NCBI GenBank assembly: GCA_045636565.1
Contig: JAZTXU010000255.1
Location: 1-49,803, forward strand
DNA from: Acutalibacteraceae bacterium
GTDB lineage: Bacteria; Bacillota; Clostridia; Oscillospirales; Acutalibacteraceae
Reading direction: 5' to 3'
DNA length: 49,803 nucleotides
Shown: positions 1 through 49,803 of the stretch, one piece after another
How the letters are laid out: each line of letters begins with the position of its first letter
Numbering within the stretch: position 1 is the first letter of the stretch
Made by a program: the position numbers and the translations under genes
The notes under the pieces: generated by a model
The model's input: only the letters and a program-made list of their open reading frames with translations
What the model was told of the DNA's origin: nothing
Databases searched by the model: none

Positions 1-126
1 AAACTTGATGATACCCAAAAACTTGCATTATGGAGAAAGCTAATCAAGGAAATTAGGGTATCAGGCAATAAAGTAATTGAGGTTGTTTTTTAATAACCTC
101 ATTTGTACTAACTCCACAACTCCTGT
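1..126. repeat. Terminal overlap, identical to 49678-49803. It contains the last 90 coding nt plus the stop of the integrase gene and 33 nt downstream.
   Basis: Direct comparison of the first and last lines of the window: aaacttgatgatacccaaaa...actccacaactcctgt occurs at both ends. Confidence 0.95.
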
Positions 127-150
127 TGGAGTTAGTGTCTTAGTACAAAT
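101..150. other. Candidate attP: a 50-bp imperfect inverted repeat just after the integrase stop
   Basis: atttgtactaa (101-111) pairs with ttagtacaaat (140-150), and ctaactcca (108-116) pairs with tggagttag (127-135). Large serine integrases use sites of about 50 bp with imperfect dyad symmetry, often next to int. Confidence 0.3.
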
Positions 151-169
151 ATCCCAAAGCCCCAAGAAT

Positions 170-200
170 AAGGCACTAGAGCAATTCTAGTGCCTTTTTT
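170..200 (+). terminator. Rho-independent terminator between int (+) and the lysis cassette (-), probably bidirectional
   Basis: 11-bp stem aaggcactaga / tctagtgcctt with a 5-nt loop, followed by a T-run. A-rich on the other side. Confidence 0.7.
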
Positions 201-231
201 ATAAGAATATTTGTAAATTTCAGCAAAGATA

Positions 232-260
232 TTGTTTCCTCTGCCAAAATATGTTATAAT
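232..260 (+). promoter_or_regulatory. Sigma-70-like promoter reading antisense into the lysis cassette
   Basis: TTGTTT, 17-nt spacer, TATAAT with an upstream TGn (extended -10). No plus-strand ORF of note lies downstream. Confidence 0.35.
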
Positions 261-325
261 GTGGAAAACTATAAAATGTACGTGTTTTTCCTAATATATT
301 TATAATCTTTCCGGTGCCTTTTTCT

Positions 326-493
326 TTACTCCTTCGTAGCCTGAGTGCCGAAGTAGAAGCCAATAACCGTTGTGAAAATCGTCATTACTTCCTGAGAAAT
401 TTCACCTCTAAGCGCTGTGATGAAAAACAAGATGGTAAGTGATATGGTTACAATGGACTTGATGGTAAGGAGTTTGCTCATACGTTCTTTCAT
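326..493 (-). CDS. Small two-TM membrane protein, holin-like (55 aa, below the ORF-track cutoff)
   Basis: RBS aaagaggtaaaatttt then ATG. Translation is MKERMSKLLTIKSIVTISLTILFFITALRGEISQEVMTIFTTVIGFYFGTQATKE. Lies 25 nt downstream of the endolysin gene. Confidence 0.5.
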   Translation of the reverse strand: MKERMSKLLTIKSIVTISLTILFFITALRGEISQEVMTIFTTVIGFYFGTQATKE

Positions 494-517
494 AAAATTT
501 TACCTCTTTCTTTATTT

Positions 518-1393
518 TTAAGGCAGCTTTATAGTTTGTCCTGCCTTTATTAAATCTGCGTTCTGAATATTATTTAAAGCTACAAGTGCGCTTACTGTGG
601 TTCCGTGAGCCTTTGCTATTTTCGTAAGGTTATCGCCCTTCTTTACCACATAGGTTTTAGCTGCAGTAATTTTGGCAATATCCTTTTCGTTTACCCATCC
701 ATAAACTGTGGACCCTTTTCCAGATACAGCCTTTAAGTGATACGGATGAGGTCTGCCGTTTACAAAGTTTGTTATAACAGATTCACCCGGTTTGCAGCTT
801 TTTGCTATTCCTGAGCTGTAAGAGTTTGTATAGTGGGTATTGCCGTTAAACATTACCGTATTGCCAACCTTAAAGCTAGGCTCGTCCACAGCCTTTGTGT
901 AGTATTTAGGAACACCATAGCCTCTTATGTATCTGGCGTTTACTTTAATGTTCCTGTAGGCTACCTTGCCGTCGTTATTACCCTCTATAACCTTTATAAC
1001 CCCGCCGCTTACAGCTTCCACAATTCCGACGTGATCTGCAGAGCCTGTGGTATCTCCTGAGCCGTTGTCGTCCCAATTATAGAAGATAACATCACCGGGA
1101 GCAGGTATATAGCTATCAGATTCTACCCAACTACCTAAGTTCTTAAATAATATCGTATGCTTTTCACAGCCGCACTCTGTAGGGAATATATCCGTAAGCC
1201 CTGCCTTGATTGAAACTGCCGATACGAATGTCGAGCACCAAGCGTCGGTATATTTTACCTTATAGCCTCTTGCAAGGGGTTTATGGGAGTTGTACACGTC
1301 AATTATTTTTTTGTGTGATCCGTCGCTGTCCTTGCAACCAAGCCACCCTTTCGCAATGGTTACAACCTTGTTTCTAATTTCGTTTTCTGTCAT
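518..1393 (-). CDS. Endolysin: CHAP-type amidase/peptidase with an SH3-like domain and a C-terminal LysM
   Basis: Cys motif DAWCSTFVS and His motif DHVGIVE. LysM is YVVKKGDNLTKIAKAHGTTVSALVALNNIQNADLIKAGQTIKLP. The ATG at 1391-1393 overlaps the upstream stop (ATGA) and has RBS gggtgg. Confidence 0.85.
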   Translation of the reverse strand: MTENEIRNKVVTIAKGWLGCKDSDGSHKKIIDVYNSHKPLARGYKVKYTDAWCSTFVSAVSIKAGLTDIFPTECGCEKHTILFKNLGSWVESDSYIPAPGDVIFYNWDDNGSGDTTGSADHVGIVEAVSGGVIKVIEGNNDGKVAYRNIKVNARYIRGYGVPKYYTKAVDEPSFKVGNTVMFNGNTHYTNSYSSGIAKSCKPGESVITNFVNGRPHPYHLKAVSGKGSTVYGWVNEKDIAKITAAKTYVVKKGDNLTKIAKAHGTTVSALVALNNIQNADLIKAGQTIKLP

Positions 1394-1698
1394 AAATTCC
1401 ACCCTTTCACAATTTGTTTTCTTTCAAATTCTCTGAAGTCTTTCATTGCTTTTTCGTAGGCTTCTATGCCTTCCTCTATCTCTCCATTGGGCTCACCTCT
1501 TTTCAGAGCCATTGCAACAGCATAGGAGAGCTGCGCCGTTGCAACAACTAAATTAAGTTCAAGGACTGCGCTATCGAGCTTTGCTTTTTCCCTTTGCTCT
1601 TTCTTTTGTATTTCCTTCTGTTGTTTCCTGTTAAATAACGCCATCAGGACACCAACAGTTAAAGAAGGTAAAATTGCAGATATAACAGTTTCTATCAT
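1390..1698 (-). CDS. Putative holin or lysis accessory protein (single N-terminal TM, charged coiled tail)
   Basis: The internal start MIETVISAILPSLTVGVLMALF has RBS aggaggtacagacaa. Sits immediately upstream of, and is coupled to, the endolysin gene. Confidence 0.5.
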   Translation of the reverse strand: MIETVISAILPSLTVGVLMALFNRKQQKEIQKKEQREKAKLDSAVLELNLVVATAQLSYAVAMALKRGEPNGEIEEGIEAYEKAMKDFREFERKQIVKGWNL

Positions 1699-1717
1699 TT
1701 GTCTGTACCTCCTATCG

Positions 1718-3355
1718 TTATAATTTATAGAATGCAAGAGCTTGCACACCGTCAGTTCCGTTCTCAAAGCTGTTTTTCCACGTTATAACGCCGTCTGCCG
1801 CGATTTTTACCTTTGCCTTATGGTTTTCATTATCAAAGGTTTTGAAATCGCATAGGTGGTGGTCTGAAGCAGTACCGTCCCAAAGAACAGGCTTTGAAGC
1901 AGATATTTCGCTGTAATATTCAACCTCTGCATTTATTTTGTTACCATCTGCAATGGACTTATCCCATACGATAGCGGGCGGATAATTATTAAGAGTTTCG
2001 TTTGCAGATTCAGTAAGCGCAAACTCTATCGGCGTTCCATCGAGTTTCCTTGTGTGTAAATACCAGTTGCCGTCAGAGTGCTTTATAATACAAGCATTTT
2101 TACCGAAACAAAGAGTATCACCTGCGAAAGTTTTCATATCGGCAGAAGCTATAAGAGCTATCGAGCGAATTGTGCCTTTTGTATCTTGGTATTTAATATT
2201 CAACGTAGCAGAACCATTAGATGGCAACCAACCACACTCTATTCCATTGTAAGTATATGTTCCTGTTACTTGCCAACCGCCGCTGAAACAGTTTGCTGGG
2301 TGTTTTAAATTTCCTATTTCGTTATTAGGATTGTTTGTAATTTCGTGAATAGTAGCAGAAAAATGCGTATCCCCGTAATTCGTAACCACAAATCCCAAAT
2401 AAGCTCTTGTGCCGTAATCGCAACTACCGTTACCGGCTATATATCTCCATTCAAGACCATTATCGCCCCAAAGAACTCTCTCTCCGTCAACATATATCCT
2501 TGAATCTCCATCGAAGCTTATGGTATGTTTACCAGCGCTAAAGGTTTGATATGAATACTGTGTGCCGTATCCATTTGCTCCATTGTAAACACTGCCAACC
2601 GCTAACCTATAGCAATATGCGTTATTTTCTTTTGTGGGAGTAAAATTAAAAAGTATCAAGTTTTGATTTTTGTTTACTATTTTATTAGGCATTTCAGACT
2701 GAGATGCGTCAAAGCCTTGTACGCTTGCTAATTCATAGCACCCTGCGCCTAATCCGGATAGTCTTGCACAGAAGAAAAATCCTATACCGTTATTAAATGC
2801 GCTGTCACAGCTATGTGAGGGTAGTTCAAGCGAAAACTTTAAGTTCGGAATACAAAGCTTTTGGTTATACCAAAGCCAAGCACTGTCGTACCAAGTAAAC
2901 GGAGTGGGTTTTCCGTCCACATATGAATTTGCCGTACCGGGGATTATGCTTATCTCTCCATTGCTTCCTATTTTGGTTGAGTAATTCGTTGCATCGGGTC
3001 TTGGCGAACTACTATTCCTTTTGAGCGCAAAACTGAAAAACGGATTAAGACTATCGCTTAATTTAAAAGGCGATCTTATATCTTCCTCTTTGCCTATAAT
3101 GCGGATTTTGTTACCACCGAAGGCATCTTCTTTATAAGCTCCCTTTACAACATAAGAGCCAGCTTCAGGTAACTTTGTTTCTCCGTTAACAACTGCTGTA
3201 TATTCAGGTACTGTATTTTGTGCCATTCTTCCTGTAATTGCATTACCGCTTGCATCGTGTGCTGTTACACCTTCTGCAAGAGTATCGGGGGTTACTGTAT
3301 CATTCGTTAAATTTATTATTGTTTCACCGCCAAATACGACCTTGTTTACCGCCAT
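1718..3355 (-). CDS. Tail fibre / receptor-binding protein candidate (545 aa)
   Basis: Last large structural gene before the lysis cassette. The N-terminal module MAVNKVVFGGETIINLTNDTVTPDTLAEGVTAHDASGNAITG is shared with the preceding gene. Confidence 0.55.
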   Translation of the reverse strand: MAVNKVVFGGETIINLTNDTVTPDTLAEGVTAHDASGNAITGRMAQNTVPEYTAVVNGETKLPEAGSYVVKGAYKEDAFGGNKIRIIGKEEDIRSPFKLSDSLNPFFSFALKRNSSSPRPDATNYSTKIGSNGEISIIPGTANSYVDGKPTPFTWYDSAWLWYNQKLCIPNLKFSLELPSHSCDSAFNNGIGFFFCARLSGLGAGCYELASVQGFDASQSEMPNKIVNKNQNLILFNFTPTKENNAYCYRLAVGSVYNGANGYGTQYSYQTFSAGKHTISFDGDSRIYVDGERVLWGDNGLEWRYIAGNGSCDYGTRAYLGFVVTNYGDTHFSATIHEITNNPNNEIGNLKHPANCFSGGWQVTGTYTYNGIECGWLPSNGSATLNIKYQDTKGTIRSIALIASADMKTFAGDTLCFGKNACIIKHSDGNWYLHTRKLDGTPIEFALTESANETLNNYPPAIVWDKSIADGNKINAEVEYYSEISASKPVLWDGTASDHHLCDFKTFDNENHKAKVKIAADGVITWKNSFENGTDGVQALAFYKL

Positions 3356-3367
3356 TGATTCACCACC

Positions 3368-3955
3368 TTATCCGATGGTTACTGTAGTTCCGCCGGCAGA
3401 GTTATCTGTTTCTACGTAAGGAATAGGTTTAACAGTAACTTGGGATATTGCATTGTAACCGGCAGCAGCTGTAGGCATAATGATTTGGTTCATTCCTTTT
3501 GCGAAAGAAGTTACTTCAACAGCCTGTGCTTTTAAACCTTCAGTGCTACTCATAGTACCGGTTACACCAAGGATTGATACACCTTGTCGGATATTTGTAG
3601 GCTTAAGTTTTGACGCTTCAGTAGCATCAATACCAACTTGACCGGCACCATCGTGATACCCCTGTGGAATTTTGTAAAGCCCTGATGCAGTAGAGATTGT
3701 ACCCGATACCGACCCATTATTCTTCATTGAACCGGTAAGTTTCACCGCTTTGTTATAAGCAGTTTTACCACTTAAAATTTCCGCTGCCGTTGCTGTTGCA
3801 TCCTGAGTATTTGCATCATAAGTACAAGTACCGGTTATAACTTCACCATCTGCGCCGTGTGCTGTTTTGCCTTTTAATAACTGGTCGGCAGTAACCGTAT
3901 CTGCGGTTAAGTCAATAAGGGTGTCGCCACCAAAAATTACTTTTGAAATTGCCAT
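3368..3955 (-). CDS. Tail fibre-associated structural protein (195 aa)
   Basis: Its N-terminus MAISKVIFGGDTLIDLTADTVTADQLLKGKTAHGADGEVITG is paralogous to 1718-3355. Internal xxGxTAxxxxGxxxTG repeats. Its C-terminus matches that of 3983-4576. Confidence 0.5.
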   Translation of the reverse strand: MAISKVIFGGDTLIDLTADTVTADQLLKGKTAHGADGEVITGTCTYDANTQDATATAAEILSGKTAYNKAVKLTGSMKNNGSVSGTISTASGLYKIPQGYHDGAGQVGIDATEASKLKPTNIRQGVSILGVTGTMSSTEGLKAQAVEVTSFAKGMNQIIMPTAAAGYNAISQVTVKPIPYVETDNSAGGTTVTIG

Positions 3956-3982
3956 ATAATTACCTCTTTCCGTTATATATTT

Positions 3983-4576
3983 TTATTCATCCAGCGTACT
4001 GCCTATATACACTGTAGTACCGCCGGAGAGATTGCTTGTATCATAAATAGGGATCTCTTTAATTGTGACGTTATCCGTCATAAGCTTTTGCTTGGTTTCA
4101 AGGGTCTGAGCGTCCACAGCGGGTGTAACAGTATAATCTCCGTCAAACTTATCTATTTGAGCGCATACCGTATCTACAATTTCCGCTATATCCTCATCGG
4201 TGAAATAGTCCACCCCTTTTATTGGGGTATATCCATCTTCACCCTGTAAAAGAGTAAGATCCGTAGGAGCTACCGGTAGCATTGAGCCTTTGCTCGGAGT
4301 AAACGCAATTCTTACTGTATCTTTATCCGGCTGTGTTACGCTTGGTGTATAATAACCGCCGGCCTCAGCCTCAATAACTACAACTTTTTCGTGCTCTATA
4401 TCTACGTTTTCTGTAAGGTCACTAACTTCTGCAGCTATTTCTTCGGTATCTTCCTCTATAGCAAACCCTAAAGATTTATCCTCACTGTCAATATCCATAG
4501 ATAGCGCTGTATCTGTATTTTCTATATCTGAGGGTATAACTACGTCATTTGCAATTAATTCTAACTCGTCATTCAC
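3983..4576 (-). CDS. Tail structural protein with an acidic N-terminus (197 aa)
   Basis: Lies in the tail module. Has the motif GEDGYTPIKGVDYFTDEDI. The C-terminal IPIYDTSNLSGGTTVYIG resembles IPYVETDNSAGGTTVTIG of the next gene. Confidence 0.45.
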   Translation of the reverse strand: MNDELELIANDVVIPSDIENTDTALSMDIDSEDKSLGFAIEEDTEEIAAEVSDLTENVDIEHEKVVVIEAEAGGYYTPSVTQPDKDTVRIAFTPSKGSMLPVAPTDLTLLQGEDGYTPIKGVDYFTDEDIAEIVDTVCAQIDKFDGDYTVTPAVDAQTLETKQKLMTDNVTIKEIPIYDTSNLSGGTTVYIGSTLDE

Positions 4577-4890
4577 GTCATAACCTCCTCACAAAGAATT
4601 CTGTTACAATCGTCCTTCTTTATGGAGGTTGCCATTACTTTTTCGTCGGTTGTATAAACCTTCCCCTGAATTTCAATAGGGATATTTTCTTTAAAGCCAA
4701 GCGTTTCTTCCTGAGTTAAGGTAAGGCTTACCGTGGCACCGTCATAGGTTACGCCATCATCCATAGTTTTGGTAAGAACCCTATCGTCTTCAAGCTTCAT
4801 TTCTTGCTTAAAGGTTATCCAGATAGACCTTATTGCCTCAGGATCTATTGACAGTTTGAAAGTGTACGTTGGTGTTGTGCCTCTTATCAT
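4573..4890 (-). CDS. Small tail/baseplate-associated protein (105 aa from the internal start)
   Basis: RBS aagggggatttatt precedes the ATG of MIRGTTPTYTFKL. The longer ORF-track start would overlap the upstream gene by 77 nt. Confidence 0.5.
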   Translation of the reverse strand: MIRGTTPTYTFKLSIDPEAIRSIWITFKQEMKLEDDRVLTKTMDDGVTYDGATVSLTLTQEETLGFKENIPIEIQGKVYTTDEKVMATSIKKDDCNRILCEEVMT

Positions 4891-4903
4891 AATAAATCCC
4901 CCC

Positions 4904-6991
4904 TTATTTCCATTTGCCGACAACAGTATATTCATATTTAACTTCCGATAAGGCAATAGTTGTTGGACGTACAAATCCATATTGACCGGTTTGAGTTGTA
5001 GTATTTAGGCCAATTCCACCAGCTTCAGGATATACCCATCCGGCTACACTGCTTCCGTGAAGAAATGCGCTTTCTTGCGGTCTAGCTGCAAAAGTAAACG
5101 GATAATTTATACGAGGGGCCAGTGTATCGCTATAATATAATGAACCCCACGTTTTAGTGGCTGCACTAGTCATTGTATAAACTCCCCAACATTCAGCAAG
5201 ACCACTGTTCCACTTACGATAGGTCCAAATACCCGAGGTGCCTTGCTCTACAACATAATCCTTCGTATTATTGCTATCTAATATGGTTTTCCAGCCTTTC
5301 CAACTACCGGCGATATGTTGCCTCCAAGACAAATTATCTTCATTCGTAAGTATGCTTCTCAGCTGAAAACCATAATTTGTTCCATCATCCTGACCGTTTC
5401 TATGTCGAACACTTATAGTGCTATACCACTGGTCGTTTTGGCTATATGTACCCATAAAGCTCGGAGAACCTGCTATCCAGTTTTCATCAGTTATGTCGTC
5501 TCTCGAACCACCAAGCATATAGTTATCTTTTCCAACAGTTACGCCATTGATCATACCATCAACTGTTAAGTTTTTTCTAACTCGCTCATTCCAATTAACA
5601 TCAAGCAAATCTGCAGTTTCAGAAACCTTACCCAAAGCAATACCTTTACCGCTATTATGAAAGTCCATTGTAACTTCAACAGTGGGTAATACCACTTCTT
5701 TAGTTACCGACGTATAAGAATCCGTTATTTTAGCTGTTGCAACTAAGGTGTTATCTGTGGGTACGTTTGTAAAGGTGGTAGTGCCATTTAAGGTATATGA
5801 GGTTGAGGTTATGCTTTGTGTAACACCGTTTAAGGTTACCTGAAAGGTTTTAGCATTCTTACTATTTACCGAAGCTACAGTACCTTTTAAGGTTGCAATA
5901 ACTGTTGTACCGTCAGACTGCCTTGCCAACGTAAAGGCTGTTATTGTGGGAGCCGCGTAATCATAGACCGTTATCGCAGCACTATCTACTGTAACAGTTT
6001 TACCTCTGGAATCCTTAACAGTAGCTTTTACAGTCTTGCTGCCGTTAGATAAAACCTTTGAAGTAAAAGTCTGCCCTGTATATGTAGAGCCGTCCACAAC
6101 AGAGGAATAACTGCTAATTGTCGCTCCATAAGAGGATGAAGCCGTTATTTTTGCGGTTACCGTGGATTTTCCTTTTACATATGTGCTGCTAAGTAGATTA
6201 TTACCCGTAAGCGCAACACTTGCTGTGGGTGTATATGAGGGTACGTTTAAGGTAATTGCTTTAGTTACTTCACTGCCTATTTGTGTACCGTTTGAATCGT
6301 AAGTATAACAATAAAGAACGCAGTTACCACTGTTGGCATTTGGTATCTGGTTAGCAAGCGAAGTAGGCGGCGTAAAGGTAACTGTGGTATTTCCCGCTGC
6401 AGAAAAACCTTCGCCAATAGATAATCCCGCTGTCTGGTTTGTAAGACTACCGAATATATACCTTAATTTATGCTTAAAGCTCGTTGAAGCCGGTGCAAGC
6501 GTTATTGTTATTGCACTTCCCATAGTCTGAGTTGTTGCTGAGAAGGTCGGCGTTGTTGCTCTCGGTATTGAGTTAAGGGTAATAGTTCCCGATGCCGTAC
6601 AGTCACCTGAGCTTGCTACTGAAGAAGAAGGACCGTAGCTTGCGGCGTGTCCGTTAGCTCTTGCAGATATTGTTATAGACTTAGAGCCGTCGCTATTGTG
6701 GTAAACTCTTTTTGTGGCAGTCTGTATTAAATATGTGCTAGTTCCCAGTGTTCTCCAATATACCGAAAATACCTTAGATATAGAGGTCGTTTCGCCATTT
6801 ATTGTAATACTTGCAGATCTTGCGCCTACGGTATCAAATTCGCTGTAGGTGTTGTTGGTGGACCAATAGGTTTTAACGGTAACGTCGGAATAGTTACCGG
6901 CTATATTTTGAACCGCACTCCAAGTTAAATAAAATGAAAAGGTACCTGAAAGCTGTGTTACGCTACCGTTTATAGTTCCGCTTAAAGCCAT
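4904..6991 (-). CDS. Large baseplate/receptor-binding structural protein (695 aa), DUF859-like N-terminus
   Basis: Lies after the Tal-like gene. Ser/Thr-rich beta-type sequence with an N-terminal pattern (FSFYLTWSAVQNIAGNYSDVTVKTYW) typical of siphovirus baseplate proteins. Confidence 0.5.
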   Translation of the reverse strand: MALSGTINGSVTQLSGTFSFYLTWSAVQNIAGNYSDVTVKTYWSTNNTYSEFDTVGARSASITINGETTSISKVFSVYWRTLGTSTYLIQTATKRVYHNSDGSKSITISARANGHAASYGPSSSVASSGDCTASGTITLNSIPRATTPTFSATTQTMGSAITITLAPASTSFKHKLRYIFGSLTNQTAGLSIGEGFSAAGNTTVTFTPPTSLANQIPNANSGNCVLYCYTYDSNGTQIGSEVTKAITLNVPSYTPTASVALTGNNLLSSTYVKGKSTVTAKITASSSYGATISSYSSVVDGSTYTGQTFTSKVLSNGSKTVKATVKDSRGKTVTVDSAAITVYDYAAPTITAFTLARQSDGTTVIATLKGTVASVNSKNAKTFQVTLNGVTQSITSTSYTLNGTTTFTNVPTDNTLVATAKITDSYTSVTKEVVLPTVEVTMDFHNSGKGIALGKVSETADLLDVNWNERVRKNLTVDGMINGVTVGKDNYMLGGSRDDITDENWIAGSPSFMGTYSQNDQWYSTISVRHRNGQDDGTNYGFQLRSILTNEDNLSWRQHIAGSWKGWKTILDSNNTKDYVVEQGTSGIWTYRKWNSGLAECWGVYTMTSAATKTWGSLYYSDTLAPRINYPFTFAARPQESAFLHGSSVAGWVYPEAGGIGLNTTTQTGQYGFVRPTTIALSEVKYEYTVVGKWK

Positions 6992-7002
6992 AATTTCACC
7001 CC

Positions 7003-8631
7003 TTATTTTAATTTAGTGAAGGTTAAGTTTCCCGAAGCTCTTGTTACAAAACCAAAGTTCTGAAAACGGATCTTACCTTCCTGCAGGTTTTCTATCTCAA
7101 AGCTGTTATTACTGAAATATGCTATTCTTGTAGTACCGGTATAAAAGGCAACTTGGTCGTTTTCCAATCTTAACGTAAGAGCATTTCCGGATTCTCCAAA
7201 GGTCATATATCCGTCCCCAAAATGGATATAATCTGTAAGCATTCCGTTACCGTCATAGCTTTCAACGGATATTAGGTTTGCGCTAAGTGTTCCGGTTGTA
7301 ATAAAATCTGCATTTATTTTACCGTCTGCAGTAATTGCTGTTCTGTAAGGTCCTGCGTATGCGTTACCGTTTGGGTTTTCGGCATATCCAAGCCCTTCCT
7401 TATTCCAGCGCCATACCTTTGTAGCTGCGGCTATATCCTCAATATCCACAATAAGAAGCTCATCGGGCTTACCGTCAGAATTGGTATCGTGTAACATAAC
7501 GTAACCGCCGGTGTTACCTGTAATAGCGTTAGTGGCATCTAATATCTGCTGTTCAAGGGTAGAATATATACGCTCTATTTTTTGACCTACAGATTCAAAA
7601 CGGTTTGTAAACTCGCTTCTTGTAGCCCCTTTACCTTTGCAATCTATGGAGGCATTTAAGCCACCGCCAACCTTTACGGATTGTCCCATAACAAGTACAG
7701 TGTGGGGAACGTCATCTTTATCGTAAACCTTAACTATATCTCCTGATTGTAACGCTGGGTTTCCACGCCATTTCACACTGCAAGGAGTATATGCAAGCCC
7801 ATTTACTTTTGTGTAAATATCTGCAGCCATAGCTTCAGTTATGTAAGGATTTTCAAAGTTTATCTGAGTACCGTTTGCGCCGTCACCAACAACAATGGGC
7901 TTTTCTTTGGTACCTGTTGCAATTGAGGTTACAGTGAGAGATTTATCTGTGGTACGGGTAAATCCGTTCATATATTGCAGCTTACGTGGGATTTCCAGTA
8001 AAGAATCATAATACCACGCCAATTCAAGCTGACCGCTGCGGGCAAATCTTGCAAAGCCGCCTAAACACCCTGCGACGTAAGATATAGCCTGTGTGTAGGT
8101 AATATCCAAATACGGGAAATTAGTTATTGTGTAAGAAGGCAATGTGCGCTCTTTTAAGGTTATTCCGCACTTGGAATATAACTGCTCTTTTAAATCATTA
8201 TATATAGCTTGCAGTGTAGTATTTGAAGGTACCGTTGCATTGTATTTCCCGGTCATTTTGCAAAACCCATCATAAGCAACTAACTGTAAGGTTTTAAAGT
8301 CGTTGTTGGTAGTTGGCTCTGCGGCATAGAATTTACCTAACGGCACATATTCTACAGCACCGTTTACAATTAAACCTATATCAGCTGTAAACGAGGTCCC
8401 GTCGTAATTTATATCCATCGGAGGATTAATAAGGTTTACCGTAATTTTATTGGAGCAAGCAGATCCCATTGTAAGGGTATCACCAGAATTGGTTATTTCT
8501 TCAAGGGCTATATCACTAATAGTTGAGCCTGTTAATACGGTGGAACCAAAGGTAAGCTTTAGAGTAAATTCTCTGTTGTCTGCAGTTATTTGTGATTTAA
8601 AATCTTCGCTTACTTTATACATTTGTTCCAC
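7003..8631 (-). CDS. Tail-associated (Tal-like) protein of the prophage tail endopeptidase family
   Basis: 542 aa, in the canonical position after the tape measure and the Dit-like gene. Confidence 0.55.
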   Translation of the reverse strand: MEQMYKVSEDFKSQITADNREFTLKLTFGSTVLTGSTISDIALEEITNSGDTLTMGSACSNKITVNLINPPMDINYDGTSFTADIGLIVNGAVEYVPLGKFYAAEPTTNNDFKTLQLVAYDGFCKMTGKYNATVPSNTTLQAIYNDLKEQLYSKCGITLKERTLPSYTITNFPYLDITYTQAISYVAGCLGGFARFARSGQLELAWYYDSLLEIPRKLQYMNGFTRTTDKSLTVTSIATGTKEKPIVVGDGANGTQINFENPYITEAMAADIYTKVNGLAYTPCSVKWRGNPALQSGDIVKVYDKDDVPHTVLVMGQSVKVGGGLNASIDCKGKGATRSEFTNRFESVGQKIERIYSTLEQQILDATNAITGNTGGYVMLHDTNSDGKPDELLIVDIEDIAAATKVWRWNKEGLGYAENPNGNAYAGPYRTAITADGKINADFITTGTLSANLISVESYDGNGMLTDYIHFGDGYMTFGESGNALTLRLENDQVAFYTGTTRIAYFSNNSFEIENLQEGKIRFQNFGFVTRASGNLTFTKLK

Positions 8632-8997
8632 CTACCTTTCAATAAAATTTGCACTTAATCCTTCCCATAGGAATTTTTGTTTATCATTGTTCCAGACATA
8701 CATTGGAGTTGAACGATCACCCACATAAAACTCGCCCTCTCTGTATGCTCCGTCGTGTGCATCGGGGTACCTTAGTGTAAAAAATACATTATCCATAGCT
8801 TTAAGGAGTATAGACATTTCTAAGGGTTCCATAGGTCCCCACGTACAGTTAATTTTTCTTTTAACCGCAACCCTGTCACGAAACATTTCTCCTAATTGGT
8901 TTCTGCCGGCTCCGTCCTCAGAATCTAGATCGTATATATCCCAAGTAAGCGTCATAGGATCTGCAATATTTAGCTTATTTATTTGTAATATACTCAT
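8632..8997 (-). CDS. Small distal-tail (Dit-like) protein
   Basis: 121 aa, immediately downstream of the tape measure gene and abutting the Tal-like gene. Confidence 0.4.
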   Translation of the reverse strand: MSILQINKLNIADPMTLTWDIYDLDSEDGAGRNQLGEMFRDRVAVKRKINCTWGPMEPLEMSILLKAMDNVFFTLRYPDAHDGAYREGEFYVGDRSTPMYVWNNDKQKFLWEGLSANFIER

Positions 8998-9007
8998 ATA
9001 CGCCTCC

Positions 9008-11647
9008 TTATACTAATAACGGACTAACGCCTGTCTGCATTACTACACCATTGTGGTAGCTTATAACTTTTTCGCCAACAATAGCACCATCAATCTCATT
9101 TACGATACGAATGGTTTGTGTGCTGCCACTGCTGTTATTTGAGTTTGCCGCCATCATAGCCCTATATACACCGGCTTCAATACCTGAAACAATCTGATCG
9201 TTATTTGCAACCGCCGTTTTATGGCCTATCTGTCCTACAAGCTCAGGGCCTGCTTCTCTTGCTATAAACATCTGACCTTCAGAAACAATACCACCGCTTG
9301 CCAGTGTAGGAATATTAGGTATTCTTACGTCTGCAAAGGAAATATTTGCGCCAAATGCTTTTGCAATACCAAGCACTATAAGCCTAATAGGTGCAAGTAA
9401 TATGTTAAGGCCGTCTATCCACTTATTTGCAAACCAGATTATTCCGTTTACCATAGCTTTAAAGCCGGCTTTTATGCCTTCCCATATAATATCAAATACG
9501 GCAGCTATTCTGTTACCCATAGCCTTCATTTTATCTACAAGGAAATTCCAGTTAGGTGCAATCGCAGCTGCTAAAGATATACCACCTGCGGCAATAAGGC
9601 CTAAACCTAAAGGAATTCCTGCACCGGTAAATAAGAGGATTGCACCAAGAGCTATAAGCGCGGCACCGACAACAGCTGCAATAATGGAAACCGTCTTTTT
9701 GGTTTGGTCGCTTATACCGTTCCAGTTTGGTGCAACTGCTGAGAACAAGGTAGCAGCACCTACCGCCATAAGTCCTATACCTAAAGGTATTCCCACACCC
9801 GAGAACGCAAGGATAGCACCAAGTGCTAAGAATGCGCCGCCTACAACAGTTCCTATTGTCTGTATTACCGAGCTTACCTTATTTGTGGAAGCATCCCAAT
9901 TAAGCTTTGCAGAGGTTGCTATACTTACAGCTCCTGCAAGAAGGAAACCAATACCCAAAGGGATATTTGCACCGGTAAATGCAAGTAAAGCACCGAGCAC
10001 AAGTAATGCGCCACCCACCATTCCGGATATTGCTCCTAAAGTGTTTTTTACACTCGGATTTAAACTGTCCCAATTAATGGCCACTGCTGAAAGTAACGTT
10101 GCTGCACCTGCTGCCAAAAATGCAATACCAAGCGGTATATTTGCACCCGTAAAGGCAAAGAGTCCACCAAGGGCTAGAAGTGCGCCACCAACTATAGCGG
10201 TAAGCGTTGCAAGTGTAGTAGTAAACGGATTAACAAGAAAGCCCCAATCTATTGCAACCGCAAGTGCTGCTATTCCGCCTATCATAAGGCCAAGGCCTAA
10301 AGGTACGTTTGCACCGGTGAATGTAAGAATTGCACCTATTGCAAGCATTGCGCCACCAACAATTGCTGAAATCTCACCAATTGTTTGCTTTATCTTTTCT
10401 TTAAGTGCCTCAACGTCGCCTGCGTTTATATCTTTAAGGAAGTTATACTCTAAGGGCTTCATATCCCCTAAAGCACCGCCACCAACACCACCGGCTCCTG
10501 CTCCACTGTCTGCTTCAGGGTTAGAGATAATGTTAAGCTCATCAAACCCCATAAGCTGTTTCTTTATCTTTTTTAAGGTACCCGAAACACCGTCAAGGGA
10601 ATCTTCAGCATCATCAAAGCTTTCACCCATATTTTCACCAAGTCCTGAATAATCTATTTTCGGTAACTCAAATCCGAAATAATTGGCTATAGCGTTTGCA
10701 GCGTCTGTCAGTCCCTCAACCATAACCTGAACGTAAGGTATAAACTGTGTAACAATTACGCTGACTATATTACCTAAAGCACGCCCTAGTTGTGTAAGCT
10801 GTGCTTTTAATATTCTTATTGCGTTTGCGGGAGTTACAAGCGTTCTTGCCATATCTCCCTGTATTGTTATGGATTTCTCCATAATGTAGTTATATCTGAG
10901 TAACGATTTCTCAGCCTGTGTCATAGATCTTACGGAAGCGTCTATTCCTTTAGAAAGTGCATACTCCTGAAGTGATGCCACCGTTGTATCTATACCGAAC
11001 TGTCTAAGACCTTTTACCTGTCCGCTCATTGCGGAAGATAACTTTTCAAAGGCAGTTTCTACGTCGGTATTAAAGAAGGATGCCATATCGTAAGAAAGCT
11101 GAGTTAAGTTCTGAGACATAATATCTGCAGACTCTGTGGCTACACCGAAACCACTTGTAAGCTGTTTAAAGGTACCTTGGTAGTTCATCCACTCAGCAAT
11201 ATCTATGCCAATTAGCTTCTGTACGCTCTCAGCATAGGCATAGGCTCCTTCTGCGGCATCTCCCATAGTTACGTTAAAAAGGTTTAAAGTCTCAATATAG
11301 TCGTTACTTTCGTTAAACCAATTTCCCATAATATTGGCTACTGCCTTAAATGCACCATACAAAGTGTGCCATTTGGCGATCTTCTGAGTAAGGCTATCTG
11401 AAAAGCTCTTAGTGGTCTTATTCGCATTTTTAGCAGATTTATCGTAGTTATTAATACCTTTTGTGGTCTTATTTGCTGCAGTTGTAGTTTTATTCAGAGA
11501 GCCTGTAGCCTTGGTGCCAGCCGTATTAAATACCCCTAAAACACTATTTAGCTTATTGAATCTGCCTATTAAGTTATCTACCGCAGCAGTTGCCGCCTTA
11601 CTTTCGGCTGTTATCTGGATATTAAGTTGATCAATAGTTAGAGCCAT
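9008..11647 (-). CDS. Tape measure protein (879 aa)
   Basis: Largest tail gene, following the frameshifted chaperone pair. Helical N-terminal region, a repeated hydrophobic core, and a C-terminal region. Confidence 0.85.
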   Translation of the reverse strand: MALTIDQLNIQITAESKAATAAVDNLIGRFNKLNSVLGVFNTAGTKATGSLNKTTTAANKTTKGINNYDKSAKNANKTTKSFSDSLTQKIAKWHTLYGAFKAVANIMGNWFNESNDYIETLNLFNVTMGDAAEGAYAYAESVQKLIGIDIAEWMNYQGTFKQLTSGFGVATESADIMSQNLTQLSYDMASFFNTDVETAFEKLSSAMSGQVKGLRQFGIDTTVASLQEYALSKGIDASVRSMTQAEKSLLRYNYIMEKSITIQGDMARTLVTPANAIRILKAQLTQLGRALGNIVSVIVTQFIPYVQVMVEGLTDAANAIANYFGFELPKIDYSGLGENMGESFDDAEDSLDGVSGTLKKIKKQLMGFDELNIISNPEADSGAGAGGVGGGALGDMKPLEYNFLKDINAGDVEALKEKIKQTIGEISAIVGGAMLAIGAILTFTGANVPLGLGLMIGGIAALAVAIDWGFLVNPFTTTLATLTAIVGGALLALGGLFAFTGANIPLGIAFLAAGAATLLSAVAINWDSLNPSVKNTLGAISGMVGGALLVLGALLAFTGANIPLGIGFLLAGAVSIATSAKLNWDASTNKVSSVIQTIGTVVGGAFLALGAILAFSGVGIPLGIGLMAVGAATLFSAVAPNWNGISDQTKKTVSIIAAVVGAALIALGAILLFTGAGIPLGLGLIAAGGISLAAAIAPNWNFLVDKMKAMGNRIAAVFDIIWEGIKAGFKAMVNGIIWFANKWIDGLNILLAPIRLIVLGIAKAFGANISFADVRIPNIPTLASGGIVSEGQMFIAREAGPELVGQIGHKTAVANNDQIVSGIEAGVYRAMMAANSNNSSGSTQTIRIVNEIDGAIVGEKVISYHNGVVMQTGVSPLLV
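9540..10380 (-). repeat. Five tandem units of about 50 aa inside the tape measure, each with two glycine-zipper TM segments
   Basis: Units resemble IVGGALLALGGLFAFTGANIPLGIAFLAAGAATLLSAVAINWD. Five diverged copies each end in DW/NW. Confidence 0.8.
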
Positions 11648-11664
11648 AGACAGACCCTCCTTTA

Positions 11665-12099
11665 TTATTCGGCTCTGGCTCTATGGCTCCGGCTCTTACT
11701 ATTATTTATACGCACAAAGTTTTCCATCCAAGCTGCCGCTTTCTGCTGCTCTATTTCAACTTCTTTGGCTTTTTCAGCCTCAGTCTTTGCTTTGTGCTTA
11801 AAGCTATACGGTTCTTTTGCGTATTCTCTTGCTGTTGTGGTTTTTCCTCGGAGTGCATTATGTAATGCTGTAGAAAGTGCATCATAGAAATACATTCCTT
11901 GTAACCACGCAGCGTTATTTTGTTCTTCTTGCTTTATTAAATATGCCTTGCGGTAGTATCGGGCAAGAATCGGATCTCCCGCCCAATACTCCCGATAGGT
12001 CATACCGATGGCAAGATAAAACGGAAATGCTTCTTCAAATATTTCCGCGTTTGTCTTTTCTCGCGTGGGAGCGCTTTCCTTTAGAAGTTCGCATCCCAC
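11665..12099 (-). CDS. T-extension of the tail assembly chaperone, expressed by a -1 frameshift from 12081-12416
   Basis: Open in the -1 frame relative to the upstream ORF through the 19-nt overlap. There is no convincing independent RBS, and the ORF-track start is a GTG. Confidence 0.65.
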   Translation of the reverse strand: MGCELLKESAPTREKTNAEIFEEAFPFYLAIGMTYREYWAGDPILARYYRKAYLIKQEEQNNAAWLQGMYFYDALSTALHNALRGKTTTAREYAKEPYSFKHKAKTEAEKAKEVEIEQQKAAAWMENFVRINNSKSRSHRARAE

Positions 12100-12416
12100 G
12101 CTATCGCGTTTCCCTCGTCAATGCTTTCATCATCTATTAGGGTTTCCATAGGCTCTGCATACATTTCTGCAAGCTTTTCTACAAGAGCCTGTTTGTTCTT
12201 GAAAAGCTCGAAAATTCCGTCAATTTCTTTCTGTTTTATGTCGTATCTATGGTGTGCTTTGAATGCACCGGCAAATAGCTTAGGTAAAGTATTCATAGGT
12301 TTTGTTATAATATCGTTTGCAACAAAACCCTCTCTTTCCATCTGTTTTACCGTTTCTCTCGTATATTCCAGCGTATATTCTTTGCCTTTATACTCAAAAT
12401 TTAACTGTTTGGCCAT
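12081..12416 (-). CDS. Tail assembly chaperone (gpG-like)
   Basis: 111 aa, between the major tail protein and the tape measure. Overlaps a -1 frame ORF. Confidence 0.75.
   Translation of the reverse strand: MAKQLNFEYKGKEYTLEYTRETVKQMEREGFVANDIITKPMNTLPKLFAGAFKAHHRYDIKQKEIDGIFELFKNKQALVEKLAEMYAEPMETLIDDESIDEGNAIAWDANF
12108..12114 (-). promoter_or_regulatory. Programmed -1 ribosomal frameshift slippery heptamer G GGA AAC
   Basis: The minus strand reads gac gaG GGA AAC gcg in the zero frame. The -1 frame continues CGC GAT AGC GTG GGA TGC..., which is the 11665-12099 reading frame. Confidence 0.7.
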
Positions 12417-12434
12417 CGGTTTGTCCTCCTAAAA

Positions 12435-12899
12435 TTAACTAGATTTAGTTTCCCACGCAGGTGCGTTTGTAGGGGTAATATACAAATTAGTTTCCAATAC
12501 CGAGTTTACACTCATTGCAGGTAGTCCCATTGCTGAAGGCTGCCCGGTGAAATATACCGCCTTAGGCAGCTTCGGATGTTTTACCTCAAACCAAACAGCT
12601 TTTCCTGAAGTTTCCGCTGTTTTGTATTCTTCTACAAGCTCTCCCCACGCTGTTTCAAGCTCTGTCGTGTAGTTTGCAAGGAAACTAAGTGCGCCGCCTA
12701 AATCTTTAAGGCCTTCTATGTAGGTCTTATACTCGGTTTCGGCAAGGGTTGTGGTTTCCAGCGTTTCAGGCTCAGGGTTCATTTCCGGTACTTCTTTTAT
12801 ATCCGGAATAACGGTATAGCCCGTAGTAGGTCTTGTTTTTGCTGTAGTTTCTACGGCATAACCAACGGTTACGCCCGCAGTAGATAATGCAATGCCCAT
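12435..12899 (-). CDS. Major tail protein
   Basis: 154 aa, just upstream of the chaperone pair. No sheath gene is present. Confidence 0.7.
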   Translation of the reverse strand: MGIALSTAGVTVGYAVETTAKTRPTTGYTVIPDIKEVPEMNPEPETLETTTLAETEYKTYIEGLKDLGGALSFLANYTTELETAWGELVEEYKTAETSGKAVWFEVKHPKLPKAVYFTGQPSAMGLPAMSVNSVLETNLYITPTNAPAWETKSS

Positions 12900-12914
12900 A
12901 TTTTTATACCTCCA

Positions 12915-13298
12915 TTAAATTACGTTATTTTTTCTGTATCTTGACATTCTGCGGTTTATTGTAGTATCTGTGTTAGGAACAATTTCACAAAATGTTCTTT
13001 CATATCCAAATCCACTCATAACGTCTGAAATAACTGCTGTTATTGCTTTTGTTTCTTGCTCTTTTCCTTTTTCAAGGTTACTGCAAACCTCCGCCTTATA
13101 GTCCTCGGTTATTACACTTTCAAGGTTATTAAAGGTGGAATATTCCGAGCGTATGGCGTTATTTGTCTGCACAAAAGATACTGCAGGGAATTTCGGCGGC
13201 GAGGATGTTAATTCAGCACCGATAATATAAATATTTTTAAAGTTTTCTCTGAGAGCCTTTGCCACTGCATTAAAAACTTCATTTTCTTTATCTATCAC
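12915..13298 (-). CDS. Tail terminator / tail completion protein candidate
   Basis: 127 aa, in the head-tail joining block; called by position. Confidence 0.4.
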   Translation of the reverse strand: MIDKENEVFNAVAKALRENFKNIYIIGAELTSSPPKFPAVSFVQTNNAIRSEYSTFNNLESVITEDYKAEVCSNLEKGKEQETKAITAVISDVMSGFGYERTFCEIVPNTDTTINRRMSRYRKNNVI

Positions 13299-13813
13299 GA
13301 GCTGAACACCTCCTTTGCAAGTCTAGGAAATTCTCTTTGTATCTCTAGCGCCGTTTCATACATAAACGGACGGCTTACCATACCTTCTGTGAACCTATAC
13401 CCTCCGTCATCGGTAGGGTAGATCCAGCCGACTCTGCCGTTTTTTGTGGTAAATATCTTCGGTCCTGAGGCATACTGCCACGCAGCTTTTGCTAAATATT
13501 CACCGTTTTTGTGGGGTGAATTCTGACCTTTAACACCGGTACCAAACTCCACAAAGGCAACGTGATCGCTTGTAACTCTTACAAACCCGGTATTAAGTAG
13601 CGGTGAAAAATATCCGTCCACTCCCGAAAGGAGTTCTCCGGAATAGTAAGCGCCCATACTAACTATTTTCACACGAGCTACCTCTGCACCTAGGTCTGTT
13701 AATCTTTGAACTAACAGTTGAGTTTTACGCTCTACGTCCTTTTTGTATTGCTGTAGTTCCTTTATGGCGTTTGCGATACCCTGAGGGTCAAGGCTTACGG
13801 TTATTGTCTTCAC
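13295..13813 (-). CDS. HK97 gp10-like head-tail adaptor / tail completion protein
   Basis: VAFVEFGTGVKG motif and position. 4-nt overlaps with its neighbours. Confidence 0.55.
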   Translation of the reverse strand: MKTITVSLDPQGIANAIKELQQYKKDVERKTQLLVQRLTDLGAEVARVKIVSMGAYYSGELLSGVDGYFSPLLNTGFVRVTSDHVAFVEFGTGVKGQNSPHKNGEYLAKAAWQYASGPKIFTTKNGRVGWIYPTDDGGYRFTEGMVSRPFMYETALEIQREFPRLAKEVFSS

Positions 13814-14160
13814 GATACGTTCACCCGCCTTATGGCGTATCTTATACAGTTAAGGGAACGGCTTACTGCTGCTACCTCGTAATTATGTGTGTCGGCGGTA
13901 TTTCTACCGTCCAACCACAAATGAGTGTATTCATCAATAGGGCACGTCATATCGTGGGTTGACATTTCTCTATCATAGTTAAGGTCTGCTCCAAAGCTTT
14001 GAGCTGAAGCTTCACCCTTATTTGCCGATAATACCATTTCGGTTTTCTGAGGTTCACTATACCCCTTAATATCTGCGGTGTTGCCCCATTCATCTTGGTC
14101 TATGGAAATATTTAAAAGGGAATACCAAATTGTCTGTTGGTTTTTCTTTAAATCTCTCAT
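13810..14160 (-). CDS. Head closure / head-tail joining protein
   Basis: 116 aa; called by position in the connector block. Confidence 0.45.
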   Translation of the reverse strand: MRDLKKNQQTIWYSLLNISIDQDEWGNTADIKGYSEPQKTEMVLSANKGEASAQSFGADLNYDREMSTHDMTCPIDEYTHLWLDGRNTADTHNYEVAAVSRSLNCIRYAIRRVNVS

Positions 14161-14462
14161 ACAACACCCGCTTTCGGGGTTATTTCTCTAAGTAGTTCCT
14201 CAGATATACCCGCACTTGAATATTTACGGTTTACACCATTTTCACTGTGCTCGAATTCACCTTCAGCACCACGTTTTGCTATCATTTCAACAGCTATACG
14301 GATTTGTAAGTCCATATATCTGCTTTCAAGCTCATCGGGCGGATCTTTAAATGGAAAGCGGCGGGATAAAATAACCGCCTTTGCGCTCTCCAATATATCC
14401 TCCAGCTCTATATCATTTATGTTTTCTGTGATCCTTATCTTTAAGCGTTCAAGCTGTGTCAT
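14157..14462 (-). CDS. gp6-like head-tail connector protein
   Basis: 101 aa directly after the major capsid gene. N-terminal pattern MTQLERLKIRITENINDIELEDILESAK. Confidence 0.5.
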   Translation of the reverse strand: MTQLERLKIRITENINDIELEDILESAKAVILSRRFPFKDPPDELESRYMDLQIRIAVEMIAKRGAEGEFEHSENGVNRKYSSAGISEELLREITPKAGVV

Positions 14463-14487
14463 TTTATCCCACCACCTTTAAACAAAA

Positions 14488-15282
14488 TTATGCTTTTACC
14501 ATCTTTACTGCCTTAGTAGCATCTGTAAGTGCTGCAAGGTAGTATTTTCTTGAAATGATGGTATTTTTACGGATATTTGCGTCACTTGAATCTCTAGGAG
14601 GCTGTTCAACCTCTGTGCCTCTCTTATTGAAAAGCGTTACTGCGTCCTTAGTAGCTATGATTATAGTACCGGGATCTGCGTCCTTCTTAGTATAAAGATT
14701 TATACCGGCTACAGTTCCTACGTAGCCACTCTTTACAAACGCTTCAACGTATTTAAGATCGTCTTTCAGGTTCTTTCTAAGAGCCGCCATATCTGCAGGA
14801 GATACGAATCCGAAAATAGATACGTTTTCAAGATTCTCAAGGTTAAGAACTGCCTGTGCATCTACAAAGGCTGCGAAGTCAAAAGCGGTAGGTGCAGTTG
14901 TAAGAGTTGCCTTATTGAACTCTGCAAATATATCTGCATTTACCGTATTGAACATATCTGTTCCCATATGTCTTGTACCTACAGGAACTAACATAGGATC
15001 TATCATTGCCTGCTCATCGTAGTATTCAAATCTGTTCTGAGCAAGTAAGATCCTGTATTCTTCTTCAGTATATGATACTTCTATGCTCTTAGTGTTACCT
15101 TCCCCCATTGCAAGCTTCTGAGTTCCGTCAGTTGCTCTATAGACGTTAATTTTCCTAAGCATTCCTGCTGTGCCTACAAGACTGTTATCCACATTACAGA
15201 ACTGCTGTAAGCTAAGGTGTGAATTGTACTGGTCCTCTACCTCGTTGGATAGATAAAAGTTATCATAAATAACGTGTGCCAT
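14488..15282 (-). CDS. Major capsid protein
   Basis: 264 aa following the scaffold gene. RBS ggaggtaattaata. Confidence 0.7.
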   Translation of the reverse strand: MAHVIYDNFYLSNEVEDQYNSHLSLQQFCNVDNSLVGTAGMLRKINVYRATDGTQKLAMGEGNTKSIEVSYTEEEYRILLAQNRFEYYDEQAMIDPMLVPVGTRHMGTDMFNTVNADIFAEFNKATLTTAPTAFDFAAFVDAQAVLNLENLENVSIFGFVSPADMAALRKNLKDDLKYVEAFVKSGYVGTVAGINLYTKKDADPGTIIIATKDAVTLFNKRGTEVEQPPRDSSDANIRKNTIISRKYYLAALTDATKAVKMVKA

Positions 15283-15284
15283 TA

Positions 15285-15857
15285 TTAATTACCTCCATAA
15301 ATCTTTTTGTATTCTTCAGGGTTTTTCTGAGAAAATTCAAACCTCTCCATAGGTGTCATTTCTCTGAATTTTTCTTTTGTCATAATTGCATCGTTTGCAC
15401 TCCACGATGCAGGGGGAGCAGGTGTTTCTTTTACTGCTTCTGCAAGCACTGCTTTCTTCTGTGCGTCCACAAATTTAGCCTGTGCTTTTATTACAGTAGC
15501 TGCATCACCTTTGTAAAGTGCTGTGGCAACCTCAGTAGCTAAAGCCTCATCATAGCCGATGGAGATTAACCCTTTGGCGTTTTCTGCTATAGCTTTATCT
15601 GCCTTTAGCTTTTCAAGTTCTGCCTCCATATTGGCGTATCTCTCAGCATCTGCCGCAGCCTTTGCCTCTGCTTCTGACATATTCGCTCTTAACTGTTTTT
15701 TGAAGTTTGCCGCCTCAGAAGCTACCTCGTCAAACCTTCTTTTGAGATTTTCGTATGCCGTATCATTTTTAGGCATATCTACCTCAAGTTTCATTACTTC
15801 CTCAATTGTCATACCTTCTTTGTACTTGTCCCCAAGTAAAGATTTTAAATCTGCCAT
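15285..15857 (-). CDS. Scaffolding protein (GP20-like)
   Basis: 190 aa, Ala/Glu/Lys-rich helical protein between the Mu F-like gene and the capsid gene. Confidence 0.65.
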   Translation of the reverse strand: MADLKSLLGDKYKEGMTIEEVMKLEVDMPKNDTAYENLKRRFDEVASEAANFKKQLRANMSEAEAKAAADAERYANMEAELEKLKADKAIAENAKGLISIGYDEALATEVATALYKGDAATVIKAQAKFVDAQKKAVLAEAVKETPAPPASWSANDAIMTKEKFREMTPMERFEFSQKNPEEYKKIYGGN

Positions 15858-15920
15858 AGAATAATTTACCTCCTGTGTTTACAGTTCTCTCTGTTTATGT
15901 GTTTTTGTGGCTTCTCTGCC

Positions 15921-16553
15921 TTATTTTACTGGTATTAAATAGCACCTACAGTTGTAGTGTTGCTTCGGGGGAGCGTCTTTGAGTTTAAAAACCTCACCGT
16001 CAAGCTCTGCGCATACACCGCAGGTTTTGTGGTCCTGTTCGGAAACCCACTTTACTTTTTCAACGCCAACGGCTTTGAATACTTCTCTTGTAACGGAATC
16101 TTCAAGCTCAATGGCGTATTGCTTTATTTGGCGTTTCAGTAGGTTTTCCGCCGTCTTATAGCTCTGAGTGCGTTCAAAAGTGCTGGCTACCAAACTTTCA
16201 AAAAGCCTTGACTCTTTACGGCCTATCTCGTTTGAAAAGACGTATTTGGTAACGGGGTTATATTCATCGAAGAATTCCTCAATCCAAGCTTCGTCTAGGT
16301 CCCGAATATCTCCGTCAAATCCAAGAGCTAAAGCTTCATCGTATATTTCTTCAGATATTTCGTTTAACACCTTTAAAAACTCTTGTTTTGCGGTCTTGAA
16401 GATTTTGTCATATAGCTTATGAACGTGTTTTTTTGTTTGTATTACGTTCATTTCATCAAACAGTGCCAGCCTATTATGTCGAAACTCTTTTTTTAGCTTC
16501 GTGATTATCTTCGCCGCCGCTTCGTCTGCTATCTTGTACGGTGTTCTTTTCAT
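15921..16553 (-). CDS. Minor head / head morphogenesis protein (SPP1 gp7 / Mu F-like)
   Basis: C-terminal motif VKWVSEQDHKTCGVCAELDGEVFKLKDAPPKQHYNCRCYLIPV. The start at MKRTPYK has RBS aaggagagg. The ORF-track start at 16577 is also possible. Confidence 0.75.
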   Translation of the reverse strand: MKRTPYKIADEAAAKIITKLKKEFRHNRLALFDEMNVIQTKKHVHKLYDKIFKTAKQEFLKVLNEISEEIYDEALALGFDGDIRDLDEAWIEEFFDEYNPVTKYVFSNEIGRKESRLFESLVASTFERTQSYKTAENLLKRQIKQYAIELEDSVTREVFKAVGVEKVKWVSEQDHKTCGVCAELDGEVFKLKDAPPKQHYNCRCYLIPVK

Positions 16554-17943
16554 CTTCTTCCTCTCCTTCCGCTTCATATAGCCACTTACCTAAATATTCG
16601 CGGCTATCGTTCCACACACTCTGAGGATCTGAATAAAGTCCACAGTTTGTAATAGCTATTAACGGGTGAATGCCTGCCTGTAACTGATTCATAAGACCCT
16701 GAGTTTTAACAAGCAAGCTATCCGTTCTGTTACGGCTAAACTTAACGTCTATATCTGAAAGCCTAAGTTTAGAAAGCTTATCCGGTGATACAATGCCTAT
16801 TATTTTCAGTACCACTTTAAGCATTTCTCTTTCACTTTCGGTAAAGGTCTGCTCCATACTTCTTGCGTGGTTTTCTGCTATCTGCCAGCCGTTAGAAAGC
16901 ATTATGGCCTGTCCTGTATTTCCACCGGTGGCTTGCTCTCTACCCGGTACACCTGCAATTTGAAGTATCTGCGTATATAGGTAATCTATTAGGGTCTGCG
17001 TCTGCGCTTGGTCTAGTGTTGCCGTAAGATACTGCACACTTGCAGGGTTTCCCGGTTCGCTTTTAGTAAGAAGTCCAAGCTTATCTTTAAGCTGCTCCAT
17101 CTGCTCGGTGTCTATATCGCAGTTATTCATCCATAAAATTGACTGTACGAACTGTGCCAAACCGTTAAGTCTATCTGAAGTTGCAGTATTCAGGGCATCA
17201 AGGAGCGGTAACACTCTCTCAAAGCAACCCATACGCTCGTTATCGTTTTTGTATTCTATTATGGGGATAATGCCCATTCTATTAGGCTTAATGGAAAGAA
17301 CCTTGAAATCTCCAAGGGTATTTCCTTCAAGCTCGTAATACCATTTGTTTGTATAGGCCCCAACTCTTATTGTGTAGGTATCTTGTAATACCACATAAGA
17401 AACTCCTATTGCAGGGCGTTTATATATATCGTTAAATTTCACCACAAATGATGTAGTGGGGTTTAAGCGGACCATATCAAAGACGGAGGTGCCTACAACC
17501 TTTTCTTTAGGCAGCACAATACGGTAACCAACTCCACAAACAGCAAGATCTTTACCAAGTGCTTGATCCTGTACCGCTTTGCCTTCCTCAAACATCATTT
17601 CGTTAAGTGCGGCTATGTTCTTATCATCGGTATCGCCCACATTACTGGCGGTATCGTTATTTGCTCTCTGAACAAATGTTATGGGAGATCCGAAAACGTA
17701 ACCCACTTTAAACGCCGTAATTTCTGCCGCGTGGTTTTCCACCGTCTTAAAGTTAATTTCAGGGCGTACTTCTTTTACACGCTCTAATATTGGCTGTTTG
17801 CCTTTTTCGTAATCCTGCAGATATTTAATCTCGGCGGCATTAAGGTTATGTATAGAAAACGCTTCTCGTAATATGTCCCCAATATTCTCGTTTGTTATTT
17901 CTTTTACGTCTGTAAAGATTTCTCTGCGACCTCTTAATTCCAT
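16474..17943 (-). CDS. Portal protein (SPP1-type)
   Basis: About 489 aa between terL and the Mu F-like gene. The start MELRGRREIF has RBS taggagtgttttt. Confidence 0.8.
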   Translation of the reverse strand: MELRGRREIFTDVKEITNENIGDILREAFSIHNLNAAEIKYLQDYEKGKQPILERVKEVRPEINFKTVENHAAEITAFKVGYVFGSPITFVQRANNDTASNVGDTDDKNIAALNEMMFEEGKAVQDQALGKDLAVCGVGYRIVLPKEKVVGTSVFDMVRLNPTTSFVVKFNDIYKRPAIGVSYVVLQDTYTIRVGAYTNKWYYELEGNTLGDFKVLSIKPNRMGIIPIIEYKNDNERMGCFERVLPLLDALNTATSDRLNGLAQFVQSILWMNNCDIDTEQMEQLKDKLGLLTKSEPGNPASVQYLTATLDQAQTQTLIDYLYTQILQIAGVPGREQATGGNTGQAIMLSNGWQIAENHARSMEQTFTESEREMLKVVLKIIGIVSPDKLSKLRLSDIDVKFSRNRTDSLLVKTQGLMNQLQAGIHPLIAITNCGLYSDPQSVWNDSREYLGKWLYEAEGEEEDEKNTVQDSRRSGGEDNHEAKKRVST

Positions 17944-17964
17944 AAAAACACTCCTAAAAACAAA

Positions 17965-17998
17965 ATGAGCCATAACACCCGAAGATGTTTTGGCTCAT
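17965..17998 (-). terminator. Hairpin plus T-tract immediately upstream of the portal RBS
   Basis: 13-bp stem atgagccaaaaca / tgttatggctcat (minus strand, 1 mismatch), followed by tttgttttt. Confidence 0.5.
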
Positions 17999-18126
17999 TG
18001 GCTCTTTATATTTATTTTTACTTCTTCCTTGCAGCATCTACACCACACGTAGATTGTGCCTTTTGTGGTCGTTTCCGTTGAAAACAACCATTTCCCACAA
18101 CGGGGACAATGTACCTTCACTATCAT
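17995..18126 (-). CDS. Com-like zinc-ribbon micro-protein (43 aa, below the ORF-track cutoff)
   Basis: RBS agaggg then ATG. Translation is MIVKVHCPRCGKWLFSTETTTKGTIYVWCRCCKEEVKINIKSQ, with CxxC...CxCC. Confidence 0.5.
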   Translation of the reverse strand: MIVKVHCPRCGKWLFSTETTTKGTIYVWCRCCKEEVKINIKSQ

Positions 18127-18328
18127 AATAATCCCTCTTTTTAAAAGGAGCTTCCGATATTACCGCCTCGGAAGTACGGCGGCGAAAAAAGAAAATGTAG
18201 CAAGCTTTATTTTATGTGTTAATTATATCACAATATTTGGTATTTGTCAATAGGTTATACACTATATGTAGTGTATGTAACAACAGCAAACACAATATGT
18301 TGTGGAAAACCACCCTTTATGGAATAAT

Positions 18329-18357
18329 TTGACAATCAGTTGTAAAAGTAGTATAAT
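18329..18357 (+). promoter_or_regulatory. Consensus sigma-70 promoter of the moron gene
   Basis: TTGACA, exactly 17 nt, TATAAT. Confidence 0.75.
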
Positions 18358-18389
18358 ATTTAAAAATTTACAAAAGAAGGGTTTATAAT

Positions 18390-19469
18390 ATGGAAATATT
18401 TTTGGATATTATAATAACCGCTGCAGCATATATGGTAATACCTCTTGTTTATCTTGCAGTTAATCAAGGAAGGTTTGACGAAAAGCGAGCTCATAAAATT
18501 GCATTGTGGAATTCGATTATAATAGGCGCAGCTTTTATGCTTTTAACGATTGAGATGTCTGATGGTAATGTTGTTTGGAAAGCTGCCCCGGCAGTGCTAT
18601 GTTATTGGATCAATCGTGCAATTTTAACGAATAAAAAAAATGACAAGAACGAGAATGCTTCTACACATAGAGCAACAGTAGTTTCGCGTCCTAACACAAA
18701 TAGGCCTCCGCAAATATCAGACCCTAATGATCCGCCCCAGCAGTGGGGAACACCATTAAGTGATTTGGCGTTAGATGGTTCTGTTTCAGTCGATGCTGCC
18801 GGGATAGCAAACACAGCAAAAAACGAGCAAAATATAAAAATTGCTTATTGTCGCAAGTGCGGTACTGAATTAATGTCTGATAGTGCATTTTGCCATAAAT
18901 GCGGAGAAAAGGCAGTTATACCTCCAATTAAAGAGGAAACACCTGCAGAAATTTCTATCGAGACAAGAGTAGTACAAAATCAAGATGAAAAATTAAAGAC
19001 TTGTGAGCAAGAAACAGAAGCGAAAATTCGTAAAAAGAAAATTTCGAAAATCGCAATCATTGTAGGGTGTGTGGTACTTGCCGTTTTGTGCGTTTTGCCG
19101 CCATTGATAAAAAGCGTTAATGAATCGTATGCTTGGAAGGTCACAGTTCTTGGTTGGAATTCCGACGAATATAGTACAACATATCAATCTTCAATTAGTA
19201 AATATAACGCCGTCTATTGTCATATTAAGGTGACTGGCGGAGCGCCGGGAGATACTACGAGAATTAGAGTTTCTGGAACGCTCCCAGATGGTGAAACTAT
19301 CAATTTTACTTTTGATGATCTCAGTTATGATGGTTGGACTGGATGCTTTTATTGGGCTGATGGAATCTATATTGACCCGGAATATGGAGATAGCGGAATA
19401 ATTCAAGTGTTTTTTTACGATGATGAGGGGAATAGGATTGGACGCAGTTCGGTAATAATCACAAAATAA
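18390..19469 (+). CDS. Moron: multi-pass membrane protein with a zinc ribbon and a C-terminal extracytoplasmic domain (359 aa)
   Basis: Two to three N-terminal TM segments, CRKCGTELMSDSAFCHKCGEK, and a further TM segment ISKIAIIVGCVVLAVLCVLPPLI. Opposite strand to the flanking packaging genes, with its own promoter and terminator. Confidence 0.8.
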   Translation: MEIFLDIIITAAAYMVIPLVYLAVNQGRFDEKRAHKIALWNSIIIGAAFMLLTIEMSDGNVVWKAAPAVLCYWINRAILTNKKNDKNENASTHRATVVSRPNTNRPPQISDPNDPPQQWGTPLSDLALDGSVSVDAAGIANTAKNEQNIKIAYCRKCGTELMSDSAFCHKCGEKAVIPPIKEETPAEISIETRVVQNQDEKLKTCEQETEAKIRKKKISKIAIIVGCVVLAVLCVLPPLIKSVNESYAWKVTVLGWNSDEYSTTYQSSISKYNAVYCHIKVTGGAPGDTTRIRVSGTLPDGETINFTFDDLSYDGWTGCFYWADGIYIDPEYGDSGIIQVFFYDDEGNRIGRSSVIITK

Positions 19470-19508
19470 GTTGTTCGTAATAATTAAATAATATTATTTC
19501 AGTGCATT

Positions 19509-19545
19509 AGAGCCCATAACCTTAAACCGGTTATGGGCTCTTTTT
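19509..19545 (+). terminator. Rho-independent terminator of the moron gene
   Basis: Perfect 13-bp stem agagcccataacc / ggttatgggctct, 7-nt loop, T-run. Confidence 0.8.
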
Positions 19546-19549
19546 ATGC

Positions 19550-21184
19550 TTAAAAATACCTCTGAAAGATCTCCACCTTATTCCCCACAAGTGATGCTGC
19601 ATACTCAGCAAGCATTGCCATACCGTCGGGAACGTCGTCGTGCTTGTTCTTACCTGCAACAGTGTAGGTGCATAGCATATCTATCATCCTGCCGTAGTCG
19701 TCTTTTTTCTTGTACTGCGAGTTATCTTTAAATAGGCAGTGTTCTTTTACCCAAGCTGAGTTCAAGATTATCTTGGTTTCCTTGTTTGAGGTAGTGAACT
19801 TTGTGGTTATCTTGGTTATGCCGCCGAGCTTTTTAACTTCAGTCTGAATATCCTTTGCAACTCTACCGCCGGCGTTATTATGTTCAAATCGTGACATTTG
19901 GACCTTATTCTGAATTAAGCAGTTTGTAATACGGGGTTCCACAACTTCAGGGAGTCCGTTATCGCAAACACAGTCGGCAATGTAATAATCATTTCCGTAG
20001 ATATATGCAACAGGCATAAAGGCGTAGTCTTTTCCTTTATCCTTGGTGTCGCATATACTTATTATGCCATCGGGGTCCTTATCCGGAAGTTCAAAATATC
20101 TTCTGAGTTCATCTTCAGGGTAGAGTAAACCCTCTCTTTCAATAGGCTCATTCATATAAAGGGCTTTCCAGCTTGCATCGTCCATTGTGTCTCTCATATC
20201 GTGGTAAAAGTTTGTAGAAAAGCCCACACCGTTAGAGTAATCAAAGTTGCTTTCGTCGTTATCGTCAAGGGCGGGCATTACAATGAATTTTGCTTTATCG
20301 CTGTCAATATATTTGACTTCAAGCCTACCAATAACGTCGTGAACGGACCAACGGGTAGCAATATGTAATTCTCTGCAGTGGCCTATTTTTCTCTGTCTAA
20401 GGTCTGTGGTGTACTGCTCCCACAGTTTATCTAAACGCTCTTTGCTTAGTGCTTGCTCGATACCGCTAACAAGGTCATCACAGTAAAGAAGTCCTTCAGC
20501 TCTTACTTTACCTGCATTTCCGCTACCAACCGATGTAAACTGCAGCGTTGCAAATCTCTTAGGGGTACCAATATCTATTGCAAGATCTGCGGCATTGGTT
20601 CTCTCAATTTCAATATCTCTGAATACGTCGTGCCATAAATATTCGCTTTCTTTTCCGAGTATTCTTAAGCACTCATCATAAACACCACGAAGGAAGCTGT
20701 TACTGTGGCTTCCCGTTAGCATTGGTTTATCCGGGTATTTTCCTGCAAGCCACGTAAGAAAGAAGATTGCAAGGGTTGTTTTACCCACACCGGGCGGCAT
20801 TGAGATTGCAAGCACTTCAAGTTTACCTTCCGCAAGCTCCTGCAGTGCATCTGCTACCACTTTAAGTTGTTTACGGCGGGGCAAATAGAACCTTTTGTTT
20901 GCTGCTCTATTCCACTCTAAATACTGGCAGTAGCTATCAAAGTCTGTGGGAGCTGCCATAAGGAGCGTTTTCTTATATAACTGGCGGTAATTCTCTGCGT
21001 GTTCGGGACGGTCATTTTTAAATTTTTGTGATTTTTCTGCGCAGATCTTTCGCACCTTAAAGCATAGGTCCAAGTCCTGTGTGCTGTAGGCAAGATCAAA
21101 AAGGGCCTCCACGTTTTTGAAAATGTCGTGGGATTTCTTCTGAAGTAAGTCTTTCTTTAATTTTGCGATTGAAGTTTTATCCAT
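19550..21184 (-). CDS. terL: Terminase large subunit
   Basis: Walker A PPGVGKTT, Walker B LLYCDDLVSG, ATRWSVHDVIG, and a C-terminal RNase H-like nuclease region. The start MDKTSIAKL has RBS ggaggtaaat. Confidence 0.85.
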   Translation of the reverse strand: MDKTSIAKLKKDLLQKKSHDIFKNVEALFDLAYSTQDLDLCFKVRKICAEKSQKFKNDRPEHAENYRQLYKKTLLMAAPTDFDSYCQYLEWNRAANKRFYLPRRKQLKVVADALQELAEGKLEVLAISMPPGVGKTTLAIFFLTWLAGKYPDKPMLTGSHSNSFLRGVYDECLRILGKESEYLWHDVFRDIEIERTNAADLAIDIGTPKRFATLQFTSVGSGNAGKVRAEGLLYCDDLVSGIEQALSKERLDKLWEQYTTDLRQRKIGHCRELHIATRWSVHDVIGRLEVKYIDSDKAKFIVMPALDDNDESNFDYSNGVGFSTNFYHDMRDTMDDASWKALYMNEPIEREGLLYPEDELRRYFELPDKDPDGIISICDTKDKGKDYAFMPVAYIYGNDYYIADCVCDNGLPEVVEPRITNCLIQNKVQMSRFEHNNAGGRVAKDIQTEVKKLGGITKITTKFTTSNKETKIILNSAWVKEHCLFKDNSQYKKKDDYGRMIDMLCTYTVAGKNKHDDVPDGMAMLAEYAASLVGNKVEIFQRYF

Positions 21185-21204
21185 ATTTACCTCCAAATAA
21201 AAAA

Positions 21205-21234
21205 GAGCCAACAACCAGTTAAGGTTATTGGCTC
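21205..21234 (-). terminator. Hairpin plus T6 immediately upstream of the terL RBS
   Basis: The minus strand reads gagccaataacc ttaact ggttgttggctc tttttt atttggaggtaaatATG. 12-bp stem with 1 mismatch. Confidence 0.55.
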
Positions 21235-21265
21235 AAGGGCTCTGTAATTTATTTAATTGCTATGA

Positions 21266-21448
21266 TTATTTAAGGCTTTTTAAAGCCCTTTCCAACAATT
21301 CATTTAATACATCACTAAAATCTTTATTATTTATTCCTACCTGCTTATTAATCTGTTCAAGTAACTCGTTTTTGATTCTTATATTATATATTACAGTATA
21401 GTCCAGTGAGTCTGTTCTTCTAAATAATATATCCATACAATCATCCAT
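21266..21448 (-). CDS. Ribbon-helix-helix (Arc/CopG-like) small DNA-binding protein (60 aa)
   Basis: YNIRIKNELLEQINKQVGINNKDFSDVLNELLERALKSL fits a beta-strand plus two helices. Divergent from a repeat array. Confidence 0.5.
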   Translation of the reverse strand: MDDCMDILFRRTDSLDYTVIYNIRIKNELLEQINKQVGINNKDFSDVLNELLERALKSLK

Positions 21449-21609
21449 TATTCTTCATCCTTCCTTTTTGTGTTTAGACCCTTCTTTTGTAATATTAAAA
21501 ATTGCAGTTCATTGCAGTATTTATTTTTTATAATATTATCAAAGTTAACCAAAGCACGCTACCAATTTTGCACCCTACATTTTCGATAGCGAAAATGTAG
21601 TTTTAGAGC

Positions 21610-21745
21610 TCAAAAATATCAAATTCGAGAACCGCTTTTGCAAATTTGATAACCTGATTTTGCAACCTCGAAGCTTCATTTTTCAAGTTCGATTCCGCAA
21701 ATGCAATCTCGATTTCACCTTTGCAAATTTGATTATTGCATTTAA
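21610..21745. repeat. Array of degenerate units of about 21 bp containing TTGCAA / TCGA cores
   Basis: Examples: ttttgcaaatttgataacctga, ttttgcaacctcgaagcttca, tttttcaagttcgattccgc, aaatgcaatctcgatttcacc, tttgcaaatttgattattgca. TTGCAAATTTGAT occurs twice (21637 and 21720). Confidence 0.6.
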
Positions 21746-21764
21746 TTTACATTTTTGGTATTAT
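21736..21764 (+). promoter_or_regulatory. Sigma-70-like promoter abutting the repeat array
   Basis: TTGCAT, 17-nt spacer, TATTAT with an upstream TGn. Confidence 0.45.
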
Positions 21765-21811
21765 GTGCTCATAGGTTACACCTATTATACACGAAAGGAC
21801 CGCAAAAGTCA

Positions 21812-21964
21812 ATGACAATCAAAGAACTCTTGGCAATCATCACCACTCTCCCCGAGGACACCGGAATCCTCATCGAAGAAACCGACGTAAATGAGCTTGA
21901 AACCGTTGAGGTTCAGTATCATTCCGACGGGCGAATGCACGTTATTCTCTCAGTGGCTGAGTGA
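21812..21964 (+). CDS. Small acidic protein of unknown function (50 aa from the ATG)
   Basis: MTIKELLAIITTLPEDTGILIEETDVNELETVEVQYHSDGRMHVILSVAE. The ORF-track TTG start at 21755 would lie inside the promoter. Confidence 0.4.
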   Translation: MTIKELLAIITTLPEDTGILIEETDVNELETVEVQYHSDGRMHVILSVAE

Positions 21965-22148
21965 GTAGGTAAACTGAAATGATGTACTCTATTGACTTTT
22001 TGTAACTTTCATTGTCAAGTTTTGTCGAACGATTTAACTTGATTTTACCAAATTTTTCCTGTATAATATTTATGCGATTGACGGTTATTTCCATCCCGTC
22101 ACGCGCTTCTTTCTTAATTGTGCGATGGTGTTTCCGCGCATCGTCCAC
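21942..22148 (-). CDS. Hypothetical 68-aa ORF (GTG start), possibly not coding
   Basis: ORF only. Weak RBS. It overlaps the convergent plus-strand gene and contains a strong plus-strand promoter. Confidence 0.2.
   Translation of the reverse strand: MDDARKHHRTIKKEARDGMEITVNRINIIQEKFGKIKLNRSTKLDNESYKKSIEYIISVYLLTQPLRE
22039..22067 (+). promoter_or_regulatory. Sigma-70-like promoter inside or antisense to the 68-aa ORF
   Basis: TTGATT, exactly 17 nt, TATAAT. About 140 nt downstream is the hairpin ttaaacggcc...ggccgtttaa. Confidence 0.4.
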
Positions 22149-22244
22149 ACTCGCGCCTTAAGCGTGTTAAACGGCCTTGCCTATTAATTCAGGTGAGGCC
22201 GTTTAACGTTTGAATAGCAAGAGCCTTAACTTTTTGCAAAGGAA

Positions 22245-22275
22245 AAGCCCTTGCTCAATAAATAAGCAAGGGCTT
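22245..22275 (-). terminator. Terminator downstream of the anchored secreted-protein gene
   Basis: 11-bp stem aagcccttgct / agcaagggctt, 9-nt loop, T-rich minus-strand tail. Confidence 0.6.
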
Positions 22276-22337
22276 CTCCAAAAACATTTTTTCCAGGAAC
22301 AAAGAAAAATGTATGAGTTGGATTGTTTAGAGCGAAA

Positions 22338-23147
22338 TTATGCTTTGCGAGCTTTTACAACGAATGCTGCTGCCATAAGAGCAACGATCATTGCGCCTAC
22401 GATAGCAACTACTTCGATGTCAGCGGGGCCTGCGTTGGAAACGGTAAATGCGGTAACATCTGCAACAGAACCGTTGTTGGATTTGATAACGAGGTTTCTG
22501 AAGGAAGGCTGACCGCCGTCGCCGTTATTTGCAAGACAGAAGAAGTTACCGTTCGAGGTAGCAGCTACACCGTCGATAGCGATCTGATCGTTTACCATAT
22601 AGGTAACGTAGTTGTCTTCAACTATAACCTTAACGGTGTTCCACTGACCTGCTTTGATTCCGAGATCTGCGTAAGATGCGCAAGAAGCCGTAACGGAAGC
22701 GGTGCTGTCAAAGCACTCTATTACTGCGTAGGTGTTACCCCAGTTTGCATAATTATCGGGAGTGCCTGCCGGATGTCCTTCATAGTTAATGAGCTTGAGG
22801 GCCATACCTAAAAGCCACATATTTGTTGCGGGATTAGTAGCCTTAACCGAGATAACGGGAGCACCGGTAACATAAGCGCCGCCTGCGAGGGTCTTTTCGG
22901 GAACGTAAACTTCAACGGTAGCGGTGTAGTTGTTGTTGAATGCAGAAACGTCGTAACCTACGGTGAGGTTTGCAAAGTCTGCGGGATTGCCCCAATTCAT
23001 TGAGAGAGAACCGTCTGCATTGATTTTGTGCATATCATCGGTGGTGCCGGTTACGGTAACCCAACCTGAGGGGAGAACTGCGCTTGCAGAAACAGCAAGT
23101 GCAAATACAAGGGTAAGTGCGATTGCGAGTGTCAAGATTTTTTTCAT
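22338..23147 (-). CDS. Secreted, C-terminally membrane-anchored beta-sandwich protein (LamG/DUF1080-like guess)
   Basis: Signal peptide MKKILTLAIALTLVFALAVSASA. C-terminal TM segment IEVVAIVGAMIVALMAAAFVVKARKA. QWNTVKVIVEDNYVTYMVNDQ...SFRNLVIK pattern. Confidence 0.6.
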   Translation of the reverse strand: MKKILTLAIALTLVFALAVSASAVLPSGWVTVTGTTDDMHKINADGSLSMNWGNPADFANLTVGYDVSAFNNNYTATVEVYVPEKTLAGGAYVTGAPVISVKATNPATNMWLLGMALKLINYEGHPAGTPDNYANWGNTYAVIECFDSTASVTASCASYADLGIKAGQWNTVKVIVEDNYVTYMVNDQIAIDGVAATSNGNFFCLANNGDGGQPSFRNLVIKSNNGSVADVTAFTVSNAGPADIEVVAIVGAMIVALMAAAFVVKARKA

Positions 23148-23177
23148 TTGTTTTTCTTCCTTTCGGTTTTAATATTT

Positions 23178-24011
23178 TTATGCTTTATTTCCACAACCGC
23201 CCTTATTTTCTGCAGGGGGATTTACAGTGGTTGAGGACTCGGGCTCGGAGGGAGCGGGCTCACTTGATGAGGGAGGATTTACCTCAACGCCTTCACCGCC
23301 AACGAGAACGAGAGTGTTGAATTTTGCAGCGTTGCAGATTTCATCGTAATCAGCATAAAGACCGCCGGACTCAACGTTCATAATGATGTTACCAAAGCCC
23401 ATCTTCAAACCGCTCTTGACAACGAAATTTTCGTTCTTCTTTCTGAGAGCGTCCCATTTGATGAGGATTTCCAAAACGTAGCCGTCAGCATTGATGGTAG
23501 CCTGAATGTCAATAATGTTTTCCACTGCACCGGTAGCGTACTGGCAGTGCTCGTACCAGATAGCGTGGTTATCGGTGGTGTTAGACTGAGGAACAAAGTC
23601 AAAGATGTAAGAATCGGTGTAACCGTTTGTCTTTTTGTTCAAAGGATCGAATTCAATCTGAATAGCATCGGTTCCATTAAGAGGCTGAGTATTTGTGTAA
23701 ACGTTGGGGTCGAGATTGTTATCCTTGACGTCAGCGTAAACATAAAGACCGTTTTCGTTCCAGAAATAGTAATAATCGGTCACAAAAGGAACGGAGCCTA
23801 CTCTGAATCCGGGAGTGGATTCGTCGATTGTAAACTTCTTTGCGTTTGCCCATTCACCGTCAGTGATGGTTCCGTCAATGGTGGGTGCGTTTTCAGGTGC
23901 GATGTAAGGGATTTCCGCGTCTGCCTTTGCGGTAGAACCTACAAAGGTAAATGCCGCGAATGCGGAGATGACAAGGGAAAGTGCTAGGATGATTGACAAT
24001 GTTTTTTTCAT
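23178..24011 (-). CDS. Secreted CBM9-like carbohydrate-binding protein
   Basis: Signal peptide. IDGTITDGEWANAKKFTI ... NGLYVYADVKDNNL ... TDAIQIEFDP, characteristic of family-9 CBM / DOMON-like modules. Pro/Ser-rich C-terminal tail. Confidence 0.6.
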   Translation of the reverse strand: MKKTLSIILALSLVISAFAAFTFVGSTAKADAEIPYIAPENAPTIDGTITDGEWANAKKFTIDESTPGFRVGSVPFVTDYYYFWNENGLYVYADVKDNNLDPNVYTNTQPLNGTDAIQIEFDPLNKKTNGYTDSYIFDFVPQSNTTDNHAIWYEHCQYATGAVENIIDIQATINADGYVLEILIKWDALRKKNENFVVKSGLKMGFGNIIMNVESGGLYADYDEICNAAKFNTLVLVGGEGVEVNPPSSSEPAPSEPESSTTVNPPAENKGGCGNKA

Positions 24012-24291
24012 TTGTTCATTTTCCTTTCGAATTAATATTTTTTTGCTTTTAACATCCTATTGATTTCTTTATAATACAAATGTTTTACACTTAATCACAA
24101 CAAAACGTCCAACTCAATCATTTTGAAGTTTTTTCGTGTTTTATACTATAAAACGACAAATCAATAGTCCCTTATGTTTTTATTCGCTATTATCAAATAT
24201 TTGTAAATATTTTTTTCTACTTTTTTAATGATGCTTCAATGCAGGCTTTTTGTTTTATGATTGTTCTGGGCTTTGGTTGATAGATTTAATT

Positions 24292-25980
24292 TTAACCAAT
24301 CATTTCCTCATACCAAGCATTTACGTCTGCGGTAATTTCAGTGCCGCCCTGATTATAATACTCTTCAACGAGAACGTCGAAGTAATCGAGCTCCATCTCG
24401 CCGATGATTATCTGAGCAAAGCCAACGGTAAGCATACCCTTGAGATTTGTGTTGAATTCGAGCATACTTTCGGTGTCAGCTCCCTGATAAAGGGTTGTAA
24501 ATCTGTCGTGACCTGCTTCTGCAACCTTAAGGTTTGCGCCGTCGATGCCGTACATTCTCTCCCAGTACCAGTTGTTTATGTTACCGGTGTCGAGGTAATT
24601 CTTAACGTTATCGTAAACCTGTCTGTCCTGTCCTGCCTTCAAAACTGACTCGTCGCCGGTTTCGAGAGCTTCCTTGATTCTCTCTGCAATGCCAGAGTTA
24701 TCGCCGGTGGTTCTCTGGGTGATTGCGGGAGCAAGGTTGTAGTAGTGAGTGGTACCGTCCATAGAGTACATATACTCTGCCTGAATTGCAATATCGTCTT
24801 CAGCTGCTGCTTCGATCTCGCAGTACATATTCATAAGAAGAACGGAAACTGCGGGATATTTGCATTCCTTGCTTACAACATACTGACGGAAGGTGTTAAG
24901 CGAAGAGCTGATAACGGGATCGGAGCCGTCTGCCGAAAAGAGGGTGAAGGAGGTCATTTCGAACTCGCTGTTCTGTCTCTTAAGGTTCTTAAATACGTTC
25001 ACGTAGTTGGTGGTACCCTCAATACAGCCTGCTTTTCCCTGCAAAACACCGTTATAGCCTGCGTAAAGCGCATTCTCATCCTCGGTTATGGGGTAGATAC
25101 CGCCTGCGGCGTAAAGGTTGCGGAGCTCTGCAAGAGCAGTTTTCATTTCGGGCTGGATAGAGCCGTACTCAAGCTTACCGGTATCCTCGTTAAGTACCCA
25201 CTGATCGGGGAAGGCGCCGAAGGTGTTGAATATCATGTTGTTGAGTGCGCCTGCATCGAGGAGGTTGAGGCCGAGGCCATAGGTGTCGTCAATATTATTG
25301 CCGTCGGGATCCTGATTTGCAAAGGCAATCATAACGTCCTTGAAATCATCCCAATTATCGGGAACGCTCTTGTTTACGGCATCGAGCCAATCCTGACGGA
25401 TCCACCATACAACGTTTTTGGAGTTACCGACAACGATGTGGGGAAGAGCGTAGATCTCGCCGCCGAAGGTTGCGGAATAGAATACCTGATCGCCTACGAG
25501 CTCGATGGCGTCCTTATAATCCTCACAGGCATAGAGCTCTATCATTTCGTCGATAGGCTGAATGAGGTCGGCATTGTAAAGCTTACTTACGTAGTTGATT
25601 GCAATTGTGTCGTAAAGGCAGTTTACGTAGTCGGGAATCTCGCCGAGCAAGATGGCGTTATCGAGCTTCTGTATATAAGATCCGCTTTCGTGAATTTCCC
25701 ACTCAAGCTTAAGGTCGATACCGTAGTTGGACTTTGCAAGTCTGGTCCACGAGGTATCTCCCGTGGTCCAGTCGGGGTTGCCGTCTGCATCCTTGTGATG
25801 GTCAACGGCTTCCTGACCCGAGCCGACGAAGGGATACGCCCAGGTTACCTTAACGGTGGGGGAGTATTTGCCGTCGATAACTTCAGACTGAATTTCGGGT
25901 TCGCCGCAGGATGCGAGCATTCCGAGACAGCCGATAATCATAACGACGGTGAGGAGTATTGCGCTGATTCGTTTTTTCAT
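24292..25980 (-). CDS. Orphan extracellular solute-binding lipoprotein (large LplA-type ABC substrate-binding protein)
   Basis: Lipobox GMLASC. WWIRQDWLDAVNKSVPDNWDDFKDVMIAFANQDPDGNNIDDTYGL is typical of sugar SBPs of about 550 aa. No permease or ATPase genes are nearby. Confidence 0.75.
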   Translation of the reverse strand: MKKRISAILLTVVMIIGCLGMLASCGEPEIQSEVIDGKYSPTVKVTWAYPFVGSGQEAVDHHKDADGNPDWTTGDTSWTRLAKSNYGIDLKLEWEIHESGSYIQKLDNAILLGEIPDYVNCLYDTIAINYVSKLYNADLIQPIDEMIELYACEDYKDAIELVGDQVFYSATFGGEIYALPHIVVGNSKNVVWWIRQDWLDAVNKSVPDNWDDFKDVMIAFANQDPDGNNIDDTYGLGLNLLDAGALNNMIFNTFGAFPDQWVLNEDTGKLEYGSIQPEMKTALAELRNLYAAGGIYPITEDENALYAGYNGVLQGKAGCIEGTTNYVNVFKNLKRQNSEFEMTSFTLFSADGSDPVISSSLNTFRQYVVSKECKYPAVSVLLMNMYCEIEAAAEDDIAIQAEYMYSMDGTTHYYNLAPAITQRTTGDNSGIAERIKEALETGDESVLKAGQDRQVYDNVKNYLDTGNINNWYWERMYGIDGANLKVAEAGHDRFTTLYQGADTESMLEFNTNLKGMLTVGFAQIIIGEMELDYFDVLVEEYYNQGGTEITADVNAWYEEMIG

Positions 25981-26120
25981 TGCTATATTCCTTTCTGTAT
26001 TTTAATTTTTATCCAAGGTGTCAAGTGAGGTAAAATAAAGGTAGGTTTATGTAAATAAAAATATTTTAAAAATTGTTGATTTGCAACCGCAAAGAAAAGT
26101 TTATTATAAGCTATTTGCAT

Positions 26121-26354
26121 CTAGGGACCGCCGTTTATAAAACGAGGTTTGCCTATTTTGGGGATATTCTGCGTTTCGAGCGTGTAACGACCCGGTCCAA
26201 ACAAATCAAGAGCCTGCCCGTTCATAAAGAAGATAACTTCCTGTGATTCGTGTACGATAAGCTGAGTAAGGCTGTTGAAATCTTCATTTGGATGTTTCCA
26301 AATAAATGTACTATTATCCCCCTCATACTTAATAATATCCGCAATCTGTGCCAT
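26121..26354 (-). pseudogene. 5-prime fragment (77 codons) of an SPFH / 'virion core protein'-type (YdjI-like) gene
   Basis: RBS ggaggtgatttt then MAQIADIIKYEGDNSTFIWKHPNEDFNSLTQLIVHESQEVIFFMNGQALDLFGPGRYTLETQNIP. The sequence then diverges and stops. From memory, full-length members are about 300 aa or more. Confidence 0.55.
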
Positions 26355-26804
26355 AAAATCACCTCCAATAAAATAAAAAAATGCGGCTACCGAAGTAACC
26401 GCATAAAAAATACAAACTCCGATAGTCGCCAAACTAATTATACAAAATGGTGTTACCCAGTTCCGTTATAATGGAATTTGCATTTTTATCAAATTCATAC
26501 GGAAACTGAAAAATGGCACAATATCCCCTTGGATATAAAAACACCACTTTATATATTAAATTAGTTTGGCATAATTATTTTACCACAATATTCTCCAAAA
26601 TTCAACAAGTTTTGAAAAATTTGTAAAAATATATAATGAGTAAAATTTCAAAAAAGCAAATAAAAAACCGAGGGTTTTAGTTGGTGTTGGCTTGAAATTG
26701 CGACCGTTGCGGGCAGGCGTTGGATTGGAAGAAATATAAATAAAAAATTAGCTCGAATTGCGCTGATTTTAAAAAAGAAAAAATTAGCTTTACAGCACAA
26801 AGAA

Positions 26805-26830
26805 AGAGCCTTGCTTTTCAGCAGGGCTCT
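26805..26830 (-). terminator. Terminator closing the toxin/immunity transcription unit
   Basis: 11-bp stem agagccctgct / agcaaggctct (minus strand, one G-U pair), then ttctttgtg. Confidence 0.55.
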
Positions 26831-26952
26831 TATCTATTAGTTTGCTTTGGAGGTTTATTATACAATTTATTGGCTGTCTTATGTTGCCATTGATATTGTA
26901 AATCTATCTAGTGCAAAGATATACAATACTCTTGTCCCCACGTTAAGTATTT

Positions 26953-27231
26953 TTATTTTTGTATGCCTTTCTCGTGTTTTTTTATTTCATTAAAAGAAAA
27001 ATCAAGGCGACAGTTTGCACAGTAAAAATGTCTTGTTCTAAATTCAACATCACCCACAAAAAATGTATCACCTACTGAAAAATCATAATCTTTTGCTTCT
27101 GGAGATTTGGAATTTACAATTTTTTTGGTGTACCGTAATTCTAATCTGTTTCCGCACTTGGGGCAGAAATGTTTTTTCCAATGAACATAGAACGGACTGG
27201 CATCATAAATATATTTTATCGCTTTTCTCAT
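26953..27231 (-). CDS. Small double-CxxC zinc-ribbon protein (92 aa)
   Basis: CPKCGNRLELRY ... YCANCRLDF. Last gene of the immunity-like array. Confidence 0.6.
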   Translation of the reverse strand: MRKAIKYIYDASPFYVHWKKHFCPKCGNRLELRYTKKIVNSKSPEAKDYDFSVGDTFFVGDVEFRTRHFYCANCRLDFSFNEIKKHEKGIQK

Positions 27232-27271
27232 AATTCGCCCTCCTGTTTATTGTGCGGGTTTAAATTGTACT

Positions 27272-28222
27272 TTAAATGCTTTTCTTATAAATACTGAGTT
27301 CTCTAAGATTGTGTCCGCAATATCGCTTAATCATTTTTGTTTCAAATGTTTCATCATATTGTTTCCACGAAACAGCAACAATATTTTCTTGTGAATGAGG
27401 AATAAATTCTTTTTGCGGGTAAGCAGCATTCGCAAAATTCCCTACATAAATCAATTTTTCAGGGATGCTATTTTTCGAAATATTAAGTAATATTGCTCTA
27501 TACTGTGGCAAAAAACCATATTCATCTACTTCATAATTTTTCTTGGCTTTTTCAGCTATATCTTCTCGCGGACGTTTCATATCAATTGGTAAAAAGCGTT
27601 CCTCATATTTTGTGAACCAAGTCTGGACATATTCCAATCGGTTATATTCTTCTATAGTTGACGGAAGAGTGCTGCCGTTAGTTATTTTAACATATATAAT
27701 TGGTATTATGTGTCCAGGATGCCATACGCCCTCGTCAATTTTTTGGATCAAAAAATATCGACCATAGAGGCCTCTTTCTTTTGATAAATCGCTTTCCAGT
27801 TGATACGCAAAGACATCTCCAACTTTCCATTGGCATTTGTATATTTTTTTCTTTGGCTTCTTTTTTGCTGGACAATGAGGTGAAAGAAGTTTTGCTTGTA
27901 AATTATCAAGAGCCTTTTTTCTTTTCACTTTTGTAGATATATCTGTTATTTGATTTGCAGATATATTATTGTCTTTATCAATCCAATAAAGAGCTTTTTC
28001 TTTAACATAAGGTAAAAGTACGCCTAAATCCCATTGTGTTTCAGCCAGCGCCCACCAAAACAACGGTTCTTCATTGATGTCACCCATTATGCTATTATAA
28101 TCTTGTGTTAATTTGTCGGTGATATATTGTGCATTTTTGCCGGCGTTGAACAATTCTTTAAATTCATTTTTAACATCCAGTGATGTATCATTTTGATATA
28201 ATTCAAATCCCCACATTCCCAT
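27272..28222 (-). CDS. DUF4259-like N-terminus protein, putative orphan immunity protein (316 aa)
   Basis: The start MGMWGFELYQNDTSLDV has RBS gaggtgattgaa. The MGxWGxGxxxND pattern is characteristic of DUF4259, a family often found in polymorphic-toxin immunity loci. Confidence 0.5.
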   Translation of the reverse strand: MGMWGFELYQNDTSLDVKNEFKELFNAGKNAQYITDKLTQDYNSIMGDINEEPLFWWALAETQWDLGVLLPYVKEKALYWIDKDNNISANQITDISTKVKRKKALDNLQAKLLSPHCPAKKKPKKKIYKCQWKVGDVFAYQLESDLSKERGLYGRYFLIQKIDEGVWHPGHIIPIIYVKITNGSTLPSTIEEYNRLEYVQTWFTKYEERFLPIDMKRPREDIAEKAKKNYEVDEYGFLPQYRAILLNISKNSIPEKLIYVGNFANAAYPQKEFIPHSQENIVAVSWKQYDETFETKMIKRYCGHNLRELSIYKKSI

Positions 28223-28262
28223 TTCAATCACCTCAAATTAATTCCCTGTCCAATACAAAATT

Positions 28263-28382
28263 TCATTTGACATTTGGTTCCAACCGTAACATACGCTTAC
28301 GAATTACATTGGATTTTATTATTACTACGGCCGTAATCGCAAAAAAAACACAGCCAATAATTATTCTGATAATACCAAACAT
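28263..28382 (-). CDS. Possible 39-aa single-pass membrane peptide
   Basis: RBS ataggagtgtaataaa then ATG. Translation is MFGIIRIIIGCVFFAITAVVIIKSNVIRKRMLRLEPNVK. Fills the gap between two immunity-like genes. Confidence 0.3.
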   Translation of the reverse strand: MFGIIRIIIGCVFFAITAVVIIKSNVIRKRMLRLEPNVK

Positions 28383-28405
28383 TTTATTACACTCCTATTA
28401 ATATT

Positions 28406-28762
28406 TCAACAGTAGTATAGCACGGCCATAAGCTGTTCATATATGTTGGGTGATATAAGATTTTGTAATTTATTTAGTGTTTCTCTAATTTCAACCTTTG
28501 GACATTGTAACGATAACAGCTTAAATGCCTCTATAATTTCATTTTCGGGCAAATTAATGCGAGATAGAGGTACAATTTTAAAGAACTCACCTTTGTTGAT
28601 AATATCATCAATAAGATTATTCTTAATTTCGATGCTCCATTGATACTCTATTTCACCAGAAACTTTCTTTTTTATGTAGTCGTGGTATTCTCCGTTTCGT
28701 TTCATCGTTAGGAAATTACCAAAATTATTAAAATATATTTCTTTTGCTGTCTTATAGTTCAT
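28406..28762 (-). CDS. Putative cognate immunity protein of the Rhs toxin (118 aa, no recognisable family)
   Basis: Starts 13 nt after the toxin stop with RBS aaggag. Same AT-rich composition as the toxin tip. Confidence 0.55.
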   Translation of the reverse strand: MNYKTAKEIYFNNFGNFLTMKRNGEYHDYIKKKVSGEIEYQWSIEIKNNLIDDIINKGEFFKIVPLSRINLPENEIIEAFKLLSLQCPKVEIRETLNKLQNLISPNIYEQLMAVLYYC

Positions 28763-28775
28763 TTACTATCTCCTT

Positions 28776-31700
28776 TTAAAAAATCGGTAACATTGAAATT
28801 CCTTTTGACACTAAATATGCAACTTCTTTCACAAAATAGTACCCTCCCGATATGGCAGGATTATTTGCCAGTGCAAAAGTGCTTCCGGCAGAAATCTGTT
28901 GGTTTAAAAAAGCTTTATTTATATTCCACATACCTTTATCACCAACACCAAACATATCGTGTACTTCCGTCCATCGAGCATCAGTTGTATGAAAATAAGT
29001 TGAACCTCTCGATTGTGCAACAGCTTCATAGGTACCAGATCTACCTAAAACCACCTCGTTTGAACCCACATTAGTGAATTCTTGCGCCATAGTGTTATAC
29101 CAAGAACTCGCGCCCGCTTTTGCTCCTGCAACAGCACCAACAACCGCCCCTACTCCAAATCCAATTGCCGCTCCTTCAATCAGTCCTTCTACTGTTCCCG
29201 TTGTGGCATATCCTATTCCTGCGCCAACAATTGTTCCAGCAGTTGCTCCAATTAGTGCGCCCTTGGCAGCACCGACAGCAACAGCTCCAGCCAAAGTTGC
29301 AGTGCCAACACCACAGGTTAAAACTGTAACTGCTGCTATGCATATTGCAGCTCCTACAACTACACCTATTGTTGCCCATATTGACCAATTTCCAGTTGCA
29401 TCCACTCTGTTAATCGGATTGTTCTTACAATATGCGAAAAGATTGAAACTAATAGGATCTACATCGTTTTCAAAGTAGAAGCCATTGTCCGCGTTAATCC
29501 ATCTACCCACCTCAGGATCATAGTATCTGCTGATGCAGTAGTAGAATCCCGTATCGGTGTCGTAGTAATAGCCCCTGTAGCGCAAGGGGTTAACGGTTCC
29601 CAAGGTGCTTGCCATTGTGCCAGAAATATCATCAGAAGAGTGGTAACCCCAACTATCATAGGAATATTGTACTACTACAGCACCTGAATTGTCAATAATT
29701 GCTATTATGTCGCCTTGTAAATTCAGCACGTAGAAGTATTCGGTTCCGTTATAGCTTACCGAAAGAGGTGCGCCGTTTTCATCATAACGGAAGAAAAGCT
29801 CGTTAGTTATTACACCGTTATTCTCAGTGTATTGGTGAACTATTTTGCCGTTATCATAGGTATAACGGGTAGTGCCTGTGGTATCCTGCTTGGAAAGCCT
29901 TAAACCACCGTCATCATATTTATACTGTATTGAAGCACCATTCTTGGTGGTGGAAATTAGCCTTCTGCCTTCCCACGTCATAGTTCTTCCCATATAATTT
30001 AAGGGATTTCCTATTGCATCGTAGGTTATAGCCTGTCCGTTGTAGGAAGTAAGCAAGTCCTTCCAATTATCGTTAGAATAGCCGTAAGAAATAGTTGCAG
30101 TGGGCGTTCCGAGGCTTGCCGAGGTTGTGTAGGCATACTCACTCTTTGAGAGAATATTTCCACCGGCATCGTAGGTGTAGGTTATCGTTTTACCTATGAA
30201 GCCGTTGTTTTCTCTTATGAGCTGACCCAAAGAATCATACACGTAGCTTGCGGTGCTCGTGCCGTCGCTTATAGAGGTAATATTTCCGTTGTAATCGTAG
30301 GTATAGCTGAAATTCTTAAACTGCGTGCCGAGAATATTGATTTTGAAATTCGAAACTATACCCGATTGGAGCAACGTGCCGTTTACGAGCTTGGTGCGGT
30401 ATTTAAAGAGGTATTCGAGAAGAGTTACAGCATTTTCGCCTGTTTGCTTTATAAGGGTCTTGCCCGAATTTCTTCCCATTGCATCGGCGCTCGAATGGGC
30501 AAGGTAGGTTCTTTTGTTTTCTTCTTCGCCCTCAGTAAATTTCACGGTAACGGTGCCGTCTTCGTTTTCGCCGTCCTCATAGGTGTATTCGGTAACTGCT
30601 TCAGTCGTCTTTGCGCTTGTGCCTGTGCCTATGGTTATAACACGGGTTTGCTTTATAAGGCGGTTTTCGCTGTCGAAGGTCTGGGTAACGCCGTAGCTGT
30701 AGCCCGTTCCCGAAAGCGAGGAAACCTGCATTGCGGCGAGGTCGCCGTCGTAGTTATAATAATAGTTAGTCTTTAAGCTGTTACCGTTATCTATTGTTTC
30801 AATAAGTCTGCCAAGGCTATCGTAGGTGAATTCATAGCGAGCGTCGGTGGCATCATTTACGAAGATGGCGGTAACGCTGTCATTCTCCACGCCGCCTGCG
30901 ACGTTGGTATCTTGGTTTCCGTATTCGTAACGGACGGTGTAACCGTTTCCGTAAACAGCATTATCTAATACGCCGTTATGTAAGATATCCTTATATTCGT
31001 TGGTAACAAGGACGGTGCCGCCAACGGAGACTGTACGGGTTTGGCCGTACTCATTGTAGTCAAAGCCGTATTCAACGCCGTTAAGGCTCGTAATCTTTGA
31101 GAGTCTGCCCGCAAGATCATACTCGTAATTTACCGAGTTATTTCCTGCCGTTACAGAGGTTACGCGGTGGTTGGAATCATAACTGTAGCTTACGGTGTTT
31201 CCTTCGTTATCGGTAGCAGAGGTAAGAAGTCCCGTTGAGAGATCGTAGTTATATGCCGTATGGGATTCCTGAAGCTCGTCGAATACCTTTGTGAGATAGT
31301 TGCCGTTTTCGGTGTATTCGTTTAGGGTTTCGGTATAGTAAACGGTATCGCCCTTGGTGTGAGTTGTGCGGGTGAGTAAGGTGTTTCCGAAAATGTCACG
31401 CGATACGGTTTCGGTATCGGTGGTAACGGAATCGGCTGTAACAGTAACACCCGTGGTATCGCCGTTAGATGAGGTTATATTGATGGTCTGAGTTTTTTCG
31501 GTGCCGTCTGCTTTTTTAACCTTGCGGGTAACGGAGGTTACTTCGCCGTCTTCGTTATAGGTGTAGCTGTAGGTCTCATCGTCGAAGGTAGTCTGCTCGG
31601 AAACGTAGCCTGCTGAGTTGTAGCTATAAATCGTTCCCGCCTTTTCCTTGAATGCCTGAATGCCGTCGAAATAGGCAGTATTGCTGTTGTAGTTATAGCA

Positions 31701-34700
31701 GAGGTAAATATCTATGGAGGTGTAGTTATTCTGTGCGGTTACGGTGCCGTAAACGTATTGCCAATCGTTTACGTAGGAGTTAAATGAAACGTAGCCTGCG
31801 GTTTTATCCGCATCGTTTTCGGCATCGTTGAATACTACGAGGATTCCGAAGCGAAGAGGTGTGTTTTCGGAAACGGGAAGTGAATCTGCTTTTGCCCAGC
31901 CGGAGAAGGTTATTGTGTCACCTGCTTTGCCCGAACCTGAGATAGTCTGGCGGGCAAACTTCTCTGCATTGACCACGCCCACTATTTTGAGGGCGTTTGC
32001 ATCTCTGTAGTCGGAGGTGTTATCCGATACCGATGTGGCCGAAAGCGCGGTGCCTTCCCAATTAGTTATGCCGTTATTGAAGTCGCCGTTTGAGATTATA
32101 TTATCTCTTTGCGAGGCGTTATCTCCGATTGTTACCTGCAGATCGTCAAAATAGGCTACGCCCGGTTTGCCTGTTGCACCGAGATAAAGAGTTAGCGTTT
32201 CGGTGCCCGAAGTGGTTGAATCGTACTCGGCGGTTACTTTTACACGGCTCCATTCACCCGAGGTTGTTATTATCTCGGATTTGGTTACTTCTGTCTCGCT
32301 TGACGGTTTAATGCCTATATAAGCTTTAACATTATTGGTTGCTGTTTTTATCCACGCGGAGAAGGTTATTACGGTTGCCTTATTGGCAGGGACGGTGAGA
32401 TTGTAGGTTGATTCGAGAGTTAATCCGTCGGTAACTCTGCCGATCATAAAGCCGAAGCTTCCGCTGCGACCCGACGAAGTTCGCATTCCAACGTCTGCGA
32501 CACCTGCTACACCGATAAACGGATGAGAACCTTTCTCAAAGCTCGGGTCAGCTAAGAGATTTATCGTCTGGTTTTGTACGCGGGAGGATAAGGTCAGCTT
32601 ATTTATGCTGCCCTCGCCGTATTCTCTGCCGTAATCGTAGAAATAGCCGTTGCCGTTCTCATCGGAGGATGAGATAAGATTTCCTCTTGAATCGAAATTC
32701 ATATAGGAAATATTGCCCTTCGAATCGGTCAACTTTGTTCTGTATGGCTCATAACTAAACTCGATCCATTCGTCTGCTTCGCTTTGTTGATTACCGCTGT
32801 AATAGGTAACGCTCGAAACCTTTTTATTGTCAAAGGTGAAGGTATAACTGTCTCCGGTGTCTTTGTCTTTAAAGGTGTTGTTGCCGTAAAAGACTATTGA
32901 GCTGAAAAAGCTGTATTCGCTGTTACCGTTTGGTCCGGAAGCAGTAAGAGGGCTGTTTGCCACGTTAAAAGTATATGCGGTTTTCGAAATATAGCCTTCC
33001 GTATCATTGGTAATTAGTGTATGATCAGCTACGGTATTACCGAAATAACGTATTTCCGTAAATCTTGGTACAGCACCGCTGATATAGATGAACTTGTATA
33101 TTCTGCCTGCGCCGTCTATTATACAGTCAATAACGTAGCCGGTAGTGTTTTTGTAATGAATCTGTATTTTATTATCCGACGTTGCTGCGTCTGCAAGTGA
33201 ATTTTCGGAGTTTTTATCCGTTATTGCAACAAGTCTGCCCGAAGCGTCGGTATCGAACATATAACGCAATCCCGAGTCGGAATGATAGCAATAATGTGTC
33301 TTGCCGTCATAGGTTACCGTTTCAAAGTATTCACTCGGCCAAGCCTCAGCCTCATACAGTCCACTTTCATTTTCGGTTATTCTTGTGGAATATTTATCCG
33401 GAACGTAAATGCCCTTAGTAACGTCGCCGACCTTATATTGTTGCAGCACGAAATACCGTTTGCTGTGGGTGCCGTCAATATATTCAATATAGTCGTCGCC
33501 ACCTATGGTCTTTAGCGTTATATGCTGGTGGTAATTGGTTTTTACATATTGGCCGATATTATAGGCTATCCAATTTATTCCGCTACCGAAAACCATACTT
33601 ATAGAAACCGGTAAGATATTTCCGTCATAGCCGATGTCGTTTCTTATTATGGTGAGATCTCCGGAATAGGGATTTATATATGCCGTTCCCGCGCTGCCCA
33701 TATCCACGGTATAGCTCGGATTATCCGTAAGTCCGCTTACGTTTCTGTATGCAAAATAGATGCACGGACGGCGGTTTTCGGTTCCGTATTCGGCCGACCT
33801 GAAGGTAGCGTAATTGCCGGATTCCTCGTTGCTGTATTTAAGCATAAAGCCACGGTTATTGTCTTCGGATTCATACCATTTGTTTACAAGGCTTGTAAGG
33901 TCGAAATAGTAATATTCCGGTGCTGTCATTTCACAGCTGTCGATTATCGCCGCTTCGTGCTCCGGTTTATTGTTCCAGTTTACTCTGTTATATGTAAATG
34001 TCGATTTGATATCGTGAAGCTCGGCATATCCGCTGCCGTTATAGTTGGTTCGCCAGATCTTGAGCTCTGCTTTTATAAGCACGTCGCCTGCGGCAAGGGT
34101 GGGCAAATAATCCTGATTGAACTTCATATAGGTTCGGTTAATGCCGCGGCCCTCGCAACCCATTCGTAGGAAGTTCTGATTCCAATAATTTAAGGTGGGA
34201 TAGCCCGAAGCTACGGTAACGTCCTGCATTACGTCGCTTCCGGTTCCGTTGCTTACAGTGGGATCTATAGTTACGGGATATACGCGGTCAACAGAAGAAA
34301 GCCATTCGTATGATGGCGTGTAGGTGAGTATGTATTTGTTTTTCGATGCGGTGGGAGATAACGTTACGGAGATGTCATCGGAGTAATCTCCGTTTGCATC
34401 CTCCATAAAGGGCGCGTAGATCGTAAAGAAAACTTCGCCCGTGATTCTGTCAGAGAAGGTAAGGCTGCCGTCATCGTAAAGAGTGGCGGCCAAGCCGTGA
34501 GTGTTTATCTCATAGGAATAGCCCGTCTCCCTTTCGGGCATTTTGTTAAGTATTATTTCTTCCTTAAGCTCATTGCTCTTGATGGTGTAAGAAATATCTG
34601 TATCCTTGAAGGTATTTTTGTAATTAAGCTTGGAATATATCTTATTGCTTACGTCAGTCTTATCGGTGCTGCGAGATGCTTTATTTGCTATTTTACCCTC

Positions 34701-35186
34701 TGCGGCGGTGGCGTTTATGAGCTTGAAGGTAATTTTTGCGTTATTGTGAGATACCGTTATTTCGGAGCTTCCGTTAATTTGACCCGGTAATTCAACCGAG
34801 AACGGATTATTTTTATTCTTAAGGGTATTAGTTTTTGTATCCGTAATAACAGAGTTATCTATTTCCTTCCAACTACCATCCTCAAGGTAATGCACTGCCT
34901 CGGGGTACATAACGGCAATCATTATTCCTTCTTCGGTGTTGAAATGCTTTACCGATTCCTCACGGAGTGAAATATCCTCATCGGTTATAGTAAGATCTTC
35001 AAAATCTATATTTTCGTAATCAAGATAGGTGTTTACTACGTTTTGCTTTTTTGAAGGATTATTAGCTTTTCCGGCAGTTTCTAAGGTTATTCCGGCTTGC
35101 GCAAAGCCCTGTATTGCAAGCGTCACAAATAAAGTAATACTGATGATTAGTGCGCAGGCTCTCTTAAATGTTTTTCTAAATGTCAT
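28776..35186 (-). CDS. Sec-signal Rhs/YD-repeat polymorphic toxin (2136 aa): DNRLRE-like domain, two CBM4/9-like modules, YD repeats, RHS core, glycine-zipper block, unassigned C-terminal domain
   Basis: The start MTFRKTFKRACALIISITLFVTLAIQGFAQA has RBS aggaggtttatt. Many YxYDxxGN repeats. Core end PLRYRGYYYDTDTGFYYCISRYYDPEVGRWINAD and NPINRVDATGNW. Confidence 0.9.
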   Translation of the reverse strand: MTFRKTFKRACALIISITLFVTLAIQGFAQAGITLETAGKANNPSKKQNVVNTYLDYENIDFEDLTITDEDISLREESVKHFNTEEGIMIAVMYPEAVHYLEDGSWKEIDNSVITDTKTNTLKNKNNPFSVELPGQINGSSEITVSHNNAKITFKLINATAAEGKIANKASRSTDKTDVSNKIYSKLNYKNTFKDTDISYTIKSNELKEEIILNKMPERETGYSYEINTHGLAATLYDDGSLTFSDRITGEVFFTIYAPFMEDANGDYSDDISVTLSPTASKNKYILTYTPSYEWLSSVDRVYPVTIDPTVSNGTGSDVMQDVTVASGYPTLNYWNQNFLRMGCEGRGINRTYMKFNQDYLPTLAAGDVLIKAELKIWRTNYNGSGYAELHDIKSTFTYNRVNWNNKPEHEAAIIDSCEMTAPEYYYFDLTSLVNKWYESEDNNRGFMLKYSNEESGNYATFRSAEYGTENRRPCIYFAYRNVSGLTDNPSYTVDMGSAGTAYINPYSGDLTIIRNDIGYDGNILPVSISMVFGSGINWIAYNIGQYVKTNYHQHITLKTIGGDDYIEYIDGTHSKRYFVLQQYKVGDVTKGIYVPDKYSTRITENESGLYEAEAWPSEYFETVTYDGKTHYCYHSDSGLRYMFDTDASGRLVAITDKNSENSLADAATSDNKIQIHYKNTTGYVIDCIIDGAGRIYKFIYISGAVPRFTEIRYFGNTVADHTLITNDTEGYISKTAYTFNVANSPLTASGPNGNSEYSFFSSIVFYGNNTFKDKDTGDSYTFTFDNKKVSSVTYYSGNQQSEADEWIEFSYEPYRTKLTDSKGNISYMNFDSRGNLISSSDENGNGYFYDYGREYGEGSINKLTLSSRVQNQTINLLADPSFEKGSHPFIGVAGVADVGMRTSSGRSGSFGFMIGRVTDGLTLESTYNLTVPANKATVITFSAWIKTATNNVKAYIGIKPSSETEVTKSEIITTSGEWSRVKVTAEYDSTTSGTETLTLYLGATGKPGVAYFDDLQVTIGDNASQRDNIISNGDFNNGITNWEGTALSATSVSDNTSDYRDANALKIVGVVNAEKFARQTISGSGKAGDTITFSGWAKADSLPVSENTPLRFGILVVFNDAENDADKTAGYVSFNSYVNDWQYVYGTVTAQNNYTSIDIYLCYNYNSNTAYFDGIQAFKEKAGTIYSYNSAGYVSEQTTFDDETYSYTYNEDGEVTSVTRKVKKADGTEKTQTINITSSNGDTTGVTVTADSVTTDTETVSRDIFGNTLLTRTTHTKGDTVYYTETLNEYTENGNYLTKVFDELQESHTAYNYDLSTGLLTSATDNEGNTVSYSYDSNHRVTSVTAGNNSVNYEYDLAGRLSKITSLNGVEYGFDYNEYGQTRTVSVGGTVLVTNEYKDILHNGVLDNAVYGNGYTVRYEYGNQDTNVAGGVENDSVTAIFVNDATDARYEFTYDSLGRLIETIDNGNSLKTNYYYNYDGDLAAMQVSSLSGTGYSYGVTQTFDSENRLIKQTRVITIGTGTSAKTTEAVTEYTYEDGENEDGTVTVKFTEGEEENKRTYLAHSSADAMGRNSGKTLIKQTGENAVTLLEYLFKYRTKLVNGTLLQSGIVSNFKINILGTQFKNFSYTYDYNGNITSISDGTSTASYVYDSLGQLIRENNGFIGKTITYTYDAGGNILSKSEYAYTTSASLGTPTATISYGYSNDNWKDLLTSYNGQAITYDAIGNPLNYMGRTMTWEGRRLISTTKNGASIQYKYDDGGLRLSKQDTTGTTRYTYDNGKIVHQYTENNGVITNELFFRYDENGAPLSVSYNGTEYFYVLNLQGDIIAIIDNSGAVVVQYSYDSWGYHSSDDISGTMASTLGTVNPLRYRGYYYDTDTGFYYCISRYYDPEVGRWINADNGFYFENDVDPISFNLFAYCKNNPINRVDATGNWSIWATIGVVVGAAICIAAVTVLTCGVGTATLAGAVAVGAAKGALIGATAGTIVGAGIGYATTGTVEGLIEGAAIGFGVGAVVGAVAGAKAGASSWYNTMAQEFTNVGSNEVVLGRSGTYEAVAQSRGSTYFHTTDARWTEVHDMFGVGDKGMWNINKAFLNQQISAGSTFALANNPAISGGYYFVKEVAYLVSKGISMLPIF

Positions 35187-35233
35187 AATAAACCTCCTAG
35201 TAATAAAAAATATAACTTTATATTGCCAAACAT

Positions 35234-35262
35234 ATTTTACCATATACTTACAGATATGTCAA
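35234..35262 (-). promoter_or_regulatory. Strong sigma-70 promoter of the Rhs gene
   Basis: Minus strand: TTGACA, 17-nt spacer, TAAAAT, preceded by TGg (extended -10). About 45 nt upstream of the RBS. Confidence 0.65.
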
Positions 35263-35412
35263 ATAAATGATAAAATTCGCAATTAATCTCGGGAGTTTTC
35301 AGCTATATTTTATATTCTGAAACAGTTAAGGTCGCAAGAAAGCACGCATTTTTGAAGGTATAGCTTTTGCGGGCTAATATTATCATAAAGTGCGGTCTTG
35401 TGACTCTGTTTT

Positions 35413-35518
35413 TTGCCAACTTGGCAAGAAATATAAGCCGATATTACCAAAATGGCGATGATATAAACTGATGTTGCCAAAATGGCAACAGAATAAGCCG
35501 ATATTGCCAAAATGGCGA
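35413..35518. promoter_or_regulatory. Array of four TTGCCA-N(1-3)-TGGCAA palindromes at 30-31 bp spacing
   Basis: ttgccaacttggcaa (35413), ttaccaaaatggcga (35444), perfect gttgccaaaatggcaac (35473), ttgccaaaatggcga (35504). The last three lie in three tandem 30-bp units. Confidence 0.7.
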
Positions 35519-35630
35519 TAGATTTTCAAACGCCACAACATTATAATAGATATGAAATATAACCACATCTATCTGAGAGGAGAAAGTGCGAGGTTAAAAT
35601 TACTCAAATGTGATTCCCAAGCCTGTTGAT

Positions 35631-35660
35631 AAAAAAACGGACAGCTTGCGCCGTCCGTTT
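35631..35660 (-). terminator. Rho-independent terminator downstream of the small recombinase unit
   Basis: Stem aaacggac / gtccgttt flanked by A7 on the plus strand (T-run on the minus strand). Confidence 0.7.
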
Positions 35661-35726
35661 TATGAATTTATTCGTCGTCTTCGTCTTTTTTTCTGCCTTT
35701 TCTTATATACAATATTACTGTTTTCA

Positions 35727-35843
35727 CTATGACACCTCCTTACACAATCTATACCAATGTGTTCTGCTTATACCTAATTGTCGGCAGCTCTCTGATACTG
35801 AAAGATGCCCCTTTTTTGTTTTTTCGAAAAATTCCGGAAAGTC
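35727..35843 (-). other. In-frame 38-codon continuation after the recombinase TAA, encoding a helix-turn-helix
   Basis: Reading on from the TAA at 35844-35846 gives DFPEFFEKTKKGHLSVSESCRQLGISRTHWYRLCKEVS then a stop. No internal start codon. Confidence 0.6.
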
Positions 35844-36599
35844 TTATTCGTCAGCCAATATAGGTTGATGTTCACCTTTAACCCAATCACCATTTTTTCC
35901 GTATTTGTAATATCCACGATATGTTTTCTCATTACCAAGAATTACTTGTACAGAGCTAATTGCCCATTGACCGCCGCTCTTATTCACATATCCATTATCA
36001 TTGAGAGCAGCTACAATTTGACGATAAGTGCTGCCGTTTTTCTTCATATCGTAAATCATTCTTACTATCTTTGCCTGTTCTTCTACAACAACCATTTTAC
36101 CGTGTTGCGCTGTATATCCGTAAGGAGTTCTGCCGCCACTGTAACCGCCTTTAGAAGATTTAACAATACGTCCTGCACTTGTACGTTTGTTAATATTATC
36201 TCTTTCCATTTCAGCTACGCAAAGTGTAAAAGCTTCAAGCATACTTGCAAAAACACCAAACTGCCCAAAATCCTCAGATATTGATATTAACTTAATATTC
36301 TTTTTGATTAAAAGCATTTTGTAGTAATAATAGATGTTAATATCACGCGCAACTCTATCACTTTTGGCAACAATAACCGCCTCATAAGGTGGATTGTTGA
36401 CATCACCATATACAATTTCGTCAAAACCGGGACGCTCTTTTGCGCCTGATTCTCCTTCGTCAGTGTACCACCTAATTATATTCATACCATTGGCACTGCA
36501 ATAATCAATAATTTGTTGCTTTTGAACATCAAGACCAAACTTATCGTCTTTACATTGACCGTCTGTTGAAACTCTAATATATCCAATTACGTTTTTCAT
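35844..36599 (-). CDS. Serine recombinase (resolvase catalytic domain plus recombinase domain, 251 aa to the TAA), possibly a nonsense-interrupted gene
   Basis: MKNVIGYIRVSTDGQ catalytic serine motif with RBS ggaggtatatt. Ends ...GEHQPILADE, where large serine recombinases normally continue. Confidence 0.8.
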   Translation of the reverse strand: MKNVIGYIRVSTDGQCKDDKFGLDVQKQQIIDYCSANGMNIIRWYTDEGESGAKERPGFDEIVYGDVNNPPYEAVIVAKSDRVARDINIYYYYKMLLIKKNIKLISISEDFGQFGVFASMLEAFTLCVAEMERDNINKRTSAGRIVKSSKGGYSGGRTPYGYTAQHGKMVVVEEQAKIVRMIYDMKKNGSTYRQIVAALNDNGYVNKSGGQWAISSVQVILGNEKTYRGYYKYGKNGDWVKGEHQPILADE

Positions 36600-36615
36600 A
36601 ATATACCTCCGCTCT

Positions 36616-36879
36616 TTACGATAACATTTTACCATTTTTACGATAACTATGTCAATATGTTTTCGTAAATTTCTTTTTTATTTTTTCAGAAATTTAAGGC
36701 AGTTAGTGAGTGGTGCTGGCGGTCAAAATACACCCCCGCCCCCGTTTCCGTCGGTGTTTCTTCATTATATAGAAAAAAATATTATAATTCTTTAATTTAT
36801 GAAAAAATTGTAAATTTACGATAAATCTTGATTTATCTATTGACATTTACGATAAATCATTTATAATAGTAATCGTAAA
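36616..36879. promoter_or_regulatory. Divergent control region: six copies of TTTACGA(TAA) plus a plus-strand promoter
   Basis: Direct copies at 36616, 36637, 36815 and 36846; inverted copies at 36663 and 36872. TTGACA (36840), 16-nt spacer, TATAAT (36862). Palindrome gataaatcttgatttatc. Confidence 0.55.
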
Positions 36880-36902
36880 ACAAATTATAGGAGGTTTTAA
36901 CA

Positions 36903-37292
36903 ATGATTAAAACAAATAGCAAAAGAGCCACAGAGAATTTACAACAGTACATTATTAACAACTTTACACCGGAGGGCTACACAGATACACCGCCGCAGGA
37001 CTGGCCCGGAATAGCAACATTTATTATTGAAACATTCAGATCTGAAAAATACAGCAGGCCGGAGGATTTCAAATATTATCATAATATTGAAATATCCGCG
37101 TTTATTGATTGGGCGCAGGGGCTGCCATCTGTGCTTGATACTTGTTACTTTTATAATAGGTCCGCTATTGACGATCTAGGCGATATATTAGAGGAAACAG
37201 AAACAGAAAAAAGCAAGCACGACGAAACAGACGCGGAACACCTTTTAACACGTTTAATTTATAGAGCTTTAATAACGGAGGTAACAAAATAA
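36903..37292 (+). CDS. Hypothetical protein (129 aa), first gene of the plus-strand small-gene operon
   Basis: RBS ataggagg. ORF is followed by tightly coupled genes. Confidence 0.7.
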   Translation: MIKTNSKRATENLQQYIINNFTPEGYTDTPPQDWPGIATFIIETFRSEKYSRPEDFKYYHNIEISAFIDWAQGLPSVLDTCYFYNRSAIDDLGDILEETETEKSKHDETDAEHLLTRLIYRALITEVTK

Positions 37293-37486
37293 TGATTTTA
37301 AAAGTATCACAAAAAACTAATAATTGCGGCTGGCGTAAACAATTAATAATTGATTTTAATAATAAAACAATCACGGCGGGCGCGTTTTTATTCCATAGCG
37401 GCGACGTTAACGACGTAACAACAAAACAATATAAACAAATAATTGATTATTTTATATATCAAGGATTCGAAAAAAGGGAGGGCTAA
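37292..37486 (+). CDS. Hypothetical protein (64 aa)
   Basis: Start overlaps the previous stop (TAATG). Confidence 0.55.
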   Translation: MILKVSQKTNNCGWRKQLIIDFNNKTITAGAFLFHSGDVNDVTTKQYKQIIDYFIYQGFEKREG

Positions 37487-37489
37487 AAA

Positions 37490-37627
37490 ATGTTAACTGA
37501 ATTATTACAGGATCTAAAAAAAGCAATATTAAACAATGATATTGCAGCACAAAAAAACATTATAAAACAATTAAACCGCGTCGGAATGGACACAGCCACA
37601 ATTAAATTATTATTAAAGGAGATCTAA
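37490..37627 (+). CDS. Hypothetical 45-aa protein (below the ORF-track cutoff)
   Basis: RBS gggaggg 8 nt upstream. MLTELLQDLKKAILNNDIAAQKNIIKQLNRVGMDTATIKLLLKEI. Confidence 0.45.
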   Translation: MLTELLQDLKKAILNNDIAAQKNIIKQLNRVGMDTATIKLLLKEI

Positions 37628-37630
37628 AAA

Positions 37631-37831
37631 ATGAAATATTATAATTTTGAAACAATGTTTATATCATTAGCTACTAAAATAGGGGACTTTTTACACGAAA
37701 ACAGTATATATTTTGAGATTTCAAAAAATGGGCGCTATTATCATTTTGAAATATTAACCGATACAGCCGGGGCTGCTGCAATAAATGACTTTTTAGACGC
37801 TAACACAATATACCATAAGGAGGCGATCTAA
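37631..37831 (+). CDS. Hypothetical protein (66 aa)
   Basis: RBS aaggag. Coupled to its neighbours. Confidence 0.55.
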   Translation: MKYYNFETMFISLATKIGDFLHENSIYFEISKNGRYYHFEILTDTAGAAAINDFLDANTIYHKEAI

Positions 37832-37890
37832 TGATAGTATTATTAATTCTATTATTACCAATATTAATTATAGCAAGCGCTACAAAATAA
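37831..37890 (+). CDS. Possible 19-aa hydrophobic peptide MIVLLILLLPILIIASATK
   Basis: RBS aaggagg 7 nt upstream. TAATG overlap with the previous gene. The terminator follows directly. Confidence 0.3.
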   Translation: MIVLLILLLPILIIASATK

Positions 37891-37894
37891 TAAA

Positions 37895-37928
37895 AACCGT
37901 CCGGAGAGATCCGGGCGGTTAATTTTTT
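37895..37928 (+). terminator. Terminator of the small-gene operon
   Basis: 10-bp stem aaccgtccgg / ccgggcggtt (one G-U pair), 6-nt loop, then aatttttt. Confidence 0.7.
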
Positions 37929-38281
37929 ATATAGTTTTACTTTTTAGCTGCACACTATTATATTTTAGTGTGTTTTTTTATTGCCCCAAATTTGCGTTTT
38001 AAGGGTTTTTATTGTTTTATAGGGTTACTCTATGCTGAAATATTAAAACCCCTTAAAATTGATTGTGGCGCATTTTACAAGGTGTTAAATTCTGTGTAAT
38101 TTCTGTATAAATCCAGTGTAAAACGCCCCAAAAACAGCCATTCAAGGCCTTCCCCTATATGCAAATTTCGGTCAAAATCAGGGCAAATTTTGTGAAACTT
38201 TTCCTTTTTTATAGAGTAGGACCGTCAAAACTTTCACTATATGCGATTTCTCGTCAAAACTTAGTATTATACAATTTTCTC

Positions 38282-38310
38282 TTGATTATACTTTTAAAAT
38301 ATGGTATAAT
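38282..38310 (+). promoter_or_regulatory. Near-consensus promoter pointing antisense into the terS-like gene
   Basis: TTGATT, exactly 17 nt, TATAAT with an upstream TGg. No plus-strand ORF lies downstream. Confidence 0.4.
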
Positions 38311-38338
38311 ATTCCAAAATATTGTATAAATTTATTCT

Positions 38339-38878
38339 TTAGTCCTCCACAATATCCGCATCAATATAACTAGCGATTTCTTCAGGAGATTTAGGCTGAC
38401 CAAGCAGTGACTCTGAGGGTTCAAGTATTACCTTTGTAGCTTCCACATAATCATACTGTGATTTCAGTATAAACATAGCCGAAATGTTATTTACCGCATT
38501 CACAAGAGCTGCCTGTTCGTAAATATCCTTTATAGCATCTTTAACACGGTCCAGATATTCGCCCTCAGGTGACTGTGACTGTATAATACGGTTTAAGTGT
38601 CTTACAGAATATCCGTACCAATTAGCAAGTCTTCTAAACGATGGTACAATTCCACGTTCAAAGCAGAAGTCGAAGTATGAAAGTGTATGCTCGGTGAGTT
38701 CCTTAATATCGTGTACGTTACAGCTATGATTTTGCGACTCTTGAAACAGTTCTGTAGATTTACCCACTACCGCAGCAATTTTCTGTCTTGACTGCGGATC
38801 ATCGGTATAATACAGTGTATTTCTTTTAGGGTTAGTTATTGCATCCTCAGGGGGAGCAATATCTCTAGGGTTTCTCAT
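38339..38878 (-). CDS. terS: Terminase small subunit-like protein (HTH; gp3-type packaging protein pattern)
   Basis: EHTLSYFDFCFERGIVPSFRRLANWYGYSVRHLNRII (HTH) and NNISAMFILKSQYDYVE resemble the small-terminase pattern ...IF.LKn.fGy.D. 179 aa. Confidence 0.55.
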   Translation of the reverse strand: MRNPRDIAPPEDAITNPKRNTLYYTDDPQSRQKIAAVVGKSTELFQESQNHSCNVHDIKELTEHTLSYFDFCFERGIVPSFRRLANWYGYSVRHLNRIIQSQSPEGEYLDRVKDAIKDIYEQAALVNAVNNISAMFILKSQYDYVEATKVILEPSESLLGQPKSPEEIASYIDADIVED

Positions 38879-38930
38879 ATAAATTACCTCCTATAATAAT
38901 TCTATCTGTCGTCTACCTATTTTTTACCTC

Positions 38931-39140
38931 AAAAACCCTCTCAAAGCTAGATATATCGTCATTTCTACATTTCTCCCTCATTTTTTACAATACATACATT
39001 TTATATAGGGTATTATATAAATGTTTAATTATCCCATATATATTATATTATTAGTAGAAATAGTAGAATAGTAGAATAATATTAAAATATCTAGATATAT
39101 CAAGGGTTTGGGGTTTCTACCTTTTTTCTACATTTCTACA
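38931..39140. repeat. AT-rich iteron cluster, candidate replication origin
   Basis: TAGTAGAA x3 in tandem (39052-39076). TTTCTAC at 38962, 39114, 39125 and 39133 in the opposite orientation. ctagatatatc at 38947 and 39091, with inverted aaaccct/agggttt flanks. Confidence 0.45.
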
Positions 39141-41563
39141 TTTGTTATTATTTCAACACAATACGGAGAATTGTTATTGATTGTTTTCCTCTTTATATAT
39201 TTACCATTATATCTTGCCAAGTACCCATTATCCGCCCATTTTTTCTTTACTGCATCGAAAGAATAGCCTTCCTTTGCCATTTCCTTCTTCAGAACAGAGG
39301 AAATAATATAGGTGCGCTCATTGTCAATGGTTCCCCAAAGCTCCCCGTAATTACTCATATAAAACTTATTTTCATTTTTAGAGAGCCAGTCAATAAGCCA
39401 TTTATAAGCTCTTACAGCAATATCAGTTTCCTCTGTGGATTTTATATACGGTGTAATATCCGCAACAGAGAGCGGGGTTTCGCCTTTAAATAAACAGTCA
39501 CAAGCAAGGTAATCTGCGAGTAATACAAGAGAAGCTGCAAGCGCCTGTTTATCTGTGGTATTAACGGAATTGAGTATTTCTCCGTTAATGGCCTGATACA
39601 TAGCCGGTAAATTGTCGCGCTCTTTCTGAATATGTTTTATATACTCAGGACCGGCAGTACCGTAGTTGTTTGCTATAAATGCACATATTGCATTACCTTG
39701 GTTACCGAAAAATTTATTGTCAATTTCAACCTCAATAACACGGTTTTTTGTACCTCCACCGCTGTTTTCTGCTGTTATAGGTTCTTCACCCGTAGATATA
39801 AATGAACAGCTCCAATAACGGTTTGGAAGGTTTTTATCGTATTTCATACGGTTTCTTTCAACACCCTCGGTAAGCTGCATAATAAGCTCATCATAGGTCC
39901 CGTAATTATTTTTAATCGTCTGCAATTCATCCCCGGCAAAAGGTAAGCTATGTAAAAACGAAACAGTTGACATAAGGGCGTTTTTCGTGGCGTTAAGAGT
40001 ACGAGTAAGCTTACCCATTTGTGGATTACCCCAAATAGACATACTTGCCATAAGCGCAACAGTTTTACCGGTTCCGGAAGTACCCCACAAATGAAACCAG
40101 AAAGGTAAACAACCACAGGGGTGAATAAGCGGAGAAGCTAAACTTGCAGCCATAACCAGACGGAAATATATATTTTTGCGTAAAGGCTTCATATAATTTA
40201 TCCAGTCAGTGAGCTCTCCGGATTTGGTTATTGCCTGATATAATGCGGCGTTTTCGTCCTCGCTGTCAAATTTCATATCACCGGTATAAGGCACGAAATT
40301 TTTACCATTCCAACCCATATGCGACGTTGAAGAATAATGCGGCAGTATATTTGCATTTAAGCGCTCTATGTCTGAGAAAAACTTAGTAAGATCATTAGCT
40401 GAAGCTGAGGTAACATTTATACCCTTATTGGCTAATTTTATTATTTTAGTTTTATTCAGAACCGTCTCTTTATCGCAAACGTATGAGCGCTGCTGTCCGT
40501 TATACATATAATGCAGCTCTATTTTGCATTCGCCGGTTTCTTCGTTTTCAAGATATGCTGCAGGAGCAAGCGGTGTAGAGGTTACAATATAGGTTTCGGT
40601 TTCTCCCGTTTTCTTATTTTTAACAACGGTACGGGATATTCCGTCAGCATCTACGGTCCAAGATTCAGTTTGTAAACTCGGAACGTCGAGCTTTTCCCAT
40701 ATTGTTTGAGGTCTGTATGGGCTGTAGGTTTCGCTGCAGCTCTGAATAGCCTTATTTATGGTTGAGCTGCGGTAATCCTCTCTTTCCCACTTTTCACGGT
40801 AAAGGGCTGATTTGCGGAAAATACTATCCATTTTATCGGGATCTTTGCCCGTCCAAAACGCCAGCATATTACACATAGCAAGGTCCGCTGAAGAATGGTC
40901 GTTATTATATGCAGACATATTACCGTTAAATAATGACGAAAAATTATAATTGCGTAGCGCCTTTGTAATGATTTCGTCTTCGGTAATATCGAAAGTAACC
41001 TGAGGCTCACTTACAGTGCTTTGGCGTTTCTGAGGACGCAGCATATATTTTTCCAAAACCTCCTCTAGGGCGGCAGGGTTTTCGCAGATCGGATAATTAT
41101 ATACCGTATTACCCGTAATGGTAACGAACCTGTTTGTAGCTCCGTCGGTATATATTTCCACACCATTATTAGGATTTTTAATATAGTATTTTTCTTTATC
41201 GTAGGTGTAGTCGGAAGTTTTAAAGATAATACGTATTCCACTGCCTGAGGGAGATTTCTCCGCATAGGATTTCATTGTTACGCAAATATCCTGTGCTGCA
41301 TCGGATAATCCGCCGTCAGAAATACAGTGGTCTATATCTATAGCAGAATAGCCGTTGCATACACGAATACCGATACCGTCAACATAACCTCCGAGCAGTG
41401 CATCCGCAGCGTAATTATATTCTTCGAAGGTATCTGTATCATTGGATTTTGCTTTTTCTATAGTACGGGGATTATACGGCACCTTTGTTTTTCTACCGTC
41501 CCGCATTTCATATTTCCACCCACACCACAGGGCGTTTGTTTTAAGTTCTTCAGGAATTGACAA
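39128..41563 (-). CDS. Primase-polymerase / helicase fusion (Prim-Pol N-terminus, DUF927/D5-type P-loop C-terminus)
   Basis: SAIDIDHC and EKSPSGSGIRIIFK (Prim-Pol). HSSADLAMCNMLAFWTGKDPDKMDSIFRKSALYREKWERE. Walker A GTSGTGKT. TTG start directly after the upstream stop, with RBS agaggtg. Confidence 0.8.
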   Translation of the reverse strand: MSIPEELKTNALWCGWKYEMRDGRKTKVPYNPRTIEKAKSNDTDTFEEYNYAADALLGGYVDGIGIRVCNGYSAIDIDHCISDGGLSDAAQDICVTMKSYAEKSPSGSGIRIIFKTSDYTYDKEKYYIKNPNNGVEIYTDGATNRFVTITGNTVYNYPICENPAALEEVLEKYMLRPQKRQSTVSEPQVTFDITEDEIITKALRNYNFSSLFNGNMSAYNNDHSSADLAMCNMLAFWTGKDPDKMDSIFRKSALYREKWEREDYRSSTINKAIQSCSETYSPYRPQTIWEKLDVPSLQTESWTVDADGISRTVVKNKKTGETETYIVTSTPLAPAAYLENEETGECKIELHYMYNGQQRSYVCDKETVLNKTKIIKLANKGINVTSASANDLTKFFSDIERLNANILPHYSSTSHMGWNGKNFVPYTGDMKFDSEDENAALYQAITKSGELTDWINYMKPLRKNIYFRLVMAASLASPLIHPCGCLPFWFHLWGTSGTGKTVALMASMSIWGNPQMGKLTRTLNATKNALMSTVSFLHSLPFAGDELQTIKNNYGTYDELIMQLTEGVERNRMKYDKNLPNRYWSCSFISTGEEPITAENSGGGTKNRVIEVEIDNKFFGNQGNAICAFIANNYGTAGPEYIKHIQKERDNLPAMYQAINGEILNSVNTTDKQALAASLVLLADYLACDCLFKGETPLSVADITPYIKSTEETDIAVRAYKWLIDWLSKNENKFYMSNYGELWGTIDNERTYIISSVLKKEMAKEGYSFDAVKKKWADNGYLARYNGKYIKRKTINNNSPYCVEIITNVEM

Positions 41564-41788
41564 TTACTTCACCTCTTTCTTTTCTAAAATTTCCAACAGT
41601 TCCTCATAATACATTTTAGAAGCAGGGAAGCCCAAGTGCTCATCCAAGGCTTTTTTCGCAGCCTGCATATCTTGTTTAAATTGGTTCTTGGTTTTATAAA
41701 ACTTACAGCCCTCGCAATCTAAACAAACAAGGATTCTGCATTTCCCATTGCTATATGCAAAACAGTCTTTATTCGTCTTTTTACGCAT
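41564..41788 (-). CDS. Cys-rich small protein (74 aa)
   Basis: ORF with CFAYSNGKCRILVCLDCEGC. Coupled to the primase gene. Confidence 0.55.
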   Translation of the reverse strand: MRKKTNKDCFAYSNGKCRILVCLDCEGCKFYKTKNQFKQDMQAAKKALDEHLGFPASKMYYEELLEILEKKEVK

Positions 41789-41793
41789 AATTT

Positions 41794-42144
41794 TTATCTC
41801 CTTATAATTTTTAAAGCTTCTTCAACGGACCTTGCGATACCGTTTTTTATACCGTATCTGTTCATTATTTCCGCAAAGAGTTTTTGTTTAGCCCTTGCGG
41901 ACCCTTTCTTCGTTTTGCATTCTATAAATGCAACATTGTTATTTTCTCCGAGAAAGAGAAGGTCCGGTGTACCTTCAATAGTACCTTGGACCGGTCTTAA
42001 ATTTATAAGCACATACTGTTTATGCTCTTTGCTCCAAACTCTTTCCCCCTGCCAAAACTTGCCTGAATTTAAGCGTAATACTATGCCGTATTCGGAAAGA
42101 GCAAGGCGGATTTCATTTTGAATGGAATGTTCGGATTTACTCAT
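41794..42144 (-). CDS. VRR-NUC domain nuclease
   Basis: GTPDLLFL ... VAFIECKTKKG (PD-ExK motif). Confidence 0.7.
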   Translation of the reverse strand: MSKSEHSIQNEIRLALSEYGIVLRLNSGKFWQGERVWSKEHKQYVLINLRPVQGTIEGTPDLLFLGENNNVAFIECKTKKGSARAKQKLFAEIMNRYGIKNGIARSVEEALKIIRR

Positions 42145-42707
42145 ACTTCATTCCCCCAACAGTCCCAACCGTCCGCATATTGTCGGGCAAAAAGCTCAAT
42201 ACGCGGCAAATCTCCAAACAGTTCATAAATAAACTTTCTTACACAGTCAGGCTTTTTGCTATGTGCCGTTCTTTCCGCCTCAAATAACTGCCTAACAGAA
42301 TTTGATTTTTTGTATTTTAACATTCTGCCTTTTGTCCCGAAAAGACATAGCTCACAGTTTTTCATAGTCCAAGCACCCAAATTTGAAATCCGTTTTCCGT
42401 TTTTTGTAACCTTCGACCAAATGAAAGCAATGGTTACATATTTAAACCCCCACGTTTTCATAAGATTTAGAGCTTCTTCAATATGCGCGTCGGTAGTCCA
42501 CATAAACAAAGCACAATCTTTGTCTGCAATTTTCCCAACGTCCCATTCTGCCATCGTAGAGGCTTTTTCTGTGTTGTAAACTTCTTCAAGTGGTCTAAAT
42601 CTATGCCCTTTGTATTTTTGTAATTCTTTGCTGCCGAAATTCCACGGCGGATCTGCATAAATTATGTTGTATTTTTTATCTGTATTAAAAATATCAACCC
42701 TCATCAT
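42141..42707 (-). CDS. MT-A70-family N6-adenine DNA methyltransferase
   Basis: IIYADPPWNF motif. 188 aa. Confidence 0.8.
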   Translation of the reverse strand: MMRVDIFNTDKKYNIIYADPPWNFGSKELQKYKGHRFRPLEEVYNTEKASTMAEWDVGKIADKDCALFMWTTDAHIEEALNLMKTWGFKYVTIAFIWSKVTKNGKRISNLGAWTMKNCELCLFGTKGRMLKYKKSNSVRQLFEAERTAHSKKPDCVRKFIYELFGDLPRIELFARQYADGWDCWGNEV

Positions 42708-42822
42708 TTACCGCCTCCAACAAAACTTCTATGGCCTCAACTAATTTTTCGTGGTGAGTGCGCCAATGTCCCCAATTCGCCAAAACTTTAGTAATATATT
42801 TTACGGCTTCCTGCGTTGTCAT
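42694..42822 (-). CDS. Possible 42-aa protein filling the gap upstream of the methyltransferase
   Basis: ATGA overlap with the upstream stop; overlaps the methyltransferase start. MTTQEAVKYITKVLANWGHWRTHHEKLVEAIEVLLEAVNDEG. Confidence 0.35.
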   Translation of the reverse strand: MTTQEAVKYITKVLANWGHWRTHHEKLVEAIEVLLEAVNDEG

Positions 42823-43034
42823 TTTAAATCACTCCAATCAAGTTTCTGTCCGCAGTTATTGCAATAACGATAATGTCTAAAGACTTTGCTCTCGCATTCA
42901 GAACAAATATATTGTAAGTCGTGTTGAAGCTTCGGCTGTTTAGACACCTGTTTTTCAAACGTATCTATAATTATTTCCATAAGTTCCTCCTGATTTTTTT
43001 CGTCTAACATTGACGAAATAACTTTTTCAATCAT
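42819..43034 (-). CDS. Zinc-ribbon small protein (71 aa)
   Basis: CSECESKVFRHYRYCNNCGQK. Confidence 0.55.
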   Translation of the reverse strand: MIEKVISSMLDEKNQEELMEIIIDTFEKQVSKQPKLQHDLQYICSECESKVFRHYRYCNNCGQKLDWSDLK

Positions 43035-43035
43035 T

Positions 43036-44376
43036 TTACCGTCTTCCTTTCATAATAAAATACGCCCATCCTCCGGGATTTTTATAGCCCCGCTTTACAG
43101 CAAGGTCGTATAGTTCCTGATATGATCTGCAGCTTCCTTGCTCTATGCGGGCCTTCTTCCGTTCTTTCTCCTGTTCTTCCTTTTCTATAGCCTCTATTTT
43201 CCGAAGTTCTACTTCCTTAACGTTTCTGAGCTCTCTGCCTTTAACCATATATTCAGCTCCACAGTAAGGGCATTTAGGGGCGGTTTTGAAACATTTGAAG
43301 CAATACTCGCATTGCCGAATATTTAATGTGCCATCTTCATTAAATTCCTTGCGTTTTTCTACAGACTGTGTTAAACTCCATTTATGACTATCTGTAGGCA
43401 GTCCATGTTTTTGGACATTACAGACGTAATCTATTATTACGGCTTTTTTGCCCGGTACAGGTGTTAGAACTCTGCAAGCCTGTTGTATAAATAGCGGCAA
43501 GCTGCAGGTCGGTCTTAAAAGTAACGCTACACTGGCGTTTGGTAAAGTTACACCCTCGCTGATGAGGTTACAGTTACATAAAATTTGTACTTCACCATTG
43601 CGAAACATATCCATTCTTACGTTGCGTTCTTTTTGCGACATTGAGCCGTCTATGCTCACAGCTTTTATACCGTTTTTATTAAACATATCTGCTGTTTGTT
43701 TGCTATGTTTTATTGACGTACAATAAGCTATTGCCTGTCTGTTATCTCCTAACTGGCGGTAATACTTTATAACGTCGCCATATATTGCAGATTGACACAT
43801 TAATTCGCTTAACTGCCCGTTATTGTATTCGCCGGCAATGATCTCAATATTATCGGTATCTATGTTTAAATCGGGGGCATAATAATCGTAATCACTTATT
43901 GCGCCCAATTTTATTAGCTCGTTTGCAGTTATACCGGTAACTAAGGTATCTGCCAGCGTTAACGGCTTACCGTCGAGCCTACTTGGTGTGGCGGTAAATA
44001 ATACCCTTTTACAATTGTAATATTTACATACCTTACGGTAAGATGCAGCCTCAGATAAATGTGCTTCGTCTATAATGATTAAGCTCACACTGTCCGGATC
44101 ATATCTCCCCAATCGACTTGCCTCGGTAAAAACCGATTCAACCCTAACTTTTTCCGTTAAAGCTCCTACGCTTTCAAGCAATTCTTTATGCTGATTTATA
44201 AGCGTATGTCGGTGTGCTAACACCAGCACGTTACCCCTTGCCCTTTGTATCATTTGAGCCATAATATAGCTTTTACCGGATCGACAGGGCAGACAACAGA
44301 GAACTCCCTTGCTGCCCTGTGCGAATGCGGCAGTAGCTTTATCAAAAATTTCTTTCTGATAGGGCCTTAGTTCCAC
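43036..44376 (-). CDS. SF2 DEAH-box helicase with a C-terminal zinc ribbon
   Basis: Walker A LPCRSGKS, DEAH box IIIDEAH, and CEYCFKCFKTAPKCPYCG. Confidence 0.8.
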   Translation of the reverse strand: MELRPYQKEIFDKATAAFAQGSKGVLCCLPCRSGKSYIMAQMIQRARGNVLVLAHRHTLINQHKELLESVGALTEKVRVESVFTEASRLGRYDPDSVSLIIIDEAHLSEAASYRKVCKYYNCKRVLFTATPSRLDGKPLTLADTLVTGITANELIKLGAISDYDYYAPDLNIDTDNIEIIAGEYNNGQLSELMCQSAIYGDVIKYYRQLGDNRQAIAYCTSIKHSKQTADMFNKNGIKAVSIDGSMSQKERNVRMDMFRNGEVQILCNCNLISEGVTLPNASVALLLRPTCSLPLFIQQACRVLTPVPGKKAVIIDYVCNVQKHGLPTDSHKWSLTQSVEKRKEFNEDGTLNIRQCEYCFKCFKTAPKCPYCGAEYMVKGRELRNVKEVELRKIEAIEKEEQEKERKKARIEQGSCRSYQELYDLAVKRGYKNPGGWAYFIMKGRR

Positions 44377-44834
44377 GGTACGTCACTCGTAACTTCGGTA
44401 AATTCAGGAGCTGCAGCTGCAGCAGCTTTTTTACCCGGTTCTACCCAAGGGTCCAATTTACTCTGTCTATCTTTATTAATGAAAAAAGCTATTTTTGCGG
44501 TAATATCCCCGTTGTGGTTTTCGTGCCTGATTCTCGCAGCACCAACTTTTCCAATCCAAGTAGATAAATTAAAGTTGCCCATTGGTATTCCAAAGCTATT
44601 CCACATTTGGCCAAGTCTCTGATTTGTCATTTTCTGATTATCTTTCATAAATACTAAGAAGTGCCATATAGTGCTGTTATGCCCTGAAACTTCAAGTACA
44701 AGCTTTATCATCTGATTGCCCGCACTACTTATTTGTTCCTCGGCAGAGGCAATTCGTACTCTGTAATCCCCTTCAGGGATAGGCTTAAAGGTTACTTCTT
44801 CATAATCATTTGCGTTATAATTCCAATTAATCAT
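44367..44834 (-). CDS. DUF669-like phage protein (possible ssDNA-binding role)
   Basis: The N-terminal pattern FKPIPEGDYRVRIASAE and its position next to a Sak4-like ATPase are typical of this module. Confidence 0.5.
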   Translation of the reverse strand: MINWNYNANDYEEVTFKPIPEGDYRVRIASAEEQISSAGNQMIKLVLEVSGHNSTIWHFLVFMKDNQKMTNQRLGQMWNSFGIPMGNFNLSTWIGKVGAARIRHENHNGDITAKIAFFINKDRQSKLDPWVEPGKKAAAAAAPEFTEVTSDVPWN

Positions 44835-44929
44835 TTTATATTTCCTCCAAATATTGCTAATAAAGTTATTATTAAAAATTCAAATGCCAGTGTTGTCATT
44901 ACGCCAAGTAAAAAATCTCCAACTACCAT
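44831..44929 (-). CDS. Possible 32-aa hydrophobic peptide
   Basis: TAATG and ATGA overlaps with both neighbours. MVVGDFLLGVMTTLAFEFLIITLLAIFGGNIK. Confidence 0.3.
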   Translation of the reverse strand: MVVGDFLLGVMTTLAFEFLIITLLAIFGGNIK

Positions 44930-45564
44930 TACTTTTTACCTCCAGAAAATATATCTTCGGGTAGTATAGATTTTCTGCACATAACCTGATCCTTTGCCAT
45001 AAGGGTGTCTCTTGCCTCGGTAACGTAAAACCAACGCTTATTTCCGTCGTTATCGTTTGCTGTAGTTATATAAGCTATTACGTTACATAAGCCGCATACT
45101 TGCTGTTTTATCTTCGGCGGTATCATTGGCGACATACGGTTTTTTATCTCTCCGCTCGGAGTTGTTATTTCCTCAACATCTTCCCAACAGGTGAAGATAC
45201 AGTCGGTGCCGCAGTGTGCAGCTCTACGAACCAGCGCTTTTACCTTTGTGTAAACCAACATATAGGCTTGTCTTATATCGTTAAATGCCTTACTTTCTCT
45301 GCATTCTACGATAAAGCCGTCTATAAGGTCGGTTAAACAATCGGTAATAATTGTGTCATACTGTTTAGACTCCGTTGCCGCGTCGAACATTTCCAGATAA
45401 TCTTTGAAGGTTGCCACCTCCTTTATTGTTAATTTTTCACGCTTGAAATTATTTAACACTATTGCTGAATTATCACTTGAAAGCAATAATGTTTTTCCCG
45501 GTACTAGTGTTGAGTTTACTGTTTTTCCGGACCCGGGAGGTCCATAAATAATTGCTGTTGCCAT
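44929..45564 (-). CDS. Sak4-like RecA-fold ATPase (AAA family)
   Basis: Walker A YGPPGSGKT near the N-terminus. 211 aa. Lies in the recombination module. Confidence 0.7.
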   Translation of the reverse strand: MATAIIYGPPGSGKTVNSTLVPGKTLLLSSDNSAIVLNNFKREKLTIKEVATFKDYLEMFDAATESKQYDTIITDCLTDLIDGFIVECRESKAFNDIRQAYMLVYTKVKALVRRAAHCGTDCIFTCWEDVEEITTPSGEIKNRMSPMIPPKIKQQVCGLCNVIAYITTANDNDGNKRWFYVTEARDTLMAKDQVMCRKSILPEDIFSGGKK

Positions 45565-45612
45565 ATTAACGTATTTTCCTTTCTATATTCTCCGTATAAA
45601 CGTAAATGTAAG

Positions 45613-46428
45613 TTAAAAAAAATTACCGTTTGCAATCTGTATCTGTTTTGCCGACATACCCAAATAATTGCTGTCTATCGGCTCGGTAATAATTTTCGTG
45701 GAGGTGCAATAAATACAATCGTATTCTTCGCACCTTTCAGGCTCTATTTCGCCCTTCTTTATTGCTTGAAATCTTCCTACGCTTGCCTTTATTCTTTCCA
45801 ACTCATCGTCAAGATCATACTGCTTGATTTCGGAAACTGCTAAATGCGGCGGATCTTCCTTCGTTGCAATTACAAGAAAGAAGGGTAATCGTTTACCTGT
45901 ATTCTGATATACAATCTCCTGATATACCGCACCCTGCGCCACATAGTTCCAATATTTAACCATTGGTTCAAACATATTAGGGCTACGTAAGCTTGCCATA
46001 TATTTAAGATCTGCAATAAATTCACCCTTTTTATATGAATCCATTTTAATCTTAAAAGGCACACCGGCTATTTCGCCCGTCATAATCTTCTGCTTTTGCC
46101 CTGATAGATATTTCATCATAAGAGGCTGCTTTTTTACTTTTTCTACAGCGTCCATAGCTTTTTGTATATCTGCATAGGGTTCGCCGTTTTTCTTATAAAG
46201 CTCCGAATAATTTTCCGTTATAAATGCTTCTTTGGATTTTTTGGTACCTGTTAACATTTCATCAACGTAGGAGCCTAAAAGCAACGCTCTCGATTCAGGT
46301 CTTATGTATTCACCCTTTAATTCCGCTAAAGCTGCCGCTTCACATTTGCAAAATGCCTTATATTGTGATACCGACATAAATTCGCTGTTAGCTTCAGGGC
46401 TAAAATAATTCTTGCCATTAATCCTCAT
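45613..46428 (-). CDS. PD-(D/E)XK exonuclease with Cas4-like cysteines
   Basis: FIADLKYM motif. N-terminal FCKCE and C-terminal CEEYDCIYC. Confidence 0.65.
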   Translation of the reverse strand: MRINGKNYFSPEANSEFMSVSQYKAFCKCEAAALAELKGEYIRPESRALLLGSYVDEMLTGTKKSKEAFITENYSELYKKNGEPYADIQKAMDAVEKVKKQPLMMKYLSGQKQKIMTGEIAGVPFKIKMDSYKKGEFIADLKYMASLRSPNMFEPMVKYWNYVAQGAVYQEIVYQNTGKRLPFFLVIATKEDPPHLAVSEIKQYDLDDELERIKASVGRFQAIKKGEIEPERCEEYDCIYCTSTKIITEPIDSNYLGMSAKQIQIANGNFF

Positions 46429-46618
46429 CTTCTAACATCTCCCACGGTTCTTTTATTTGGGCGCAGTTTTCGCAGCCTAACACTTCACCGGAATTGCTGA
46501 CATAAACGGTTTCATAAACCTCATTACCGCAAACAGGGCAATAGTAATCCTTTTCGGATTTACAGTCCATACAGCCGTCACAATCCTTGTTATATCCTTT
46601 GCTACATCTGTACGCCAT
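46418..46618 (-). CDS. Zinc-finger small protein (66 aa from MAYRCS)
   Basis: RBS aaggaggataaaa. CDGCMDC ... CPVCG ... CENC. Confidence 0.55.
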   Translation of the reverse strand: MAYRCSKGYNKDCDGCMDCKSEKDYYCPVCGNEVYETVYVSNSGEVLGCENCAQIKEPWEMLEDED

Positions 46619-46775
46619 TTTTATCCTCCTTTTCTGTTTCATCTTTCCTTCTTAATTTAAAAGTTACCTCCACTCCTTCTTTTTCTCCAATTAACCACGC
46701 AAGAGTATCACAGAATTTGTGCATATCAAAGTTGTCCCAATTTGTTTTGTCTTCTACTATGGGTTTTCTCTCCAT
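46602..46775 (-). CDS. Hypothetical 57-aa protein (below the ORF-track cutoff)
   Basis: RBS tggaggatagatt then ATG. MERKPIVEDKTNWDNFDMHKFCDTLAWLIGEKEGVEVTFKLRRKDETEKEDKNGVQM. Confidence 0.4.
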   Translation of the reverse strand: MERKPIVEDKTNWDNFDMHKFCDTLAWLIGEKEGVEVTFKLRRKDETEKEDKNGVQM

Positions 46776-46794
46776 AATCTATCCTCCATAGTCT

Positions 46795-46992
46795 TTATAC
46801 CTTATCATAACCAATTTTTTTCATTAATAGATTTTTATCTATGCGCCATTGTTTGCCTATCTGAACAGCCGGTATATCCCCCGTCACACAGTATCTCCTT
46901 ACAGATTCAATGTTTAATCCCAACAAGACACTGGCTTGCTCTAAAATGAGCAGCGTGGGGACATCATTCCAAGATAAATACGTTTTTACCAT
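46795..46992 (-). CDS. Excisionase-family / MerR-like HTH protein
   Basis: LLILEQASVLLGLNIESVRRYCVTGDIPAVQIGKQWRIDKNLL. Confidence 0.55.
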   Translation of the reverse strand: MVKTYLSWNDVPTLLILEQASVLLGLNIESVRRYCVTGDIPAVQIGKQWRIDKNLLMKKIGYDKV

Positions 46993-47032
46993 AATTTATT
47001 TATTCCTTTCTCCATATAAACGTATAAGATAG

Positions 47033-47251
47033 TTAAAAAAATTTGATGTCATTTACATCAAGAGCGTATCCTTTTTCCGCAAATAGGTTTATTATCTTAA
47101 CCATTTGTGGCGCATTAGGGTAGGATCTTCCTTTTTCCCATTTATACAGAGTATCTACATTTACACCAAGAGTATCAGCTATTTCTTCAGCCTTGATGTT
47201 TGCAATTACTCTGCACGCTTTTAGTGTGATATTATCACGGATATTGACCAT
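47033..47251 (-). CDS. Cro-like XRE-family HTH regulator (72 aa)
   Basis: The start MVNIRDN has RBS aggaggtg. AEEIADTLGVNVDTLYKWEKGRSYP. Divergent from the repressor genes. Confidence 0.7.
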   Translation of the reverse strand: MVNIRDNITLKACRVIANIKAEEIADTLGVNVDTLYKWEKGRSYPNAPQMVKIINLFAEKGYALDVNDIKFF

Positions 47252-47274
47252 ATTTCTCACCTCCTTCTGACTGT

Positions 47275-47303
47275 ATTATATCTCCAATTTTACCATTTGT
47301 CAA
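47275..47303 (-). promoter_or_regulatory. Early lytic promoter
   Basis: Minus strand: TTGACA, exactly 17 nt, TATAAT. Confidence 0.7.
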
Positions 47304-47383
47304 TAGCCTTCTCCGTGAAAACGTATATTTTTCAATTTTTTTCTAAAATATTCCTAGAATTTGAATTTTTTTCATAAAACCCC

Positions 47384-47412
47384 TTGACAAAATTACGTTT
47401 ATAGCGTATTAT
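47384..47412 (+). promoter_or_regulatory. Lysogenic (repressor/integrase) promoter
   Basis: TTGACA, 17-nt spacer, TATTAT. The spacer contains TACGTTTATA. Confidence 0.65.
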
Positions 47413-47476
47413 ATTATGTAAAAGGAGCGTTTAATATGGATATTATTAAGCGCAATGAGAAAAAGGAGCCTTTAAT

Positions 47477-47866
47477 ATGGGGAAAACTACAGCTGATTCG
47501 AAAAATTATAAGATTTTTTCAAAAAACCTACACAGATATGTAGAACTTTCTGGAAAAACGCAAGCAGAAATAGCAAAGGTAGTTGACGTAAGCAGAGGCA
47601 CATTCAATGATTGGATGCACGAAAGAGCTTATCCAAGAATAGATAAGTTGCAAAATCTTGCGGATTTTTTTGACATTGAGCTCTCTGATTTGATCGAGGA
47701 TGACAATATACACTTATCTTCAGAAGCAAAAAAACTAGCGTTTGATTTAAAAAATAATCCTATGGAATTGGATTTTCTCAGCAATTTTAGGAAATTATCA
47801 GCAGAAAACAAAAAGACAGTTTTAATGTTAATCAAAACTATGAATATAACGGATGATAGTATATAA
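47477..47866 (+). CDS. XRE-family repressor paralog 1 (CI-like)
   Basis: KTQAEIAKVVDVSRGTFNDWMHERAYPRIDKLQNLADFFDIELSDLIE. Confidence 0.75.
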   Translation: MGKTTADSKNYKIFSKNLHRYVELSGKTQAEIAKVVDVSRGTFNDWMHERAYPRIDKLQNLADFFDIELSDLIEDDNIHLSSEAKKLAFDLKNNPMELDFLSNFRKLSAENKKTVLMLIKTMNITDDSI

Positions 47867-47879
47867 AGGAGTGTTTAAT

Positions 47880-48245
47880 ATGAATAAACCAGTAACCGAC
47901 TTAGGGAATCAGGAAATTTTTTCGAGAAACCTAAGCAAGTATGTAAAAGGTTGTGACAAAACGCAAACTGAAATAGCAAAGGCAGTTGGCGTAAGTACAG
48001 GTACTTTCTGTGATTATGTTAAAGGCAGAACGTATCCGAGAATGGATAAGTTACAAAAGCTCGCAGACTTTTTTGGTATAAAAATATCCGATTTAGTTGA
48101 AGAAAAGCCCTCTGAAAAAGATATTACTTTTGCGCAGCAGAAAGAAGAAGTTTTAGAATTGTTCTCGCAAGTACCGGAAGAAAAAAGAGAGCTTGTAATC
48201 TCTCTTATTCGAGTAACAATAGAAAATCTCGAATCATTTCGATAA
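47880..48245 (+). CDS. XRE-family repressor paralog 2
   Basis: KTQTEIAKAVGVSTGTFCDYVKGRTYPRMDKLQKLADFFGIKISDLVE. Start chosen at the repeated leader aaaggagtgtttaatATG. Confidence 0.7.
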   Translation: MNKPVTDLGNQEIFSRNLSKYVKGCDKTQTEIAKAVGVSTGTFCDYVKGRTYPRMDKLQKLADFFGIKISDLVEEKPSEKDITFAQQKEEVLELFSQVPEEKRELVISLIRVTIENLESFR

Positions 48246-48435
48246 TTAAATCTATTGTTTTCTCGTTTATCATTGATAATAAAATTTCATTATAATCGTT
48301 CATTATATTACCCCCAAGAACGAACATTAATTTGCAATTTTATTGTATTATTCGTTTTAAATTATGTCAACAAAAAAATGGGGCTTTTTGTGGCATATTA
48401 AAAAATAAGGTTTAAGAATACAAAGGAGTGAAAAA

Positions 48436-49770
48436 ATGGAGCAAGTAAAAAGAGCTGTGGGTTACATAAGAGTTTCTACAGTTGAGCAATCACTAAAGGG
48501 ACTATCTATAGAAACCCAAACAGCAGAAATCGAGGCGTACGCAAAGCAACACAAGATGAAGCTAGAGGGAATTTACATTGACAGAGGTATAACCGCTCGT
48601 AAAAGCCTTGATAAGCGTGTTGAGTTTATGAGAATGATGCACGATGTAGAGGCCGGCAAAATTGATCACATTATAGTTTTAAGGTTGGACCGTTTCTTCA
48701 GAAATGTTTATGACTATCATAGAATGATGAACGAATACCTACTACCTAATAACTGTGACTGGTCCGCTGTTAAGGAAAGTTACACAACCGAAACAACAAA
48801 CGGTAGGTTGATGATAAATCTCAGACTTTCCATAGCAGAACAAGAGTGTGATACCGATAGCGACAGAATAAAAGACGTATTGGATCACAGGGCAAGGCAG
48901 GGATTTGCCATTACAGGAGCAATGCCTTGGGGTTTAACCATTGTAGATCACAAAGTTGTTCCCGACCCTGAAAAACACCACATAATACAAGATATGTTTA
49001 ATCAAATGGAATTATGTAGTTCCGTAAGAAAAACAAATATGATTATTAACAATAAGTACGATATAAAAATGTCTTATAGTACAACGTTAAGATTATTAAA
49101 AAATCCGCTTTTTTGTGGTGAGTTTCGCGGTATGGAGGATTATTGCGTGCCTTCAGTTACAAGAGAGCAATTTTATAGAGTGCAGCGTCTTATTAAAATA
49201 AATGTAAAAACGAGAAAGAAGACACACACTTACATTTATTCGTCGATGTTAAAATGCGTTCATTGTGGCAGTAAATTGGCAGGGAATAGAAGTGTTCATA
49301 ATGGCGGAGATTATAAGTATTATCGCTGCAATAAAGCAAAGCAAAGCGGATTGTGTGATAATGTCAAACTTATGAACCAAACCAAGCTCGATGAATATTT
49401 ATTAAACAATATCGAGCGCTTGGGGACAAATTTTATACGTGAGACAGAGGCAAAAGAGAAAAAAAACGCCCCAAAGATAAAAAGTAATAAAAAGGCAATA
49501 GAAAAGAAACTGCAAAGACTTAATGACTTATATGTTAACGGATTTATTGAAATGGAAAAATATAAATCTGATTATGATGAATTACAAAGCCAAATTATAG
49601 AAGAGCCCCAAGAAGAAAAGAGAGACCTTACAGCTTTAAAAGAGTTTTTGAATAGTGATTATAAACGCATTTATTCAAAACTTGATGATACCCAAAAACT
49701 TGCATTATGGAGAAAGCTAATCAAGGAAATTAGGGTATCAGGCAATAAAGTAATTGAGGTTGTTTTTTAA
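48436..49770 (+). CDS. int: Large serine recombinase (integrase)
   Basis: GYIRVSTVEQ catalytic motif, recombinase domain, zinc ribbon CVHCGSKLAG...YYRCNKAKQSGLCDN, and a coiled-coil C-terminus. 444 aa. Confidence 0.85.
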   Translation: MEQVKRAVGYIRVSTVEQSLKGLSIETQTAEIEAYAKQHKMKLEGIYIDRGITARKSLDKRVEFMRMMHDVEAGKIDHIIVLRLDRFFRNVYDYHRMMNEYLLPNNCDWSAVKESYTTETTNGRLMINLRLSIAEQECDTDSDRIKDVLDHRARQGFAITGAMPWGLTIVDHKVVPDPEKHHIIQDMFNQMELCSSVRKTNMIINNKYDIKMSYSTTLRLLKNPLFCGEFRGMEDYCVPSVTREQFYRVQRLIKINVKTRKKTHTYIYSSMLKCVHCGSKLAGNRSVHNGGDYKYYRCNKAKQSGLCDNVKLMNQTKLDEYLLNNIERLGTNFIRETEAKEKKNAPKIKSNKKAIEKKLQRLNDLYVNGFIEMEKYKSDYDELQSQIIEEPQEEKRDLTALKEFLNSDYKRIYSKLDDTQKLALWRKLIKEIRVSGNKVIEVVF

Positions 49771-49803
49771 TAACCTCATTTGTACTAACTCCACAACTCC
49801 TGT
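49678..49803. repeat. Second copy of the terminal overlap (same as 1-126)
   Basis: Identical by direct comparison. Confidence 0.95.

Follow-up and report, generated by a model that had tools for sequence, protein, structure and literature searches.

A multi-origin cargo island with an Rhs toxin-like gene in the variable slot between the putative terminase genes of a probable temperate siphophage from gut Clostridia

Positions 1-126 of the window, by which we mean the whole stretch of 49,803 nucleotides that was analysed, are identical to positions 49678-49803, which means that the contig was assembled as a circle of 49,677 bp. The phage gene set is full and includes a large serine integrase, CI/Cro-type HTH proteins, replication genes, a portal and a CHAP-LysM lysin. 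The window is probably the complete genome of a temperate siphophage of gut Oscillospirales (Clostridia), a likelihood that we give jointly for the whole explanation developed below. The terminase region contains the following features.

19550-21184, minus strand: large terminase gene terL (phrog_38 'terminase large subunit', 1.3e-60)
21205-21448, minus strand: 60-aa ORF (21266-21448); hairpin with T-run (21234-21205), separated by about 10 nt from the ribosome-binding site of terL
21755-21964, plus strand: antisense small gene of the backbone, with homologues upstream of terL in relatives
21965-22337, minus strand: left cargo edge, with a pair of hairpins and a 68-aa ORF of doubtful status (21942-22148)
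22338-23147, minus strand: DUF1080/3keto-disac_hyd (3-keto-disaccharide-hydrolase-fold) protein, 269 aa (Pfam 1.2e-07)
23178-24011, minus strand: secreted CBM9-like protein, 277 aa (Pfam CBM9_1 2e-13)
24292-25980, minus strand: lipoprotein, 562 aa, lipobox LASC, GC 0.49
26121-26432, minus strand: 5' fragment of an SPFH/Band-7 gene (Pfam Band_7_1 4.7e-09, profile positions 8-52 of 211 only)
26562-26871, no strand: non-coding remnants of a donor rhs locus, homologous to intergenic pieces of L139/L140
26953-28231, minus strand: two low-GC genes (0.31-0.33) for a 319-aa protein and a 92-aa zinc-ribbon protein
28406-28762, minus strand: candidate immunity gene, 118 aa, GC 0.30, assigned by position and size only
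28776-35186, minus strand: Rhs/YD-repeat polymorphic toxin, 2136 aa (RHS_repeat, DNRLRE, YD_repeat, Rhs_assc_core)
35234-35661, minus strand: Rhs upstream region, terminator at about 35630-35661, promoter TTGACA-17-TAAAAT at 35262-35234
35666-35843, minus strand: 3' end left over from a small resolvase gene (HTH tail), where the backbone has its right edge
35844 to 36599/36635, minus strand: serine recombinase, 251 aa, Resolvase and Recombinase domains, no zinc ribbon
36600-36902, no strand: divergent-promoter control region with six copies of TTTACGATAA
36903-38329, plus strand: opposite-strand small-gene operon (129, 64, 45 and 66 aa, possibly 56 aa), terminator 37895-37920
38339-38878, minus strand: small terminase (terS) candidate, 179 aa (family-level phrog_606, fold matches, position)

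The two terminase genes are co-stranded and enclose 17,154 bp (21185-38338), or 34.5% of the genome, in agreement with the distance of about 17.1 kb given in the first-pass annotation. The components it had listed for this interval (Rhs gene, secreted proteins, gene fragment, recombinase, small-gene operon, promoters and terminators) were all reproduced, as was the terminator-like hairpin just before the terL ribosome-binding site, and our family searches agree with it in finding no virion or replication families between positions 21185 and 38338. The composition is indeed mosaic, with a GC content of 0.30-0.50 across the interval versus 0.40 genome-wide, and five earlier 60-nt GC counts (33, 32, 18, 16 and 21) were exact upon recomputation. 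Strong promoter-like sites were scored at 36840-36867 (12/12) and at 36655-36626, 35262-35234 and 21812-21784 (11/12 each), in a scan that lies modestly above shuffles (66 sites vs 51 +/- 7). The description of the interval as about 17 kb of non-phage cargo has to be narrowed. Most of the interval is accessory and of mosaic make-up, with secreted proteins of host type and an Rhs locus that is complete, yet its outer part of about 3.4 kb is conserved in relatives. Likewise, one third of the genome had been called accessory, which fits the interval, whereas the cargo proper (about 21965-35665, about 13.7 kb) makes up 27.6% of the 49,677-bp circle.

The conserved part consists of the small-gene operon, the 251-aa recombinase, the antisense gene and the hairpin before terL. 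At the amino-acid level, terL is 80-88% identical to its relatives. A homologue of the terS candidate was found 3,973-6,069 bp upstream of terL in 33 of the 33 loci in which both genes were seen. Since this upstream position recurs in all of them, gene order indicates that the separation is a trait of the lineage, and the expectation that terS and terL are adjacent does not hold here. Homologues of the operon occupy the same position in nine related loci, where the version in L141 encodes ArdA; in the window, its putative promoter is the 12/12 site and its 129-aa protein matches phrog_11100. The antisense gene has homologues in twelve loci. The hairpin before terL is kept in L150, and a different one is found at the equivalent place in two other relatives.

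The recombinase (Pfam Resolvase 1.7e-24, Recombinase 7e-14) aligns with the N-terminal halves of CcrB/CcrA and is 83% identical to that of L150. It had been counted as a second serine recombinase among the cargo, but in more than 80 phage loci a full-length homologue is found 74-3,130 bp upstream of terL, which makes it a conserved backbone gene. The locus houses two recombinase types, the 251-aa type on the one hand and a 76-84-aa protein with a resolvase of about 190-205 aa on the other. Six of the 21 matches to TTTACGATAA in the window fall into the control region, the observed total being reached by no shuffle, and these six copies form two palindromic sites of 33-34 bp (36637-36669 and 36846-36879) around a conserved GC-rich core. 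The motif cluster is also present upstream of the recombinase in six relatives including L150, whereas L141, which has the small resolvase instead, carries a TGCA-type motif in its place.

Downstream of the recombinase lies the slot that the cargo occupies. Although the site had been regarded as untypical for morons, it is the standard variable slot of this phage group: in more than 80 relatives it is empty or holds one to three small membrane, lipoprotein or other accessory genes, such as the single gene for a 127-aa membrane protein that follows the recombinase in L150. Alignment to these relatives revealed hypervariable contents of the recombinase-terL gap, with 11 near-empty sites, and also set the borders. 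On the right, 35666-35844 shares 94% nucleotide identity with L141, where the matching stretch covers the 3' end of the gene for a 205-aa resolvase and the 61 nt that follow, and the reading frame in this remnant ends in ...CRQLGISRTHWYRLCKEVS and a stop; on the left, DNA homology of the antisense-gene region to L006/L007 extends to 21930. The 68-aa ORF at the left edge has no homologue in any locus compared, and homologues of the window's cargo proteins were not found in 138 phage loci. In more general terms the slot corresponds to the early/late boundary of phages, which also houses stx, cdtB and the YD-repeat toxin of APSE3 (PMC8579659).

One part of the cargo is an Rhs locus. In the Rhs protein, a signal-like sequence at the N-terminus and a divergent tip at the C-terminus enclose a DNRLRE domain and an Rhs core. 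Its closest relative is a chromosomal protein (80% amino-acid identity) with the housekeeping neighbours FtsK, FtsW and RmuC; over 29503-35165 the DNA is 84% identical to the chromosomal locus, and at the protein level the alignment ends at residue ~1955. The 118-aa gene starts 14 nt downstream of the Rhs gene. Neither the C-terminal tip nor the 118-aa protein matched a known toxin or immunity family, and the architecture suggests toxicity and immunity as candidate functions. The 319-aa and 92-aa proteins, without a significant family match, are encoded within a segment bounded by homology to spacers of the chromosomal rhs locus (90% identity for 26562-26671 and 88% for 26697-26871). Upstream of the Rhs gene, four GCCA-N3-TGGC palindromes were noted at 35415-35516, where all three exact matches of the window are located.

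The remaining cargo leads to other chromosomal loci. A homologue of the lipoprotein is encoded in the MAG GCA_045648325.1 (84% nucleotide and 85% amino-acid identity), where it is flanked by cmk, lytB-S1, rseC and rpsT. The DUF1080 protein combines a signal sequence with a membrane anchor at its C-terminus, and its closest named relative (66% amino-acid identity) is chromosomal, by smpB and shikimate (aro) genes. The 5' region of the CBM9-like gene repeats that of the next gene (73 nt, 74% identity). As read from sequence, the DUF1080, CBM9-like and lipoprotein products all have signal-peptide or lipobox N-termini. Homology thus traces the cargo to at least three loci on host chromosomes, as seen in Clostridia MAGs and represented by the Rhs, lipoprotein and DUF1080 genes, although the chromosomal homologues of Rhs and lipoprotein are only 84% identical in nucleotides to the window copies.

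The location between the terminase genes depends on the identity of the 179-aa protein, which could instead regulate the late genes or be some other HTH protein at the end of the early operon; the island would then merely lie at the early/late boundary, with nothing between terminase genes. On its own, the protein has no Pfam, NCBIfam or PDB match, the last by sequence and fold searches, and reaches phrog_606 (terS) only at E=0.07. Moreover, 12 of its 42 aligned homologues touch phrog_532 'late transcriptional activator' (E >= 0.08), and the gene is never adjacent to terL in any locus. However, all 42 homologues match phrog_606, with a best E-value of 2e-7, far ahead of other families. The AF2 model (pLDDT 71) combines an HTH with a 45-residue helix, an architecture fitting terS, and in Foldseek searches against BFVD, whose matched entries are themselves predicted structures, 'terminase small subunit' occupies ranks 2-10 (probability 0.80-1.00), the best annotated matches all being small terminases at about 1.0. 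A competing terS beside terL is missing as well: the neighbouring 60-aa ORF has no homologue in any relative, and the 132-139-aa HTH gene that adjoins terL in relatives is absent from the window. We therefore consider a protein other than terS rather unlikely; the first-pass call of a small terminase held up in the profile comparison and is supported at family level.

It is less likely still that the island owes its origin or its control to the neighbouring serine recombinase, by integron-like cassette capture or by inversion or resolution at its site array. The enzyme always lies beside the variable slot, two alternative types share the locus, and a motif array specific to the recombinase type adjoins the gene and includes the two palindromic sites about 210 bp apart. 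Nevertheless, neither direct nor inverted repeats were found flanking the cargo, copies of the array are present at neither island border, and the cassette replacements among relatives have their breakpoints at a ribosome-binding site and a terminator and share no core site. The motif sites overlap both divergent promoters, as autoregulatory operators (Tn3 res-like) would, unlike capture sites, and the patchwork of ordinary chromosomal genes, remnants and a fragment is typical for illegitimate recombination. Nothing we found shows cargo capture by the recombinase. Misassembly of the island is also unlikely, and we give very little credence to a chimera in which the assembler joined host chromosomal DNA into a phage contig with no real molecule behind it. 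Such an artefact would be in line with a metagenome-type contig, with the mosaic composition, with cargo proteins that, among those looked up and except for the lipoprotein, are each alone in their own 90% cluster, and with homologue searches that found no second contig with equal junctions. Against this, the contig closes as a circle, and the foreign DNA lies exactly in the slot that varies across more than 80 relatives, with the backbone order kept on both sides. With at least three unlinked chromosomal sources, a chimera would need several precise joins. Furthermore, the borders lack repeats able to mislead an assembler, and what remains of the resolvase gene at the right border is a scar left by evolution and no assembly feature.

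Overall, our data are best read, and with good likelihood, as an oversized lysogenic-conversion island from which lysogens may gain a secreted WapA-like toxin together with immunity. The slot would have been expanded to about 13.7 kb (21965-35665) with DNA from at least three separate host loci. An rhs locus may have contributed the Rhs toxin, the candidate immunity gene, two other genes and locus spacers, to which the lipoprotein gene, the genes for two paralogous proteins of carbohydrate-binding type (secreted or anchored) and the gene fragment would have been added. We infer that illegitimate recombination brought the cargo in, and the conserved flanks could allow homologous recombination to shuffle it among related phages. 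As morons, the cargo genes would be expressed in the lysogen from their own sigma-A-type promoters, with terminators insulating them from the late operon. The Rhs protein may leave the cell by Sec, as WapA of Bacillus subtilis does, and poison non-immune neighbours, while the 118-aa protein would shield the lysogen; hence, lysogens would outcompete non-lysogenic kin. Against this reading, contigs with the same terS family measure 39.5-44.5 kb, which the genome exceeds by 5-10 kb, so that a headful capsid may be too small for all of it and the element could be packaging-impaired.

Phage P1 carries Cre-loxP beside pac, Cre being a tyrosine recombinase. As in P1, a site-specific recombinase and an adjoining candidate site may lie only a few kb away from where packaging would start in the window, presumably by headful, but the enzyme in the window is a serine recombinase and its site a motif array only. 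Temperate phages of Firmicutes also carry polymorphic MuF toxins (Jamet et al. 2017, PMC5576092), which, like the candidate pair of the window, combine toxin and immunity near the packaging module. They are fused to a virion-morphogenesis protein, whereas the toxin in the window is an independent host-derived Rhs gene and the MuF gene of the window (15921-16577) is ordinary. The Rhs/YD-repeat protein WapA of B. subtilis is a wall-associated toxin that acts by contact, with WapI as its immunity protein. In WapA as in the Rhs protein of the window, the N-terminus carries a secretion signal or a sequence like one, YD repeats and an Rhs core are present, the C-terminal tip is polymorphic and a small gene lies downstream. 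WapA has a documented role in competition and kin discrimination (PMC5576092). That system is chromosomal and ours phage-borne, with toxin and immunity domains that are unrecognisable and known from sequence alone.

A YD-repeat toxin is carried by the tailed phage APSE3 between Q and the lysis/terminase genes (PMC8579659). In the APSE toxin module and in lambdoid stx phages, host-affecting toxins lie, as here, in a variable module just upstream of packaging genes that is swapped among otherwise collinear phages. Their modules are upstream of both terminase genes, whereas the slot of the window lies between the putative terS and terL, is flanked by a serine recombinase and holds about 13.7 kb of multi-origin cargo. 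In contrast to that of APSE3, the 2136-aa Rhs protein has a putative Sec signal, is of the DNRLRE type of Gram-positive chromosomes and is accompanied by a candidate immunity gene. Hence, it is probably antibacterial rather than anti-eukaryotic.

Positions 1-126 of the window are identical to 49678-49803, and this exact direct repeat of 126 nt at the ends shows that the contig was assembled as a circle of 49,677 bp. It holds the full gene set of a temperate siphophage, with all late genes on the minus strand:

48436-49770, large serine integrase with a zinc-ribbon domain (Zn_ribbon_recom)
Lysogeny control, CI/Cro-type HTH proteins
Replication and nucleic-acid genes, DUF3799 nuclease, AAA_24 protein, helicase, DUF927 primase-helicase, MT-A70 methylase and VRR-NUC protein
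Virion and lysis, SPP1-type portal and CHAP-LysM lysin

No tRNA was found in the window by a tRNA search, and no Rfam element across its whole length. Neither a blastn search of INPHARED with 17000-22000 nor exact-protein look-ups of the window's genes gave a match. The gut-sample MAGs binned with related phages belong to Acutalibacteraceae, Candidatus Fimenecus and Ructibacterium.

Small terminases (terS) consist of an HTH followed by one or more long oligomerisation helices, bind pac or cos DNA and activate the large terminase (terL), and their genes are usually, but not obligatorily, adjacent to or overlapping terL. The terL call at 19550-21184 proved secure (phrog_38, 1.3e-60). The terS candidate at 38339-38878 is not adjacent to it but lies 17.15 kb away. 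When searched alone, its 179-aa product matches the terS family phrog_606 weakly (E=0.07); Pfam, NCBIfam and PDB profile searches gave no match, and Foldseek against the PDB found nothing for its model. At the family level, the profile matches support the call. We found 410 homologues, and phrog_606 is matched by 42 of the 42 that were aligned (best 2e-7), while any other family is matched by at most about half of them. The AF2 model (pLDDT 71 overall, ~90 over residues 50-120) places an HTH at residues 81-100, followed by a 45-residue helix (104-148), and in the BFVD the Foldseek ranks 2-10 are small terminases or gp3, the first seven with a probability of ~1.0. No other terS lies beside terL, where the window has a 60-aa ORF without homologue in any relative. 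The HTH gene found upstream of terL in relatives was dismissed as a terS, being absent from the window. On this evidence, 38339-38878 likely encodes the small terminase.

The two terminase genes are 17,154 bp apart (21185-38338), which corresponds to 34.5% of the genome. The first-pass annotation took this distance to be an anomaly, but we found terS and terL separated by 3,973-6,069 bp in all 33 IMG/VR and genome loci with both genes visible, a count made on flanks of at most 10 kb, from which larger gaps would escape. The range also covers phages with only 21-30% terS identity, and in the contigs with close homologues (L001, L003) terL is 4.8-5.4 kb downstream of terS. The split is therefore a trait of the lineage and not peculiar to the window, and since the whole lineage keeps the two genes apart, it is unsafe to assume in annotation that terS adjoins terL. 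The content of the gap also has a conserved order, with variable gene(s) between the second and third of these components:

36903-38329, plus strand, opposite-strand small-gene operon, whose version in the close relative L141 has ArdA
35844-36599, minus strand, serine recombinase, true product 251 aa, with Resolvase and Recombinase domains and without zinc ribbon
21755-21964, small antisense gene, a conserved component of the gap

Towards terL there usually follows an HTH gene of ~132-139 aa, and a hairpin abuts terL. In L003, a paralogue of the antisense gene heads the opposite-strand operon (copies at L003 12629-12784 and 14503-14655), so that the resolvase and cargo of this relative are bracketed by two same-strand gene copies of ~50 aa. 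In the window, the non-coding stretch 21560-21750, between the antisense gene and the 60-aa ORF, contains several TTGCAAA / TGCA-N-TGC-like repeats, which could be late-promoter or regulator sites or packaging signals.

The second serine recombinase had been counted as cargo. Instead, it is a backbone gene neighbouring terL: in more than 80 loci a full-length homologue (33-83% identity) precedes terL on its strand at a distance of 74-3,130 bp, and these loci include phages with a terL only 35-38% identical. The protein lacks the zinc-ribbon/coiled-coil domain that large serine integrases have besides the catalytic and recombinase domains, and its alignment to CcrB covers the first ~245 residues of the latter; the true integrase of the window is that at 48436-49770. 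A 263-aa ORF reading of the recombinase as a truncated integrase was discarded in view of the widespread full-length homologues of ~250 aa. Among cultured phages, tblastn with the recombinase gave only ~30% matches to integrase N-termini and one unannotated faecal contig. The closest relatives (L001, L003, L008, L141) have a gene of 76-84 aa and a resolvase of 189-205 aa at this position. The 3' end of the L141 gene for this resolvase persists in the window at 35666-35844 with 94% identity, leaving an HTH remnant. This indicates that the 251-aa gene replaced the small-resolvase module by recombination. In some relatives (L110-L117, L128, L136) a second, small resolvase of 195 aa follows in tandem right after the ~250-aa recombinase, of which no more than the first ~27 codons are left in L136 and L117, where they are fused to other sequence. 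Genes just downstream of the recombinase are thus frequently deleted or replaced.

Upstream of the recombinase gene, at 36615-36879, TTTACGATAA occurs six times (four direct, two inverted) and forms two palindromic sites of 33-34 bp. These overlap two divergent promoters between the recombinase gene and the small-gene operon and flank a conserved GC-rich core of ~176 bp. The array is kept upstream of the same recombinase type in six relatives (L085-87, L094, L096, L150), while L141, with its small resolvase, has a TGCA-type motif in its place. From its arrangement the array looks res-like or autoregulatory, and it may possibly represent an invertible, inverton-like site.

The DNA between recombinase and terL is hypervariable among relatives. 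This slot is nearly empty in eleven loci (74-316 bp). Other loci carry one to three genes, including OB-like-domain membrane proteins, lipoproteins and zinc-ribbon membrane proteins, as well as a Mrr-like nuclease, a methylase, a HicB-like protein and a second resolvase. In L150, which comes from a Candidatus Fimenecus MAG, the recombinase is of the same type as that of the window (83% identity), a single gene for a 127-aa membrane protein comes after it, and terS and terL are 3,989 bp apart. Compared with these loci, the foreign block of the window spans 21965-35665 and comprises 13,701 bp (27.6% of the genome), rather than the ~17 kb proposed earlier, and the site is the normal accessory slot of the lineage and not an atypical moron location. 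No homologues of the cargo proteins were found in 138 phage loci. The components described for the interval are all present, namely Rhs, three proteins with signal peptide or lipobox, an SPFH 5' fragment, the recombinase and the plus-strand operon, as are promoter- and terminator-like sites. The five GC counts on single lines are exact, and the composition is mosaic (GC 0.30-0.50 across the interval; cargo 0.30-0.49 vs 0.40 for the genome). The observation of the first-pass annotation is thus real and its interpretation half right.

Three pieces of the cargo trace to host chromosomes. The nearest relative of the Rhs protein, which has 2136 aa, (80% amino-acid identity; 84% nucleotide identity over 29503-35165) is encoded on the chromosome of a Clostridia MAG, between rmuC/ftsW/ftsK and ordinary metabolic genes, with orphan Rhs tips downstream. 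Non-coding pieces of this locus recur in the window at 26562-26671 (90%) and 26697-26871 (88%). The gene for the 562-aa lipoprotein shows 84% nucleotide identity to a chromosomal gene whose neighbours are cmk, lytB-S1, rseC and rpsT. The closest named relative of the DUF1080 protein (66% amino-acid identity) is encoded next to smpB and the shikimate genes; its contig, of 218 kb, comes from the sample that also yielded the Rhs relative. These separate homologues imply that at least three unlinked host loci contributed; the presence of a gene fragment and of spacer remnants suggests illegitimate recombination. No close Rhs relatives were found in the IMG/VR scan. Two of the secreted-protein genes share a 73-nt 5' region comprising the ribosome-binding site and signal-peptide start (23107-23179 vs 23971-24043, 74% identity), which suggests a tandem duplication or a common expression module.

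Could the island be an assembly chimera? Such an artefact would require several precise joins within the variable slot of the lineage, in a contig that nonetheless forms a closed circle, and we regard it as very improbable. Aberrant excision was excluded as its origin, since the island is ~13-27 kb from the integrase and the att end. A more ambitious interpretation is that a large family of uncultured gut Oscillospirales siphophages maintains between its terminase genes a conserved, organised accessory locus serving as a dedicated cargo platform, with a recombinase that acts on the phage genome. The order would be terS, a divergent anti-defence-type operon, the recombinase with a type-specific res/lox-like array, the cargo slot and terL, and the cargo, such as the 13.7-kb Rhs island, would be independent of host range. 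Cyclisation or resolution of the genome close to where packaging starts would be one possible role of the recombinase, by analogy with phage P1, where Cre-loxP has this function; another would be to switch or swap the neighbouring cassette. Integron-like capture, in which shared recombination sites flank each cassette, is not supported: in pairs of close relatives the swapped stretch begins at a conserved ribosome-binding site or start codon and ends at a conserved terminator, with no core site in common. The TTTACGATAA array is absent from the cargo borders, and no repeats flank the cargo of the window, only chance 8-13-mers. Taken as a whole, we consider this interpretation unlikely. As a recombinase-flanked variable slot, the locus is a place to seek phage-borne accessory and defence genes in metagenomes.

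A terminator-like hairpin with T-run lies at 21234-21205, ~10 nt before the terL ribosome-binding site. It is kept in L150 (14111-14150), and L099 and L101 have a different hairpin at the same place. As no promoter would fit between it and the gene, late transcription has to pass through it, perhaps by antitermination. In the lysogen, the hairpin would shield the late operon from moron transcription. Between terL and portal, a 359-aa zinc-ribbon membrane protein is encoded on the opposite strand (18390-19469, plus); no homologue was found in related loci. With a terL-portal spacing of 1,576 bp vs ~320-360 bp in relatives, this is a second insertion in the packaging module. Short matches (78-86% over 21-32 nt) link lysogeny-switch sequences to the region near the small-gene-operon promoter (36796-36816 vs 47358-47378) and to that upstream of the zinc-ribbon moron (18222-18253 vs 47275-47306); these could be shared operators or chance in AT-rich DNA. 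The genome is 5-10 kb larger than the contigs of the same terS family, which cluster at 39.5-44.5 kb (more distant relatives reach 47 kb), and may be over the headful limit. The early region from terS to integrase is compact in the window and L141 (~9.6-10 kb), which may have made room for the cargo.

The Rhs protein has the order DNRLRE, YD repeats, Rhs core and variable tip, with repeats (RHS_repeat 1.5e-17, YD_repeat_2x 2.7e-17, precomputed TEN_YD-shell) and an Rhs-associated core (TIGR03696, 1e-18, residues 1843-1932), the domain that in such proteins marks off the C-terminal toxin. Its N-terminus reads as a putative Sec signal. It is 85% identical in amino acids to the chromosomal homologue up to residue ~1955, after which there is no alignment, so the toxin tip and the low-GC downstream genes (118, 319 and 92 aa) differ, as is usual for rhs loci. 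The 118-aa ORF, a candidate immunity gene, begins 14 nt downstream and has no family match. A near-consensus promoter is predicted for the Rhs gene by consensus match only (TTGACA-17-TAAAAT with extended TG, 35262-35234). At 35415-35516, 150-280 bp upstream of it, lie four GCCA-N3-TGGC palindromes spaced by ~30 bp; the three exact matches in the window all fall here, with a terminator-like element between them and the recombinase. The region upstream of the chromosomal Rhs gene (L139) lacks the array, and no such operator pair was found in the metagenome scan. The island has the marks of a moron, namely absence from the same site in relatives, a predicted promoter of its own, flanking hairpins and deviant composition.

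Overall, a temperate gut phage carries a complete host-derived Rhs toxin locus together with other cell-surface genes, which jointly take up over a quarter of the genome. The toxin, if active, would arm the lysogen for contact-dependent killing of non-lysogenic kin, and phage spread would be linked to interbacterial warfare in the gut. It is notable how large the island is and that it stems from the host, that a Firmicute phage carries a full Rhs locus, and that the inter-terminase architecture with its flanking recombinase is conserved. The Rhs protein shows the same pattern as WapA (Sec-like N-terminus, domain set, variable tip and small downstream ORF), whose role in competition and kin discrimination is documented (PMC5576092). 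A phage precedent already exists in APSE3, which bears a YD-repeat toxin in a swappable module upstream of its packaging genes (PMC8579659).
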